Part shown: piece by piece, positions 1-42,765 of the stretch
Numbering within the stretch: position 1 is the stretch's first letter
How the letters are laid out: every line of letters begins with the position of its first letter
Assembly (NCBI GenBank): GCA_033853815.1
Contig: JAWOLE010000257.1
Location: 1 to 42,765 of the forward strand
Reading direction: 5' to 3'
DNA: 42,765 bases
Source: Thermoanaerobaculia bacterium
Lineage (GTDB): Bacteria > Acidobacteriota > Thermoanaerobaculia > UBA5066 > Gp7-AA6
Made by a program: the position numbers and the translations under genes
Notes under the pieces: generated by a model
The model's database searches: none
What the model saw: the letters and a program-made list of their open reading frames with translations, nothing else
What the model was told of the DNA's origin: nothing

Positions 1-151
1 CGAGCGCCGCGAGCGCCGCGAAGGCGAACGCGAGCGCCCCGTGCAGCGCGAAGAACCCCCGGCCGAGCGTGCGAGTGGGAAAGAACAGGAGCAGAAAGGC
101 GGTTCCGGCGCCCGCCTCCAGAAGAAAGAGCCCCATGCCCCCGAGGACCAT
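1..151 (-). CDS. hypothetical membrane protein, N-terminal fragment (gene runs off the left edge)
   Basis: ATG at 151-149 opens a frame translating MVLGGMGLFLLEAGAGTAFLLLFFPTRTLGRGFFALHGALAFAFAALAAL. The product is hydrophobic and third codon positions are GC-rich. No clear SD and no recognisable family. Confidence 0.3.
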   Translation of the reverse strand, partial: MVLGGMGLFLLEAGAGTAFLLLFFPTRTLGRGFFALHGALAFAFAALAAL

Positions 152-160
152 CCGACGATA

Positions 161-259
161 CTAGTGCCGTTCCAACTTGTTCTTCCGAATCGAAGCAAGT
201 GAACGCGTAGGGCAATGCACCTCGCTTCTCCTTTGGAGAGAAAGTTGGAACGGCACTAG
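161..259 (-). repeat. perfect 18-bp inverted repeat (CTAGTGCCGTTCCAACTT / AAGTTGGAACGGCACTAG) enclosing 63 nt of lower-GC sequence; intercistronic hairpin
   Basis: Arms are at 161-178 and 242-259. The TAG stop of the hydrolase gene (256-258) lies inside one arm. The other arm ends 9 nt before the next ATG. Confidence 0.8.
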
Positions 260-1053
260 CCCGGGCCGAGACCTAGGTTCGCGGCGGCCAGGATCTCGCC
301 GGCGATGAGGTCCACCTGGTCGATCAATCCGTGGTCTCCGCCGGGGATCTCGACGAACCGGGAGCCCTCCCGGAGCCGCCCCGATGCCGCCCACCGCTCC
401 CACACCTGCCGGACGGCGTCGAAGGGCACGCTCTCGTCCGCGCTCCCCATGATCACCACGACGGGCGTTTCGGGCGGGTCCCGGTCCCAGTCCGCGCCCG
501 CCATGTCCTCGAAGAAACGGCGGTGGATCGTCAGATCCCTGCCTTCGCCGTGGTGGAAGAAGACCAGGTTCTCCCCCGGCGGGAGCTTCTCGACCCATCG
601 CCGCCCGAATCCCAGTGCAGGGGCGATCAGAACCAGGGGCGCGGTCGGAGCGGACCGGCCGGCCGCCAGCGCGACCAGGGCCCCGAGCGAGCTGCCGACG
701 ACCACGGCCGGAAAGTGTTTCTTCATCTCCCAGGTGGCCATCCGGGACATGGCCCGAAAATCGAGCCGTTCGAAGGAAGGGACGTTCAGGTCGGGCGCGA
801 GGACTCGAAAGCCCTCCTTCTCGAGGATGCCCCTCAAAGCCTCCGCCTTCCTCCCGCGCGGGGAGGAGGCGAAGCCGTGCAGATAGAGCACGTTTCTCAG
901 GTCGCTCCTCGAATTCGGCCGGTCAGAGATCTCATGCCCGTGGCGCGCCGCAAGAGGGACCCGCCGGGCTCCTCCGTCGCGCGGGAACCGCGGAGGGGGA
1001 AATGGGGTATCTTCGACTTTCGTCCAATAGAACATTTCGGCGGGGGTCGCCAT
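256..1053 (-). CDS. alpha/beta hydrolase, YqiA/UPF0227-type esterase
   Basis: Part of ORF 256..1389(-). Motifs are LYLHGFASSP, nucleophile elbow GSSLG, GSADESVP and GGDHGL, matching the Ser/Asp/His layout of YqiA-like esterases. Start is uncertain (ATG at 1053 or 1035); the upstream part of the ORF looks non-coding. Confidence 0.8.
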   Translation of the reverse strand: MATPAEMFYWTKVEDTPFPPPRFPRDGGARRVPLAARHGHEISDRPNSRSDLRNVLYLHGFASSPRGRKAEALRGILEKEGFRVLAPDLNVPSFERLDFRAMSRMATWEMKKHFPAVVVGSSLGALVALAAGRSAPTAPLVLIAPALGFGRRWVEKLPPGENLVFFHHGEGRDLTIHRRFFEDMAGADWDRDPPETPVVVIMGSADESVPFDAVRQVWERWAASGRLREGSRFVEIPGGDHGLIDQVDLIAGEILAAANLGLGPG

Positions 1054-1825
1054 GATTCGGACGAAGACTTTGGGGAGCATGGGTTCGCAAGACACTCCGT
1101 ATGTCTCGCGAGCGGAGGAGAACCGCGACGGGGCCGGAGGATATCCGGCGCGGGCGGCTCCGATCTTCGACGTCCTCGTCGCGAGTCCTGCCGCCTCCCT
1201 GCGCGACCGGGTCCGGGAAGACCTCCGCGGAAGCCACGCGGTCGGAGAGGCCTGGCAGTGGGAAACGCTGGACAAGACGATCTCCAGTCTTTGCCCGTCC
1301 GTCGTCCTGCTCGACCTCGACCTGCTTGTTTCCTCCGGAATCCGGGATCTCTCCATCATCCGGCGGATCAGCCGCAAGACCCGGATCATCCTTCTCTCCG
1401 ACGCCCCCAGCGACGCGGAAGGCGTCGCGGCGTTGAGAGCGGGAGCGAAGGGCTATTGCCACAAGCAACTCGCTCCACCGGCGCTTCGCAAGGCCGTCGA
1501 CCGCGTCCGGGACGGCGAGATCTGGGCCGAGCGCAGGCTCATCCCCGTTCTCATCGACCAGTTCAAGATCTTCGGCAGCGAACCGGCCGAGCGGCGCGCT
1601 GCGCTCGACAGCCGGCTCGGGCTTCTGACTCCGCGCGAACGGGAGATCTCGGTCCTGATCGCCTCCGGCGCGAGCAATCGCGACATTGCCGCCCGCCTGA
1701 TGGTCGGCGAAGGAACCGTCAAGGCGCACCTGACGGCGATCTTTCGGAAGCTCGGCTTCAATGATCGTCTGCAGCTCGGTCTTTTCCTCGCCAACCCCAG
1801 CCTGAAACTGCGCGGCAAACACTGA
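1052..1825 (+). CDS. LuxR/NarL-family response regulator with degenerate receiver domain
   Basis: C-terminal GerE/LuxR HTH (LTPREREISVLIASGASNRDIAARLMVGEGTVKAHLTAIFRKLG). The N-terminal CheY-like fold keeps the acceptor context VVLLDLDL, S in ILLSD and K in GYCHK. The acidic pair after beta1 is A-S (VLVASP). Exact start is uncertain. Confidence 0.8.
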   Translation: MIRTKTLGSMGSQDTPYVSRAEENRDGAGGYPARAAPIFDVLVASPAASLRDRVREDLRGSHAVGEAWQWETLDKTISSLCPSVVLLDLDLLVSSGIRDLSIIRRISRKTRIILLSDAPSDAEGVAALRAGAKGYCHKQLAPPALRKAVDRVRDGEIWAERRLIPVLIDQFKIFGSEPAERRAALDSRLGLLTPREREISVLIASGASNRDIAARLMVGEGTVKAHLTAIFRKLGFNDRLQLGLFLANPSLKLRGKH

Positions 1826-1828
1826 CAG

Positions 1829-1864
1829 TCGGCCGCGGGCGTTCGCTTTGCGAACGGCGGCCGA
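1829..1864 (+). repeat. REP-like GC hairpin element (copy R1)
   Basis: TCGGCCGC-GGG-CGTTCGC-TTT-GCGAACG-GCGGCCGA starts 3 nt (CAG) after the TGA of the regulator gene. The same element occurs at 13278-13313, 17780-17814 and 17865-17900. Confidence 0.75.
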
Positions 1865-1991
1865 GAACTTCTCATACCAGAGCCCGGATTCCAGTCAAGA
1901 TATCAAGAGCTCCCGGCTGCCGGTTGCAACCTGACCGCCAGGGCCGAGAGTCGCGCCACGCCCGGGCGAAAGCCCCGTAGAATCCGCCCGC

Positions 1992-4409
1992 ATGCGATCG
2001 GCCCTCCTGGCCCTGGCGGCCCTCCTGACCGCCGGCGCCCTCCTGTGCGTCGCCGCCGTCGCCTCGACGTTCCCCCGCGAGAGCGGCACCGCGCGAGTCG
2101 AAGGGATCTCCGGACCTGTCACGATCGAGACCGACGCGCTCGGCGTCGTGACGATCCGCGCCGCGAGCGTTCGGGACGCCTGCTTCGGCCTGGGATACGC
2201 GCACGCGCGCGACCGGCTCTGGCAGATGGAGTTTCAGAGGAGGATCGGATCGGGCCGGCTCTCCGAGATCCTGGGCAGGAGAATGATCGAGACGGACCGC
2301 TTCCTGCGCACGATCGGTTTTCGCCGCGCCGCGGCCCAGGCCCTCGGCGGCCTGGCGGCCTCCGTGAGGGCGCAGCTCGAGGCGTACGCTGCCGGCGCCA
2401 ACCAGTACCTCGCCACATCCTCCGCCCGCCCGATCGAGTTCCGCCTGCTGGGCGTCCGCCCCGAGCCCTTCCAGGCCGTGGACTGCCTGACCTGGGGCAA
2501 GATGATGGCCTGGGACCTCGCGTCTGCAAACGCCACCAACGAGATCCGCCGCGCCCGCTTCGTCGCCGCGGTCGGACCCGAGCGCGCCGCCGAGCTCTTC
2601 CCTCCGGTCCCTGCCGAGCCGACGATCCTGCGCGACGAAGAATGGAAGGAGAATTTCGGGTCTCTGACCCCGGTCCCGGCCGTGAAGGCGGGCGCCTCTC
2701 TCCTGTCCCCCCTTTCCCGCTGGGAGGGCCTCGAAGAGCGCCTGGCCCTTCTGGACCGCCTCGGCTTCGGAGGTGAAACGCGGGGCAGCAACTCGTTCGT
2801 GCTCGCGGGCTCGCGGACGCGATCCGGACGTCCGCTCCTCGGAAACGACCCGCATCTGTCCCTGCGCGCGCCGTCTCTCTGGTACCTGGCGCGCCTCGAG
2901 GCCCCCGGCCTCTCCGTCGCGGGAGCGACGCTGCCGGGCGTCCCCAGCGTCATCATCGGACACAACGCCCGCGTGGCCTGGGGCCTGACGAACCTCGAGG
3001 CCGACGTCCAGGACCTCTACCTGGAGGAGACCGACCCGGCGGATCGCGGACGCTACTTTCACGCGGGCGGCTGGCATCGCTTCGACGTCCGTTCCGAGAC
3101 CATCCGGGTTCGCGGCGACCGCGATGTTGCCCTGGAAGTCCGCTCCTCGGTGCACGGGCCGATCGTGACCGACGCCCTGCGGGGAGCCGCGACCCTTTCG
3201 AGCCCCGCCGTGGCGCTCCGGTGGACGGGACTCGACCCGGATGACACGACGAGCGAGGCGTTCGCCGGATTCAACACGGCCGGCGACTGGAGAGAGTTCC
3301 TCGCGGCCGCTTCCCGGTTGAAGGGCCCGCCCCAGAACATCGTCTACGCGGACGTGGACGGGCACATCGGCTACACGGCCTCGGGCGCGGTCCCCATCCG
3401 GCCCCGGGCGGACGGGCTCCTCCCGGTCTCGGGTGGAGGCGCCGACGACTGGACGGGCTACGTGGCGTTCGAGCGGCTCCCCCGAGTCCTCGATCCGCCG
3501 CGCGGGTTCGTCGTCACCGCCAACAACCGGGTCGTGTCGGATTCCTACCCCTACGCCCTGACGCGGGACTGGCCGGAGCCCTACCGGGCGCGGCGCATCA
3601 CGGACAGGATCCTCTCGCAGCCGCTCTGGAGCCCCGAGAACGCCCGCGCGATCCAGCTCGACCAGCTTTCCCTGCAGGCCGAGGAGCTGCTGCCTCTCCT
3701 GCTCGACACGAAGCCTGCCGACCCGGCCTCGGAACGGGCGCTCCGGCTCTTGAAGGGCTGGAACCGCGAGTTCGGCCCCGACTCCGTGCCCGCCTCGATC
3801 TACGCCTCCTGGTACGCGAAGCTCTCCGAGATGCCGCAGGACGAGCTGAAGGACACGCCGGCCGGCAGCGTGCGCTCGCGCTTCATCATCAACGCGTTGA
3901 AGGAGGACTCCCCGTGGTGCGACGACGTGCGGACGCCTCGAAGGGAGAGCTGCGAGGACTTGAAGACCGCCACTCTCTCGGAGGCCGTGGCGACCCTGGC
4001 CGCGAGGCTCGGCAGCGATCCCTCCGCCTGGCGGTGGCGGCGGCTCCACCGGGCCCGCTTCGCTCACGGCGTCTTTGAGAGCGTCCCGGTTCTGAGGGGG
4101 TTCTTCAGCCTGGAGGCGGGCGCCGGCGGCGACGCCTCGACCGTCAACGTCGGCGCCTACAGGCGCGACGGATCCTTCCTCATGACCGACGGCGCGAGCT
4201 ACAGGCAGATCCTGGATCTTTCGGATCTGTCCCGCGGCTCTTATGTCCACACGACCGGGCAGTCCGGCAACGTGTTCGATCGCCACTACCGGGATTTGCT
4301 CCCGCTGTGGCGCGACGGGCACTACATCACTCTCGGCAACCCGTCCGTCCAAACTCTCCGGCTGCAGCCAGCTTCGGGGCTTACGCCCGCGAGACGGTCT
4401 CGGCGCTGA
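1992..4409 (+). CDS. penicillin acylase family (peptidase S45, Ntn hydrolase); possible acyl-homoserine-lactone/beta-lactam acylase
   Basis: 805 aa. Signal peptide [25 protein letters not shown]. Autoprocessing/nucleophile context [29 protein letters not shown] is typical of the S45 beta-subunit N-terminus. Length matches the family. Confidence 0.9.
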
Positions 4410-5097
4410 CGACGCGACGGGGATTGGGTCCGTCTTCGCGGATCTTGCCGTCGAGCAGCCGGATGATCCGGCCCGTGTGCGCCGCGATGTCTTCCTCGTG
4501 GGTGACGAGCACGATCGTGTTGCCGCGGCGGTTCAGATCGTCGAAGAGGGCCATGATCTCCGCGCCGGTCTGCGAGTCGAGGTTTCCGGTGGGCTCGTCC
4601 GCGAGGAGGATCGAGGGGTTGTTGACCAGGGCCCGGGCGATCGCGACCCGCTGGCGCTGGCCGCCCGACATCTCGTTGGGATGGTGCCCCATGCGGTCGG
4701 CCAGGCCCACCGCTTCGAGCGCACGCGCGGCTCGCTCGCGGCGCTCGCGGCGCGAGAGTCCGGAATAGACGAGCGGCAGCTCGACCTGCTGGAGCGCGGT
4801 CGTCCGCGGCAGCAGGTTGAAGGTCTGAAAAACGAAGCCGATCTCCTGATTGCGGATCGCGGCCAGCTCGTCGTCGGTCATCCGCGCCACCTCGCGGCCG
4901 TTCAAGACGTAAGAGCCCGAGGTCGGCGTGTCGAGGCAGCCGATCAGGTTCATGAGAGTGGACTTGCCCGAGCCGGACGGGCCCATGATGCCGACGTACT
5001 CCCCGCGCTCGACGCCCAGCGTCACCCCCGAGAGGGCGTGAACGTTCTCCTCCCCCATCTCGTAGACCTTGGTGATGTCCCGGATGTCGATCAGCAC
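4381..5097 (-). CDS. ABC transporter ATP-binding protein, MacB/LolD/FtsE-type stand-alone ATPase
   Basis: Walker [11 protein letters not shown]-loop FVFQ, signature SGGQRQR, Walker B LLADEPT, H-loop VTHE. Start lies 7 nt after the yip1 stop. Confidence 0.9.
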
Positions 5098-5104
5098 GGG
5101 CGCC

Positions 5105-5845
5105 TCAGAAGATCACGTTCCAGCCCACGCGAACGGCGACGGTCAGGAGCCACAGCGTCCCGATGATGCCGGCGGCGACGCCGCGCCTGGCTTTCGCCGC
5201 CGCGGCGAAGCCCACGACGAGGAGGACGACGACCCAGAGGGCGAAGAGGTCCAGAGACTGGAGCAGGGCGTGCAGGGCTTTGGACGAGTCGGCTGCCACG
5301 AGAAACCCCAGGTTCGAGCGCAACAGGTCCCCCAGGGCCTGAGGATTGACGGTCTCCTGACGGGTGACCAGCAGCATCAGGAACGCCCCCTTCAGGACGC
5401 CGGGCAGATAGGCATGGGCCGTCACGCCGAAGGCCTGCGAATACCGGGCGTCGTAGCCGAACGCCTTGAAGGAGCCCCAGATCACGACGGCGACGAGTGC
5501 GCTCAATGCCGCCGGGGTAACGGCGCCTCCGACCCAGCCGAAGATCGACCCGAATGTCTTCTGCCGCTCGACGATCGAGGCCAGCCGATCTTCCGGGATG
5601 GTCTGGCCGCGGCGCTGCAGCGTGTCCCGCGTCACCTGCTCGTAGTCGATCTTCGGCAGGAGGACGGCGGTGGTCGCGAGCGACAGGATCGTCCAGAGCA
5701 GCAGCGGCGCCAGCCACGTCGGCCTTCGCGCGATGGATTCGAAGGTCCGGACCGGCGAGAAGAACGCGCCCGGAATCCGGCCGACGGCAGAGACCTCCGG
5801 ACCCGCGTCGGAAGCCGGAGGCAGGGCGATGTCCGTCGTCTCCAT
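5105..5845 (-). CDS. Yip1-domain integral membrane protein
   Basis: 246 aa. N-terminal [26 protein letters not shown] followed by five hydrophobic segments, a Yip1/DUF1282-like layout. Start lies 3 nt after the tolC stop. Confidence 0.7.
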
Positions 5846-5848
5846 CGT

Positions 5849-7504
5849 CTAACGGCCTCCCGGCCGCACCTCCACCCGCGGAGGAGGGGTCGACTCCGGC
5901 AGGCCTTCGACCTGGATCCCTCTCCAGTCGAGGATGTCGGCGACCGAGAAGTGGTAGGCGGCGACGGCCTTGCGGAAGATCGTCAGCGCCTGAAGCTCCG
6001 TCGTCCGCGCCGCGGAAAGGGCCTGCTGGATCTGGGTCACCTCGAAGGATGTGGACATGCCGTTGTCGTACTTCTTCTTCGCGGCGTCCAGGTTCGCCTC
6101 CGCGAGCTCGCGCCCCTTCTGCGCGGCCACGATCTGCCGGCGGGCGGTATCGATGGCCCGCGCCGCCGCGCGCACGTCCACGACGACGTTCTGCTCGGCA
6201 GTCGTGTAGGCGGCCTTGTCGGACTCCCATAGGTACCGGGCCGCGCCATAAGCACCGCGGGCCGCGCGGTTCAGGATCGGAAACGAGAAGTTCAGCCCGA
6301 CCGACCAGTTCTTGAACTTGCGGTCGATGACCTGCTGGAAGGCGTCGCCGAAGTTTCCCGTCGAGAGGACCGCGCCGGTCGTCGGGTCGTGCGTGTCGCC
6401 GCCGATGCCGGGGTTTCCGTAGCTCGCCGTGAGGTTCAGGCCGGGCATCACCTGGTTCTTGTAGTAGTCGTACCGGATGCGGTCCGCGTCCACGGTGTAG
6501 GCGGCCGTCAGGACCTCGGGCCGGCGAATGAGCGCGGTCCTGGTCCCTTCCTCGACGTCGATCTTCACGTCCTCGGCGCGAACCTGGTCGGTCGGAGCGA
6601 TCGGCGTCGTGGACCACCGGAGGGGGTCCACGTTGATGACGCGTATCAACCGGTCCTGCGCGTCTCCGATCAACCCCTCGGCGGTGATGATGTCCTGCTC
6701 GGCGGTCGCGATACCGACCTCTGTCTGAATGATCTCGATCGGCGCGAGAGATCCGACGTTGATCTTGATCTGGGTGATCCGGTTCAGGTCCTGCGCGACT
6801 GCCAGCGCTTCCTTCTTCACCGCCAGGTTCTGGATCGCGTAGACGAGGTCCCAGTAGGCCTGCTCGACGGAATTGACGGTCGTTTGGACGCTCCGGACGA
6901 AGGTCTGGTAGGAGGAGTCTCGCGTGTCCCGGGCAATGTAGATCGTCCAGTTGGTCGCCGCCGGCCCGAAGTTGCGCAGCAGGGGCTGGTTGAGCGAGAG
7001 GGTCAGGCTGCTCGAGTAGGAGGGGTTGATGAAGAAAAAGCTCGAGTTGGTGGTCGTCTTGTTCCCCGTGAAGCCGAGCGTGAAGACCCCGCCGGTCGGC
7101 GCGAGTTGCGAAATCTGGGCCCGGGCATCGGTGGTGTCGCTCGTGCTGACCTCCGCCCCGAGCAGCTGCGTATTGGCCGGCTGCTCCGAGTGCGCCCGGG
7201 AGACCTGCGCCTGGACGAGCGGATCGTAGATGCCCAGATCCCCGAACAGCGTGTATCGCGTGGCCTCGGCAGCGTTGACGGCCACGTTCAGGTCCTGGTT
7301 GTTCGCCAGGGCGAGCCCGATCGCCTGATCGAGCGACAGCGGAATGCCCGCCGCGCCCGCCGCCGGCATTTCCCGCGGGGTCCGCTGGCCGGGGCGGGCG
7401 GAGACGACCGGCCGTTCCTGAGCCGGCGCAACGGAGGACAGCGCCAGAAGGCCGGAGGCGGCCGCGGCGGCGCAGATCCTCCAGTCCATCGCGAACCTCT
7501 TCAT
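5849..7504 (-). CDS. TolC-family outer membrane efflux protein
   Basis: 551 aa. Signal peptide, then LSLDQAIGLALANNQDLNVAVNAAEATRY and a second OEP repeat (LAEANLDAAKKKYDNGMSTSFEVTQ). SD AAGGAG lies 7 nt before the ATG. Confidence 0.85.
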   Translation of the reverse strand: MKRFAMDWRICAAAAASGLLALSSVAPAQERPVVSARPGQRTPREMPAAGAAGIPLSLDQAIGLALANNQDLNVAVNAAEATRYTLFGDLGIYDPLVQAQVSRAHSEQPANTQLLGAEVSTSDTTDARAQISQLAPTGGVFTLGFTGNKTTTNSSFFFINPSYSSSLTLSLNQPLLRNFGPAATNWTIYIARDTRDSSYQTFVRSVQTTVNSVEQAYWDLVYAIQNLAVKKEALAVAQDLNRITQIKINVGSLAPIEIIQTEVGIATAEQDIITAEGLIGDAQDRLIRVINVDPLRWSTTPIAPTDQVRAEDVKIDVEEGTRTALIRRPEVLTAAYTVDADRIRYDYYKNQVMPGLNLTASYGNPGIGGDTHDPTTGAVLSTGNFGDAFQQVIDRKFKNWSVGLNFSFPILNRAARGAYGAARYLWESDKAAYTTAEQNVVVDVRAAARAIDTARRQIVAAQKGRELAEANLDAAKKKYDNGMSTSFEVTQIQQALSAARTTELQALTIFRKAVAAYHFSVADILDWRGIQVEGLPESTPPPRVEVRPGGR

Positions 7505-7585
7505 TCCATTACTCCTTCGTCAAGCTTGTTACGCAACAGGAAGGCGAAATGTTTCTCGCGACCTGCCGGCCCGAGCGTATTTCTA

Positions 7586-7734
7586 GCCCGCATTATTCAT
7601 GATCGACTCCGGCCGCCGCTCCGATCAGTCGCGGACAACCTGTCTTTGATCTCGGTCGCCATTCTTCCGTCGCAATCCTCTCTGGCACAATTGGTTGCCC
7701 GTGTTACGGCCAGGTGACCATGAATAATCCGGGC
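7586..7734. repeat. 19-nt inverted repeat pair (GCCCGSATTATTCATGRTC) flanking 111 bp in the tolC upstream region
   Basis: Copy 1 is at 7586-7604. Copy 2 (reverse complement) is at 7716-7734. 17/19 positions match and the core is AT-rich. Confidence 0.6.
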
Positions 7735-7780
7735 TTGGATTCCGGGGGCATCATAAACCAAGGGCGTCCCCTCCCGGGTC

Positions 7781-8773
7781 TCAGGGAACCGGGGCGACGG
7801 GGAGCTCGCCGGGAAAGAAGCAGGCCGCGCAGCGACCGGGAGCGATCTCCGCGAGCACAGGCCGTTCCTGCCGGCATCGTGGGCGCGCGATCGGGCAGCG
7901 GGGATGGAAGGCGCACCCGGCCGGCGGCATGGCCGCCGAAGGCGGCTCGCCCTCCAGGACGACTCGGGTCCCCTTCGAGAAGGGATCGGGGACGGCCGAG
8001 ACGAGCGCGGCCGTGTAGGGATGGAGAGGACGACTCGCCACCTCGGAGGCCGGCCCTTCCTCGACGACGCGGCCCAGATAGAGAACGGCGATCCGGTCGG
8101 AGATCCGCTCGACGACGGCGAGGTCGTGCGAGATGAAGAGATAGGAGAGGCCCTTGCTGGCCCGCAGGTCGAGCAGAAGGTTGACGATCTGGGCGGCCAC
8201 CGACACGTCGAGGGAGGACACGGGCTCGTCGCACACGAGGAACTTCGGACGGGTCGCGAGGGCGCGCGCGATCGCGATGCGCTGGCGCTGTCCTCCCGAA
8301 AACTCCGACGGGAATCGGGAGAACGCCTCGGCCGACAGGCCGACCTCGGAGAGCAGCTGCGCGACGCGGTCGCGGATCTCCCGCCGCCGCGCCAGGTTCT
8401 GGACACGGAGGGGCTCGGCGATCTGATCGCCCGCCGTCATGCGGGGATTCAGCGAGGTCTGCGGATCCTGGAAGATCACCTGCAGGTCGCGGCGCCGCCT
8501 GCGCAGCGCCTTGCCCGAGAGCGCCAGCCAGTCTTCGTCTTCGAAGAATATCCGGCCCGAATCGGGGTCCTCCAGGCGGGCGATCAGGCGGCCGCAGGTC
8601 GTCTTTCCGCTTCCGGATTCTCCGACGAGGCCGAGCGTCTGGCCCCTTGCCACCGTCAGATCGACACGGTCGACCGCCGTGAGGCGCCCCGCGGGCGCCC
8701 CGAAGACGCCCCCGCGGATCGGATAGGTCTTCGTGAGCGCCTCGGCGCGCAGCAGCTCCCCGGCGCCGCTCAC
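7781..8773 (-). CDS. oligopeptide/dipeptide-type ABC transporter ATP-binding protein (OppF/DppF-like)
   Basis: Walker A GESGSGKTT, SGGQRQRIAIARAL, Walker B LVCDEPVSSLD, C-terminal oligopeptide-type extension (HPYTAALVSAVP..CAFHPRCP). GTG start at 8773 overlaps the upstream TGA as GTGA. The longer ORF to 9013 overlaps the upstream gene. Confidence 0.85.
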   Translation of the reverse strand: MSGAGELLRAEALTKTYPIRGGVFGAPAGRLTAVDRVDLTVARGQTLGLVGESGSGKTTCGRLIARLEDPDSGRIFFEDEDWLALSGKALRRRRRDLQVIFQDPQTSLNPRMTAGDQIAEPLRVQNLARRREIRDRVAQLLSEVGLSAEAFSRFPSEFSGGQRQRIAIARALATRPKFLVCDEPVSSLDVSVAAQIVNLLLDLRASKGLSYLFISHDLAVVERISDRIAVLYLGRVVEEGPASEVASRPLHPYTAALVSAVPDPFSKGTRVVLEGEPPSAAMPPAGCAFHPRCPIARPRCRQERPVLAEIAPGRCAACFFPGELPVAPVP

Positions 8774-9780
8774 GCGTTGCCCCCGGATTCCCGGCTCCCG
8801 GCTCCGGGCTCGTAGAGAAAACACCGGGCGAGCCCCTCGCCGGCGGCATAGAGGTCGGGAAGGGAGCGCTCGCACGGCGCGAATCGCTCGGGGCAACGCG
8901 GAGCGAAGGCGCAGACGCCGTCGGGGCGGAAGGCCAGGTCCGGCACGGTCCCGGGGATCGCGCGGTAGCGGGTTCGACCGCCGGCCTCCGGCGCCCCGAT
9001 ACGCGGCATGCATTCGAGCAGACCGCGCGTATAGGGGTGGCGCGGGTTTCGGAAGAGCTCGGCCGTCGGCGCCTCCTCGACCACGCGCCCCGCGTAGAGC
9101 ACGAGCGTTCGGTCGCTGTGCCGGGCCACGGAGCCGAGATCGTGCGTGATCAGGAGGAGCGACAGGCCTCGTTCGCGGCGCAGCCGGTCGAGCAGTTCCA
9201 TCACCTCGGCGGAGACCGTGGCGTCGAGCGCCGTCGTCGGCTCATCGGCGATCAGGATCGCGGGCCTGGCTGCGAGCGCGATGGCCAGGAAAGCGCGCTG
9301 CTTGAGCCCTCCCGAAAGCCGGTGCGGATACTCGAGGAGGCCGCGGTCGGGGTCGGGAAAGGAGACCTCCGCCAGAAGCTCGCGCGCGATCCCGCGCGCT
9401 CGACGCCGGGAGACGCGGCGATGCCGGCGGACCGCTTCCTGGATCTGCGCGCCGATTCTCTGCACCGGGTCGAGCGCGGCCGCCGGTTCCTGGAAGACCA
9501 GCGCGATCTCGCCGCCGCGCACGCCGTTCCATTGCTCCTCCGTCAGGCTCGCGAGTTCGCGTCCCCGACATCGGACCACGCCCGACACACGCGCCGTCTC
9601 CGGAGCGAGCCGGACGAGGGCCCGGGCGAGGAGCGTCTTGCCGCACCCGGTTTCGCCCACCACCGCCAGCGACTCTCCTCCGGCAAGGTCGAAGCTGACG
9701 CCGTTCACTGCCGGCCGCCACTCCCCCTCCAGAGGCAGTTCGACCTTCAAATTCCGAACGGACAGAAGGGGTTCGGTCAT
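8770..9780 (-). CDS. oligopeptide/dipeptide-type ABC transporter ATP-binding protein (OppD/DppD-like)
   Basis: 336 aa. Walker A GETGCGKTL, LSGGLKQRAFLAIAL, Walker B LIADEPTTALD, C-terminal HPYTRGLLECMP..CAFAPRCP. Confidence 0.85.
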   Translation of the reverse strand: MTEPLLSVRNLKVELPLEGEWRPAVNGVSFDLAGGESLAVVGETGCGKTLLARALVRLAPETARVSGVVRCRGRELASLTEEQWNGVRGGEIALVFQEPAAALDPVQRIGAQIQEAVRRHRRVSRRRARGIARELLAEVSFPDPDRGLLEYPHRLSGGLKQRAFLAIALAARPAILIADEPTTALDATVSAEVMELLDRLRRERGLSLLLITHDLGSVARHSDRTLVLYAGRVVEEAPTAELFRNPRHPYTRGLLECMPRIGAPEAGGRTRYRAIPGTVPDLAFRPDGVCAFAPRCPERFAPCERSLPDLYAAGEGLARCFLYEPGAGSRESGGNA

Positions 9781-9792
9781 GGAGCGAGGGGG

Positions 9793-9888
9793 AATCGGAT
9801 CATTGACTCATTGAATCATTGGTTGATTGCGGCTTATCAAATGGGGCAATGAGTCAATGGATCAATGGACCAATGGGTCAATGGGTCA
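9793..9888. repeat. inverted tandem octamer array (3x CATTGNNT, spacer, 6x ATGRNTCA)
   Basis: Left arm 9801-9824, right arm 9841-9888. Reverse complement of the left arm matches the right arm exactly over 13 nt (CAATGAGTCAATG). The TGA stop of the TPR gene (9886-9888) is the end of the last unit. Confidence 0.9.
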
Positions 9889-12294
9889 ATTCTTGTGCGC
9901 TGCCTCGAGTTCCTTGACCCGCTCGGCGACGTCGCGGTACTTGGTGTCGAGACCGTAGACCTCGACGAAGGTCCTGTAGGCGTTCTCCGCGTCCCCGGTG
10001 GATTGGTAGACGCAGGCCAGGTCGTAGAGAAGGCCGACGGTCTCCGCCTCCTTGATGCCGGGAGTCTCGAGCCCCTTGCGGTACCACTTGACGGCGAGCT
10101 GGGGCATCCCCTTCTCCAGGAAACAGAGACCCAGCATGCTGCAGCATTCGACGGCGCGTTGCGGGTCCTTGCTCGCGAGCTGGAATTCCCCGATCGCCTC
10201 GTCGATCAGTCCCATCTCCTTGTAGGCGATGCCGAGATTCGAGTGCGTCTCGTAATCCTCGGCCGAGAGCTGCTGCTCGACCCCCTTCTTGAACTCGCGG
10301 AAGATCTCCTCGAGCGAGACTTCCCCTTCCGGTCCGGACATCTCGGGGGCCTCCGACGCCGCGGGAGAGTCGGCCAGCTCCTTTTCCATTTCATCCGCCA
10401 GATTGAAGAACCGCTGCTCGTCGGCGAAGAGGCTCTGGCCGTCCACCGCGGGCGCGGCTTCGATGGGAGCGGCCGACTTCCCGCCCGCCTTGCGCATCTC
10501 CTCGTCGATCAAGGATTCCAGGCCTTCGGAGGAGATGAGCTCGGAGTCCGCATCCTCGAGCCGGGGGGGAGGGGCCGCGGGGGCGAGGCCCCGGGCACCC
10601 CTGCCGGCCGGCGGAGCGAACACGAGCGGCGGCGGGCTTTCTCGCGGAGGCGGGATCGGCTCGGCTCCGAAATCGTCGAAGAATTCCGCGGAGGCCGCCG
10701 GGCGCGGCTCGACCGGAAATTCCTCGTACGCCTCGGCCGGGGGGGGCGGCGGCGCGGGCGGCGCGACGGACACTCCCAGCCTGGAAAGAACAGCCTCGGC
10801 CTTCTGCGGTTCGCCGCGTCGGCGATAGAAATCGGCGAAGGCCTCCGCTTCCTGGGCGAGCGCCGGATTGCTCGACGCCGCCATCAGCTCGAGCAGGCGC
10901 TCGCGGGCCGGGAAGAAATCGGGGTGATTGCGCGCGACCGTGCGAAGCCTCTCGACGGCTTTGTCGGTCAGGCCGTACCGGGAAAAGATCTCCGCCTCGA
11001 CGATGAGGGTTTCGAGCTCCCTCTGCTCGGGAACGGCCTGGGAGGGCGGGCCGCCCGCGGCCGGAGCCGCAGCGGGCGGAGCCCCGGCGGGACCCTCCTC
11101 GACATCGACGACGACCTCCTCCTCGGCCCCCGCCATGCCGGCGGTTCGCAGGAGCTCGGACAGGCGCGCCGCCGCCTCGGAGTCTCCGGGGGCGGCCGCC
11201 GCGGCGCGCCGATAGTTCTCGACGGCGGAGGCCAGGTCTCCCCTGCGCTCATCTTCGCGCGCCAGCGCCATGCGAAGCCGCGCCGCCTCGGCCGCGTTGC
11301 CCTCGGCCTCCCGGACCTCGGCCATCTTCTGAAGGGAATCCCGGTGCGCTTCTTCAATCTGCAGGATCATCGACAGGTAGCCGGCGGCCCGCGTGAAGTC
11401 CCCCGCGGCCGTCGCCGCGTCCACCAGCGGCGAAACGTCGGCGAGCGCGGCCTCGAAGTTCGCCTCCGCCAGATGGGCGCGGCACAGAGCCAGGCGGGCT
11501 CCCGTGTGCGCGTCGTCCAGAGCGACCGCCTGCTCGGCGCTCCGCACGGCCTCGGCCTTCTGTCCCAGCTCGATCTGCGCCTCGGCCATGAGCACCAGGC
11601 TGTCGGCCGTGCGCGGCGCCGCCTTCAGGATCGCCAGGGCCGCCGCCGGGTTCTTCTGGGACAGCAGCGAACGCACCAGCGTGTTGCGGGCCGCGGCATC
11701 CTGCGGGGACAGCTCGAGCGCCTTCTGGAAGACCGCCGCGGCTTCGTCCTCGGCGCCGCGCCGCAGGAGCATCGAGCCGACAAGGCCGTACTGCATGACC
11801 GCGTTGTCGAGCTGGTTGACGCTGCGATAGAGATCGGCGAGGCGGACCTGGATCTTCAGGTCGTTGGCGTCTACCGACACCATCTTCTTGTAGACCGCGA
11901 TGGCCTCTTCCGGCATGGTGTTCTTCTGGTAGTGGTCCGCCAGGACCTGATACTGCGTGCGGGCGTCCTGGACGAGCCCCTGCTTGGCGTACAGGTCGCC
12001 CAGCCGCTCATAGACCTCCAGACGCGCGGGGTCGATCTTGTTGATCTTCTTGTAGATCGCGATCGCTTTCAGGAAGAAACCGTCGACGGTGCAGACCTCC
12101 GCGATCCGCGTGAAGAAGGGGATCGAGTCCGGGGCGCGGTTGACGCGGACGTAGAGGTCGCCCACCTTGTTCAGGGTCGAGATGTCTCTCGGGTTCTCGT
12201 CGAGCACCCGCAGGTAGTCCTTCAGGGCATCGTCGAACCTGCCCCTGGCGATGTGCTTTTCGGCGGAGCGAAGCAGTTGGTCGCGCGTTGGCAC
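9886..12294 (-). CDS. large TPR-repeat protein with central Pro/Ala-rich linker
   Basis: About 802 aa from GTG 12294 (VPTRDQLLRSAEKHIARGRFDDALKDYLRVL). TPR-like helices occur at both ends and a low-complexity segment (PPAPPPPPAEAYEEFPVEPRP) in the middle. ORF sequence upstream of 12294 overlaps rnhB in another frame and is not credible. Confidence 0.75.
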   Translation of the reverse strand: MPTRDQLLRSAEKHIARGRFDDALKDYLRVLDENPRDISTLNKVGDLYVRVNRAPDSIPFFTRIAEVCTVDGFFLKAIAIYKKINKIDPARLEVYERLGDLYAKQGLVQDARTQYQVLADHYQKNTMPEEAIAVYKKMVSVDANDLKIQVRLADLYRSVNQLDNAVMQYGLVGSMLLRRGAEDEAAAVFQKALELSPQDAAARNTLVRSLLSQKNPAAALAILKAAPRTADSLVLMAEAQIELGQKAEAVRSAEQAVALDDAHTGARLALCRAHLAEANFEAALADVSPLVDAATAAGDFTRAAGYLSMILQIEEAHRDSLQKMAEVREAEGNAAEAARLRMALAREDERRGDLASAVENYRRAAAAAPGDSEAAARLSELLRTAGMAGAEEEVVVDVEEGPAGAPPAAAPAAGGPPSQAVPEQRELETLIVEAEIFSRYGLTDKAVERLRTVARNHPDFFPARERLLELMAASSNPALAQEAEAFADFYRRRGEPQKAEAVLSRLGVSVAPPAPPPPPAEAYEEFPVEPRPAASAEFFDDFGAEPIPPPRESPPPLVFAPPAGRGARGLAPAAPPPRLEDADSELISSEGLESLIDEEMRKAGGKSAAPIEAAPAVDGQSLFADEQRFFNLADEMEKELADSPAASEAPEMSGPEGEVSLEEIFREFKKGVEQQLSAEDYETHSNLGIAYKEMGLIDEAIGEFQLASKDPQRAVECCSMLGLCFLEKGMPQLAVKWYRKGLETPGIKEAETVGLLYDLACVYQSTGDAENAYRTFVEVYGLDTKYRDVAERVKELEAAHKN

Positions 12295-12437
12295 TGACGG
12301 AAATTCTAACCCGGATGGTCCCTGGAAACCCGGCGCCCGAGGCCTCTCAGAGCTCGAGAGGAAGCTTCTCCGCGCGGAAAACGGCTCCGCCGCTGGCCTG
12401 GAAGCGGGCACGGCCGGCCTCTCGAAGGCCAGGGCGT

Positions 12438-13136
12438 TCAGCTCTCCGGCGGATCGTCCGAAAAAAACGCCGGGAGAGGGAAACCGTCGCGTCCCGGCAC
12501 GACGCCATGGTAGGTCAGGCGATGTTCGGCGCAGGGGCCGGCGACGCGCAGCGCTTCCCAGTGTTCCGGCGTCCCGTAGCCCTTGTGGTGCTCGAAACCG
12601 TAGGCCGGGTAGCGCAGCGCGAGCTCGTCGAGCAGCCGGTCGCGATAGACCTTCGCCACGATCGAGGCCGCCGCGACCGAAGCGCAGAGCGCGTCGCCGT
12701 GAACGACGGGAAGCTGCGGCCGCCGGATGCCCGGCACGGTTACGGCGTCGAGGACGATCGCCTCGGGCTCGGGACGCAGCGACTCGATGGCGATCCTCAT
12801 GGCCAGCAGGCTCGAACGCAGGATGTCGCGACTGTCGATCTCCTGCGCGCTCACGACGCCGACGGCGACGGCGACGGCCCGCCGCCGCACCTCCCGTTCG
12901 AGGCGCGCGCGCGATTCGGCGTCGAGCTTCTTCGAGTCGTCCAGGCCAGGAAGCACGCTGTCGCCGGGAAGGATCACGGCCGCCGCGACCACGGGGCCCG
13001 CGAGTGCCCCCCGGCCCGCCTCGTCCACTCCCGCGATCAGGCCGTAGCCGCGCTGCCGCAGCTCCCTCTCGACGCGATCGAGCTGTCGAAGCCGGCCGAG
13101 CTCGGCGAAGAGGGCGCCCAGGGGGTCGGAGGTCAA
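12438..13136 (-). CDS. rnhB: ribonuclease HII
   Basis: 232 aa. GVDEAGRGALAGPVVAAAVIL metal-binding motif, DDSKKL, SIVAKVYRD. Conserved position after rplS. Confidence 0.92.
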   Translation of the reverse strand: MTSDPLGALFAELGRLRQLDRVERELRQRGYGLIAGVDEAGRGALAGPVVAAAVILPGDSVLPGLDDSKKLDAESRARLEREVRRRAVAVAVGVVSAQEIDSRDILRSSLLAMRIAIESLRPEPEAIVLDAVTVPGIRRPQLPVVHGDALCASVAAASIVAKVYRDRLLDELALRYPAYGFEHHKGYGTPEHWEALRVAGPCAEHRLTYHGVVPGRDGFPLPAFFSDDPPES

Positions 13137-13277
13137 CGCCGGTCCTCATCCATCGAAGAGGCGCGGCGACGCCGCAGACGGCTCCTCGTTACCTTAGAAA
13201 CTCTAGGCTGCCGGTCGCCGCGCGACCGCCGCAGCCGAATGTCACGACGCGGGGCCGGCTCCCACATTTGAAAGTCC

Positions 13278-13313
13278 TCGGCCGCCGTTCGCGAAGCGAA
13301 TGCCTGCGGCCGA
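13278..13313 (-). repeat. REP-like GC hairpin element (copy R2)
   Basis: On the minus strand it reads TAA-CAG-TCGGCCGC-AGG-CATTCGC-TTC-GCGAACG-GCGGCCGA. The element and the 3-nt CAG offset from the stop codon are the same as copy R1. Confidence 0.75.
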
Positions 13314-13316
13314 CTG

Positions 13317-13667
13317 TTACTCGGTCCGCTTCTCGTCGATTCGGGCCGCTTTGCCCTTGCGGCCGCGGAGGTAGTAGAGCTTGGCGCGCCGCACGGAGCC
13401 CTTCTTCTCGACCTCGATCCTGTCGATCACGGGGGAATGGAGCGGGAAGACGCGCTCGACACCGACTCCGCTCGAAACCTTGCGGACGGTGAACGTCTCC
13501 CTCGCCCCGCCGCCCCGGCGGGCGATCACGACTCCCGCGAAGACCTGGATGCGCTCTTTCTCCCCCTCGCGAACCCGGACATGCACCCGGACGGCGTCTC
13601 CCGGCGCGAAATCGGGCAGGTCGGTCTTGAGCGTCGGCCTCTCGACTTCCAGCAAGATGTCGGACAT
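13317..13667 (-). CDS. rplS: 50S ribosomal protein L19
   Basis: [52 protein letters not shown]... SD GAGGAG lies 7 nt upstream of ATG 13667. The longer ORF start at 13766 lies in the repeat array. Confidence 0.95.
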
Positions 13668-13766
13668 GGCGATTTCTCCTCGACCCGAAGCCAAACCCGA
13701 CAGGCCAGGGGCTTCAGGATTGGACGGAAGCCGCGGAGTATAGCCGAGGAGAGGGGAATAAACCAA

Positions 13767-13929
13767 GGTGTCAGGTTTCGAGGTTTGAGGTTTCAGGTTC
13801 GAGGTGTCAGATGAAACGCAGGTGTCAGGTTTCAGGTGTCAGGTGCCAGGGCAGCTACGCTTTATCGCTCTCGTCCCTGAAACCTGACACCTGGCACCTG
13901 CATTTCCCTGAAACCTCTGCCCTGACACC
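13767..13929. repeat. inverted tandem heptamer array (10x GGTKTCA, 29-nt spacer, 7x TGAMACC)
   Basis: Left arm 13767-13848 with one 11-nt interruption. Right arm 13878-13929 abuts the trmD TAA (13930-13932) with no gap. Confidence 0.9.
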
Positions 13930-14637
13930 TTATCCATTATCTTCACCCTCTTCCTCCGGCCGAAGAACCAGCAGATCCGGCCGCCTTCTCTTCGTCGCCT
14001 CGAGGGCGTGCGCCCGTCTCCAGCGCTCGATGCGGGCGTGGTCTCCGGAGAGGAGGACTTCGGGAACGGTCAGCCCGCGGAACTCCCGGGGCCGCGTGTA
14101 ATGGGGATGGTCGAGCCTGTGGGCGACGAAAGACTCCCTCTGGACGGACTCGGCGCGGGACACGACTCCCGGCACCAGGCGCGACAGCCCCTCGACGATC
14201 GCGAGCGCCGCCGATTCCCCTCCCGGCAGCACGAAGTCCCCGAGCGAGATCTCCTGATCGAAGAGCCCGAGCTCGCGGGACCGTTCATCGAGCCCCTCGT
14301 AACGCCCGCAGAAGAGCAGCAGCCGGTCGCGGCGGGCGAGATCCGAGAGCATCGCCTGGTCGAGCCTCGCTCCGTCCGGCGTCAGGAGCACGGACCAGGC
14401 CGGAGGATCTCCCCGGCGCGACTCGACGGCCGCCGCCACGACCGGGACCATCAGGACCATCCCCGGTCCTCCTCCATAGGGCTCGTCGTCCACCTTGTGG
14501 TGCTTGTCCTCGGAGAACTGCCTCAGGTCGGTGACCGTCACCTCCAGCAGGCCCGCGGAGATCCCCTTGCCGAGGAGGCTCTCGGCCAGGGGAGATTGGA
14601 AGTATCCCGGGAAAATCGTGAGGATCTCGATCTTCAT
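13930..14637 (-). CDS. trmD: tRNA (guanine37-N1)-methyltransferase
   Basis: MKIEILTIFPGYFQSPLAESLLGKG..., 235 aa, conserved rimM-trmD-rplS order. Confidence 0.95.
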   Translation of the reverse strand: MKIEILTIFPGYFQSPLAESLLGKGISAGLLEVTVTDLRQFSEDKHHKVDDEPYGGGPGMVLMVPVVAAAVESRRGDPPAWSVLLTPDGARLDQAMLSDLARRDRLLLFCGRYEGLDERSRELGLFDQEISLGDFVLPGGESAALAIVEGLSRLVPGVVSRAESVQRESFVAHRLDHPHYTRPREFRGLTVPEVLLSGDHARIERWRRAHALEATKRRRPDLLVLRPEEEGEDNG

Positions 14638-14655
14638 GGCCGGTGCGACGGCACT

Positions 14656-15291
14656 CTATAGCTCCATCAACCCTTCGGGAGGATCGAGGACGATCCGCCT
14701 CGAGGCGCGGTCGACCGCCACCACGATCGGGCGGACGAAGGGAACGAGCACTTCCCTGCCGCCGGGAGTCCCGAGCGTAAGCTGGCCCCCGGCGGCGGTC
14801 TGCTCGAGCCGCTTCACGGTCCCGAGAGGTTGGCCTGAAAGATCCTCGCACGACCAGCCTTCCAGTTCATGGCTCCAGTAGAAATCCTCGGGCCTCCGCG
14901 GAAGGCGGTCTGCGGGGAGACAGAGGACCCCGCCGGAAAGTCGATCGGCCTCTTCGCGATCCTCGATCCCCTCGAAGGAAAGAAGAAGACGTTTGCCGTG
15001 GGGACGCTTTGACGAAAGGGTCAGTTCGCGGACCCTCGCGCCCGCAATCCAGAGAAGTGTTGCCCCGGGTTCGAAAGGATCCGGAGAGTCCCCCAGGCGT
15101 TCAACGGAAAGCTCGCCTGCGACACCGTGAGGGCGCCACACAAAGCCGACGGCCAGAGGGCGGGACGGCAGTTCTTCTGGTTTAGTCGTACTCAGGTACC
15201 GGGAGCAACCCGGCTGCAAAGCGGCAATCTGCGATTTGTGAAGTGTGATTTGTGAATTGGGCGCGCAGGATCGTCTCGGCCCGGTCCGCAA
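14656..15291 (-). CDS. rimM: 16S rRNA processing protein RimM (start uncertain)
   Basis: LAVGFVWRPHGVAGELSVERLGD... PRC-barrel C-terminus. Position is conserved. In-frame starts are TTG 15291 and TTG 15219. The first ~30 codons of the maximal ORF run through the heptamer array and are probably not coding. Confidence 0.8.
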   Translation of the reverse strand: MRTGPRRSCAPNSQITLHKSQIAALQPGCSRYLSTTKPEELPSRPLAVGFVWRPHGVAGELSVERLGDSPDPFEPGATLLWIAGARVRELTLSSKRPHGKRLLLSFEGIEDREEADRLSGGVLCLPADRLPRRPEDFYWSHELEGWSCEDLSGQPLGTVKRLEQTAAGGQLTLGTPGGREVLVPFVRPIVVAVDRASRRIVLDPPEGLMEL

Positions 15292-15324
15292 TCACCAATC
15301 GCAGATCGCAGATCGCAGATCTCT
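15228..15324. repeat. inverted tandem heptamer array (4x TYTGYGA, spacer, 5x RATCRCA)
   Basis: Left arm 15228-15255 (tctgcga tttgtga agtgtga tttgtga). Right arm 15290-15324 (aatcacc aatcgca gatcgca gatcgca gatctct). It ends 1 nt from the TGA of the KH gene. Confidence 0.85.
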
Positions 15325-15325
15325 C

Positions 15326-15589
15326 TCAGTCGCGGATCCGGATGTTGACACGCTTGCCGCGGGCGGAAGCCGCCGCCCCCACGAACGCGCGCAGAGCGCG
15401 GACGGTGCGCCCCTCACGACCGATCAGGCGCCCCCGATCGGCCTCGGGCACCGTCACTTCGTAGAGCGTGCCCCGGCCCTCGGAGATCTCGACAACACGC
15501 GTCTCGGCCGGACGCTCGGACAGCCGGCGGACGATGGTCTCGACCAGCCGCTTGAGAGGCGCCCCGTCGGGAACGCGATCGCCGCTCAT
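15326..15589 (-). CDS. KH-domain RNA-binding protein (YlqC/UPF0109)
   Basis: 87 aa with GRLIGREGRTVRALRAFV (KH GXXG loop). Conserved slot between rpsP and rimM. ATGA-type overlap with the rpsP stop. Confidence 0.85.
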   Translation of the reverse strand: MSGDRVPDGAPLKRLVETIVRRLSERPAETRVVEISEGRGTLYEVTVPEADRGRLIGREGRTVRALRAFVGAAASARGKRVNIRIRD

Positions 15590-15843
15590 GCGGATGCCGC
15601 GGACGGGGCGGCCTCGGGCCGGGCCAGCAAGGAGCGGACAGTCGCGGAGACGTCCGCTCCGCGGCCGATCCAGTACTCGGCTCGCTGCCTGTCGATCGCG
15701 ACGGAGGCCGATCCCCCGATCGGATCATAGGACCCGAGCTCCTCGAGAACCTTGGCCCGCGCCGTCAGGCGCGAATCGGACACCACGATGCGGTAGTAGG
15801 GCCTGTTTCGCGCCCCCATCCGCCTCAGCCGAATCTTCAGCAT
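15586..15843 (-). CDS. rpsP: 30S ribosomal protein S16
   Basis: MLKIRLRRMGARNRPYYRIVVSDSRLTARAKVLEELGSYDP... Confidence 0.95.
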   Translation of the reverse strand: MLKIRLRRMGARNRPYYRIVVSDSRLTARAKVLEELGSYDPIGGSASVAIDRQRAEYWIGRGADVSATVRSLLARPEAAPSAASA

Positions 15844-15888
15844 GTCAGAAAAGTCCTTTCGTCACGAAAAACGCGCATTCTAGCAGCA

Positions 15889-17229
15889 TCACTTCGGGGC
15901 GGGGAGCGGCAGTCGCGACAGATCCAGCTTGCGGCCGGCTTTGCCGGCGACCCTCATCAGCTTCCTCATCTGCTGGTACTGCTTCAACAGGCGATTGATC
16001 TCGGCGACCGACGTGCCCGACCCGGACGCGATGCGCTTCTTCCGGGAGCCGTTCAGAATCTGCGGATACTGCCGTTCGTCCCGAGTCATCGAGTCGATGA
16101 TGGCGGTCACGCGGACGAGGGATCGATCGTCCACGTTGCCGGGATCTGAAAGCCCCCGGAAGGCCCCTCCCTTCGGCAGAAGATCGAGGAGGCCCGAAAG
16201 AGGCCCCATCTTCCTCATCGAGGCGAGCTGCTCGCGAAGATCCTCGAGCGTGAATTCTCCGGCGCCCGAACGCTCCGCCAGGCGGCGGGCGGCGGAAGCG
16301 TCCACCTGGGCTTCGACCTTCTCGATCAGGGTCAGTACGTCCCCCAGCCCCAGGATTCGGGAAGCCATCCGGTCCGGATGGAAAGGCTCGAAGTCCTCCG
16401 GCTTCTCGCCGACTCCCACGAACTTGATCGGCGCATGGATGGTCGAAACGACCGAGAGCGCGGCCCCTCCGCGCGCGTCCCCGTCCGTCTTGGTGAGCAC
16501 CACGCCGGTCAGAGGCAGCGCCTCGGCGAAACCGGAGGCCGAACGAACGGCGTCCTGACCGGTCATGGCATCGGCCACGAAGAGGATCTCTCGAGGGGCG
16601 ATCGCGTCCACGACCGCGCGGACCTCCCGCATCAGATCCTCGTCGATGTGGAGGCGCCCGGCGGTGTCCACGATCACCGTGTCGCGCCCCGTCAGCCGGG
16701 CCTCCTGGACGCCTTCCCTGGCGACGGCGACGGGATCCTTAGCCGCCTCCGGGGAAAAGACGGGAACGCCGATCTTGCGGCCGAGCGTCTTGAGCTGAGA
16801 GACCGCAGCGGGCCGGGACAGGTCGGCCGCCACGAGAAGGGGGTACCGGCCGCGCGACTTCAGATGGAGAGCGAGCTTGGCGGCGGAGGTCGTCTTGCCC
16901 GAGCCCTGGAGTCCGACCAGCGCGAAAACGGCCGGCCGGCCCGACAGGTCGATGTCGGCGATCTGTCCGCCGAGCAGACCGATGAGCTCGTCTCGAACGA
17001 TCCGGGTCACCTCCTGGGCCGGAGACAGCTTCTGCAGGACCTTTCCGCCGATCGCCTTCTCCTTGACCTGCTGGGTGAACCGCTTGACGACGGGAAGGGC
17101 GACGTCCGCCTCCAGCAGCGACAGACGGATCTGGCGCATGGCCGATTCGAGGTGATATTCGGTCAGGTGCCCCTCTCCTCGGAGCTCCTTGAACACCCCC
17201 TGAATACGCTCTCCCAGTCCCTCGAACAC
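15889..17229 (-). CDS. ffh: signal recognition particle protein Ffh
   Basis: 446 aa. N domain, G domain GLQGSGKTTSAAKLA, DTAGR, TKTDGDARGG, and an M domain that is Met- and Arg-rich. Confidence 0.95.
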   Translation of the reverse strand: MFEGLGERIQGVFKELRGEGHLTEYHLESAMRQIRLSLLEADVALPVVKRFTQQVKEKAIGGKVLQKLSPAQEVTRIVRDELIGLLGGQIADIDLSGRPAVFALVGLQGSGKTTSAAKLALHLKSRGRYPLLVAADLSRPAAVSQLKTLGRKIGVPVFSPEAAKDPVAVAREGVQEARLTGRDTVIVDTAGRLHIDEDLMREVRAVVDAIAPREILFVADAMTGQDAVRSASGFAEALPLTGVVLTKTDGDARGGAALSVVSTIHAPIKFVGVGEKPEDFEPFHPDRMASRILGLGDVLTLIEKVEAQVDASAARRLAERSGAGEFTLEDLREQLASMRKMGPLSGLLDLLPKGGAFRGLSDPGNVDDRSLVRVTAIIDSMTRDERQYPQILNGSRKKRIASGSGTSVAEINRLLKQYQQMRKLMRVAGKAGRKLDLSRLPLPAPK

Positions 17230-17324
17230 GTCTCTTCACCCTCCCAACGAAAGTGGTCGGCGGCTCTCCAGGCACAAGAATAGCAAGGCCGATTACGAGG
17301 GCTTTCGCGGGCCTGCGAGAGTTG

Positions 17325-17352
17325 TTGACAGGAGGGGCCGTTGCGATATGAT
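17325..17352 (+). promoter_or_regulatory. near-consensus sigma70-type promoter (TTGACA-16 nt-TATGAT)
   Basis: TTGACA at 17325-17330 and TATGAT at 17347-17352, about 75 nt upstream of the lipoprotein ATG in the ffh/lipoprotein divergent spacer. Confidence 0.5.
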
Positions 17353-17426
17353 GCGGCGTCGTTTTCTCCCCTTACGGGGATTTTTTCGCGTACTGGGGGG
17401 CTGAGAAGAAAAAGGAGATGAGGGAT

Positions 17427-17717
17427 ATGAAGAAGTTCGTGACCCTGGGCCTCGCTGCCGTGCTGGGTACGGCGCTCGTCACCGGTTGCCAGAAGAAGGA
17501 AACCACGGAAACCACCACAACGTCGACGGAACAGCAGCCGGCGGTCGTGCAGGAGACCGGGACCACGGCCACCTCCACGATGACCACGACAGAGACCGGC
17601 ACGACCGGGATGGCCATGACCGGTACGGAGACCACCGGAACGACGGGCACGATGGCGCCATCGACGACCACGACCTCGACGGCGACGACCTCGACCGAAA
17701 CCAAGAAGAAGATGTAG
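17427..17717 (+). CDS. small Thr-rich lipoprotein
   Basis: MKKFVTLGLAAVLGTALVTGC lipobox, then about 75 residues dominated by T/E/G/S. SD AAGGAG lies 9 nt before ATG 17427. The ATG at 17418 directly abuts the SD. Confidence 0.7.
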   Translation: MKKFVTLGLAAVLGTALVTGCQKKETTETTTTSTEQQPAVVQETGTTATSTMTTTETGTTGMAMTGTETTGTTGTMAPSTTTTSTATTSTETKKKM

Positions 17718-17740
17718 GTCGTCTTTCCCGGAAAGAGAAG

Positions 17741-17770
17741 AAGGCCCCTCGCGGGGCCTTTTTCATTTTT
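17741..17770 (+). terminator. intrinsic terminator
   Basis: AAGGCCCC-TCGC-GGGGCCTT stem-loop followed by TTTCATTTTT, 24 nt after the lipoprotein stop. Confidence 0.8.
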
Positions 17771-17779
17771 CGGCGACTT

Positions 17780-17948
17780 TCGGCCGCCCCCGTTCGCTTC
17801 GCGAAGGCGGCCGAGAGTTTCAAGACCGGAGTTCTCCGCTGTGTCGTACTCGCCGTCGCGACCTTCGGCCGCAGGCGTTCGCTTCGCGAACGGCGGCCGA
17901 GAGTTTCAAAACCGGAGCTCTCCTCTGTGTCGTACTCGTCGCCGCGCT
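17780..17948 (+). repeat. tandem duplication of an ~85-bp REP-like unit (copies R3, R4)
   Basis: Units at 17780-17863 and 17865-17948. Each has a TCGGCCGC..CGTTCGC-TTC-GCGAA(C)G-GCGGCCGA hairpin plus the tail GAGAGTTTCAARACCGGAGYTCTCCKCTGTGTCGTACTCG. Confidence 0.85.
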
Positions 17949-18136
17949 TCCTTAATAAGCCGGCGCCACAGCCCCCGCGCGCCCGACCGTGGAGCGTCAA
18001 GCCCCGCGAGGCTCGCTACCGTCTTGGCGTGTTGCCGGATCCATTCACCGTCCCCGGCTCGCACTCCCAGCTCCGCGAGCGTGTGGCCGCTTTCCTGCGC
18101 GAGCCTGCGGAGAACCTCTTCGAGAGCCTCGCTCAT
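17906..18136 (-). CDS. hypothetical small protein (76 aa), uncertain
   Basis: The ATG overlaps the glycosyltransferase TGA as ATGA, suggesting coupling. The C-terminal ~15 codons are encoded by REP-like copy R4. No recognisable family. Confidence 0.35.
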   Translation of the reverse strand: MSEALEEVLRRLAQESGHTLAELGVRAGDGEWIRQHAKTVASLAGLDAPRSGARGLWRRLIKEARRRVRHRGELRF

Positions 18137-19188
18137 GAGAGCCCCGCCGCGGAAAGGAGAGCCGAGGTCGTGGTCTCCCAGCTCAGGGCGGCCGCCCGGA
18201 GCCGGCCGCGCTCGCCCAGCTCGGCGAGCGCCTCGGGCTTCTCCCAGGCGATCCGCAGTGCCGCCCCCAGCGCCTCGGCGCGGGCCGGCACGACGAATCC
18301 CGTCTCCCCGTCCCGCACGAATTCGAGCGGCCCGCCGGCGTCCTCGGTCGTCAGGACCGCCTTGCCCGAGAGAAAAGCCTCCAGCGGCACGTAGCCCAGG
18401 TCCTCGCCCTGCGGCGTCACGACGACCAGGCGCGCTCCGGCGTAGAGGGCGATCAACTCCTCCTCGCCGACGCGCGGCAGGAACCGCACCCGGTCCGAAA
18501 CCTTGAGCTCCAGGGCCAGGCGCTTCAACCTCTCCTCCTCCGGGCCCTGCCCGAGGACCACCAGATGGGCGCGGGGAGCGTGTGCGAGCGCGGCGATCGG
18601 AAGCTCCGGGCGTTTCCAGGCATCGAGCCGCCCGACGCTCAGGGCATAGTCGCCCGGAGGACCGTAGCGATAGCGGCCGGCCAGGGGAGGCGGGTGGTAG
18701 AGCGGCTCGCTGTCGATCCCGTTGAACTTCTTCAGGCGTGCGGCGATGTTGGCCGAGTTGGCGAACACGCGCCTGGCCTCGGAGAGGCCGATCCGGTCGA
18801 TTTCGCCGATCGCCTCTCGAGTGCGCCGGTCTTCCTGCGAGGACGTGAAGTCGCTGTACGGCGTCCCGAACTGGTCGTAGGCCTGCCGGTACTGGTGGAT
18901 CAGCCAGACAATCTTGTTGTCATGCCTCGCGGCGTAGCTGGGAAAGCGCGTCGCTATGACCGCGTCCACCTTCCGTCCCGCGATCTCGGTCAGGTCGAGG
19001 CTACGCCACGCCAGGGCGCTCCGCACGAGGTCGAAGCGGTGCCGCTCGATGAGCGGCATCGTCACCAGATCGGCCTCGACTCTCCGGCGAAGGAGCTCTT
19101 CCGTCAGCCGGCGTACGTGGCGCTCCGCGCCCCCCTCCGCGAAGGGAGACTGCACCGCCAGGACCAGGACCCGAGGTGATCGGGTCAT
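18133..19188 (-). CDS. glycosyltransferase, GT-B fold group 1 (GT4-like)
   Basis: 351 aa. N-terminal VLVLAVQSPFAEGGAERHVRRLTEEL. C-terminal donor-binding region with EDLGYVPLEAFLSGKAVLTTEDAGGPLEFV (E-X7-E-like). Confidence 0.85.
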   Translation of the reverse strand: MTRSPRVLVLAVQSPFAEGGAERHVRRLTEELLRRRVEADLVTMPLIERHRFDLVRSALAWRSLDLTEIAGRKVDAVIATRFPSYAARHDNKIVWLIHQYRQAYDQFGTPYSDFTSSQEDRRTREAIGEIDRIGLSEARRVFANSANIAARLKKFNGIDSEPLYHPPPLAGRYRYGPPGDYALSVGRLDAWKRPELPIAALAHAPRAHLVVLGQGPEEERLKRLALELKVSDRVRFLPRVGEEELIALYAGARLVVVTPQGEDLGYVPLEAFLSGKAVLTTEDAGGPLEFVRDGETGFVVPARAEALGAALRIAWEKPEALAELGERGRLRAAALSWETTTSALLSAAGLS

Positions 19189-20372
19189 GCGCGCGGCACC
19201 CGCGCGATGAGGGCGTAGTCCTGCGGCCCGAAGAGCAGGCGGTTCAGCTTCGCGTCGTTCGGAGACGCCTCTTCGAGCCGGTCGCCGGCGGGCAACGGCG
19301 CCCGGTACTCGATCGTGGCGTCCACGAACCCCGCGGCCTCTGCCAGGAACCGCAAGGCCTCGGGCGGGACCGGACGAACGTGGGAGGGATCGAGGAAGAA
19401 GGCCTTCAGAGCGGAAAGGGAATCGGAGTTGATGGTCTCGGCGATCAGGACTCCCCCCGGCGCCAGGGCGCGCCGCGCCTCTCGCAGAAAGGCGAAGGTC
19501 GCCTCAGCGGTCCAGTGCTCGACCACCTGCAGGGCCACGACCGCCCCGAGGCTGCCGTCCTGCCGGCTCGCCAGATGGGCGAGACCGTCGCCTTGCTCGA
19601 CGCTGAGGCCTTCCGACTTGCAGGCCGAAGCCGAGATCGGGTTGATCTCGACGCCGAGAGCCGGGACTCCTTCCGCGGCGAGGAGCCGCAGCAGCTCTCC
19701 CCGCCCGCAGCCCACGTCGAGCACGGGGCCAGGCAGATCCTTGAGGAGCGGGAGATACGAGCGCTGCTTTTCGGCAATTTCCCCCGGGCTGCCGCGAAAG
19801 CGCTCCTCGAACAGGCTGTACACGCCCGGGGGAAGCAGAGCCGGCGGCTCGGGCCAACGAGCCGCGGGCGCTGTCGAGCCCGTCGCCTCCAGGATCGCGA
19901 GCCGTCCGTCCTGGATCGCCGCCCTTCGATGAGCCTCGCCAAGCTCGCGCTCCGTGCGCTCGCGAAGGTCCTCCTGTCGTCGAGCGATCTCCTCCCGCTC
20001 CCGGGCGATCTCGTTTTCCCGGCTCAACCGCTCCTGCCGCTCGGCATCGAGGGAGTCCTCGAGCCGCTGTCGCACGACGTTCATGGCGCTGGCAAGGTTG
20101 TCCACGGCCTCGAGCATGAGGGCGTTGAAGGACGCCTGGTCCCGCCAGAGGAAGCGCAAGAGGCGCAGCGCGAGCCTCTTGACCCCGGCCAGGCGCACGG
20201 CCGGTGGGATCGCGGGCGTCAGATGTTCGGATGCGCGAGCCAGAGGCGTCCGGAGGCCTTCTTCCTCAACGGAGAGAGGCGGCATCCGGGGAGGAGATGG
20301 CGGCGAAGCCTGCGCGACCGCGGCGCGGATCTCCTCGGCCAGTTCGTCCGTCAGGTTGCGCTCGGGAGCCAC
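19185..20372 (-). CDS. class I SAM-dependent methyltransferase with N-terminal coiled coil
   Basis: SAM motif I VLDVGCGRGELLRLL, then LGAVVALQVVEHW. The N-terminal half is rich in E/R heptads. The stop overlaps the GT start as ATGA. Confidence 0.8.
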   Translation of the reverse strand: MAPERNLTDELAEEIRAAVAQASPPSPPRMPPLSVEEEGLRTPLARASEHLTPAIPPAVRLAGVKRLALRLLRFLWRDQASFNALMLEAVDNLASAMNVVRQRLEDSLDAERQERLSRENEIAREREEIARRQEDLRERTERELGEAHRRAAIQDGRLAILEATGSTAPAARWPEPPALLPPGVYSLFEERFRGSPGEIAEKQRSYLPLLKDLPGPVLDVGCGRGELLRLLAAEGVPALGVEINPISASACKSEGLSVEQGDGLAHLASRQDGSLGAVVALQVVEHWTAEATFAFLREARRALAPGGVLIAETINSDSLSALKAFFLDPSHVRPVPPEALRFLAEAAGFVDATIEYRAPLPAGDRLEEASPNDAKLNRLLFGPQDYALIARVPRA

Positions 20373-20460
20373 GCAACGGCCAGAATAAGAGGGCGGGATT
20401 GCCGATGCAACAAGGATGCGCGAGTCTTATAGACTTACGAGATCAGGCAAGGAGACGCCC

Positions 20461-20838
20461 ATGAAAAAGATGTCTGCTCTCCTGTTCGTGCCCACGATCC
20501 TCCTCGCCGGGTGCGCCTCCAGCGGGCCGCCCCCCCCGTCCTCCCAGTTCACGGAGACCGAGGCCTCGATCCGCAGCGCCGAGAACGCCGGCGCCGCCGC
20601 GAGCGCCTCCAACCTCCTCGACCGGGCTCAGAAGGCGCTCGCCGACGCGCGCCAGGCCTCGTCGAAAGGGAACAACGACGAGGCCCGCCGACAGATCGAT
20701 GAGGCGAGAGCCTACGCCGCGGCGGCCGAGTCCAAGGCCACCGCCGAGAAGTTGAAGAAGCAGGCGGCCGAGCTCGGCCGGCAGGCCGACGAGCTTGAGT
20801 CCAAGGCCAAACAGCTTCAGGAAAGGGCACGCCCATGA
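20461..20838 (+). CDS. DUF4398-like lipoprotein
   Basis: MKKMSALLFVPTILLAGC lipobox. Helical region with TETEASIRSAENAGAAASASNLLDRAQKALADAR, typical of DUF4398. SD AAGGAG lies 7 nt before the ATG. Confidence 0.75.
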   Translation: MKKMSALLFVPTILLAGCASSGPPPPSSQFTETEASIRSAENAGAAASASNLLDRAQKALADARQASSKGNNDEARRQIDEARAYAAAAESKATAEKLKKQAAELGRQADELESKAKQLQERARP

Positions 20839-22025
20839 ACGCGCGAAGGGCAATCCAGGCATTCTTCCTGGTCGCTGCAACTTCGCTCCTCGCCTCCTGC
20901 GCGGCGGGGCCGCCGCCGCAAGACATCGCGGAGGCGCGGCTGGCGCTGCAGGACGCCAAGAACGCCGGGGCGGACCAGAGGGCGACGCGCGAGTACGACG
21001 CTGCGGTGGCCCATTTCAACGTGGCGCAGAGCACCTGGACGAGCCAGAAGGACGCCGTGGCGTCGGCTCACTGGGCGCGCCTGGCGCAGGCGGAAGCCAA
21101 GCAGGCCCAGTACGTGGCGGAGGCCGCGGCGGCCCAGGACCTGGTCAATCGGGAGACGGAACGGCGGCAGAGGGCGGAGCTCGCCGTGCGGGAGGCCGAG
21201 ATCGCGATGCTCCAGGCGCGGGCTCGCACGGAAGCCGAACGCCGTGCGGCCGAGATCGAAGCGCGGGCGGCCGAAGAACGGCGGCGGACCGCGGAGGAGC
21301 TCGCGCGGCGCGAAGCCGAGGCTCGCGAACGCGAGCAGGCCCGCACCGAGGCCGAAGCCAAGCTCGCGGCAGAGCGCGCCAAGGCGGACCAGGAGGCCGC
21401 CGCGCGTACGCAGGCGGAGAAGGAACGGGCCGCGGCGGAGCTGGAGAAGATGAAGGCGGAGCTCGAGGCCACCCGTAAGGCCGCCGAGGAGGCCCAGAAG
21501 GCGGCCGAACTCGAGCGCCAGCGGCTCGAGGAACAGCGCAAGGCCGAGGAGGCGCGGCAGGCCGAGCTCGCAAAGGCGCGCGAGGCTCAACAGAAGGCCG
21601 AAGACGCCCTGAAGACGACCCTCTCCCAGCTCGCTCAGGTGCGCGAGTCGGCTCGGGGGCTCATCGTCACGCTGCCGGGATCGATCTACTTCGACGTGAA
21701 CAAGACCGAGGTCAAGCCCGCGATGCGGGAGAGGCTGTCCGAGATCGCCAGGGCGCTCGCCACCGTCCCGGACCGTCACGTTCTCGTCGAGGGGCACACG
21801 GATTCCACCGGCGGCGACGACTACAACCTGAAGCTCTCGCGCCTTCGGGCCGAGTCCGTGCGATCGATCCTGGTGGCCGGAGGTGTCTCGCCGGATCGGA
21901 TCGAGAGCCAGGGCTACGGAAAGACGCGGCCGGTCGCGTCCAACGCCTCCGCAGCGGGCCGGGCCCAGAACCGCCGCGTCGAGATCGTGCTGCAGGGCGT
22001 CACGTCCTCCGCTCCGGCGAAGTAG
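20835..22025 (+). CDS. OmpA-family peptidoglycan-binding lipoprotein with DUF4398-like N-terminus and ~170-aa coiled coil
   Basis: Lipobox LLASC. An E/A/R/K-rich heptad region. C-terminal OmpA_C (FDVNKTEVKPAMRERL..GHTDSTGGDDYNLKLSRLRAESV..NRRVEIVL). ATGA overlap with the upstream gene. Confidence 0.85.
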   Translation: MNARRAIQAFFLVAATSLLASCAAGPPPQDIAEARLALQDAKNAGADQRATREYDAAVAHFNVAQSTWTSQKDAVASAHWARLAQAEAKQAQYVAEAAAAQDLVNRETERRQRAELAVREAEIAMLQARARTEAERRAAEIEARAAEERRRTAEELARREAEAREREQARTEAEAKLAAERAKADQEAAARTQAEKERAAAELEKMKAELEATRKAAEEAQKAAELERQRLEEQRKAEEARQAELAKAREAQQKAEDALKTTLSQLAQVRESARGLIVTLPGSIYFDVNKTEVKPAMRERLSEIARALATVPDRHVLVEGHTDSTGGDDYNLKLSRLRAESVRSILVAGGVSPDRIESQGYGKTRPVASNASAAGRAQNRRVEIVLQGVTSSAPAK

Positions 22026-22051
22026 ACAGGAAGCGGGCGGAGGGCGATCGT

Positions 22052-23143
22052 CTGAGAACGTTCCTCCGGACGGCCTTCCTCTCCCTCCTGACGGCGGCGG
22101 CTTGCGCGCCGGCGGGCAGGACTCCCGAGGCCCGGCCGGCTACTCCTGCGGCGGGCAAAGCGCCCCTTCTCTTTCCGGGCGAAGAGAGGTTCCTGGCCAA
22201 CGTCCGGCAGCTGACCTTCGGCGGCCAGAACGCCGAGGCCTACTGGTCGCTCGACGGACGGCGGATCATCTTCCAGTCCAACGACGACGGGCGCCTGCCG
22301 TGCGACCAGATCTTCACCATGAACGCCGACGGCTCGGGCAGGCGGATGGTTTCCAACGGAAAGGGCAAGACGACCTGCTCCTACTTCTTCCCTTCCGGCG
22401 GCCGCATCCTCTACTCCTCGACCTTCCGCATCGGAGACGCGTGCCCGCCGCCGCCGGACCGCTCGCGGGGCTACGTCTGGGCCCTGGACGACTACGACAT
22501 CTACACGGCGAAACCCGACGGCTCCGACATCCGATCTCTCTTCTCCTCACCCGCCTACGACGCCGAGGCGACGGTCTCCCGGGACGGAAGGAAGATCGTC
22601 TTCACCTCCGCGCGCGACGGCGATCTCGAGATCTATTCGATGAACGCCGACGGGACCGGGGTGACCCGCCTGACGCACACGCCCGGCTACGACGGCGGGC
22701 CGTTCTACTCCTACGACGGGAAGAAGATCGTCTATCGTGCGGACCACCCGCAGACGCCCGAGGACCTGGCTCGCTACCGGGAGAACCTGGCGCGCGGCAG
22801 CTACGCGCCCCGGTCCCTGGAGATCCGCGTCATGAACGCCGACGGCTCGGACGACCATGCCGTCACCGCCAACGGCGCGGCCAACTTCGCTCCCTACTTC
22901 TTCCCCGACGGCAAGCGCATCATCTTCTCCTCGAACGTGGGGGATCCGAAGGGGCGGGACTTCGAGCTCTACTTCATCGGCGCCGACGGGACGAACCTCA
23001 CTCGCGTGACCTATTCGCCCGATTTCGACGGCTTTCCGATGTTTGATTCCGACGGCCGCAGGCTCGTCTTCGCCTCTAACCGCAACGGCAGCAAACCCCG
23101 CGAAACCAACATCTTCGTCGCCGACTGGGTTGGACCGAAGTAG
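22052..23143 (+). CDS. TolB-like periplasmic beta-propeller (PD40/WD40-like repeats); start not canonical
   Basis: Repeats of the type DGRRIIFQS, DGRKIVFTS, DGKKIVYRA, DGKRIIFSS, DGRRLVFAS. Homology and a signal peptide (RTFLRTAFLSLLTAAAC) extend upstream of the first ATG/GTG/TTG (22319). CTG at 22052 lies 7 nt after GGAGGG. Confidence 0.7.
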   Translation: MRTFLRTAFLSLLTAAACAPAGRTPEARPATPAAGKAPLLFPGEERFLANVRQLTFGGQNAEAYWSLDGRRIIFQSNDDGRLPCDQIFTMNADGSGRRMVSNGKGKTTCSYFFPSGGRILYSSTFRIGDACPPPPDRSRGYVWALDDYDIYTAKPDGSDIRSLFSSPAYDAEATVSRDGRKIVFTSARDGDLEIYSMNADGTGVTRLTHTPGYDGGPFYSYDGKKIVYRADHPQTPEDLARYRENLARGSYAPRSLEIRVMNADGSDDHAVTANGAANFAPYFFPDGKRIIFSSNVGDPKGRDFELYFIGADGTNLTRVTYSPDFDGFPMFDSDGRRLVFASNRNGSKPRETNIFVADWVGPK

Positions 23144-23152
23144 TCGCGGAGT

Positions 23153-24244
23153 TCAGGCTTCCGTAGAGATGCGCGGAGGATTCTCCTCGACGAAGCCGAG
23201 GAGCGCCAGGGCGAGCGCGATCACGAGGGGGCCGAGGAAGAGGCCAATCGGTCCGAAGGCGGCGAGGCCGCCCATGACTCCGAAGAAGACGGGCAGTGTC
23301 GAGATCCGCGCGCGGCCGGAGATCAGGCGCGGCCGCAGGAAGTTGTCGGCCGATCCGACGAGCACGGTGCCCCACAGGACCATGAAGAGGGCCCAGGCCG
23401 TGCGCCCCTGCGCGTAGAGCGCGATCGCTGCGGGCCCCCACACGAGGGCCGTGCCCGCCACCGGAAGAAGAGCGGCGAGCGCGGTCAGGAAGCCGAAGAC
23501 CACCGGGGACGGCAGGCCCGAAATCGCGAACGCCACGCCCACGAGAGCCCCCTGGATGAGCGCCGTCGCGAGAGCGCCGAAGACGACCGCCCGCATCACG
23601 TCGGACAGGTGCGACGCGAGGCTCTCCTTGCGGGAGGTGTCGCCGGGAATGAGATCGAGCACCCGGCGCGCCACGACGTCGCCGTCGCGGAAGAGGAAAT
23701 AGACGATGAAGAGCGTCAGCACGAGCGTCACGGCCAGGCCCACGGCCCCGAGGAAGAGCTGCCGTCCGCCGGTCAGGATGAGCTCCAGCATGGAGCGCGC
23801 CTCCGAGACCAGCCACTTCTGGATGTCGTCGAATGAGATCGGGGTCTTATCACTGATCCACTGGATCAGCCGGCTGAGCGCGGGGATCCGGACGACGTCC
23901 TGGGGGCGCTCGATCTGGTACCGGGTGGCCAGCGCCGAGACCCGGGTCAGGAGGTCGCCCGCCTGACGCACGAAGACGAGGGCGAGGAGCGAGGCGGGGA
24001 CCATGACGCACAGGGCGACCGCGATCGTCAGCACCAGCGCCGCCGCTCCCGGCCGGCCGCGCAGGCGCCGCCGCAGGACTCGGTTGACCGGAAAGAGCAG
24101 GAACGCCAGCAGGACGGCCCAGAGGATCGGCGAGAGAAACGGCCGCAGAATCCGCGCCAGCAAGTAGAGGAGCAGGGCCGCCGCCGCCACCGCGAACACG
24201 CGGGTCGTGAAGCGGCTCTCCGGCATTTGGACCGATGCTAGCAT
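23153..24244 (-). CDS. AI-2E family transporter (PerM/UPF0118)
   Basis: About 360 aa multi-TM protein with the C-terminal conserved stretch LLPVAGTALVWGPAAIALY..DNFLRPRLIS..LPVFFGVMGGLAAFGPIGLFLGP. Start is ATG 24244 or 24226. The upstream part of the 597-aa ORF overlaps queG antisense. Confidence 0.85.
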   Translation of the reverse strand: MLASVQMPESRFTTRVFAVAAAALLLYLLARILRPFLSPILWAVLLAFLLFPVNRVLRRRLRGRPGAAALVLTIAVALCVMVPASLLALVFVRQAGDLLTRVSALATRYQIERPQDVVRIPALSRLIQWISDKTPISFDDIQKWLVSEARSMLELILTGGRQLFLGAVGLAVTLVLTLFIVYFLFRDGDVVARRVLDLIPGDTSRKESLASHLSDVMRAVVFGALATALIQGALVGVAFAISGLPSPVVFGFLTALAALLPVAGTALVWGPAAIALYAQGRTAWALFMVLWGTVLVGSADNFLRPRLISGRARISTLPVFFGVMGGLAAFGPIGLFLGPLVIALALALLGFVEENPPRISTEA

Positions 24245-24253
24245 GCCGGCGGC

Positions 24254-25348
24254 ATGGTCCTTGAGCGCGTGCCCGACGCTCTTCCCACCGGGCGCCCGGA
24301 CCCCCTGCTGGCGGCCGCGGTCCTTCGGGAAGAGGCCCGCCGGGAAGCCTTCTCCAGGGTCGGATTCGCTCGGGCCGAGCGCCCACTGCGGTTCGAGCGG
24401 TTCGAGAGCTGGATCCAAGCCGGGCGCCACGCCGGGATGAAGTACCTGGAGGAAACGCGGGAGGTTCGCTCTTCGCCCGAGCGTCTCCTCGAAGGTGCGC
24501 GGTCCGTCGTCTGCCTCGCCGCGCGCCACGGCACCCGTCCGGTCGTCGCCGCCGACGGGGGGAAGCTCGCGCGCTACGCCGCCGGCGCCGATTACCACGG
24601 CACCCTTCGTCAGCGCGCCCTGCGAGTCGCCCGCGCGGCCGCCGGGAGGCTCGGCGTCTTCCGCTATCGCGTCTGCGTGGACTCGACTCCCGTGGCCGAA
24701 CGGTCGCTGGCCGCGGCGGCGGGACTGGGCTGGGTCGGCAAGAACGGCTGCCTGATCGACACGGAGCACGGCTCGTACCTTCTCCTGGCGGAGATCCTGA
24801 CGGACCTCGATCTGCCCCCCGATGAGTCCGTGGCGGAGCGCTGCGGCTCTTGCGTCCGCTGCCTCGAGGCCTGCCCGACCGGGGCCTTCCTCGAGCCGGG
24901 CCTCCTCGACGCGGCGCGCTGCCTCGCCTACTGGACGATCGAGCATCGCGGACCGCTTCCCGACACGGTCAAGGAGAAGGTGGGCGAACGGATCTTCGGG
25001 TGCGACGTCTGCCAGGAAGTCTGTCCCTGGAATCCTCCGCTCGGGACGCGAGCGGAGGATCCGGAGCCGGCGGCCACTCCTCCCACCCGCCGCGAATGGC
25101 TCGAAATCGGCCCGGGCGCCTGGCGCCGCCGCTGGGGCTCGACCGCCCTCAACCGCCCGGGGCGCCGCGGCATGCAGAGAAACGCCGCCGCTTCCGCCGG
25201 CGCGTCCGCGGACTCCGCTTGCCTGCCGGCGCTCGATCGGGCGGCCCGGGTCTCGGAGGCCGGCCTGGCCGACGCCGCCGCCTGGGCGCTCTCCCGCTTG
25301 CGCGGCCGCTCTACTCCTCCGGCCAAAGAAAGGAACTCAGGACCATGA
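24254..25348 (+). CDS. queG: epoxyqueuosine reductase
   Basis: GWVGKNGCLID, two 4Fe-4S motifs (CGSCVRCLEACP, CDVCQEVCPWN), WTIEHRGPLP. Confidence 0.9.
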   Translation: MVLERVPDALPTGRPDPLLAAAVLREEARREAFSRVGFARAERPLRFERFESWIQAGRHAGMKYLEETREVRSSPERLLEGARSVVCLAARHGTRPVVAADGGKLARYAAGADYHGTLRQRALRVARAAAGRLGVFRYRVCVDSTPVAERSLAAAAGLGWVGKNGCLIDTEHGSYLLLAEILTDLDLPPDESVAERCGSCVRCLEACPTGAFLEPGLLDAARCLAYWTIEHRGPLPDTVKEKVGERIFGCDVCQEVCPWNPPLGTRAEDPEPAATPPTRREWLEIGPGAWRRRWGSTALNRPGRRGMQRNAAASAGASADSACLPALDRAARVSEAGLADAAAWALSRLRGRSTPPAKERNSGP

Positions 25349-26607
25349 ACCTGCAGATCGCGATCTACGCCGCCCTCTTCCTGCTTTCGCTCGGGCTCTC
25401 GGCGTTCTTCGCAGGGGCGGAGACGGCGCTCGTCTCTCTGGGGCGGATCGATCTGCAGCGCCTGCGCGAGGGGGGGGACCGGCGCGGCGCGATCATTCGG
25501 GATCTGAAGTCCAACCGCAACCGGCTGCTCGCCACGATCCTGATCGGCCAGAATCTCTTCGTCAGCTCCGCCTCCGCGCTCGCGACCGTCCTGGCGACCG
25601 GGTGGCTCGGCGACAATTCCGGCGTGCCGGCGGCGATCGTCTTCTCGACCCTGACGCTCTTCGTCTTCGCCGAGATGACGCCCAAGGCCGTCGGCGCGGC
25701 CTCGCCGGTCGCCATCTCCCGCGCGGTGGCGATCCCGCTCTCCTGGATGATGACGCTGCTCGGCCCCGTCGCGGCGCTGTGCGTGAGGCTGACGACCCGG
25801 GCGCTGCGGTTCCTCCGGATCCCCGAGAAGACGCCGGCCCTGACCGAAGAAGAGATGAAGAGCGTCATCAACCTCGGGGCCGACGAAGGCGTCATCCACG
25901 GCGAGGAACGCAAGCTCCTCCACAAGGTCCTGGAGTTCGGCGACAAGACGGCCCGGGACATCATGACGCCGCGCACGCGCGTGATCGCGCTGCCCGAGAC
26001 GGCGAAGTTCTCCGACGTGCGCCTCGTGCTCACCGAGCACAAGCTGTCGCGCCTCCCCATCTACCGCGGGTCGCTCGACAACATCGTCGGGATCCTCCAC
26101 GCCAAGGACCTCTTCGCCCTGACCGACGAGCAGGAGAAGGACTTCCGGCTCGACCAGTACGTGGACCAGCCCTTCCTGGTCCCCGAGTTCAAGCCCGCCG
26201 AGGAGGTCTTCCGGGAGATGCGCCGGCGCCGGACCCACATGGCCATCGTCGTGGACGAGTTCGGCGGGACGGCCGGCATCGTCACGATCGAGGACGCGAT
26301 CGAGGAGATGCTCGGGGCGATCCAGGACGAGTTCGACGAGGAGGAGACGCCCGGGTTCGTCGCGGCGGGCGAGCGCGCCTTCCTGCTCGAAGGGGGCTTC
26401 CGCCTGGACGATCTCGAGGAACAGTTCGGCATCGCCCTGCCGCGGGAAGAGGCCGAGACGATCGCGGGACACCTCATGCTGCGCTTCGGCCGGATCCCGC
26501 GCAAAGGCGAGCGCTGGAAGGGGCGCAAGGCCGACTTCGTCATCGAGGAGGCCACTTCGACCGCCGTCAAGACGGTGCGGATGATCCTCCCCCCGGAGAA
26601 AAATTGA
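25345..26607 (+). CDS. hemolysin/CNNM family protein (DUF21 - CBS pair - CorC_HlyC)
   Basis: MNLQIAIYAALFLLSLGLSAFFAGAETALVS (DUF21), CBS pair (DIMTPRTRV..), C-terminal transporter-associated domain. ATGA overlap with the queG stop. Confidence 0.9.
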   Translation: MNLQIAIYAALFLLSLGLSAFFAGAETALVSLGRIDLQRLREGGDRRGAIIRDLKSNRNRLLATILIGQNLFVSSASALATVLATGWLGDNSGVPAAIVFSTLTLFVFAEMTPKAVGAASPVAISRAVAIPLSWMMTLLGPVAALCVRLTTRALRFLRIPEKTPALTEEEMKSVINLGADEGVIHGEERKLLHKVLEFGDKTARDIMTPRTRVIALPETAKFSDVRLVLTEHKLSRLPIYRGSLDNIVGILHAKDLFALTDEQEKDFRLDQYVDQPFLVPEFKPAEEVFREMRRRRTHMAIVVDEFGGTAGIVTIEDAIEEMLGAIQDEFDEEETPGFVAAGERAFLLEGGFRLDDLEEQFGIALPREEAETIAGHLMLRFGRIPRKGERWKGRKADFVIEEATSTAVKTVRMILPPEKN

Positions 26608-26742
26608 TCCATTGATCCATTGATCCATTGACCCATCGATTCATTGACCCCTAGACGCGACGCGATGAACCAATGATTCAATGAGTCAATGAGTCAATCC
26701 TCTCTGGATCAATGATTCAATGAATCCATGAGTCAATCCCCT
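26603..26742. repeat. inverted tandem octamer array (6x ATTGAYCC, 13-nt spacer, 4+4x AATGANTC)
   Basis: Left arm 26603-26650 starts inside the last codon plus TGA of the upstream gene (AAT TGA). Right arm 26664-26742 contains the ATG of the downstream gene (cATGAGTCaat). Same octamer family as 9793-9888. Confidence 0.9.
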
Positions 26743-27747
26743 CGGACAGTGACCCTCATCAAGGGGGACGGGATCGGGCCGGAGGTGTCCGACGCCGTCC
26801 TCTCCATCCTCGACGCGGCCGGAGCCCCTCTGCGGTTCGAGGAGGTCGTCGTCGGGCTGCTGGCCGAGCGCGCGGAAGGAGACCTGCTTCCGCCTCGGGC
26901 GCTCGATTCCATCCGAAAGAACGGCGTGGCGCTCAAGGGCCCGGTCGAGACTCCGGTCGGCAAGGGGTTCGCCTCGATCAACGTGCGCCTGCGCAAGACT
27001 CTCGACCTGTACGCCAACCTGCGGCCCGTCAAGAACCTGCCGTCCGTCGCCAGCCGCTTCCAGGACGTGGACCTGGTGGTCGTGCGCGAGAACACGGAGG
27101 ACCTCTACAGCGGCCTCGAGCACACCGTCGTGCCCGGAGTCGTCGAATCCCTGAAGATCATCACGGAGATGGCCTCGACGCGGATCGCGCGCTTCGCCTT
27201 CGACTACGCCCGTCGGCGCGGAAGGAAGCGCGTCACCGCGATCCACAAGGCCAACATCATGAAGCTCTCCGACGGGCTCTTCCTCGAGTGCTTCCGGCGA
27301 GTCGCCCGCGAGTACTCCGACATCGCCGCCGACGACCGAATCGTGGACGCGGCCTGCATGCGCCTCGTCATGAGCCCCGGGGACTTCGACGTGATGCTCA
27401 TGGAGAACCTCTATGGCGACATCCTGTCGGACCTCGCGGCAGGCCTCGTCGGCGGCCTCGGCCTCGTTCCCGGCGCGAACATCGGCCAGTCGGCCGCCGT
27501 GTTCGAGGCCGTTCACGGCACCGCGCCGGACATCGCGGGACAGAACCGCGCCAATCCGACGGCCCTCCTGCTCTCCGCGGTCCTGATGCTGCGGCACCTC
27601 GAGCTCTTCCAGCATGCGGACCGCGTGGAGCAAGCGCTCGACGCGACCCTGGCGGCCGGGATCCGCACGGCCGACCTCGGAGGAGCCGCGGGAACGAAGG
27701 AGTTCGCCGGGGCGGTCGCCCAGCGAGTGCGAGATTCCAGGTTCTAG
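26728..27747 (+). CDS. isocitrate/isopropylmalate dehydrogenase family, NAD-IDH-like
   Basis: 339 aa. LIKGDGIGPEV, VRENTEDLYSG, NLYGDILSDLAAGLVGGLGLVPGANIG, HGTAPDIAGQNRANP. Confidence 0.88.
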   Translation: MSQSPRTVTLIKGDGIGPEVSDAVLSILDAAGAPLRFEEVVVGLLAERAEGDLLPPRALDSIRKNGVALKGPVETPVGKGFASINVRLRKTLDLYANLRPVKNLPSVASRFQDVDLVVVRENTEDLYSGLEHTVVPGVVESLKIITEMASTRIARFAFDYARRRGRKRVTAIHKANIMKLSDGLFLECFRRVAREYSDIAADDRIVDAACMRLVMSPGDFDVMLMENLYGDILSDLAAGLVGGLGLVPGANIGQSAAVFEAVHGTAPDIAGQNRANPTALLLSAVLMLRHLELFQHADRVEQALDATLAAGIRTADLGGAAGTKEFAGAVAQRVRDSRF

Positions 27748-27807
27748 GTGCGAAGTTCGAAGGACAGGGGTGTTCAACCTTGAACCTGGAACTTCGAACC
27801 TCGCACC
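27733..27807. repeat. inverted tandem heptamer array (4x GRTKCNA, spacer, 5x TNGMACY)
   Basis: Left arm 27733-27760 contains the IDH TAG (27745-27747). Right arm 27773-27807 contains the candidate trmB TTG (27780). 27747-27760 pairs with 27794-27807 at 13/14 positions. Confidence 0.8.
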
Positions 27808-28382
27808 CGGCAAGAGACGAAACCCTCTGGCACGAGGAGATTTTCGATCCGAGGGAGTTCTTCGGTCGCGAGGCGCCACTCGAGATCGAGATCGGCAGCG
27901 GGAAGGCCCGCTTCCTGATCGCGGCGGCGGCCTCCAATCCCGCTCACGATTTCCTGGGCCTCGAGCGATCCCTTTCCTATTACCGGATCTGCCGGGACCG
28001 AATCGCCCGTTCGGGTCTTCCCAACGCCGGCGTCCTTCGGGCCGACGGGCGGCTCTTCGCGCGCGCTCTTCGCCCGGGCTCGGTCCGCGCCTTCCACGTC
28101 TACTTTCCCGATCCCTGGCCCAAGAGGAAACAGAAGAAGCGCCGGCTCCTCGACTCCGTGACGCTCGAGCTCCTGGCCTCGCGGCTCGAGCCCGGGGGGA
28201 CGCTACGAATCGCGACGGATCATCCCGACTACGGGCGCGCGATCGGGCCATCGCTCGCGACCGTCGGGTCCCTCCAGAGGCTGGACTGGAGCGCGTTACC
28301 CGCGCCGCCCCCGACCAACTACGAGATCAAGTACACCTCCCAGGGCCGTCCGATCTGGCGTTTCCTCTGCGTGAAACGTTAA
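27780..28382 (+). CDS. trmB: tRNA (guanine46-N7)-methyltransferase
   Basis: EIEIGSGKARFL, FPDPWPKRKQKKRRL, TDHPDY. No ATG in frame. TTG at 27780 is the most 5' start downstream of the IDH stop. Confidence 0.85.
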   Translation: MNLELRTSHPARDETLWHEEIFDPREFFGREAPLEIEIGSGKARFLIAAAASNPAHDFLGLERSLSYYRICRDRIARSGLPNAGVLRADGRLFARALRPGSVRAFHVYFPDPWPKRKQKKRRLLDSVTLELLASRLEPGGTLRIATDHPDYGRAIGPSLATVGSLQRLDWSALPAPPPTNYEIKYTSQGRPIWRFLCVKR

Positions 28383-28457
28383 ACGTCAAACGTTAAACGT
28401 AGCTCGGACGGCCACGATTTACGTTTTACCTTTTACGTTTTACGGCTTCGGCTTCGG
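28374..28457. repeat. inverted tandem heptamer array (4x AAACGTN, 16-nt spacer, 4x TTTACSK) plus 2x CTTCGG
   Basis: Left arm 28374-28401 includes the last two codons and TAA of trmB. Right arm is 28418-28445. It lies between the convergent trmB and pgsA stops. Confidence 0.9.
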
Positions 28458-28459
28458 GC

Positions 28460-29080
28460 CTATTCGGGGGGCGGTAGCGGCCCCGTGAAGGCGATGATCC
28501 GCTGGAGGAAGACCCGGAAGTACTGCGCGCCCGAAACGATGGCGACGGCCACGACGACCCAGAGCGCGGCCTTGCCGGGTAGCAGGAACGACTCGTAGCG
28601 CTCCGAAAGGATCAGAAGCGAGATCGCCGTGATCTGAGAGGCCATCTTGGCCTTTCCCCAGTTGGAGGCCGCGATCACGATTCCCTGGCCGGAGGCGATC
28701 GAGCGCAGCCCCGTGACCGCGAACTCGCGGCCCACGACGACGACGACCATCCATGCCGGGGCGAGCCCGACCTCGACCAGCGAGATGAAGGCGGCGGAGA
28801 TCAGGAGCTTGTCGGCGATCGGGTCGAGCAGGGTCCCCAAGGTGGTGATCTCGCTGCGCCGGCGGGCGAGCCAGCCGTCGAAGAAATCGGTCGCGGTCGC
28901 CAGCAGGAAGATCGTCAGGGCCACGATCTCCCGCCCTTCGAACTTGGTGAGGAGGACCACGACGAGGAAGGGGACGAGGAAGATGCGAAGAAGGGTCAGG
29001 GCGTTGGGAAGGTTTATCCTCAGGGCCCTGGCGTGTAGCCGCGACGCGTCTACCGCGGCGGCCGGCGGCGCGACCTCCAT
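28460..29080 (-). CDS. pgsA: CDP-diacylglycerol--glycerol-3-phosphate 3-phosphatidyltransferase
   Basis: CDP-alcohol phosphatidyltransferase motif DFFDGWLARRRSEITTLGTLLDPIADK. Start is ATG 29080 (alternative GTG 29104). Confidence 0.9.
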   Translation of the reverse strand: MEVAPPAAAVDASRLHARALRINLPNALTLLRIFLVPFLVVVLLTKFEGREIVALTIFLLATATDFFDGWLARRRSEITTLGTLLDPIADKLLISAAFISLVEVGLAPAWMVVVVVGREFAVTGLRSIASGQGIVIAASNWGKAKMASQITAISLLILSERYESFLLPGKAALWVVVAVAIVSGAQYFRVFLQRIIAFTGPLPPPE

Positions 29081-29162
29081 GATCAGTTTCTTCTCGCGGC
29101 TCACGGCTTGCGGCTCCCGACGGTCATAATAGCGCCATGCACCGCTGCGGGACCGGCCGGCG

Positions 29163-30599
29163 TTGATCCCCGGTTTTCCTCTGGGTACCGACGGCTGGCG
29201 CGGCGTCATCGCCGATGGCTGCACGTTCGGGGCGATCCGGCGCGTGGCCGGCGCGGCTGCCGCCGTCTATTCCGGCCTGACGGAGGGAGACCGGAGCCGC
29301 ATCCTCGTCGGCTACGACACCCGGTTCCTCTCGCCGGAACTCGCGCGGGCTGCGGCCGAGGTCTTCGCGCGGGCCGGGATCTCGGTCCTGCTCTCCGACC
29401 GCCCGATCCCGACCCCCGCCGTCTCCTTCTCGGTGCGGCGGCTCGGCCTCGCCGGAGGGATCGCGATCACGGCGAGCCACAATCCGGCCGAATACAACGG
29501 CGTCAAGATCAAGGCCCGTTTCGGATCGAGCGCCCCTCCCGAGCTCTACGAGAGGGTGGAACGCGCTGCCGCCGCCCCTCCCCCGGCGGGCTCCCGGCCG
29601 GCGGAGATCCGCGCCTGCGATCTTCTCTCCCCCTACCGCGACCGGCTGGCATCGCTCGTTCGCCTGGACGCGGTCCGGGCGGCCGGGCTCTCGGTGCTGG
29701 CCGACTCGATGCACGGCGCCGCGGGGACCCTGCTCTCCGATATCCTCGCCGGGGGGCGGACGCGCGCCGTCGGCTTCCGGGCGGAGCGAGACGCGCTCTT
29801 CGGAGGCGTCCACCCCGAACCGATCGCGTCGAACCTGACGGCGGCTTCCGAGCGGCTTCGTTCCTCGGGGTGCAGCCTGGCGGTGGCGCAGGACGGCGAC
29901 GCGGACCGCCTGGGAGTCCTCGATCGAAAGGGCGGGTTCGTCTCGCCTCACCGGGTGCTCGCGCTGCTCCTGCTCCACGCTTTCCGCCGCCGCGGCCTGA
30001 GCGGCGGCATCGCCCGGACGTTCTCGACGTCGCTCCTGATCGACCGCGTGGCTTCGGCGCTCGGCGCCCCCCTCCACGAGACGCCGATCGGCTTCAAGTA
30101 CGTCGCGGAGTTGATGAACAGAGGGGTCGTGGTCGCTGGCGGAGAGGAGAGCGGGGGCTACGCTTTTGCGTTCCACCTGCCCGAGCGGGACGGGGTCTTC
30201 AACGCCCTGCTCCTGATCGAGAGCCTCGCGGTCAGCGGGCAGGGTCTCGACGAAGCGCTGGCCGGCCTCGCCGCCGAGTTCGGCTCCTTCGCCTACGGCC
30301 GGCGCGACGTCTATCTTCCGGTGCCCGTGATCCGGGAGTTTCTGGCCGAGGTCGAGAAGGACCCGCCGGAGAGCGCGGCCGGACAGACGGTCACCGAAGT
30401 CCGGAACCTGGACGGCGTGAAATACCTCTTCGGCGAGCGCGGCTGGCTCCTCCATCGCCTCTCGGGCACCGAGCCGATGATCCGCCTCTACTGCGAGCAC
30501 GAGGAAGAGGCGGCCGTGGAGAAGGTCCTCGAGGAGGCCGAAGCGCGCTTACGGAAGTTTGCGGCCAAGAGAGGCGGCCAGGGACCGTCGTCATCCTGA
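29163..30599 (+). CDS. phosphoglucomutase/phosphomannomutase family protein (alpha-D-phosphohexomutase)
   Basis: Active-site TASHNPAEYNG, metal loop AQDGDADR, sugar loop GGEESGG. TTG start at 29163. Confidence 0.9.
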   Translation: MIPGFPLGTDGWRGVIADGCTFGAIRRVAGAAAAVYSGLTEGDRSRILVGYDTRFLSPELARAAAEVFARAGISVLLSDRPIPTPAVSFSVRRLGLAGGIAITASHNPAEYNGVKIKARFGSSAPPELYERVERAAAAPPPAGSRPAEIRACDLLSPYRDRLASLVRLDAVRAAGLSVLADSMHGAAGTLLSDILAGGRTRAVGFRAERDALFGGVHPEPIASNLTAASERLRSSGCSLAVAQDGDADRLGVLDRKGGFVSPHRVLALLLLHAFRRRGLSGGIARTFSTSLLIDRVASALGAPLHETPIGFKYVAELMNRGVVVAGGEESGGYAFAFHLPERDGVFNALLLIESLAVSGQGLDEALAGLAAEFGSFAYGRRDVYLPVPVIREFLAEVEKDPPESAAGQTVTEVRNLDGVKYLFGERGWLLHRLSGTEPMIRLYCEHEEEAAVEKVLEEAEARLRKFAAKRGGQGPSSS

Positions 30600-30658
30600 G
30601 CGCAGCGAAGGATCTGCCCGGGTTCAATCGCGGGAGCAGATCTTTCGTCGCTTCGCTC
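30598..30658. terminator. long imperfect hairpin between convergent genes (candidate bidirectional terminator)
   Basis: GAGCGCAGCGAAGGATCTGC (30598-30617) pairs with GCAGATCTTTCGTCGCTTCGCTC (30636-30658). It overlaps the TGA of the mutase gene and ends 1 nt before the stop of the convergent gene. Confidence 0.5.
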
Positions 30659-30659
30659 C

Positions 30660-31829
30660 TCACACGCGGGGGGTCTTCGGTCCTTCCGTCAGCACGACGC
30701 CTTCGCCTTCGAAGCGCAGCCGGGGGGCGTTGCCGGCGTCGGGCAGCATGATGTCTTCCAGGAACCGATCCTCCACGACGGAGGGGAGAAGCTCACCGGT
30801 CCACGCCACGAGATCCCTGGAAGAGACCGTCAGGGGAAAATCGGGCGCCACGTCATGGGCCTCGAGCGGCCCCGACACCGACACGACCGCGCCGCCGCGG
30901 CCCCGAACCTTCAGGACGTCCATCCGCCGGTGCGTCCGGAAATCCTGGATGGGCTCCAGGCGGAACTGGAGGGCGCTCGCGAGGGCGACCACGCGCCCGC
31001 CTTCGAGGTGGAGGGACTGCCCGCCCGCCTCCCGGACGACGCACCGGCCCGCCGGGTCGCAGAGGAGCAGGTCGCCCGTCCCTTCGGCCTTCACGAGGCG
31101 TTCCAGCCGCGTGCCGGCAAACGCCGACTCCTCGGAGAAACGCAACCGGCCGCTGTACCAGACGACCGACCCTCTGCGCACGTAGACGAGCCCGCGCGAG
31201 GCGACTTCCAGGGTCCCGTCCGCGACGGCCCGGAAGAGAGGCCGGTCCTCGGCGTCGCGGCGCGCCGAGGAGGCGAACGAGACGGCCGGCGACTCCGGAG
31301 CGGGTCGGACCGGCTCGGGCGGGGGCACGGCCGAAAGCGTCGTCGGAGGCGTCCGCGAGAGCGTTTCCTCGATTTCTGCGGCGACCCCGCGGGCGCCGCC
31401 GCGGCGCAGCTCGGCGAGCGCGGGGCGAAGCTTTCCACGCATCCGATGGACGAGCCCGAGATAGAGATGACTGCGGGCATGATCGGGCTTGAGCGCGATC
31501 GCGCGCTCGAACTGCCGCTCCGCCTCGTCCAGCGCTCCGGTCTTCAGCAGGATGAGCCCCAGGTTCGCATGCAGGATGGCGGAATCGGGATTGGCTTCGA
31601 GAAGGGCTCGCGCGGCTCTCGCAGCCTCCCCATAGTCGCCGCGACGGAACTCGACGAGCGAGACGAGGCTCAGGAGGTCCGGGTCGGCCGGCCGCACGAG
31701 GCTCGCCAGCTCCAGCTCCTGCCGGGCCTCCTCGAGACGACCGGCGCCGAGAAGCGCGCGCGCGCGGCCCAGGTGGAGGAAGAAGACGGCCTGATCGAGC
31801 GAGGGATCGCCGCCGGCCGCTCGCGGCAT
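30660..31829 (-). CDS. TPR-repeat protein with C-terminal AIM24-like beta domain
   Basis: N-terminal TPRs (GRLEEARQELELA.., GDYGEAARAARALLEANP, GALDEAERQFERAIALKP). The C-terminal ~210 aa is beta-rich with AIM24/DUF124-like segments (GSVVWYSGRLRF, LLLCDPAGRCVV, GGAVVSVSGPLEA). The domain call is tentative. Confidence 0.7.
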   Translation of the reverse strand: MPRAAGGDPSLDQAVFFLHLGRARALLGAGRLEEARQELELASLVRPADPDLLSLVSLVEFRRGDYGEAARAARALLEANPDSAILHANLGLILLKTGALDEAERQFERAIALKPDHARSHLYLGLVHRMRGKLRPALAELRRGGARGVAAEIEETLSRTPPTTLSAVPPPEPVRPAPESPAVSFASSARRDAEDRPLFRAVADGTLEVASRGLVYVRRGSVVWYSGRLRFSEESAFAGTRLERLVKAEGTGDLLLCDPAGRCVVREAGGQSLHLEGGRVVALASALQFRLEPIQDFRTHRRMDVLKVRGRGGAVVSVSGPLEAHDVAPDFPLTVSSRDLVAWTGELLPSVVEDRFLEDIMLPDAGNAPRLRFEGEGVVLTEGPKTPRV

Positions 31830-31833
31830 GGGG

Positions 31834-32538
31834 CTACCCTCTCTTCAACCCTCGGGCCGGAGAGAAATCGGTCGTGATCAGAGGGCGGTTCTTGCGGTCG
31901 CGCGTCAGGCGAACGGGCCGGCCTTTCGCGCTCCCCCAGGTCCGGTCCGCGGGCAGCCCGAAACCGCCCCCGAGCGAGGACTTGCCGTAGTAGGCGGCGA
32001 GTCCCTTGCGGACGTAGAGGCGCGTCTCGGCAAACGGCGGCACGCCGCCGTAGCGGGCGACGGCCGCTTCCCCGGCATTGTAGGCGGCCAGAACGCGCCG
32101 CGTGTCCCCGCCATAGAGGCCGAGCAGGTAGGCCAGATGCCGCGCGCCGGCCGAGATGTTCTCGGTCGGGTCGAAACTGTCGTGGATCCGGTAGCGCTGC
32201 GCCGTCTCGGGCATGAGCTGCATGAGGCCCCGGGCTCCCTTGCGGGATACGGCCGCCGGATTGAAGGCGGACTCGATCAGGATGACCGACTTGACGAGCC
32301 GCGGATCGATCGCGTTCGAGCGGGCGGCGTCCTCGATCAGGCCGTCGTAGAGCGAGGGGGTCTCCACTCGTGAGGCGAGCCAGGCGTCGCTGTGGGCCAG
32401 GGCCTCGCGGACCGAGGAGCCCACGCCGTCGTTGTAGATGAAACGCTTGCCCCCCTTGACGCCTATCCGCACCTCACCCGACGCAGCGGCCGCGGCGCAC
32501 AGGAAGAGGGCGGCGAGCGCCACGCTTCGGGATCTCAT
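31834..32538 (-). CDS. lytic transglycosylase (SLT domain), secreted
   Basis: Signal peptide MRSRSVALAALFLCAAAAASG. Catalytic context ILIESAFNPAAVSRKGARGLMQLMPETA and AAYNAGEAAV. Start is ATG 32538. Confidence 0.88.
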   Translation of the reverse strand: MRSRSVALAALFLCAAAAASGEVRIGVKGGKRFIYNDGVGSSVREALAHSDAWLASRVETPSLYDGLIEDAARSNAIDPRLVKSVILIESAFNPAAVSRKGARGLMQLMPETAQRYRIHDSFDPTENISAGARHLAYLLGLYGGDTRRVLAAYNAGEAAVARYGGVPPFAETRLYVRKGLAAYYGKSSLGGGFGLPADRTWGSAKGRPVRLTRDRKNRPLITTDFSPARGLKRG

Positions 32539-33034
32539 GAGATTGAGACGGATTATAGCGGGCACGGGTGTCCGAGGCCAGCTGTCCGGCCGGTCAGGGT
32601 GTCTTTGTTTGAAAGCATCTTGCTTCGAGCCGCCCCGGCGTCGGGCCGCCTCCCTCGTCGGCACGCTCCGGCCCTGCCACCAAAGAGAGAGCCGGGCCGT
32701 CGCTGGTCGCTCAGTCGCAGGGTTGGCGAGGCGAATCGAATCAATGTGCCATGCTTCTTCGCTCATCGCCGCCTGCGGAAGACGTCCCGCCGCCAGGGCT
32801 CTTACCCGGACTTAAGCCGCGCTGCCAGCCCCGGAGCCGGCGGCGTTTCCCAGAGGAGGCCTTGTCCGAGGGCACACACGGCAGTAGTGACTAAGACTGG
32901 ATATCCCGGTGCCCGAGTGACCAGAGCGGCGGCCCTCCGGTCGCGTTTGCGGCCTGGCCGCCGCGTGCCGACGAGGAGAACGACGGCGGATCCGGGGCGC
33001 ATATTCAGAGAGCGGCTCGGAAGAGGGCCTTGCA

Positions 33035-33072
33035 AGAATGAGAAAAGAACGCGACGGCCCGGTCAGGGGCCG
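33035..33072 (-). terminator. candidate intrinsic terminator overlapping the alaS stop
   Basis: The minus strand reads CGGCCC-CTGACC-GGGCCG, then TCGC and GTTCTTTTCTCATTCTT. The TGA of alaS lies in the loop. Confidence 0.4.
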
Positions 33073-35777
33073 GGTGCCGCGTCCGCCTCCGACAGCATCT
33101 CGCGCACGGCGGCCTCGGCTTCCTTCAGAGCTCCCGGAAGGAGGCTTTCGTTTCTCCCTCCGGCCTGGGCGAGATCGGCCTTGCCGCCGCCGCTTCCCCC
33201 GAGCGCTTTTCCGATCCGGGCGGCGATCCGGGAGGCCGGAAGGCGCCCGGTCAGGTCCGGCGTGACCGCCGCGACGACGGAGGTCCTCCCCTCCCGGGAG
33301 GTGCCGACGACGACGACCCCGCTCGCGAGCCTGGCGCGGAGGGTGTCGGAGAGATTCCGCAGCTCGGGAATCGAGAGCCCCTCCGCGATCCGCGTGACGA
33401 GCCGGACTCCGTCGACATCCACGGTCCCACCGGAGGCGCCGGCGTCGCCCGAAGCGAGCTTCAGTTTCAGCGACGCCACCTCGCGCTCGAGGGACTTCAA
33501 ACGCTCCTCCCGTTCCCGCCAGCGCTCCAGCAGCTTCTCGCGCGGGCTCTGCGCGGCTCCCGAGAGGGCGTTCAGCGTCTCCTCATCTTCGCCGAGCAGC
33601 TCCACCGCGCCGAGCGAGGTCACGGCCTCGAGACGGCGCACGCCCGCGGCGAGGCCACGATCCGAGACGATCTTGAAGGCCCCGATCTCCCCCGTGCGGG
33701 GGACGTGGCAGCCGCCGCAAAGCTCGGTCGAGAAGCCGGGCACGTCCACCACGCGGACCCTCTCCCCGTACTTCTCGCCGAAGAAGGCGATGGCCCCCTT
33801 CGCACGCGATTCCTCCATGCTCATGTATTCCTTGGTCACGGCGGTGTCGCGCAGGATCTCCTCGTTGACGAGCCGCTCGATCTCGGCGATCTGGCCGGGA
33901 GTCGGCGGGACCGTCGCCGCGTAGTCGAAGCGCAGGCGGTCGGGCGCGACGAGCGAGCCCATCTGCCGCGCCAATTCCCCCAGGACCCGCCGCAGCGCGG
34001 CATGGAGCAGATGGGTGCCGGTGTGATTGGCCTGTGTCCGCCGGCGGATCCACTCGGGGACCTCCATGTCCACTTTCGTCCCGGCGGAGAGGACGCCCTT
34101 GCGGACCGTGACGCGGTGCGCGATCAACCCCGGAACCGGCTTCCGTGTATCGGTGACCTCCGCTTCGCCTCCCGGCCAGCGCCAGGTGCCGGTGTCGGCC
34201 ACCTGGCCCCCGCCTTCCGGGTAGAAGACCGTCCGGTCCGTCACGACCTCGCCCGACTGCCCGGCGGACAGATCCCGCGCGGGCGCGCCGTCGCGGACGA
34301 TGCCGAGGACGGCCGCGCCCGAGAGGCGGCAGAAGTCGAGCTCGGGGTAGCCGCGAAACTCCGAGTGCTCGGGAGGCAGCCGCAGACCCTCGTAGACCGA
34401 GGCGTCGGCGGCCTGGAACTTCGCCCCCGCCCGCGAGGCCGCGCGCTGCTTCTCGAGATTCTCCTCGAATCCCGCGTGGTCCACCGAGAGCCCCTCGTCG
34501 GAGGCGATCTCCTCGATGACTTCGAGCGGGATCCCGTAGGTGTCGTAGAGGCGGAAGACGGCCTCGCCGGGAAGGGCCCTCTCCCCTCGCCGGCGGAGCG
34601 ACTCGATCGACTCCCCCACCCGGTCCGCGCCAACCGACATGGTCCGGGCGAAGCGCTCCTCCTCGGCCCGCAGCGTCTGGCCGAAAAGTATATCGACATT
34701 GATATAGTGAGACGCGTCGAGGCCGTAGCGGCCCTCGCCGAGCCGCCGGACGTAGACCCCGTCGAAGATATCGAGGACGACCGGCGCCAGCCGGTAGAGG
34801 ACGGGCCCCTCGATCCCCAGATGCCGGGCGTAGCGCAGCGCGCGCCGGATGATCCGCCGCAGCACGTACCCGCGCCCCTCGTTGGAGGGCAGGACGCCGT
34901 CGGCCATGAGCATCGCGGTGGAGCGGGCGTGGTCCGCGAGGACCCGGAACGGAGCGTCCTCGACCACCATGTTCCCCGTGTAGGAGCGCCCGGAGATTTC
35001 CTCGATCTTCGCCAGGATCGGGCGGAAGAGGTCGGTGTCGAAGTTGTTGTTGACCCCCTGGAGGACAGCGGTCAGCCGCTCCAGGCCCATCCCCGTGTCC
35101 ACGGAGGGCTTGGGGAGAGGCGTCATCGCGCCCGTCGCGTCGCGCTCGAACTGCATGAAGACGAGGTTCCAGACCTCGACCGTGTCGTCTCCCGGACCGT
35201 TGACGAGCTCGGCGCGATTCCGAGAAAGATCTCTTCCCTGGAAATAGTGGATCTCCGAACACGGGCCGCAGGGCCCGGTCTCCCCCATCGCCCAGAAATT
35301 CTCCGATTCGCCGAAGCGGAGGATCCGCCCGGCCGGCAGGAACCGCTCCCAGAGCCGCGCGGCCTCGTCATCCTCGGTGAAGACGGTCGCCCAGAGGCGC
35401 TCCGGTTCGAGGCCGTACCCCTCTTCTCTGTCCGTCAGCAGCTCCCATCCATACCGGATGGCCTCGTCCTTGAAGTAGTCGCCGAAGGAGAAGTTGCCGA
35501 GCATCTCGAAGAAGGTCAGGTGGCGGCCGGTGTAGCCCACGTTGTCGAGGTCGTTGTGCTTTCCCCCGGCGCGCACGCACTTCTGCGCGCTCGCGGCCCG
35601 GCTGTAGTCGCGCTTCTCGCGCCCCGTGAAGACGTCCTTGAACTGGTTCATCCCGGCGTTGGCGAAGAGCAGCGTCGGATCCTCGGCCGGGATCAGGGAG
35701 GAGGAGGGAACGCGGCGGTGCCCCCGCTTCCCGAAGTACTCGAGGAACCTCTCCCGGATCTCACTGGATGTTTTCAC
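33063..35777 (-). CDS. alaS: alanine--tRNA ligase
   Basis: 904 aa from GTG 35777 (VKTSSEIRERFLEYFGKRGHRRVPSSSLIP..LLFANAGMNQFKD). Editing domain HTGTHLLH..CGGCHV. C-terminal DHHA1. The GTG overlaps the recX TGA as GTGA. Confidence 0.95.
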   Translation of the reverse strand: MKTSSEIRERFLEYFGKRGHRRVPSSSLIPAEDPTLLFANAGMNQFKDVFTGREKRDYSRAASAQKCVRAGGKHNDLDNVGYTGRHLTFFEMLGNFSFGDYFKDEAIRYGWELLTDREEGYGLEPERLWATVFTEDDEAARLWERFLPAGRILRFGESENFWAMGETGPCGPCSEIHYFQGRDLSRNRAELVNGPGDDTVEVWNLVFMQFERDATGAMTPLPKPSVDTGMGLERLTAVLQGVNNNFDTDLFRPILAKIEEISGRSYTGNMVVEDAPFRVLADHARSTAMLMADGVLPSNEGRGYVLRRIIRRALRYARHLGIEGPVLYRLAPVVLDIFDGVYVRRLGEGRYGLDASHYINVDILFGQTLRAEEERFARTMSVGADRVGESIESLRRRGERALPGEAVFRLYDTYGIPLEVIEEIASDEGLSVDHAGFEENLEKQRAASRAGAKFQAADASVYEGLRLPPEHSEFRGYPELDFCRLSGAAVLGIVRDGAPARDLSAGQSGEVVTDRTVFYPEGGGQVADTGTWRWPGGEAEVTDTRKPVPGLIAHRVTVRKGVLSAGTKVDMEVPEWIRRRTQANHTGTHLLHAALRRVLGELARQMGSLVAPDRLRFDYAATVPPTPGQIAEIERLVNEEILRDTAVTKEYMSMEESRAKGAIAFFGEKYGERVRVVDVPGFSTELCGGCHVPRTGEIGAFKIVSDRGLAAGVRRLEAVTSLGAVELLGEDEETLNALSGAAQSPREKLLERWREREERLKSLEREVASLKLKLASGDAGASGGTVDVDGVRLVTRIAEGLSIPELRNLSDTLRARLASGVVVVGTSREGRTSVVAAVTPDLTGRLPASRIAARIGKALGGSGGGKADLAQAGGRNESLLPGALKEAEAAVREMLSEADAAPGP

Positions 35778-36262
35778 GATTCGCCGTCGTCTCCATCCCG
35801 GCGGGGAGCCTCGCGGGCCCGCGCCGTCCAATCCTTCATCTTCGCAGAAATCGCGGCCGCGGAAAAACCTCGCCTCGAGAGCGCGTCCCGGATCCGCCGC
35901 CGGCGCGTCTCCGGGGAGAGGCCGGCGCGGGACCGCCGCAGCCTCTCGAAGGCCCGCGACAGGGCCCGCGCCTCCGTCTCGGGCTCCAATCCCGAGAGCG
36001 CCTCCGCGATCGTTTCCTCCGAGAAGCCGCGGGCGGAGAGCTCCCGGCGGAGGCGCTCCCGGCCGTAGCGCCCCTCGCGCGCCGCGACGGCCGAGCGCGC
36101 CGCGGCGAGGTCGTCGAGCCAGCCTTCCCGCTCCAGGCGCGAGAGGGCCCCGGAAACGGCTCCGCGGTCGAAGCCGCGCCGCTCGAGGGCTCGCGCGAGC
36201 TCGGCCCGGCCGCGTGAGCGGACCGCCAGCAGTGTGAGCGCCCGCTCTCGCGCCGCGGAGAC
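35774..36262 (-). CDS. recX: RecX-like regulatory protein; start codon unresolved
   Basis: The open frame translates SAARERALTLLAVRSRGRAELARALERRGFDRGAVSGALSRLEREGWLDD...LRRELSARGFSEETI...IRDALSRRGFSAAAI, i.e. three RecX helical repeats. The only ATG/GTG/TTG in frame is TTG 35989, mid-protein. CTG lies at 36232. An in-frame TAG sits in the heptamer array upstream. Confidence 0.6.
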   Translation of the reverse strand, partial: VSAARERALTLLAVRSRGRAELARALERRGFDRGAVSGALSRLEREGWLDDLAAARSAVAAREGRYGRERLRRELSARGFSEETIAEALSGLEPETEARALSRAFERLRRSRAGLSPETRRRRIRDALSRRGFSAAAISAKMKDWTARAREAPRRDGDDGES

Positions 36263-36307
36263 CGAGTCAGGCTGTGCGGTTTTTCGAACGCGCCGGGACG
36301 GTGGGGT

Positions 36308-36349
36308 CGTCTGCCGTCTCCCGTCTACCGTCTACCGTCTACCGGGTCT
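36308..36349. repeat. direct tandem heptamer array (6x CGTCTNC)
   Basis: cgtctgc cgtctcc cgtctac cgtctac cgtctac cgggtct abuts the pilT TGA (36350-36352). There is only a short partial inverted partner (CGGGACGG at 36294-36301). Confidence 0.85.
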
Positions 36350-37534
36350 TCAGCGCGCGCCGCGCGGTTGCCTGGAAAAGTCGAGGGGCGCTTCTTCGAC
36401 CGAATGGAAGTCCGACGGCTCTTCCAGCGCGGCGTCCATCTCCTCCCGGGCGATGTCGGAGGTGGACTGGATGCCCTGGACCTTCAGCCGGAACTCGTTG
36501 GGGTTCGAGGCCTGCTTGAACGCTTCCTCGAGCGTGATCAGGTCGGACTTGTAGAGCTGATAGAGAGACTGGTCGAAGGTCTGCATGCCGTACTGCGACG
36601 TCCCCTGCTTGATCGCGTCCGGGATGTACTTGGTCTTTTCCTTGTTCTCGATGCACTCGCGGATGTATTCGGTGGCGACCAGGACCTCCACGGCCGGGAC
36701 GCGGCTCAAGCCGTCGGCCCGTGGCATCAGGCGCAGCGAGATGACCGCCTTCAGGACGGCGCCGAGCTGCAGCCGGATCTGCCGGTGCTGGTGCGGCGGG
36801 AAGAGGGTGATGATGCGGTTGACCGTCTCGGTCGCGTCCAGGGTGTGGAGGGTCGAGAGCACGAGGTGGCCCGTCTCGGCGGCCGTCAGCGCGGTGGCGA
36901 TCGTCTCCACGTCCCGCATCTCGCCGACCAGGATCACGTCCGGGTCCTGCCGGAGCGCGCTCCTCAGGGCCGTCGAGAAGGCGCGCGTGTCCACGTCGAG
37001 CTCGCGCTGGTTGACGATCGACTTCTTGTCCCGGTGCAGGTACTCGATCGGGTCCTCGATCGTCAGGATGTGCTCGTTTCGCAGCGTGTTGATGTGGTCG
37101 ACCATCGACGCGAGGGTGGTCGTCTTGCCCGAGCCGGTCGTCCCCGTGCAGAGCACGAGGCCGCGCGGCTCCATGCTGATGCGCTCGAGCACGGGGGGCA
37201 GGAGCAGCTCCCGGATCGTCAGGATGCGCGTCGGGATGACGCGCAGGACGAGTCCGACGGTGCCGCGCTGTAGGAAGATGCTGCAGCGGAAGCGCCCCAG
37301 GTTGGGCACCTGGTAGGAGGTGTCGATCTCGTAATCGGTCTTGAACCTCTCCTTCTGCCGCGCCGACATGATCGAGAACGCCATGGCGACGGTGTCTTCC
37401 TGCAGGAGCCGCCGCATCTCGCTCAAGGGCTTCAGGACGCCGTCGATGCGCAGCACGGGAAAGGCACCCACCTTCAGATGGAGGTCCGACGCTTTGCGGT
37501 CCACCGCCACCTTCAGGAGATCGTTGATGTGCAT
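36350..37534 (-). CDS. pilT: type IV pilus retraction ATPase PilT family
   Basis: 394 aa. Walker A GTTGSGKTTT, Asp box, Walker B DPDVILVGEMRD, His box LVLSTLHT, AIRNLIRE-like YIRECIENKE. Confidence 0.9.
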   Translation of the reverse strand: MHINDLLKVAVDRKASDLHLKVGAFPVLRIDGVLKPLSEMRRLLQEDTVAMAFSIMSARQKERFKTDYEIDTSYQVPNLGRFRCSIFLQRGTVGLVLRVIPTRILTIRELLLPPVLERISMEPRGLVLCTGTTGSGKTTTLASMVDHINTLRNEHILTIEDPIEYLHRDKKSIVNQRELDVDTRAFSTALRSALRQDPDVILVGEMRDVETIATALTAAETGHLVLSTLHTLDATETVNRIITLFPPHQHRQIRLQLGAVLKAVISLRLMPRADGLSRVPAVEVLVATEYIRECIENKEKTKYIPDAIKQGTSQYGMQTFDQSLYQLYKSDLITLEEAFKQASNPNEFRLKVQGIQSTSDIAREEMDAALEEPSDFHSVEEAPLDFSRQPRGAR

Positions 37535-37577
37535 GGGTTTAGCTTACGCTTGGAGCGGTGCTATTGGAAGCGGGGAA

Positions 37578-37664
37578 AGTCCTTGGTCCTTGGTCCTTAG
37601 TCCTGAGTCCAAGCTCGTATGAGATCCGACCAAGGACTAAGGACTAAGGACTAAGGACTTTTCC
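37578..37664. repeat. inverted tandem heptamer array (5x RGTCCTK, 17-nt spacer, 5x CYAAGGA)
   Basis: Left arm 37578-37612, right arm 37630-37664. About 26 of 30 positions pair. The right arm runs into the ilvE TAG (37664-37666). Confidence 0.92.
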
Positions 37665-38602
37665 TAGACCCGGGCTTCCACGGGCACCGGCGTCAGCCAG
37701 CCGTACCGATCCTCCGCCTGGCCGGAGAGGAGGGCGAAGAAGTCCTTCTGGAGCCTCTCGGTGACCGGGCCGCGCCTGCCCGAACCGACCACGACCCGGT
37801 CGACGGACCGGATGGGGGTGATCTCCGCGGCCGTCCCCGTGAAGAAGATCTCGTCGGCGATATAGAGCATCTCGCGGGCGATCTGCTGCTCGACCACCTT
37901 GTACCCGGCGTCCCGCGCGATCGTCAGGACGGAATCCCGCGTGATGCCGGGCAGGATGGTGCCGGCCAGCGGAGGCGTCAGGATCCTGCCTCCGTAGACC
38001 AGGAAGATGTTCTCGCCGCTCCCCTCGGAGATCCGCCCGCTGCTGTCGAGCGCGATGCCTTCCGTGTAGCCGTTGGTGATCGCCTCCATCTTGATCAGCA
38101 TCGAGTTCAGATAGTTCCCGCTCGCCTTCGCCATCGCGGGGAAGGTGTTGGGCGCCATACGGTTCCAGGAGGACACGCAGACGTCCACCCCCTGCTCGAT
38201 CGCCTCCTCGCCCAGGTACTTGCCCCATTTCCACACGGCCACGATCACGTCGACCGGGCTCTTGAAGGGGTTGACGCCGAGCGCCCCCAGTCCGCGGTAC
38301 ACGAGCGGGCGGATGTAGCAGTCCTCGAATCCGTTGGCGCGGATCGTGTCGAAGATCGCGCTCTTGAACTCCTCCGGGGAGTAGGGGATCTCCATCCGGT
38401 AGACCTTGCAGGAGTCGTAGAGCCGCTTGATGTGCTCGTCCAGCCGGAAGGCGACCGAACCGTTGCGAGTCTTGTAGAGGCGCGCGCCTTCGAAGATCCC
38501 CGAGGCGTAGTGGAAGACGTGGGAAAAGGCGTGGATCTTCGCGTCGGCAAAATCCACGAGCCGGCCGTTCATCCAGACTTTCTTGACGTCTTCGTAGGAC
38601 AT
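37664..38602 (-). CDS. ilvE: branched-chain amino acid aminotransferase
   Basis: 312 aa. FEGARLY, class IV aminotransferase motifs [44 protein letters not shown] precedes the ATG. Confidence 0.95.
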
Positions 38603-38676
38603 GCGACCTCCGCGTTGGTGGGAAGCGATCGCGGGTCCGAGCGAGTATCCCCTGAGGGGAAAGCGGTGTCAATCGG

Positions 38677-38782
38677 CAACGTCAGCCGTGAAACGTCAAA
38701 CGTAAACCGTTAAACGAAGCCTCCTCACCTCTGCACCTCCGTTTTTCGTTTTACGTTTTACGTTTTACGTTTTACGTTTTGC
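38677..38782. repeat. inverted tandem heptamer array (6x AAACGTN incl. 2 degenerate, 22-nt spacer, 6x GTTTTNC)
   Basis: Left arm 38677-38718, right arm 38741-38782. The rsmE TAA (38772-38774) and its last three codons lie inside the right arm. Same heptamer family as 28374-28445. Confidence 0.9.
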
Positions 38783-39494
38783 GAACGAGTGCGGCCCTCG
38801 CGAGGACGAGCGCCGCGAGGGCGGCGGTCTCGGCTCGGAGCTTTCCGGCGGGCAGGGCCACGGTCGACCACTCGCGAGCGCGGGCGGCCTCGCGCTCTGC
38901 CTCGGTCCATCCTCCCTCCGGGCCGACGAGGAGAAAAAGAGGCCGCGGCGACAGCGCCGCGGGGAAGGCCTCCCCCGAAGCGTCGAGGAAGAGACGATGA
39001 GAGGCCGGCCCCAGGGCGAGGGCGCGGTCGAGAGGGAGAGGCCCGGCGATTTTCGGCCAGCGCGCCGTTTCGGACTGCTTGGCCGCCTCGCGGCAGACGC
39101 GCTCCAGGCGCCCGATCGCCTCGGCCGAGGCCCGGAAGGATTGCGTGCGGGAGCTCGCGACGAGCGTGAGACTCTCGGCCTCGAGCTCCGTCGCCTTCTG
39201 CGCGAGCCAGGCCAGCCGCTCGGCCCGCAAGCCGCAGACCAGGAGCTCGACGCGGGGAGTCCGCTCTCCGGCGGACAGGACCCGCTGGACGAGGGCTTCG
39301 CCGCTCCTTCCCGCCAGCCGCGTCAGGACGGCCGCGGCCTCGCGTCCGGTGCCGTCCAGAAGTACGACGGGATCTCCCGGGCGCAGCCTGCGGGCGCGGG
39401 CGTGGAGGGACTCCTCCGCGGTCAGACGCGCCGTTTCCCCCGCCGCGGGCAGCGTCCCGACTATGAGACGCGCGCCAGGCAGAGACACACCCAA
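38772..39494 (-). CDS. rsmE: 16S rRNA (uracil1498-N3)-methyltransferase RsmE family
   Basis: 240 aa. N-terminal PUA-like region (LTAEESLHARARRLRPGDPVVLLDG). C-terminal SPOUT knot (LLVGPEGGWTEAE..LPAGKLRAETAALAAL). Start is TTG 39494 or GTG 39488 and overlaps the prmA 3' end. Confidence 0.85.
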   Translation of the reverse strand: MGVSLPGARLIVGTLPAAGETARLTAEESLHARARRLRPGDPVVLLDGTGREAAAVLTRLAGRSGEALVQRVLSAGERTPRVELLVCGLRAERLAWLAQKATELEAESLTLVASSRTQSFRASAEAIGRLERVCREAAKQSETARWPKIAGPLPLDRALALGPASHRLFLDASGEAFPAALSPRPLFLLVGPEGGWTEAEREAARAREWSTVALPAGKLRAETAALAALVLARAALVRKT

Positions 39495-40291
39495 TCTCCT
39501 TCCGTGCGCCGGCCGGAGAGTCCCCAGCGGCGGGAGCGCAGGCGCGCGAGCAACTCCTCCTCACGCTCGGCGGGGATTCCGGACAGGATCAGCCGGCCGC
39601 CGGGAGCGACGCGGCCGAGGACCGCGCCTCGAGCCCGAAGGAATTCCTCGGGCAGCAAATTCGCGACGACGAGCGGAAAGGCCCGCGAGATCGTCTCCGC
39701 CGTCCCCGCGAAGAGCGGGACGCGGGAGGCAAACGGGTGCAGTCGAAGGTTCTCCCGGGCGACGAAGACGGCCTCCGTATCCGTGTCGAAGGCGAAGGCG
39801 CGCCGCGCCCCGAGAGCGGCCGCGGCGAGCGCGAGGACTCCCGAACCCGTGCCCACGTCGAGAACGTCGAGCCCGGAGGGAGGGTCCTCTTCCAGGCACA
39901 GCAGCGCGAGGCGCGTGGATTCGTGGCCTCCGGTTCCGAAGGCGGCCGAGGCGGGGAGCCGCAGCGCGATGCGGCCGGCGGGAGGCTGAGAGTCCGACGG
40001 GTCGCCCGGATCGATCCAGAAGCGCTCGCCGACCGCGAAGGGACGCGAGGCGGCACGGAAGGCGCGGAAGGGATCGTCTTCCGGGATGTCCGTGACCAGG
40101 TCGCAGCGCAGGCGAGCGGCCGAGAGCGCCCGGCTCGCGCCACGGGCATCCTCCGCTTCTCGAAAGCAGGCGACGAGATCGCGCCCTTCCTCCACGAACC
40201 CGAGCGGTCCGTAGAGGGACAGGATGCCGACGACGGCGTCGTCCCTCGCCTTGCGCGGGACGACCAGGCGCGAATATTTCCGCCGGGCCAT
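39461..40291 (-). CDS. prmA: ribosomal protein L11 methyltransferase
   Basis: FGTGGHESTRLAL, VLDVGTGSGVLALAAAALGA, AFDTDTEAV. ATG 40291 is preferred; GTG 40330 is the maximal ORF. Confidence 0.85.
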   Translation of the reverse strand: MARRKYSRLVVPRKARDDAVVGILSLYGPLGFVEEGRDLVACFREAEDARGASRALSAARLRCDLVTDIPEDDPFRAFRAASRPFAVGERFWIDPGDPSDSQPPAGRIALRLPASAAFGTGGHESTRLALLCLEEDPPSGLDVLDVGTGSGVLALAAAALGARRAFAFDTDTEAVFVARENLRLHPFASRVPLFAGTAETISRAFPLVVANLLPEEFLRARGAVLGRVAPGGRLILSGIPAEREEELLARLRSRRWGLSGRRTEGDWVCLCLARVS

Positions 40292-40342
40292 CAGTTCGTG
40301 AGGCTCGAGGCATGAGGCGTCAGGCGACACACGGACCCTGCC

Positions 40343-40377
40343 TTACGGCTCACGTTTACGGCTTACGCCTTACGGCT
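40343..40377. repeat. direct tandem ~7-nt array (5x TTACGSC-like)
   Basis: ttacggc tcacgtt tacggct tacgcct tacggct ends 8 nt before the dnaJ TGA (40386-40388). No inverted arm is evident. Confidence 0.7.
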
Positions 40378-40385
40378 CCCGTGCC

Positions 40386-41495
40386 TCAATGGAAGATCTT
40401 CTTCGCTTTCGAGAAGACGCCCCTGGCGGCGATCGGAGCTCCCGTCAGCTCGGCGTACTGGCGCAAGAGCTCCTTCTCCTTCTCCGAGGGAGCCTCGGGA
40501 ACGATGACTCCGAGTCGCACGACGAGGTCTCCCCTGCCGCGATGGCCGAGCCGGCCAAATCCCTTGCTGCGCAGGCGGATTTCCGAGCCTGCCTTCGTCC
40601 CCCGGTGGATTGCGATCGTCTCGCTTTCCTCGAGGGTGGGAACGGTGATTTCGCCGCCCAGCACGAGCGTCGGGAACGGCAGGTCCATGCGCAGGACCAT
40701 GTCGTCCCCTTCGCGCTCGAAGATCTCGTGCTCGGCGACGGTCAGGACGACGTAGAGATCGCCGGGAGGCCCGCCGTTGGCCCCCGCGTCTCCTTCGCCC
40801 GCCAGCCTCAAGCGCGACCCCGTCTCTACCCCCGCGGGAATGCGGATTTCGATCTTGCGCGAGCCGCGCCGCCGCCCCTCGCCGCCGCAGGCGCGGCAGG
40901 GCTTGTCGATGACCTTGCCATCGCCGCCGCACGAGGCGCACGGGCGAGTCACGGTGAGGAACCCCTGCGAAAATCTCTGCCGCCCGCGCCCGCCGCAGGC
41001 CGGGCAGGTCCGCGGATGCGAGCCCGGCTCGGCCCCGCTCCCGGAGCAGTCCTGGCAGCGCTCGAGCCGTGAGATCACGAGCGGGGCCTCGACGCCGAAG
41101 GCGGCGTCCCGGAAGGAGACCTCCATGCGGTACACCACGTCGCTTCCGGCCTGCCGGGAAGCTCCACCCCCTCCGAAGCCGGAAAAGCCGAAGAAGTTCT
41201 CGAAGAGATCGGAGAACTCCCCGAAGATCGAGGGATCGAACCCCTGGGCGAAGCCGGCCGCGCCCGGAGAGACGCCGGCGTGCCCATAGCGGTCGTAGCG
41301 CGCCCGCTTCTCCGGATCCGACAGGACCGCGTACGCCTCGGAAGCCTCCTTGAACTTCTCCGCGGCGCCCGGGTCGCCGGGATTGCGGTCGGGGTGATGG
41401 CGCAGCGCGAGCTTGCGGTAGGCGGATTTCAACTCGCCGTTGGCGGCGTCGCGGGCGACGCCCAGGACCTCGTAGTAATCGCGCTTCTCGGCCAT
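40386..41495 (-). CDS. dnaJ: molecular chaperone DnaJ
   Basis: J domain with HPD ([16 protein letters not shown]), G/F region, four CxxCxGxG zinc motifs, C-terminal domains. Confidence 0.95.
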
Positions 41496-41517
41496 CGTCC
41501 TCTACTGCTTGGGTTCT

Positions 41518-42765
41518 TCAGGCGCGGGGAACGGGAGCGCTGCCTTTGCCCGCCGAGCGTTGCAGCATCACGCGCGTCAGGAGCTTGGAGACTCCCTGCA
41601 TGTCGAAGATCGCCTCTTTCAGCGCGTCGCGCGAGTCCGCCGCCGCGATCTCCCGGGAGCGCTTCAGGGTTTCCTCGATGCGCTCCCGCTCGTCCGGCGC
41701 GAACGCGGTCAGAAACTCCGCGAACACCCGCTCGTTGGAGGCCAGCATCCCTTCCAGGCGGTTGCGGATCTGCGACATCTCGCGGCGCTGGCGATCGGCC
41801 TCGGCGAAGGACGAAGCCTCCTTGATGATCCGGTCGATCTCCGCTTGCGACAGGCCGCCCGCAGGATTGATCTGGATGCCCTGCGCCTTCCCGGTCGCCA
41901 GGTCGCGCGCTGAAACGTTGACGATGCCGTTGGAGTCGATCGCGAAGGTGACCTCGATCTGGGGCACGCCCCGCGGCGCGGCGGGAATGCCGACGAGCTC
42001 GAACCGGCCGAGAGACTTGTTTTCGCTGGCCACCTCGCGCTCCCCCTGCACGACGTGGATTTCGACGACGGACTGGTTGTCGGCCACGGTCGTGAAGACC
42101 TTCGTGTTCTTGGTCGGAATGGTGGAGTTGCGCTCGATCAGTTTCTCGAAGACGCCGCCGTGGGTCTCGATGCCGAGCGAAAGCGGGGTGACGTCCAGGA
42201 GGACGACGTCCTTGATCTCTCCCCTCAGCACGCCGCCCTGGATCGCCGCCCCGATCGCCACGACCTCGTCGGGGTTGATGTCCCGGTTCGGTTCCCGCCC
42301 GAAGAGCTCGGCGACAATCTGCTGCACGCGCGGAGTCCGCGTCTGGCCGCCCACCACGATGACCTGGTCCACGTCGGACGGCTTCAGCTTCGCGGCCTTC
42401 AGGGCGTCCAGGCACGGGCCCGCCGTCCGGTCGATCAGGTCGGCGACGAGGGATTCGAAGCGCGCGCGCGTCAGCGTCCGGTTGATGTGCTTGGGCCCGG
42501 AGGAATCGGCGGAGATGAACGGAAGCGTGATCGTGGCTTCCGTCGCGCTCGAGAGCTCGCACTTGGCCTTCTCGGCCGCCTCCTTCAACCTCTGCAGGGC
42601 CATCCGGTCCTGCCGCAGGTCGATCCCGGTCGAGCGCTCGAAGTCGGCGAGCAACCAGTCCATGATCTTCTTGTCGAAGTCCTCGCCCCCGAGGTAGGTG
42701 TCGCCGGCCGTGGCCTTGACCTCGTAGATCCCGTCGCCCAGCTCCAGGATCGAGATGTCGAAGGT
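41518..42765 (-). CDS. dnaK: molecular chaperone DnaK, C-terminal ~415 codons (gene continues past right edge)
   Basis: The frame is open to the window edge: [42 protein letters not shown]..., substrate-binding domain [15 protein letters not shown], lid helices. Confidence 0.95.

Follow-up and report, generated by a model that had tools for sequence, protein, structure and literature searches.

A TolC-Yip1-ABC ATPase gene triad of Acidobacteriota as the remaining half of a YknWXYZ-like pump, most likely completed in trans

YknW, a small membrane protein of the Yip1 family, has hitherto been treated as an oddity of Bacillus. It belongs to the YknWXYZ system of B. subtilis, in which, according to two reviews, it affects either the oligomerization of YknX or the interaction of YknX with YknYZ (PMC4338810, PMC8277102). 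Another review describes it as absent from the conventional tripartite pumps of Gram-negative bacteria (PMC5985334), and literature searches, in the portions of text they reached, yielded no published description of a TolC-linked YknW-type operon or of a split form of it. According to the findings reported here, TolC-linked MacAB-type operons regularly include a YknW-like Yip1 protein across the Acidobacteriota, a large phylum of diderms. The locus from which the analysis started lies in a 42,765-nt stretch of DNA of a Thermoanaerobaculia bacterium (the window, which is contig C257 of genome G000) and comprises the following genes:

1992..4409, plus strand, penicillin-amidase-family (Ntn-hydrolase) acylase, convergent (Penicil_amidase, 767.8 bits)
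5097..4381, minus strand, MacB/LolD-type ABC ATPase, 238 aa (ORF call and Pfam)
5845..5105, minus strand, Yip1-domain protein, 246 aa (ORF call and Pfam)
7504..5849, minus strand, TolC-family channel, 551 aa (ORF call and Pfam)
7781..8782, minus strand, OppF/DppF-like ABC ATPase (ABC_tran and oligo_HPY; NCBIfam dipeptide ABC ATP-binding subfamily, 355.7 bits)
8770..9780, minus strand, OppD/DppD-like ABC ATPase (ABC_tran and oligo_HPY; NCBIfam OppD subfamily, 256.9 bits)
9886..13149, minus strand, TPR protein, 1087 aa (TPR Pfam families)

A first-pass annotation made from the sequence alone had described tolC, yip1 and the ATPase gene as three tightly packed genes, and the reading frames and the gaps of 3 nt (tolC/yip1) and 7 nt (yip1/ATPase) are exactly as it gave them. 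Its domain assignments were upheld by matches to the Pfam profiles OEP (PF02321, 135 bits in two stretches), Yip1 (PF04893, 55.5 bits versus a cut-off of 28.6) and ABC_tran (PF00005, 123.5 bits). The next gene downstream is indeed the convergent acylase, which overlaps the 3' end of the ATPase gene by 29 nt and forms the 3' boundary of the operon, in the slot held by a permease gene in the five-gene loci described below; the acylase is kept downstream of the ATPase in the related loci L028-L033 and L084. Neither a permease nor a membrane fusion protein (MFP) is encoded in the window: the Pfam FtsX scan of the genome gave no match on C257, where the local HMMs of the five-gene operon matched only TolC, Yip1 and the ATPase. 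From this constellation it had been proposed that the Yip1 protein may serve the ATPase as its partner in the membrane, within a non-canonical envelope-spanning system. The comparison with other genomes lends no support to that proposal. Rather than a new kind of system that does without a permease, the triad is the remaining half of a five-gene pump common in Acidobacteriota, and triads of this kind should not be annotated as novel permease-less systems.

The survey took in the 29 top-ranking Yip1 loci, the window's own excluded, of 400 further Acidobacteriota genomes. Genes were called with profile HMMs run on six-frame translations. The order is Yip1-MFP(-ATPase) in 19 of these loci, 16 of which have TolC upstream, whereas the TolC-Yip1-ATPase order of the window was found in seven and other arrangements in three. 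When 20 loci were read over a wider range with Pfam and the local HMMs, 15 contained TolC-Yip1-MFP-ATPase-permease (the pentad) and three the same set without TolC; a MacB-type permease thus follows the ATPase in the 18 wide loci that hold the pump, which speaks against a Yip1 protein that replaces the permease. We conclude that tolC-yip1-MFP-ATPase-permease is the ancestral order in Acidobacteriota and that the pentad is a diderm, TolC-linked form of Bacillus YknWXYZ. As in B. subtilis and B. amyloliquefaciens, a Yip1-family membrane protein is encoded together with a MacB-type NBD, and the order Yip1-MFP-NBD-permease of the window's relatives is that of yknW-X-Y-Z. Unlike YknWXYZ, the window belongs to a diderm host, its operon is headed by tolC, and equivalents of yknX and yknZ are missing in cis; its Yip1 protein matches the NCBIfam model YknW_fam (NF052650) over the full length, but with 79.3 bits, below the cut-off of 110. 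The seven triad loci come from members of the window's family and order and from a single distant genome. The triad genomes amount to only about three lineages, and kin are not independent; the arrangement is kept at the order level.

The three proteins can be placed within this family of operons. The best NCBIfam matches of the ATPase are the N-terminal half of MacB (270 bits), LolD (237.6 bits) and DarD, and, as had been noted, its motifs are all legible in the translation (Walker A GPSGSGKST, the Q-loop, the signature MSGGQ, Walker B ILLADEPT and the H-loop histidine). Membership in the LolCDE lipoprotein release system is not supported by the scores, which remain under both LolD cut-offs (TIGR02211, 237.6 versus 307.75 bits; PRK11629, 217.7 versus 360 bits) and so miss the equivalog level. 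Nor does the locus have the marks of type I secretion of the HlyB/HlyD/TolC kind, in which the ABC protein carries a fused six-helix ABC_membrane domain and works with a HlyD-type adaptor: the 238-aa ATPase consists of ABC_tran only, and the window contains no adaptor. On the pentad ATPase HMM the window ATPase obtained 401 bits, and on an HMM built from pentad members only, the triad ATPases scored 392-408 bits, compared with 387-425 for the pentad members themselves and at most 324 for the paralogues in G000. In an IQ-TREE phylogeny, the backbone of which is unresolved and the bootstrap unconverged, the triad ATPases sit on short branches amid the pentad ATPases. Judged by its sequence, the window ATPase is a stand-alone, YknY-like orthologue of the pentad ATPase; its identity to the ATPases in the related loci L028-L033, which derive from metagenome-assembled genomes, is 92-93% (tblastn). 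The TolC protein, which has a signal-peptide-like segment at its N-terminus, is orthologous to the OMF of the pentad found across the phylum (553 bits on the pentad TolC HMM) and is 75-81% identical across five related MAG loci; its assignment by TIGR01844 holds at the family level only (106 bits versus a cut-off of 225).

Yip1 homologues were detected in 277 of 401 Acidobacteriota genomes. The window protein is probably a YknW-like inner-membrane accessory or assembly subunit with about five transmembrane helices, in agreement with an AlphaFold2 model of high confidence (pLDDT 93.7). Because related loci pair the same Yip1 protein with an MFP, an ATPase and then a MacB-type permease, it is regarded as an accessory, like YknW in YknWXYZ, and not as a permease substitute. 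Purifying selection acts on each of the three genes, with dN/dS values of 0.17-0.27 for tolC, 0.27-0.32 for yip1 and 0.07-0.10 for the ATPase gene (0.07-0.32 overall).

The MFP and permease genes of the pentad itself appear to have been lost in the window's order. Neither the pentad MFP clade (support 0.975) nor the pentad permease clade (support 0.999) contains a sequence from a triad genome, and searches of triad genomes recovered no pentad-type orthologue of either protein. Pentad permease and MFP queries yielded 391 and 297 bits, respectively, in the pentad genome G070, which served as a control. The corresponding scores were only 291-307 and 158-186 bits in four triad genomes with a completeness of 97-99%, assembled in two (G286), four (G357), six (G389) and about 40 contigs (G154). 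The window genome is 95.65% complete in 477 contigs, such that a gene missing there alone proves little; the case for absence is built on the other four assemblies. In G286 and G389 an MFP-ATPase-permease-histidine kinase operon is located 25-30 kb from the triad. It was rejected as a relocated remainder of the pentad because the identity of its ATPase to that of the window does not exceed 58-60% and because neither its MFP nor its permease belongs to a pentad clade.

A different set of candidate partners was found in trans. All eight triad genomes examined (G000, G357, G286, G389, G095, G246, G154 and G204) contain an MFP-permease-permease(-permease) operon that lacks an ATPase gene and an adjacent OMF match. 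In the window genome this module encodes three paralogous MacB-type permeases besides a MacA-like MFP and lies on contigs C366 and C391, which share exactly a 127-nt overlap and therefore represent one locus. The permeases are of the MacB_PCD+FtsX type and the MFP is MacA-like by Pfam and NCBIfam; among the MFPs of this genome, that on C366 is the top match of the pentad MFPs, with 35% identity versus at most 28% for the others. Homologous modules elsewhere come with an ATPase (G005, G165) or a Yip1 protein (G009) of their own, from which it follows that the parts are interchangeable. The suggestion of the first-pass annotation that the partners may be encoded elsewhere is thus borne out in gene content; that the two loci pair physically is inferred.

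Based on these observations we favor, with a probability of roughly 60%, a split pump in which the window provides the channel, the YknW-like accessory and the motor, and the C366-C391 locus would provide the adaptor and the permeases. The most likely class is a MacAB-TolC-type pump, i.e., a type VII ABC tripartite efflux system of the mechanotransmission kind, completed in trans. According to this model, the NBD dimer would dock onto permease dimers, and ATP-driven movements of the periplasmic domains of the permeases would push substrates from the periplasm or a membrane leaflet through the MFP hexamer into TolC; the substrates are probably peptides or lipopeptide-like toxins. The Yip1 protein may tune the assembly of MFP and permease, as YknW reportedly does. 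MacAB-TolC is resembled in that the best NCBIfam match of the NBD is MacB, a TolC-family exit duct is present, and the candidates in trans are MacA-like MFPs and MacB_PCD+FtsX permeases. It differs in that NBD and permease are here separate polypeptides encoded at separate loci, an extra Yip1 subunit is present, and the partner module carries three permease paralogues. The natural series of pentad, ATPase-less module and TolC-Yip1-NBD triad offers a way to ask what the fourth subunit does.

The pairing of triad and module is not one-to-one, because the pentad genome G070 also has an ATPase-less module, which is hence not exclusive to triad genomes, because MacB-type permeases without an ATPase gene are encoded at no fewer than three additional loci of G000 (C299, C440 and C442), and because two MacB-type ATPases besides that of the window (C92:14963 and C20) lack a nearby FtsX match. 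The ATPase, TolC and Yip1 of the window might therefore form a common unit for power and exit that serves C366-C391, C299, C440 and C442 alike, a reading we consider rather unlikely. Consistent with it, nine of the 25 FtsX-domain matches in G000 have no MacB-type ATPase on their contig or within 13 kb, compared with only three MacB-type ATPases without a nearby FtsX match, and the modules on C442, C299 and C440 were verified by Pfam. The ATPase is also far more constrained than its neighbors; however, a low dN/dS is expected regardless, since NBDs are always the most conserved subunit of ABC systems. Moreover, ATPases may be hidden by the short contigs C147 and C327, and C442 has its own OMF and adjoins another ABC system. 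The NCBIfam model for the 'ADOP family duplicated permease' (TIGR03434), a family of Acidobacterial orphan permeases, gives weak partial matches to the G000 permeases (113-123 bits, far below the cut-off of 622). Like ADOP, these are FtsX-type permeases without an adjacent ATPase gene; unlike the duplicated ADOP proteins, each is a single permease, and an MFP accompanies them. MsmX and MsmK are ATPases shared by several sugar importers, and the likeness lies in one NBD gene that is unlinked from, and possibly common to, several permease loci; those importers are of another ABC type, and sharing in the present case is only a possibility. A related proposal, likewise rather unlikely, is that tripartite MacB-type pumps in this order have become modular. 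A conserved tolC-yknW-NBD locus beside the only oppDF pair of the genome would be the common motor, exit duct and adaptor hub for several ATPase-less MFP/permease modules, and the YknW-like Yip1 protein would recruit the common parts to alternative modules. Four such ATPase-less loci with six permease genes are present in G000. The split form could be used to examine whether type VII ABC permeases share NBDs, and it may explain how the numerous orphan FtsX permeases of Acidobacteria are supplied with energy.

That the Yip1 protein itself is the transmembrane partner of the ATPase, in a system with TolC that contains neither permease nor adaptor, is very unlikely. The two genes are only 7 nt apart and are adjacent in seven of the 29 loci, and the whole triad is under purifying selection, but 19 of the 29 loci combine the orthologous Yip1 protein with a complete MFP-ATPase(-permease) set. 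Near the N-terminus, a conserved motif, P31/F35/P42, precedes TM1 and is predicted, from a topology deduced from the model, to belong to the sole sizeable cytoplasm-facing segment of the protein. Against a partner role, the two inner loops comprise only about 4-6 residues in the AlphaFold2 model, in which no coupling-helix-like loop is apparent. In the ATPase, the Q-loop and the helical-subdomain residues F88-Y111 are invariant in 28 triad and pentad ATPases; in ABC transporters this region accepts the coupling helix of the permease, and the docking site for a MacB-family permease is thus unchanged. Furthermore, nothing known links an inner-membrane protein to TolC without an MFP. Structural searches did not single out a transporter fold: Foldseek against the PDB returned nothing at E ≤ 0.001 for the Yip1 model, and in a wide fold search with VIA the best Z of 5.9 was within helical-bundle noise, as were the rows for ABC transmembrane domains (rmsd about 11 Å). 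The prediction of a complex of two ATPase and two Yip1 chains, computed from 28-row alignments without controls, scored 0.00 versus a mark of 0.32 and is uninformative either way. In favor of this reading, a review attributes limited protection against SDP to overproduced YknW alone (PMC8277102).

Contigs of RNA libraries match parts of tolC (280 and 488 nt) and of the ATPase gene (196 nt) without differences; they are Logan contigs from soil metatranscriptome libraries of a single study, in which DNA carry-over is possible. None covers positions 5423-5693 inside yip1, and none bridges a gene junction by at least 31 nt. Least likely of all is that the triad is a decaying, non-functional leftover of a deleted pentad, although the MFP and the permease are missing and the Yip1 and ATPase frames are broken in G357. 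There the frame switches several times between segments that are themselves highly conserved, a pattern typical of indel errors in sequencing, and G357 was therefore rejected as a pseudogene case. The dN/dS values, the intact ATPase motifs, the persistence of the arrangement in family, order and a distant genome and, as weak evidence, the exact RNA matches all speak for function.

The triad is part of a larger conserved block, TPR-oppD-oppF-tolC-yip1-ATPase, that begins with the TPR gene and is kept in relatives of the same family and order. Scans of positions 4000-10200 revealed no sigma-70-like promoter sites (0.3 expected) and four terminator-like sites (3.1 expected), figures that are uninformative for Acidobacteriota. 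The oppF-like gene, the start of which was set from an alignment with relatives, lies upstream of tolC on the same strand, with 276 nt between them. Together with oppD it accounts for the only two oligo_HPY genes of the genome, and neither a permease nor a binding protein is encoded nearby. The oppA-B-C genes are located on contig C275, where they lack ATPase genes; unlinked NBD genes are therefore tolerated in the same genome.

The TolC-Yip1-ATPase triad of the window is best read as part of a TolC-linked, YknWXYZ-like MacB pump, here in a probable split form. The genome (G000, a MAG of 4.06 Mb in 477 contigs, 95.65% complete) holds the window as its contig C257; close relatives carry the labels Acidobacteriota or Thermoanaerobaculia. 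The relevant genes are:

7504..5849, reverse strand, TolC-like gene, 551 aa, Pfam OEP
5845..5105, reverse strand, Yip1 gene, 246 aa, Pfam Yip1
5097..4381, reverse strand, ABC ATPase gene, 238 aa, Pfam ABC_tran
1992..4409, forward strand, acylase of the penicillin-amidase family, convergent with the ATPase gene and overlapping its end by 29 nt
upstream of the triad, reverse strand, two ATPases (one OppD-like, one OppF-like) and a TPR protein of 1087 aa

Gaps of 3 nt (TolC/Yip1) and 7 nt (Yip1/ATPase) separate the triad genes. The NCBIfam models nearest to the ATPase are the N-terminal half of MacB, LolD and DarD, and Yip1 matches YknW_fam over its full length with 79.3 bits, under the cut-off of 110. 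The first-pass annotation was correct about the triad, the convergent acylase downstream and the lack of a nearby permease or adaptor, as no FtsX or membrane-fusion protein (MFP) genes were found across the 42.7-kb window. It had tentatively read these genes as a non-canonical machine operating without permease and adaptor, an interpretation that the related loci do not support.

Of 401 sampled genomes of the phylum, G000 counted, 277 have a Yip1 homologue. The 29 best non-self Yip1 loci, taken with flanks of about 1.5 kb, were typed using profile HMMs from Pfam-verified members. The order Yip1-MFP(-ATPase) was found in 19, with TolC upstream in 16 of them, and TolC-Yip1-ATPase without space for an MFP in seven (six of 28 if locus L035, from the unpublished genome G024, is excluded); the remaining three comprise a lone Yip1, an oppF-Yip1 pair and a contig end. 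Twenty wider stretches of 8-14 kb come from some of these genomes and so are not independent of the 29. Fifteen contain the pentad TolC-Yip1-MFP (HlyD_D23/HlyD_3)-ATPase-permease (MacB_PCD+FtsX), in one case with the permease displaced by 3.9 kb, and three the same order minus TolC, such that 18 of 20 include a permease; two had no adjoining pump. In L076 (G323), otherwise pentad-like, an FtsX-domain gene (2877-3947) instead of tolC lies directly 5' of Yip1. The pentad order is that of Bacillus yknW-X-Y-Z with tolC placed first. YknW is described, in two reviews, as a Yip1-family fourth subunit that is required for function and affects either YknX oligomerisation or the interaction of YknX with YknYZ (PMC4338810; PMC8277102), and a third review gives it as absent from conventional Gram-negative tripartite systems (PMC5985334). 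The window system differs from YknWXYZ in its link to TolC and its probable division between loci.

In the triad we see a pared-down version of the phylum-wide pentad and not a permease-less machine; for its derivation from the pentad we estimate a probability of about 0.9. With HMMs trained on pentad members only, triad ATPases scored 392-408 bits, within the pentad range of 387-425 (the pentad ranges include members outside the training set), versus at most 324 for other G000 ATPases. The best G000 scores were 371 with the MFP HMM (pentad members 402-600) and 397 with the permease HMM (609-668). In FastTree phylogenies the pentad MFPs and permeases formed clades with support of 0.975 and 0.999, respectively, neither of which contained a sequence from a triad genome. 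As a control, permease and MFP queries from the pentad of G131 recovered the pentad of G070 with scores of 391 and 297 bits; the same queries reached only 291-307 and 158-186 bits in four triad genomes (97-99% complete). The triad ATPases sit on short branches among the pentad ATPases, in a tree whose backbone lacks resolution.

Relatives conserve the triad form, and it is under selection. Five related MAG loci share, in synteny, the block ffh-rimM-trmD-TPR-oppD-oppF-tolC-yip1-ATPase with the acylase at its end. The portion from TPR to the ATPase is retained in three members of the family and two of the order; oppF-tolC-yip1-ATPase also occurs in G204, filed under another family. Neither MFP nor permease was found in the stretches of 16-18 kb retrieved from the family and order relatives; the triad contig of G204 is only 6.7 kb long. 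Versus the four nearest relatives, dN/dS was 0.07-0.10 for the ATPase, 0.17-0.27 for TolC and 0.27-0.32 for Yip1; pairs farther apart are saturated. In G357 (L085, 9965-11500) the Yip1 and ATPase frames switch several times between highly conserved segments, a pattern for which decay was rejected and which probably reflects long-read indel error.

The alternative raised at first, that the missing partners are encoded elsewhere, fits the gene content. Contig C366 of G000 carries, in divergent orientation to a tadA-like deaminase gene, the genes for a MacA-like MFP and one permease plus the N-terminal half of another; C391 starts with a C-terminal permease half, after which come a third permease and a Ser/Thr kinase. 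An overlap of exactly 127 nt between their ends joins the two contigs into one MFP-permease-permease-permease locus, on which neither a MacB-type ATPase nor an outer-membrane factor was found. An ABC fragment at the distal end of C366 probably corresponds to a DrrA-type ATPase found, together with an ABC-2 permease, in the equivalent place in G357. Within G000, pentad MFPs have their top match in the C366 MFP (35% identity versus at most 28% for others). The ATPase-less module was present in all eight triad genomes examined (G000, G286, G389, G357, G095, G246, G154, G204), a count that leaves out G024. Among five pentad genomes looked at, G070 also carries it, G005 and G165 have homologous MFP-ATPase-permease-permease operons, and in G131 and G056 the C366 MFP has its top match in the MFP of the pentad itself. 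In G009 the order is Yip1-MFP-permease-permease without an ATPase: a second, divergent Yip1 (97.6 bits) lies directly 5' of the module (L082, 6788-11409, reverse strand), and the better-matching Yip1 stands by itself near rpoA and fusA. From the gene contents of the triad and module loci, {TolC, Yip1, ATPase} and {MFP, permeases} are therefore complementary sets, the parts of which recombine across the phylum.

That the C366+C391 module specifically provides the MFP and permeases in trans is moderately probable; the pairing need not be one-to-one, given other ATPase-less loci in G000. Of its 25 FtsX-domain matches, sixteen have a MacB-type ATPase no more than 2.5 kb away, and the other nine have no such ATPase on their contig or within 13 kb. 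Further ATPase-less loci include:

C299, permease divergent from an MFP
C440, single permease
C442, MFP-permease-outer-membrane factor

The C442 operon (L122, 3109-6825; MFP, MacB-type permease, OEP) has its own outer-membrane factor and is followed by an ABC-2 system. FtsX matches are missing near only three MacB-type ATPases, those of the window, C92:14963 and C20. Since nine orphan FtsX matches face three orphan ATPases, the window ATPase may power one module or several. In two relatives, a full MFP-ATPase-permease operon with a HAMP-GAF histidine kinase after it (L094 in G286, 5692-11641; L095 in G389, 3069-8963) sits 25-30 kb from the triad. The C440 permease is an orthologue of theirs but without an ATPase, and in C299 the MFP is related and the permease falls on a sister branch, likewise without an ATPase. 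Contig C2 of G286 contains, at about 1,150,000-1,185,000, some twenty successive FtsX-domain matches in long frames of the duplicated-permease type, with just two MacB-type ATPase matches.

Yip1 itself, proposed initially as the membrane partner of the ATPase, is unlikely to be a permease, because in most loci its orthologues have a full permease beside them, its AlphaFold2 model (pLDDT 93.7; helices 45-65, 85-128, 135-161, 200-216, 221-245) predicts inner loops of only about 4-6 residues if the N-terminus is cytoplasmic, and ATPase residues F88-Y111 after the Q-loop, which we take to be the permease-docking region, are invariant in 28 triad and pentad sequences. Fold searches with the Yip1 model gave no information on this point: Foldseek against the PDB had no match at E <= 0.001, and a wide VIA search reached a best Z of 5.9 with ABC transmembrane-domain rows at an rmsd of about 11 A, within noise.

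The Opp importer would also be divided between loci in G000, because the sole oligo_HPY ATPases are oppD and oppF of the window (7781-9780, reverse strand) and the oppA-oppB-oppC set on C275 (L121) has no ATPases alongside. Three ATPase genes without transmembrane domains are grouped in the window. An orphan oppD-oppF-like pair lies directly 5' of Yip1 in L074 (G046, 1884-4702). In L081 (G014, 7087-10847) an oppF-like gene has this position, oppD lies farther 5' past a methyltransferase ORF, and no pump was found 3' of Yip1.

A second Pfam Yip1 gene of G000 (C400, 2052-2573, reverse strand; 56.4 bits) gives no match with the HMM for pentad-type Yip1. The acylase is a predicted periplasmic Ntn-hydrolase with a weak PvdQ match (73 bits), and its convergence with the ATPase is retained among family-level relatives, G024 contributing one instance of the synteny. 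Its place beside the triad presumably resembles that of Pseudomonas pvdQ near the MacAB-like pvdRT-opmQ, which we regard as a lead only.

Follow-up and report, generated by a model that had tools for sequence, protein, structure and literature searches.

Ten intergenic spacers in a window of 42,765 nt (the whole stretch that was analyzed, from a Thermoanaerobaculia bacterium) carry short tandem repeats directly behind genes, which raises the question of whether these repeats are an undescribed genetic element or were generated where they stand. TRF and direct reading of the sequences agree on tandem 7- or 8-nt arrays at 10/10 loci (here A1 to A10), as an earlier note on this DNA had claimed. 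When arrays of at least three copies and a score of at least 34 are counted, the window holds 16 of period 7 and three of period 8, compared with means of 0.07 and 0.2, respectively, in 30 dinucleotide shuffles; periods 5, 6 and 9–12 show no excess in the same comparison. Weak arrays beyond the ten lie at 8789–8811 and 29093–29116. The units are AT-enriched (array GC 43–55% versus 68% for the genome) and fall into eight families across the ten loci, so the claim that units are locus-specific stands only in part: CAATGAnT is common to A1 and A4, and AAACGTn to A6 and A9.

Inverted arms of 29–44 nt, 71–88% complementary, occur at 8/10 loci, which makes the paired inverted form the majority among the window arrays, and are absent at 36308 (A7) and 40343 (A10). 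The eight hairpins have RNA-fold z-scores of −2.35 to −7.96 against 200 dinucleotide shuffles, far below the shuffled controls, whereas the two single-arm arrays score near 0; the prediction that loci with reverse-complement arms form long imperfect hairpins is thereby borne out by the folding check that the earlier note had proposed. No T-run (U-tract) was found in the array hairpins; a canonical terminator does exist in the same genome (17737–17764). Two comparators in the window are not arrays: an ordinary, non-repeat hairpin (30598–30660, no strand assigned, z −4.21) that occupies the spacer between two convergent genes, PGM (+) and TPR/AIM24 (−), and a REP-like palindrome, GGCCGC-N5-TTCGCTTCGCGAA-N2-GCGGCC (13280–13311, − strand), which lies 5 nt past the rplS stop and is dispersed, with further copies at 1831–1862 and 17867–17898.

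Stop codons lie at or close to the start of all ten window arrays, closer than earlier stated, and inside an array or arm at A1, A4, A5, A6 and A9. A1 (9792–9892, − strand, z −4.84) is an 8-mer array hairpin of TTGAyCCA ×6 and CAATGAnT ×4 between a TPR (SgmX-like) gene, whose TGA stop (9886–9888) falls within the first unit, and oppD, whose ATG (9778–9780) follows the last unit after 12 nt. The 8-mer array hairpin A4 (26603–26742, + strand, z −4.38; ATTGATCC ×5.6 and CAATGAnT ×8.5) connects a CNNM/GldE-like gene to icd, with the TGA stop (26605–26607) within its first unit and the icd ATG (26728; MSQS...) within its last units. A5 (27727–27810, + strand, z −3.61), a hairpin of GTTCGAn-type units, holds the icd stop TAG (27745–27747) in its first arm and a probable TTG start of trmB (27780) in its second. 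Between the convergent genes trmB and pgsA, the AAACGTn/ACGTTTT hairpin A6 (28370–28457, no strand assigned, z −3.06) contains the trmB (+) stop (28380–28382) inside arm 1, and the pgsA (−) stop is at 28460–28462. A9 (38678–38782, − strand, z −2.35; AAAACGT ×5.9 and CGTTTnA ×5.6) encodes the rsmE stop TAA (38772–38774) together with the last two rsmE codons, and its hairpin is directly followed by the ilvE promoter TTGACA-17-GATACT (38672–38644).

The other arrays begin just past the upstream gene. A2 (13767–13929, − strand, z −6.54), a 7-mer array hairpin of GGTGTCA/GGTTTCA and their complement, starts 0 nt past the trmD stop (13930–13932) and is bounded on its 3′ side by a promoter-like site of rplS (−35 TTGGTT, 13766–13761; −10 TATACT, 13742–13737), the −10 region of which is conserved in the relatives L001 and L002. 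A3 (15224–15321, − strand, z −3.94) is a hairpin between a KH-domain gene (stop 15326–15328) and rimM. The hairpin A8 (37573–37664, − strand, z −7.96; AGTCCTT ×4.6 and AGGACyA ×4.7) begins 4 nt past the ilvE stop (37664–37666) and precedes a conserved pilT promoter (−35 TTCCAA, 37569–37564; −10 TAAGCT, 37546–37541); the pilT ATG (37534) is only 6 nt past the −10 box, so the pilT mRNA is probably leaderless, to judge from this spacing. The single-arm array A7 (36308–36344, − strand, z −0.19; GTAGACG ×3, GGAGACG and GCAGACG) begins 6 nt past the pilT stop (36350–36352), and its last unit supplies a probable recX ACG start (36310–36308); the unit GTAGACG equals the ‘TAG ACG’ junction of pilT stop and recX start in relatives. 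ACG is the apparent start codon of recX. A10 (40343–40377, − strand, z −0.51), a single-arm array of GCCGTAA/ACGTGA units, begins 9 nt past the dnaJ stop (40386–40388), with prmA downstream, and several relatives also have a CGTRAGC unit family at this junction.

The comparison covered 80 related metagenome loci, and counts were made on 198 unique orthologous spacers. In unique spacers that carry arrays (n = 61), the median start of the first array is −2 nt relative to the end of the stop codon; 45 lie within 10 nt of the stop and 32 overlap it, and the claimed tie to stop codons is upheld here as in the window. In 31/198 spacers, the heptamer that joins the last four coding nucleotides to the stop agrees with the heptamer after it at five or more of seven positions, compared with 2–3 spacers at control shifts. 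At their downstream ends, the window arrays also abut or contain start codons or promoters, and two-armed arrays likewise stop at the following promoter or start codon and so take up the free spacer. The strict stop adjacency of the earlier note therefore holds as an observation, but most of it is accounted for by arrays that overlap the stop or fill the room from there to the next −35 box or start codon, and that often supply the stop codon themselves. The flanking genes also differ from those that the note had assumed: they include rsmE, recX and trmB, and arrays are followed by the promoters of rplS, ilvE and pilT. Its placement of arrays inside co-transcribed operons fails for at least three of them, which precede conserved promoters: on promoter sequence, A2, A8 and A9 are at transcription-unit boundaries.

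Comparison of orthologous spacers, likewise suggested earlier, revealed units that differ by lineage: the same junctions carry heptamer arrays with other units, plain hairpins, or nothing. Period 7 accounts for 76/92 arrays in the 198 spacers. At the A3 junction, L001 has an ATTTCGA array and L002 a GTGACGA array, and the two arms of A3 itself have amplified different unit types (ATCTGCG ×3 in one, TTTGTGA ×3 in the other). Between near-identical metagenome loci, the arrays differ by insertions or deletions of exact 7-nt units, which supports the proposed ongoing slippage. Array-bearing spacers of relatives reach z < −2 in only 7/19 and 9/19 cases, and at two junctions 49/124 unique spacers are too short for a hairpin of any sort; spacers are otherwise compact, with stop codons in relatives overlapping even a −35 or −10 box. 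In other lineages, this position behind the gene is occupied by plain GC-rich hairpins, by a hairpin with a T-run, or by REP-like elements.

We interpret the arrays as simple-sequence-repeat hairpins of heptamer (rarely octamer) units that were generated locally, to the exclusion of one conserved RNA or mobile element, with a probability of about 0.5. The structural and evolutionary part of this interpretation (local simple-sequence-repeat origin, slippage and co-evolving arms) is highly probable; the functional part, a dispensable 3′-end stem-loop or insulator, is tentative, at even odds or slightly below. Replication slippage would amplify 7-nt segments in this acidobacterial clade, and the only DNA tolerating amplification would lie between the stop codon and the promoter or start codon that follows. 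The seed would often be the heptamer containing the stop codon itself, so that arrays would begin at or run over the ORF end and could supply the stop; at the far end they may sometimes supply the start codon, Shine-Dalgarno sequence or −35 box of the next gene. The arms would remain complementary through unit turnover by selected pairing, or by arm-from-arm copying through template switching. Transcription would yield a long, regularly mismatched stem-loop right behind the stop codon, most likely acting as a U-tract-less 3′-end stem-loop (a pause or partial terminator), which would block 3′ exonucleases and insulate the gene ahead of it from the transcription unit behind. Transcript 3′ ends are marked by stem-loops within ~128 nt of a stop codon, and in high-GC species the stems are long and the U-tracts short or missing (PMC13613805). 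The same junctions carry plain hairpins or nothing in relatives, which indicates that the array hairpin is dispensable, and the crude count of arrays in 50/149 co-directional versus only 2/20 convergent spacers is unexpected of a pure terminator. The lack of a hairpin at many orthologous spacers and the equal folding of sense and antisense strands weigh against such a function and against the terminator, stabilizer and switch roles put forward in the earlier note, and the missing T-run weighs against the function as well.

The arrays could instead be microsatellite ‘weeds’ that accumulate from stop to next promoter or start, where selection spares them, without a role in expression, their hairpins being a product of mutation, through inverted duplication or quasi-palindrome template switching, or inherited from old hairpins. 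This is a serious but less probable alternative, to which the dispensability and fast turnover of the hairpins, the unit-sized indels between near-identical strains, the independent amplification of different segments in the arms of A3, and the filling of the spacer to both boundaries all lend support. It also accords with the lack of a strand bias in folding (25 sense versus 34 antisense wins, p = 0.07) and of a strand-specific RNA-level signature in G-U pairs (248 sense versus 258 antisense). However, complementarity between arms (0.87) equals unit identity within an arm (0.87; n = 25) despite wholly different units between lineages, which calls for selection or very frequent arm-to-arm copying, and with spacers otherwise compact, deletion bias should clear 100–160 nt of useless DNA. 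A mobile or dispersed family (REP/BIME, MITE) or an assembly artefact is scarcely credible. The arrays do share REP-like placement at gene 3′ ends, and the genome carries a separate REP-like palindrome; but a consensus is absent, with eight unit families at ten loci and different units in orthologues, units derive from local stop-codon sequence, and Rfam returned no matches, in line with the earlier statement that no single mobile element was copied to these sites. As for an artefact, the phenomenon recurs in independent GenBank MAGs and dozens of JGI assemblies, and a sequencing read is longer than the arrays.

Another possibility, which we consider unlikely, is translational coupling or occlusion, whereby a ribosome ending the upstream gene at the 5′ base of the hairpin melts the stem, and the downstream gene, with its start in the 3′ arm, is mainly then translated. 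The stop and start positions at A4 and A5 fit such an arrangement, as do L002, with the TPR-gene stop in the first and the oppD ATG in the last unit, and L001, where the array ends 1 nt ahead of the rimM ATG; the same idea was proposed for STRR hairpins (PMC2670836). Yet this geometry concerns a minority of arrays with inferred downstream starts, and promoters follow A2, A8 and A9 while A6 lies between convergent genes. Far less probable is a three-frame ‘backstop’, in which a stop-bearing 7-nt unit offers stops in all frames to ribosomes that have frameshifted or read through, in a GC-rich genome poor in stop triplets. Many window units do contain TGA, TAA or TAG, and among 61 array-bearing spacers a stop triplet lies +7 from the true stop in 19, +14 in 16 and +21 in 13, versus about 1 at other offsets. 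Sense-strand stop enrichment is, however, confined to arrays that overlap ORF ends (19/32), which largely refutes this proposal and points to phase-locking from overlap or seeding rather than selection for stops; non-overlapping arrays (13/49 versus a random expectation of 0.29) more often carry antisense-strand stops, and eleven overlapping arrays have stop-less consensus units. Hypermutable contingency switches, whose copy number would tune or switch neighboring genes as in phase variation, are comparably improbable: copy number is polymorphic between near-identical strains, and some arrays contain a start codon, Shine-Dalgarno-like unit or −35-like hexamer, but the neighbors are housekeeping genes (ffh operon, icd, ilvE, dnaJ, alaS), and most arrays lie upstream of a promoter or downstream of a stop, leaving reading frame and promoter spacing unaffected.

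As locally generated repeat hairpins, the arrays are of a kind already known among bacterial repeats, and the earlier suggestion that no such element had been described does not hold, given cyanobacterial STRR, the heptamers of Xanthomonas and Nostoc, and the paired repeats of Geobacter (PMC2670836, PMC4692102, PMC2700814). STRR of heterocystous cyanobacteria are tandem 7-bp non-coding units forming hairpins between adjacent or co-transcribed genes, such as hupS–hupL, or near the upstream 3′ end, and the roles proposed for them (termination, transcript stability, translational coupling) equal those considered here (PMC2670836). They differ in having few genome-wide unit families, whereas the ten loci here span eight families and relatives have different units at orthologous junctions, derived from local stop-codon sequence, and in phylum and GC content (Acidobacteriota, 68% GC here). 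GGGAATC in Xanthomonas and GGGGA(T/C)T in Nostoc (Rehm et al., 2015) are heptameric simple-sequence repeats, ~90% intergenic and mostly between co-directional genes, on average 28 nt from the upstream and 160 nt from the downstream ORF; some overlap the stop codon, and some form inverted pairs as possible stem-loops (PMC4692102). One of these genomes is also high-GC. Unlike the diverse, AT-enriched and mostly paired arrays of the window, a single G-rich unit, discussed as a G-quadruplex former, dominates each of those genomes (PMC4692102).

As summarized in PMC4679880 and PMC4692102, a 2007 survey of long-unit simple sequence repeats (LSSR, units of 5–11 nt) in prokaryotic genomes likewise found heptanucleotides most abundant and over-represented in non-coding DNA, with polymerase slippage held responsible; in those summaries it is a general category that describes neither hairpin pairing nor stop-codon phase, nor turnover between orthologous junctions. 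Intergenic heptamer arrays are also seen in the TAACTGA direct repeats of marine Beggiatoaceae, cyanobacteria and some Bacteroidetes, the forward repeats of which give stops in three frames, so that arrays overlapping an ORF necessarily end it, and a Shine-Dalgarno sequence is often missing from downstream genes; however, they have one unit, lie mostly just 5′ of start codons, and are inverted in 1/170 sets (PMC4679880). In Geobacter metallireducens, short units in tandem are likewise paired with a tandem set on the other strand, a variable distance away (TCTCCGTS ×3 on opposite strands; MTYCTGA ×5), but with a consensus common to 16–47 sites, read as global-regulator binding sites (PMC2700814). 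REP/BIME elements and U-tract-less (‘I-shaped’) terminators are also imperfect hairpins just past stop codons, including within operons. REPs have a common family consensus and spread via the RAYT transposase, whereas the hairpins here lack a consensus, have arms that are tandem arrays, and have a putative terminator role. In high-GC phyla, long stems that lack a U-tract are typical (PMC13613805). The arrays are real and fast-evolving, made on the spot, and they fill many intergenic gaps in a soil acidobacterial lineage.

The heptamer arrays are a real and statistically overwhelming feature of the window. Tandem arrays of period 7 or 8 were recovered by TRF at all ten listed loci (A1–A10, all in spacers between genes), and direct reading of each locus likewise bears out the description of tandem 7/8-mers in ten spacers in the earlier note. 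At a threshold of at least three copies and a score of at least 34, the window contains 16 period-7 and three period-8 arrays, versus means of 0.07 and 0.2 in 30 dinucleotide-preserving shuffles; the other periods from 5 to 12 showed no excess over the shuffles in the window at the same threshold. Eight of the loci possess inverted arms of 29–44 nt with 71–88% complementarity, and RNA folds of these two-armed loci (gene strand) give long stems with one-base mismatches at regular spacing and z-scores of −2.35 to −7.96 against 200 shuffles. The proposal of paired hairpins thus holds for these eight loci and fails for the single-arm arrays A7 (36308) and A10 (40343), where no inverted arm was found and the fold z-score is ~0 (also against 200 shuffles). 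Arrays and stems are AT-enriched (43–55% GC, versus 68% for the window). Two weak additional heptamer arrays, absent from the original list, were identified at the oppD/oppF junction (TCCCGGC × 3.3, 8789–8811) and near the divergent pgsA/PGM region (CTCGCGG × 3.4, 29093–29116).

Based on family scans of the neighboring genes, the arrays separate (upstream to downstream) a TPR/SgmX-like gene from oppD (A1), trmD from rplS (A2), a KH-domain gene from rimM (A3), a CNNM/GldE-like gene from icd (A4), icd from trmB (A5), trmB from the convergent pgsA (A6), pilT from recX (A7), ilvE from pilT (A8), rsmE from ilvE (A9), and dnaJ from prmA (A10). All ten begin 0–10 nt from the upstream stop codon, as the first reading had it, and in five cases (A1, A4, A5, A6, and A9) the stop codon lies within the array or its first arm. 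At the far end, the oppD ATG is 12 nt beyond A1, the icd ATG is inside the last units of A4, and the sole canonical start codon on offer for trmB, a TTG at 27780, sits in arm 2 of A5. A promoter (TTGACA-17-GATACT) begins 5 nt past the end of A9; A8 leads directly into a −35/−10 pair of which the −10 box is 6 nt from the pilT ATG; and the −10 region after A2 is retained in relatives. The far ends of the arrays are therefore constrained by the next start codon or promoter, such that the arrays fill the free spacer. With promoters directly downstream, three of the arrays sit at transcription-unit boundaries, and not inside co-transcribed operons as had been supposed. In both the window and its relatives, the arrays lie between genes and intrude on an ORF, where they do so at all, by no more than its final codons.

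The pilT promoter is itself conserved (window 37534–37570, minus strand; ilvE-to-pilT spacers of L081–L160, the 80 metagenome loci found with IlvE), with a −35 box CTTCCAAT and a −10 box TAAGCT/TACCCT. The pilT ATG follows the −10 box by 6 nt in the window and in the relatives nearest to it, implying that the pilT mRNA is leaderless there; a leader of 20–30 nt is present in more distant relatives.

TrmD of the window is 78% identical to that of two Acidobacteriota MAGs and 70–73% identical to that of Thermoanaerobaculia MAGs. Both of the closest MAG loci (L001 and L002) contain 7-mer arrays built from other units. Between the KH gene and rimM, the unit is ATCTGCG in the window, ATTTCGA in L001 (with the rimM ATG 1 nt past the end of the array), and GTGACGA in L002. 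At the TPR-to-oppD junction, all three retain the gene end 'AAGAATTGA', and the window and L002 have a CAATGAnT unit in common at different copy numbers; in L001 the paired units are GATTTGY and AAATCAC. In L002, the GTGACGA array behind the KH gene (9308–9420) is complementary to the first rimM codons (CTCGTCGGTCTCGTG), so an array can find its pairing partner within downstream coding sequence.

Further Acidobacteriota loci contain period-7/8 arrays as well, and in Alistipes/Rikenellaceae such arrays are very frequent; none were found in 40 loci (563 kb) from other phyla. The intergenic heptamer arrays of the Alistipes/Rikenellaceae loci (L052–L077) are very dense (up to 16 in 20 kb, e.g., L065 3826–19749), use a handful of recurring units (GTTTTCC, GCTAATG, ATTTTGC, AATTGAC, and CTCCTAT), and are often concatenated, not inverted. 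This Bacteroidota heptamer landscape is related to, yet distinct from, the acidobacterial arrays.

The metagenome scan with IlvE yielded the 80 loci at 81–90% identity, all of which retain the gene order dnaK-dnaJ-prmA-rsmE-ilvE-pilT-(recX)-alaS; a look-up for an identical copy of the window's own IlvE protein, which might have revealed the strain in other data, gave no record. Across five junctions (198 unique spacer sequences), 61 unique spacers are array-bearing, and 76 of 92 TRF arrays have a period of 7. In the array-bearing spacers, the median start of the first array is −2 nt relative to the stop-codon end, and the median distance to the next start codon is 59 nt; the array is within 10 nt of the stop in 45/61, overlaps the stop or last codons in 32/61, and lies nearer the stop than the start codon in 55/61. 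Conserved promoters mark the far end of two-armed arrays in the relatives' spacers. Other lineages have a plain GC-rich hairpin, a T-run hairpin, a REP-like element, or nothing at the same junction. Short rsmE-to-ilvE junctions (L088–L160) are extremely compact, with the rsmE TGA inside the ilvE −35 box (cgTTGACAcc) or, in another lineage, a TAG stop inside a TAGACT −10-like box.

Loci that are at least 99% identical in ilvE nucleotides differ by exact 7-nt indels in their arrays (ACACGGA, TTTCCCG, and GGAGTCC), and these whole-unit differences between near-identical loci substantiate the suggestion of ongoing slippage. The heptamer made up of the last four coding nucleotides and the stop codon matches the following heptamer at five or more of seven positions in 31/198 spacers, versus two to three such matches at control shifts of 5, 6, 8, 9, and 10 nt. 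Stop triplets occur again at +7, +14, and +21 nt in 19, 16, and 13 of the 61 array-bearing spacers (~1 at other offsets), a phase-locking that is partly automatic because an ORF that enters an array with a stop-bearing unit must end there. Examples of stop-derived arrays in relatives are 'GGTC TAA GGTCTAA AGTCTAA', 'ATTG TGA ATTGTGA AGTGTGA', and 'AACG TGA AACGTGA AACGTGA'; in L106, two units precede the in-frame TAG. The RsmE tail '...RKT*' is array-encoded in the window and in L090, and the A7 unit GTAGACG equals the 'TAG ACG' pilT-stop/recX-start junction of relatives. Within-arm unit identity and between-arm complementarity are both 0.87 (25 two-armed arrays) despite units that are wholly different between lineages, which indicates that the arms co-evolve. 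In A3, by contrast, the segments expanded in the two arms are not the same, suggesting that the arms of an older hairpin slipped independently.

The structure and evolutionary dynamics of the arrays are thus well supported; their role as 3'-end stem-loops is unproven, and they are probably dispensable. Transcript ends are marked by 3' stem-loops near stop codons, which in high-GC species have long stems and little or no U-tract (PMC13613805). A role of this kind, as a U-tract-less (I-shaped) terminator or 3' stabilizer, is favored by the position directly behind stops together with strong folding in the window (a stable stem-loop no more than about 128 nt past the stop at eight of the ten loci), by the promoters immediately downstream in three cases, and by the interchangeability of ordinary hairpins with arrays at the same junctions. 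Against it, a z-score below −2 was obtained for only 16/38 array-bearing spacers of relatives, there is no room for a hairpin in 49/124 unique spacers, and the sense-strand signature expected of RNA (G-U versus A-C) was absent, with both strands folding equally well. The arrays can be rejected as canonical intrinsic (Rho-independent) terminators: the AT-enriched stems are followed by no T-run, and a canonical terminator scan called none of the array hairpins and found no enrichment, although the window does hold a canonical terminator with a T-run at 17737–17764; the missing T-run likewise weighs against the 3'-end role. A further point against that role, to be taken with caution, is a crude count that placed arrays in 50/149 co-directional, 2/20 convergent, and 1/16 divergent spacers; the GC3-based gene caller behind these tallies is itself crude, and its count of coding versus non-coding arrays is unreliable because stop-to-stop ORFs run through the arrays.

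Several other readings were rejected. An assembly artefact does not account for a phenomenon that is present in independent assemblies, and a MITE or other mobile element is contradicted by the lack of shared copies and by units that come from the local stop-junction sequence. REP/BIME elements do not fit, as the arrays have no imperfect-palindrome consensus in common; a separate REP-like family is present in the window. An Rfam 15 scan of the window at the gathering score gave no matches. Phase-variable contingency loci are not indicated by housekeeping neighbors and arrays positioned between a stop and the next −35 box. The proposal of a backstop supplying stops in three frames fails: enrichment of sense-strand stop triplets is limited to arrays overlapping ORF ends (19/32), and non-overlapping arrays have them in 13/49, versus a random expectation of 0.29. 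Another proposal we regard as unlikely, namely that the arrays are a self-renewing, clade-wide means of building intergenic structure de novo rather than passive slippage debris. Heptamers would be born at the stop(-start) junction, a replication or repair property specific to the lineage would copy them in mirror form into a second arm, and they would be retained as insulators or translational couplers tunable by copy number, rewriting C-termini, stops, starts, and even −35 boxes.

The arrays are intergenic heptamer SSR/STRR-like hairpins, and not a new class; the novelty suggested for them is not supported, given precedents in cyanobacteria, Xanthomonas/Nostoc, and Geobacter. Cyanobacterial STRR consist of tandemly repeated 7-bp units and form hairpins, as between hupS and hupL, with proposed roles in transcript stabilization, translation coupling, and termination (PMC2670836). 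The GGGAATC-type heptamers of Xanthomonas/Nostoc are ~90% intergenic, mainly between co-directional genes, are separated on average by 28 nt from the ORF upstream and by 160 nt from the one downstream, and sometimes overlap the stop or form inverted pairs (PMC4692102), and paired tandem repeats on opposite strands are known in Geobacter metallireducens (PMC2700814). Among prokaryotic long-unit simple sequence repeats (LSSR), heptanucleotides are summarized as the commonest, with slippage held responsible (PMC4679880). The arrays resemble LSSR, whose units are 5–11 nt long, in their head-to-tail units of 7 or 8 nt at three or more copies far above chance, in copy numbers that differ by whole units between close relatives, and in the restriction of non-3n units to non-coding DNA; tandem heptanucleotides in non-coding DNA are likewise characteristic of STRR. 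However, STRR of heterocystous cyanobacteria employ a few units common to many loci, whereas here there are eight families at ten loci (with two recurrences), orthologous junctions carry unrelated units, and the nearest relatives are Acidobacteriota/Thermoanaerobaculia MAGs. Relative to the known heptamer systems in general, the differences are the diversity and local derivation of the units, the fact that paired arrays predominate in the window, the direct observation of arrays overlapping and redefining gene ends, and the host clade. A literature search for Thermoanaerobaculia and tandem repeats found nothing.

Other features of the window stand out. The recX gene between pilT and alaS (35774–36331, minus strand; Pfam RecX HTH1-3; also in L081–L160) has no ATG, GTG, or TTG ahead of its conserved first domain, and at the aligned start position 27/36 unique related loci have ACG (the others ATG, GTG, TTG, ATA, or ATC), with the ACG directly after the pilT stop in several ('TAG ACG', 'TAA ACG'). 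From this alignment, ACG looks like a conserved initiation codon, possibly used by termination-reinitiation in a manner that would keep RecX levels low; no literature was found on a bacterial recX with an ACG start. A dispersed REP-like palindrome, GGCCGC-N5-TTCGCTTCGCGAA-N2-GCGGCC followed by TTTCAAA, has three matches in the window versus 0 expected (1831–1862, plus; 13280–13311, minus; 17867–17898, plus); one copy is 5 nt past the rplS stop, and two are in an 86-nt tandem duplication (17773–17946). Next to ffh, ~400 nt (17325–17764, plus) are bracketed by a near-consensus promoter (TTGACA-16-TATGAT, 17325–17352) and the T-run terminator, with a 99-aa ORF (17418–17717) in between; the ORF has no Pfam match and the region no Rfam match, and it is a putative small gene or RNA.

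Even if neutral, the arrays are a clear example from nature of gene boundaries being remodeled by microsatellite dynamics, supplying stop codons, last protein residues, start codons, and promoter hexamers; they cause gene-calling errors in MAGs because ORFs are lengthened through them, and they could serve as markers at the strain level. Should the hairpins act on transcripts, a soil phylum that is GC-rich and mostly uncultured would mark gene ends without canonical terminators, using signals that can arise on site from stop-codon sequence and are neither inherited nor borne by mobile elements.

What the first reader, a model, noticed from the sequence alone, without database searches (positions are those of the whole stretch)
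26603..26742. One repeat element donates both the stop of one gene and the start codon of the next
The left arm (ATTGAYCC x6) begins in the final AAT TGA of the CNNM/CBS gene. The right arm (AATGANTC x8 in two blocks) ends with cATGAGTCaatcc, which is the ATG AGT CAA TCC (MSQS) start of the isocitrate dehydrogenase family gene. The initiation codon would be sequestered in the hairpin arm. The repeated ATGA/ATGG also creates spurious ORF heads on both strands (MDQWINGS..., MNHWFIAS...).
Basis: seen in the sequence. Interest (0 to 1): 0.65.

Follow-up and report, generated by a model that had tools for sequence, protein, structure and literature searches.

The report
Repeat hairpin bridging stop and start
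The 130-base spacer between a CNNM/CorC-type gene and the isocitrate dehydrogenase gene is one copy of an abundant hairpin element of soil Acidobacteriota, built from 8-base tandem repeats, that begins on the first gene's stop codon and carries the second gene's start codon in its last repeat.

Summary
A left array (ATTGAYCC, 26603-26650) and a two-block right array (AATGANTC, 26664-26737) form a significant hairpin. The CNNM stop TGA (26605-07) lies in the first unit and the IDH ATG (26728-30) in the last.

Comparative data support the start. The Arg-Thr-Val codons after the leader vary synonymously in orthologues. Many orthologues begin M-[S/N/I/T]-Q-S, which is ATG-ANT-CAA-TC, the terminal unit. 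In two orthologous loci that ATG is the only canonical in-frame start.

The ATG is predicted to pair mostly with downstream coding sequence, not with the left arm.

The main result is context. This is one of about 10 inverted arrays of 7-8 nt tandem units in the window (7 strict pairs; 0 in 50 shuffles). I also found 53 such pairs in about 1 Mb of related, mostly Acidobacteriota DNA. They start within about 14 nt of the upstream stop codon and follow gene direction. The unit turns over fast: four element types or none occupy this same spacer among orthologues with at least 92% identical IDH.

The likely role is a stop-anchored mRNA hairpin that makes IDH initiation depend on unfolding. That function is inferred, not shown.

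The parts
25345..26607 (+). CNNM/CorC-family gene (420 aa). Its ATG overlaps the queG stop (ATGA). It ends ..PPEKN* with AAT TGA.
   Evidence: Pfam CNNM, CBS and CorC_HlyC; the CorC_HlyC domain is complete to residue 414 of 420. NCBIfam. Start context.
26605..26607 (+). CNNM stop codon TGA inside the first repeat unit (ATTGATCC).
   Evidence: The same AAT TGA arrangement occurs in orthologues L201, L205 and L209 and in sibling element E1.
26603..26650 (+). Left (5') arm: six 8-nt units ATTGAYCC, one of them degenerate (ATCGATTC).
26651..26663 (+). Loop CTAGACGCGACGC. It resembles the loop ATCAGACGCGACGC of orthologue L201.
26664..26704 (+). Right-arm block 1 (GATGAACC AATGATTC AATGAGTC AATGAGTC AATCCTCTC). 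It holds the ancestral start context ATGAGTCAATCCTCTC, which is now a decoy mini-ORF 26689-26715 (MSQSSLDQ*).
   Evidence: L201 starts ATG AGT CAA TCC TCT CGA. The block is absent from the run X2 contig.
26705..26743 (+). Right-arm block 2, the second copy of a 39-nt in-frame tandem duplication (87% identical to 26666-26704). It ends in the unit CATGAGTC + AATCC that carries the IDH start.
   Evidence: family D1..
26728..26730 (+). IDH start codon ATG in the last unit. It overlaps the TGA (26729-31) of the preceding mini-ORF (ATGA). No Shine-Dalgarno motif lies upstream.
26728..27747 (+). NAD-type isocitrate dehydrogenase gene, 339 aa, MSQSPRTVTLIKGDGIGPE...
   Evidence: TIGR00175, 445 bits against a cutoff of 432. 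Homologues.
26749..26751 (+). It is unlikely to be the start.
   Evidence: The R-T-V codons vary synonymously among orthologues. V is GTC or GTA in L205, L207 and L001.
9799..9890 (-). Sibling element E1 of the same 8-nt family. The upstream TPR gene ends ..HKN* with AAT TGA in the first unit. The downstream ABC-ATPase ATG lies 16 nt after the array.
13766..13900 (-). Class member E2 (7-nt units AGGTGTC/AGGTTTC and CCTGACA) between trmD and rplS. It starts directly after the trmD TAA.
15236..15321 (-). Class member E3 (ATCTGCG / TTCACAA units), 7 nt after the KH-protein stop, inside the rpsP-KH-(rimM?)-trmD-rplS cluster; the ORF between KH and trmD was not confirmed by Pfam (one search failed).
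27748..27808 (+). Class member E5. The hairpin starts at the base after the IDH stop TAG. The GAACCTN units of the right arm reach the trmB start region.
28370..28444 (+). Class member E6 (AAACGTT / ACGTTTT) between convergent trmB and pgsA-like genes. The trmB stop TAA lies inside the array.
36308..36344 (-). Direct GGTAGAC array (E7), about 9 nt after the pilT-like stop. No clear inverted partner.
37578..37659 (-). Class member E8 (AGTCCTT / AAGGACT), 4 nt after the ilvE-like stop. RNA fold -57 kcal/mol, z = -10.7.
38678..38780 (-). Class member E9 (AAAACGT / ACGTTTN). The rsmE stop TAA lies inside the array. A conserved sigma70-like promoter follows at 38672-38644.
40340..40382 (-). Weak direct array (GCCGTAAG-like, E10) about 12 nt after the dnaJ stop.

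Best explanation
The finding is one copy of a dispersed, gene-polar family of intergenic hairpin elements in a soil Thermoanaerobaculia (Acidobacteriota) genome. Each arm of the hairpin is a tandem array of an 8-nt unit: ATTGAYCC on the 5' side and AATGANTC on the 3' side. The family belongs to a wider class with 7-9-nt units of many sequences. [quoted passage not shown] INFERRED: the element acts in the queG-CNNM-IDH-trmB polycistronic mRNA as a long hairpin. Its base is inside the footprint of a ribosome terminating on CNNM, and it masks the SD-less initiation region of IDH. IDH translation would then depend on unfolding by, or re-initiation of, ribosomes finishing CNNM (the RNA-unfolding or termination-reinitiation form of translational coupling). 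The 8-nt period places a TGA in every unit of both arms, giving stops in all three frames, and closes every internal ATG after three codons, so only the last ATG can open a gene. This makes the element tolerable inside operons.
For: Repeat and hairpin statistics. START CODON: the conserved core of 120 homologues starts at RTVTLIKGDGIG; leaders M[S/N/I/T]QS, which equal ATG ANT CAA TC with all four values of N, occur in P0001, 2, 27, 32, 37, 39, 47, 52, 57, 62 and 71. In L205 and L206 the unit ATG is the only canonical in-frame start before GDGIG. Arg/Thr codons vary synonymously: CGG/CGA/CGC/AGG and ACA/ACG/ACC. Relatives with a different element (L001, L203, L208) or without one (L002) have an SD motif plus a TTG/GTG start instead. 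Unrelated genes next to sibling copies also start at the unit ATG: MNQS in L175 and L127, and MLRIDIV (trmD-like N-terminus, read from the sequence) in L192. FAMILY AND CLASS: sibling E1 carries the same AAT TGA stop. Depth is about 10-fold higher over the left array in soil metagenomes. A metagenome pattern scan returned 120 loci, about 30 with the inverted partner, some sharing the loop core GCCGCAAT[GC]AAC. There are 53 inverted array pairs in about 1.02 Mb of related loci and 0 in 50 shuffles of the window. STOP ANCHORING: curated stop-side gaps of -13 to +14 nt in 24 of 24 cases. POLARITY: E4 on the + strand and E1 on the - strand of the same window both have the ATTGAYCC arm first in gene direction, and the sense-strand right arm keeps ATGA in all units counted in the window: E4 8/8 and E1 3/3. 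TURNOVER: at CNNM>IDH the states ATTGAYCC, ATCGGGTG, GATTGANN or no hairpin occur among orthologues with at least 92% identical IDH. L205 and L206 differ by one 8-nt unit with identical IDH. The window differs from the X2 contig by the 39-nt block. STRUCTURE KEPT ACROSS UNIT REPLACEMENT: ilvE>pilT is -61 (window) versus -58.5 kcal/mol (L208) with conserved flanks. Masking of the initiation region. No promoter or terminator consensus lies between the genes. The operon is tight, with an ATGA overlap between queG and CNNM. Mechanistic precedent for unfolding coupling, and for repeats that insert at start codons with ATGA overlaps (MIRU): PMC12548453. Stop-proximal REP hairpins affect translation: PMC12306157.
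Against: No expression data exist for this locus. The only RNA runs are assembled contigs, which show arrays of the family in transcripts but do not cover this junction. The sense (mRNA) strand folds less well than the antisense strand in 20 of 28 elements, including this one (-43.8 versus -57.7 kcal/mol); simple selection for an mRNA hairpin does not predict this. In reporter screens cited in PMC12548453, structure immediately after the upstream stop lowered coupling. Several class members (E2, E8, E9) are followed by a spacer, and in E9 by a conserved promoter, so the class as a whole looks more like 3'-end hairpins than coupling devices; the stop-to-start bridging seen here may be a tolerated extreme rather than the selected function. 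Co-transcription of CNNM and IDH is inferred from synteny and spacing only.
Confidence: 0.6

Rival explanations
1. The element is a selfish or mutationally generated hairpin with no function of its own. It would be either a MITE/REPIN-like mobile element or the product of slippage plus template switching. Under this view, the overlap with the stop and the start is simply the furthest the arrays can spread before purifying selection on the two proteins stops them.
For: Turnover is rapid. The same spacer holds four different unit types or nothing among orthologues with at least 92% identical IDH. Unit-number and 39-nt indel polymorphisms occur. The same unit families occur at non-orthologous sites. 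In the IDH>trmB spacer the unit resembles the native trmB start TTGGAACC, which suggests local seeding. Empty sites function with spacers of about 15-24 nt at CNNM>IDH (L002, L204) and 3 nt at IDH>trmB (L204, L209).
Against: Orientation follows gene direction on both strands of one window, and the left end is always at the stop codon. A purely DNA-level parasite or a replication-slippage product would not be expected to respect either. The hairpin is retained when the unit is replaced. No target-site duplication was seen at the filled versus empty sites. No transposase or RAYT was found among 38 window proteins scanned.
Confidence: 0.3
2. The element acts only as a REP-like 3'-end hairpin for the CNNM transcript, serving as a terminator without a U-tract, an exonuclease block or a ribosome-stalling site. 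IDH would be expressed independently, from a promoter within the AT-rich array, possibly as a leaderless mRNA.
For: All class members abut the upstream stop codon, as many REP elements do. E9 is followed by a promoter conserved in L208. The right arm contains TGATTCAAT, an extended -10-like motif, ending 7 nt before the ATG (read).
Against: No sigma70-like promoter or intrinsic-terminator consensus was found in 26300-27000. TTCAAT lacks the critical A at position 2 of the -10 hexamer. No T-run follows the stem. The right arm overlaps the IDH start, so the hairpin cannot be purely a 3' feature of CNNM.
Confidence: 0.15
3. Translation of IDH starts at GTG 26749 (M-TLIKGDG) or at a non-canonical codon. 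The ATG in the repeat would then be coincidental.
For: GTG 26749 is in frame. One database entry for a 95% identical orthologue is annotated as MTLIKGDGIG (P0004). Neither candidate start has an SD motif.
Against: Residues R-T-V before it are conserved with synonymous codon changes in all orthologues. The valine codon is GTC or GTA in L205, L207 and L001, and L205/L206 have no alternative start at all. The P0004 locus itself has an upstream in-frame ATG giving MRAEIRTV. The start would lie only 2 residues before the first beta-strand.
Confidence: 0.07
4. The paired arrays are DNA binding sites for a multimeric protein. This is the 'global regulator / IHF-HU site' idea proposed for similar paired tandem repeats in Geobacter metallireducens.
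For: The architecture matches those Geobacter sites: pairs on opposite strands of 3-5 tandem 7-9-nt units, in many copies, some inside operons (PMC2700814).
Against: At least seven unrelated unit sequences occur within 42 kb, and the unit is replaced at orthologous sites while the structure is kept. This would need many specific proteins. Polarity follows the direction of translation, and the stop/start codon logic of the units points to the RNA level.
Confidence: 0.05

Closest known systems
Paired tandem-repeat 'global regulator sites' (Gmet_I classes 1-3) annotated in Geobacter metallireducens GS-15 (Aklujkar et al. 2009, PMC2700814)
   Same: Both are two arrays on opposite strands, each of 3-5 tandem 7-, 8- or 9-nt units (GTTGCTYN, TCTCCGTS[Y], MTYCTGA). 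The spacer is variable. There are tens of copies per genome, several unit families in one genome, and some copies lie between genes of one operon such as proB-proA.
   Different: The phylum and the unit sequences differ. The Geobacter sites were interpreted as protein-binding DNA sites and never tested. No relation to stop or start codons, no polarity and no turnover was reported.
REP / BIME / REPIN elements of Proteobacteria
   Same: Both are abundant extragenic imperfect palindromes in spacers of co-directional or convergent genes. They are often within 15 nt of the upstream stop codon, where they affect translation of that gene, and they are species-specific in sequence (PMC12306157; general features from my own knowledge).
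   Different: The arms here are tandem arrays of a 7-9-nt unit, 35-50 nt long. There is no GTAG/CGTC head. No RAYT gene is seen in the window. Here the element reaches into the downstream start codon.
MIRU (mycobacterial interspersed repetitive units)
   Same: Both are repeats inside operons whose small ORFs overlap the neighbouring gene's start by ATGA (-4), so that insertion disturbs translation little (PMC12548453). Here the right arm is an unbroken chain of ATGA-overlapping 3- to 8-codon mini-ORFs that ends on the IDH ATG.
   Different: MIRUs are direct repeats of 40-100 bp and not hairpins. The units here are 8 nt and the arrays are inverted.
RNA-unfolding translational coupling (phage f1 VII/IX, MS2 coat/lysis, E. 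coli rpmI-rplT)
   Same: In both, a hairpin masks the downstream initiation region and is opened by ribosomes on the upstream ORF (PMC12548453).
   Different: Those structures are unique sequences. Here the structure is supplied by a repeated, replaceable element and spans about 120 nt from stop to start. The function is untested.
Heptamer direct repeats of cyanobacteria (STRR) and Beggiatoaceae (TAACTGA)
   Same: Both are intergenic tandem 7-nt units, often ending just upstream of a start codon, in many copies (PMC4679880).
   Different: Those are direct arrays of one preferred heptamer with essentially no inverted partner (1 of 170 sets in the Beggiatoaceae genome). They do not form stop-anchored hairpins.

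Membership tests
REP/REPIN (RAYT-mobilised) | High-copy extragenic imperfect palindrome | tested here: met
   About 10 elements in 42.8 kb. Depth is about 10-fold higher over the unit array in metagenomes. Significant folds.
REP/REPIN (RAYT-mobilised) | Conserved GTAG or CGTC tetranucleotide at the head of each REP | tested here: not met
   The element ends read ATTGA...TCAAT. No GTAG/CGTC is present at either end.
REP/REPIN (RAYT-mobilised) | A RAYT (Y1 transposase) gene in the genome, flanked by the repeats | not testable with these tools
   Only 42.8 kb of the genome is available. None of the 38 proteins scanned is a transposase.
MITE | Terminal inverted repeats with a target-site duplication, compared against an empty site | tested here: not met
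   Filled sites (window, L201, L203) were compared with sites lacking a hairpin (L002, L204). No direct duplication flanks the element. L204 looks like a collapsed remnant, so the comparison is imperfect.
MIRU-like operon repeats | An internal ORF overlapping the downstream start by ATGA | tested here: met
   The mini-ORF 26720-26731 (MNP*) ends in a TGA that overlaps the ATG at 26728. A chain of six such ORFs runs from 26665.
MIRU-like operon repeats | Direct tandem units of about 40-100 bp | tested here: not met
   The units are 8 nt and arranged as inverted arrays.
Intrinsic (Rho-independent) terminator | A G+C-rich stem followed by a T-run | tested here: not met
   No terminator-like site in 26300-27000. 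The element has 46% G+C in a 68% genome.
Geobacter-type paired tandem-repeat sites | Two arrays of 3-5 tandem 7-9-nt units on opposite strands, multicopy, intergenic | tested here: met
   compared with the description in PMC2700814. Shared ancestry was not tested.
Any Rfam family | A score at or above the family's gathering threshold | tested here: not met
   No hits in the window at gathering. Only generic long-hairpin (miRNA-precursor) matches of 30 bits or less, against thresholds of 90 or more.
NAD-dependent isocitrate dehydrogenase (flanking gene) | TIGR00175 equivalog score above its cutoff | tested here: met
   445.3 bits against a cutoff of 432.4.

The most novel reading that the evidence does not exclude
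Acidobacteriota may carry a phylum-wide, self-renewing class of stop-codon-anchored tandem-repeat hairpins that act as translation-gated intercistronic switches. A ribosome terminating on the upstream gene would open the 5' arm and so expose the start codon carried by the 3' arm. In the 8-nt family the units (TTGA in the left arm, ATGA in the right arm) form a relay of overlapping start/stop mini-ORFs. That relay could hand ribosomes from the upstream stop to an SD-less downstream start across about 120 nt. Such an element would be a portable 'coupling cassette' that can replace a gene's native ribosome-binding site and N-terminus.
Probability: 0.15. Interest if true: 0.85.

Novelty: new variant of a known kind. 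Interest (0 to 1): 0.62.

Why it matters
If the reading holds, intergenic 'junk' repeats in a major soil phylum would be a structured, oriented layer of operon punctuation. They would set where translation stops and restarts, and they can rewrite a housekeeping enzyme's start codon, ribosome-binding site and first residues. The same M-x-Q-S leader appears on IDH orthologues and on unrelated proteins.

There are two practical consequences:
- Gene callers disagree on starts next to these arrays (MTLIK, LIKGDG and MGLPIEAM... calls for the same gene). Annotation of Acidobacteriota MAGs could be improved by modelling the elements.
- The arrays break short-read assemblies and vary by whole units between strains, so they are natural strain markers.

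The series of orthologous spacers with four element types or none offers a ready-made natural experiment on how such hairpins arise, spread and are replaced.

Tried and rejected
- **Rfam.** Nothing at gathering threshold in the window or in four related loci. Only sub-threshold generic hairpin matches appeared.
- **Promoter and terminator scans.** Nothing was found between CNNM and IDH. I considered a leaderless-mRNA promoter (TGATTCAAT ending 7 nt before the ATG) and set it aside, because the hexamer lacks the A at position 2 and the scan finds no site.
- **Selection for an mRNA hairpin through G-U pairs on the sense strand.** The opposite trend was found. The antisense strand is more stable in 20 of 28 elements, p about 0.04, and the samples are not independent.
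- **Target-site duplications** at filled versus empty sites. None was seen.
- **Read-level RNA evidence.** Only one metatranscriptome holds the locus, and only as assembled contigs. No 5'/3' ends or junction coverage could be obtained.
- **Automatic census of distances to flanking genes** using the longest flanking ORF. It is unreliable in these high-GC genomes because of shadow ORFs, so only curated cases are used.
- **First regex census of the 8-mer family.** It double-counted both strands, because the unit core ATTGA/TCAAT is self-complementary. It was redone.
- **Literature searches** for a named description of inverted tandem-heptamer hairpins in Acidobacteria. None was found. The nearest description is the Geobacter annotation.
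- **Exact-protein look-up of the window's IDH.** Not on record.
- **Pfam scan of the presumed rimM ORF.** It failed on frame and was not repeated.
Full report
**1. What is in the sequence**

The 42.8-kb window has 68% G+C. The stretch 26590-26760 has 46%.

From 26603 the + strand reads as follows:
- six 8-nt units: ATTGATCC x3, ATTGACCC, ATCGATTC, ATTGACCC;
- a 13-nt loop, CTAGACGCGACGC;
- a first right-hand block: GATGAACC AATGATTC AATGAGTC AATGAGTC AATCCTCT;
- CTGGATC;
- a second block: AATGATTC AATGAATC CATGAGTC AATCC.

TRF reports both arrays with period 8. The two motifs are about five- to sevenfold over-represented in the window, and none of 100 shuffles reaches the observed counts. The arms are 73-90% complementary in several registers. 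As RNA, the region folds at -52.2 kcal/mol, z = -4.2.

The upstream gene is a complete CNNM/CBS/CorC_HlyC protein (25345-26607). It ends AAT TGA with the TGA inside the first unit. The downstream gene is an NAD-type isocitrate dehydrogenase (TIGR00175 above cutoff). Its ORF opens at ATG 26728 in the last unit, 12 nt after an in-frame TGA. The unit counts of x6 and x8 include degenerate copies.

**2. Is the ATG in the repeat the real start?**

GTG 26749 (Val8) is in frame. The comparative evidence nevertheless favours the ATG.

- Among the 120 best homologues (79-100% identity) the conserved protein begins at R-T-V-T-L-I-K-G-D-G-I-G and the leader before it varies.
- One recurrent leader is M-[S/N/I/T]-Q-S. 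This is ATG-ANT-CAA-TC, the terminal unit AATGANTC followed by AATC. All four values of the variable base N are seen.
- In the orthologous loci L205 and L206 this ATG is the only canonical in-frame start between the upstream stop and GDGIG.
- The Arg and Thr codons after the leader differ synonymously among orthologues (CGG/CGA/CGC/AGG; ACA/ACG/ACC). The Val codon is GTC or GTA in several of them, so it cannot be a general start.
- Relatives that carry a different element at this site (L001, L203, L208) or none (L002) have a Shine-Dalgarno motif and a TTG or GTG start, giving METRTV, MNERTV or MQTV. The window has no such motif before 26728.
- Unrelated genes next to sibling copies in metagenome contigs also open at the terminal unit ATG. 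Examples are MNQSSIPVTVLTGFLGAGKTT in L175, MNQSFP... in L127 and MLRIDIVTIFPGYF (trmD-like by its N-terminal sequence; not scanned against a family library) in L192.

I therefore regard the repeat-encoded start as well supported, though it is not shown by protein or ribosome data.

**3. The stop codon**

The CNNM proteins of lineages with the ATTGA-type element end ..EKN* (AAT TGA: window, L201, L205) or the equivalent ..VKN* (L209). L207, which has the same element type, ends ..EKKE* with the TGA in a GAATGATTC unit. Lineages with other element types or none end ..EKKE*..EKK*..EKIG*..DKEK* or have a longer tail.

The last residue and the stop thus change with the element, which fits 'donation'. 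The CorC_HlyC domain is untouched. The sibling element E1 (9799-9890, minus strand) again places AAT TGA of its upstream gene in the first unit. So does a copy downstream of IDH in L001.

**4. A dynamic locus**

The two right-hand blocks are a 39-nt, in-frame tandem duplication (26666-26704 and 26705-26743, 87% identical).

The first copy carries ATGAGTCAATCCTCTC. This is the start context of the 94% identical orthologue L201 (MSQSSRTV). In the window it is now a decoy mini-ORF, MSQSSLDQ*.

Contigs from two soil metagenomes show both forms. Run X1 has the duplicated form with a slightly different loop. Run X2 has a single-block form.

L205 and L206 encode the identical IDH but differ by exactly one 8-nt unit.

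Among orthologues with at least 92% identical IDH, the same spacer holds one of the following:
- an ATTGAYCC hairpin (window, L201);
- an ATCGGGTG hairpin with its TGA stop in the first unit (L203; also L208 and L001);
- a GATTGANN hairpin (L210);
- about 24 nt that look like a collapsed remnant (L204).

**5. The element is one of a class**

TRF plus a pairing script finds 7 strict inverted pairs of period-7/8 arrays in the window, against 0 in 50 block-shuffles. With weaker members there are about 10 elements.

They lie in the following spacers:
- within the rpsP-KH-(rimM?)-trmD-rplS cluster: one after the KH-protein gene and one between trmD and rplS;
- TPR and ABC-ATPase genes;
- CNNM-IDH-trmB;
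- trmB and pgsA (convergent);
- dnaJ-prmA, rsmE-ilvE, ilvE-pilT and pilT-alaS.

Units differ: AGGTGTC, ATCTGCG, AAACGTT, AGTCCTT, GGTAGAC and others.

In about 1.02 Mb of related loci, mostly Acidobacteriota of several classes, there are 53 such pairs: 39 of period 7, 12 of period 8 and 2 of period 9. Some unit families recur at non-orthologous sites. I noted none in the few loci labelled as other phyla, but this was not systematically tallied.

A heptamer hairpin ends at or just before the IDH start in Pyrinomonadaceae, Blastocatellia and Acidobacteriaceae loci as well. In L006 the ATG lies inside the last unit.

The 8-mer family itself is multicopy:
- depth is about tenfold higher over the left array in metagenomes;
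- a pattern scan returned 120 metagenome loci, about 30 of which have the inverted partner;
- some copies share the loop core GCCGCAAT[GC]AAC with E1.

**6. Rules that emerge**

(a) *Stop anchoring.* In every curated case the 5' arm starts on or within 14 nt after the upstream stop codon. This holds for window E1-E10 with Pfam-supported genes and for six relatives with called genes. The 24 gaps run from -13 to +14. The distance to the downstream start ranges from -35 to about +100 nt.

(b) *Polarity.* The + strand copy (E4) and the - strand copy (E1) both place the ATTGAYCC arm first in the direction of the genes. Other copies with identifiable neighbours do the same. Because polarity flips with gene strand inside one 42-kb window, it follows transcription or translation rather than replication.

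(c) *Structure outlives sequence.* In the syntenic complete genome L208 (86% IDH identity) the ilvE>pilT spacer has nearly identical flanks (the stop side identical). Its hairpin has a different unit (GGTGGTA rather than AGTCCTT) but like size and stability, -58.5 versus -61 kcal/mol. The CNNM>IDH and rsmE>ilvE spacers behave the same way.

(d) *Codon logic of the 8-mer.* Every unit of both arms carries TGA on the sense strand. With a period of 8 this gives stops in all three frames within three units. Every internal ATG is closed after three codons (ATG ANT CAA TGA), so only the last ATG can open a gene.

The right arm is therefore an unbroken chain of ATGA-overlapping mini-ORFs from 26665 to the IDH ATG. 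The left arm is a similar TTGA chain starting on the CNNM stop.

The sense right arm keeps ATGA at the cost of an A-C mismatch against the left arm's CC. This is one reason the antisense strand folds better.

**7. How it most likely works (inferred)**

queG overlaps CNNM by ATGA. CNNM, IDH and trmB follow on the same strand with conserved synteny, and no promoter or terminator consensus lies between CNNM and IDH. I therefore take the element to be transcribed within a polycistronic mRNA.

The base of the hairpin lies within the reach of a ribosome terminating at 26605-07. In the predicted ensemble the 20 nt before the ATG are about two-thirds paired. The ATG itself is 73-94% paired, mainly with 26757-59 in the coding region and not with the left arm. 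In the single-block variant the ATG-containing unit lies within the span of the predicted main stem; pairing of the ATG itself was not mapped.

With no Shine-Dalgarno motif, the simplest working model is the RNA-unfolding or termination-reinitiation form of translational coupling reviewed in PMC12548453.

For the class as a whole, the constant position right after stop codons recalls REP elements. REPs within 15 nt of a stop codon stall ribosomes and tune the upstream gene (PMC12306157). Members followed by a spacer and a conserved promoter, such as E9, look like 3'-end hairpins.

None of this is tested. The only RNA evidence is that metatranscriptome contigs contain arrays of the family attached to coding sequence.

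**8. Comparison with known systems**

- The nearest described architecture is the set of 'paired sites' of 3-5 tandem 7-9-nt repeats on opposite strands annotated in Geobacter metallireducens. These were proposed, without test, to bind IHF/HU-like regulators (PMC2700814).
- In function and location the class resembles REP/REPIN. It fails that family's sequence hallmark (no GTAG/CGTC head), and no RAYT is visible.
- It shares with MIRUs the ATGA overlap of internal mini-ORFs with the downstream start, but it is neither a direct repeat nor of that unit size.
- It is not an intrinsic terminator.
- It is not in Rfam.
- Direct heptamer arrays of cyanobacteria and Beggiatoaceae lack the inverted partner.
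- Four literature searches found no description of this class in Acidobacteria. The library does not cover all journals.

**9. Verdict**

One claim is wrong, the sequestration claim is only partly right, and the wider context was missed.

I rate it a new variant of a known kind, namely intergenic palindromic repeat elements. It has three unusual features: tandem-unit arms, strict stop-codon anchoring with gene polarity, and capture of a housekeeping gene's start codon and N-terminus.

What generates the tandem-unit arms remains unexplained. So does how the two arms stay complementary while the unit is replaced (notebook, 'unexplained').

Noticed in passing
window 17773-17946: There is an 86-nt tandem duplication (2 copies, 88% identical). 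It lies in a stretch without a Pfam-recognisable gene, between ffh and a glycosyltransferase gene. Only sub-threshold Rfam matches were found.
   Followed up: partly
window 25345-25348: The queG stop and the CNNM start overlap as ATGA. queG-CNNM-IDH-trmB therefore looks like one tight operon, and the same overlap is called in relatives.
   Followed up: partly
window 27748-27808; L208:11003-11095; L201:4009-4092; L205:4009-4110: In the IDH>trmB spacer the hairpin starts right after the IDH stop, and its right arm runs into the 5' coding region of trmB, so heptamer units are translated. 'Empty' relatives (L204, L209) have a 3-nt spacer and the native start (T/A)TGGAACC. That start resembles the repeat unit, which suggests the unit was seeded from local sequence.
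   Followed up: partly
window 38644-38672 (minus strand): A sigma70-like promoter (TTGACA-17-GATACT, 10 of 12) lies immediately after element E9 and upstream of the ilvE-like gene. Both hexamers are conserved in L208 although the neighbouring hairpin has a different unit.
   Followed up: partly
28 elements in the window and related loci: The strand antisense to the flanking genes folds better than the mRNA strand in 20 of 28 elements, and by 9-14 kcal/mol in five window elements. The sense strand is A+C-rich. This is unexplained.
   Followed up: partly
L083, L089, L108, L122, L155, L168, L183, L188, L199 (peat and soil metagenome contigs): A subfamily of ATTGA-type hairpins with loop AAAAACGAGGCAAGGGCCCTTC is always followed by a conserved sequence of about 60 nt: GTCCTGGGCTAGRCATGTGGACA...TCTCTTGACAACGCC...GTGGTAGCC. 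There is no Rfam match. It could be a composite repeat or a promoter module.
   Followed up: partly
L205:2927-3000 vs L206:197-262: Two contigs encode the identical IDH protein but differ by exactly one 8-nt unit in the right arm. This is direct evidence of unit slippage between strains.
   Followed up: yes
P0004, P0006, P0023, P0082, P0086, P0107 (database IDH entries): Gene callers disagree on the IDH start next to these arrays, giving MTLIK.., LIKGDG.. and MGLPIEAM... The P0004 locus has an upstream in-frame ATG giving MRAEIRTV.
   Followed up: partly
window 13766-13900: Element E2 between trmD and rplS has two successive left arrays (AGGTTTC-type and AGGTGTC-type) facing one right array. 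A -35/-10-like pair (TTGGTT..TATACT) abuts its 3' end. This pair was read by eye and not scored.
   Followed up: no
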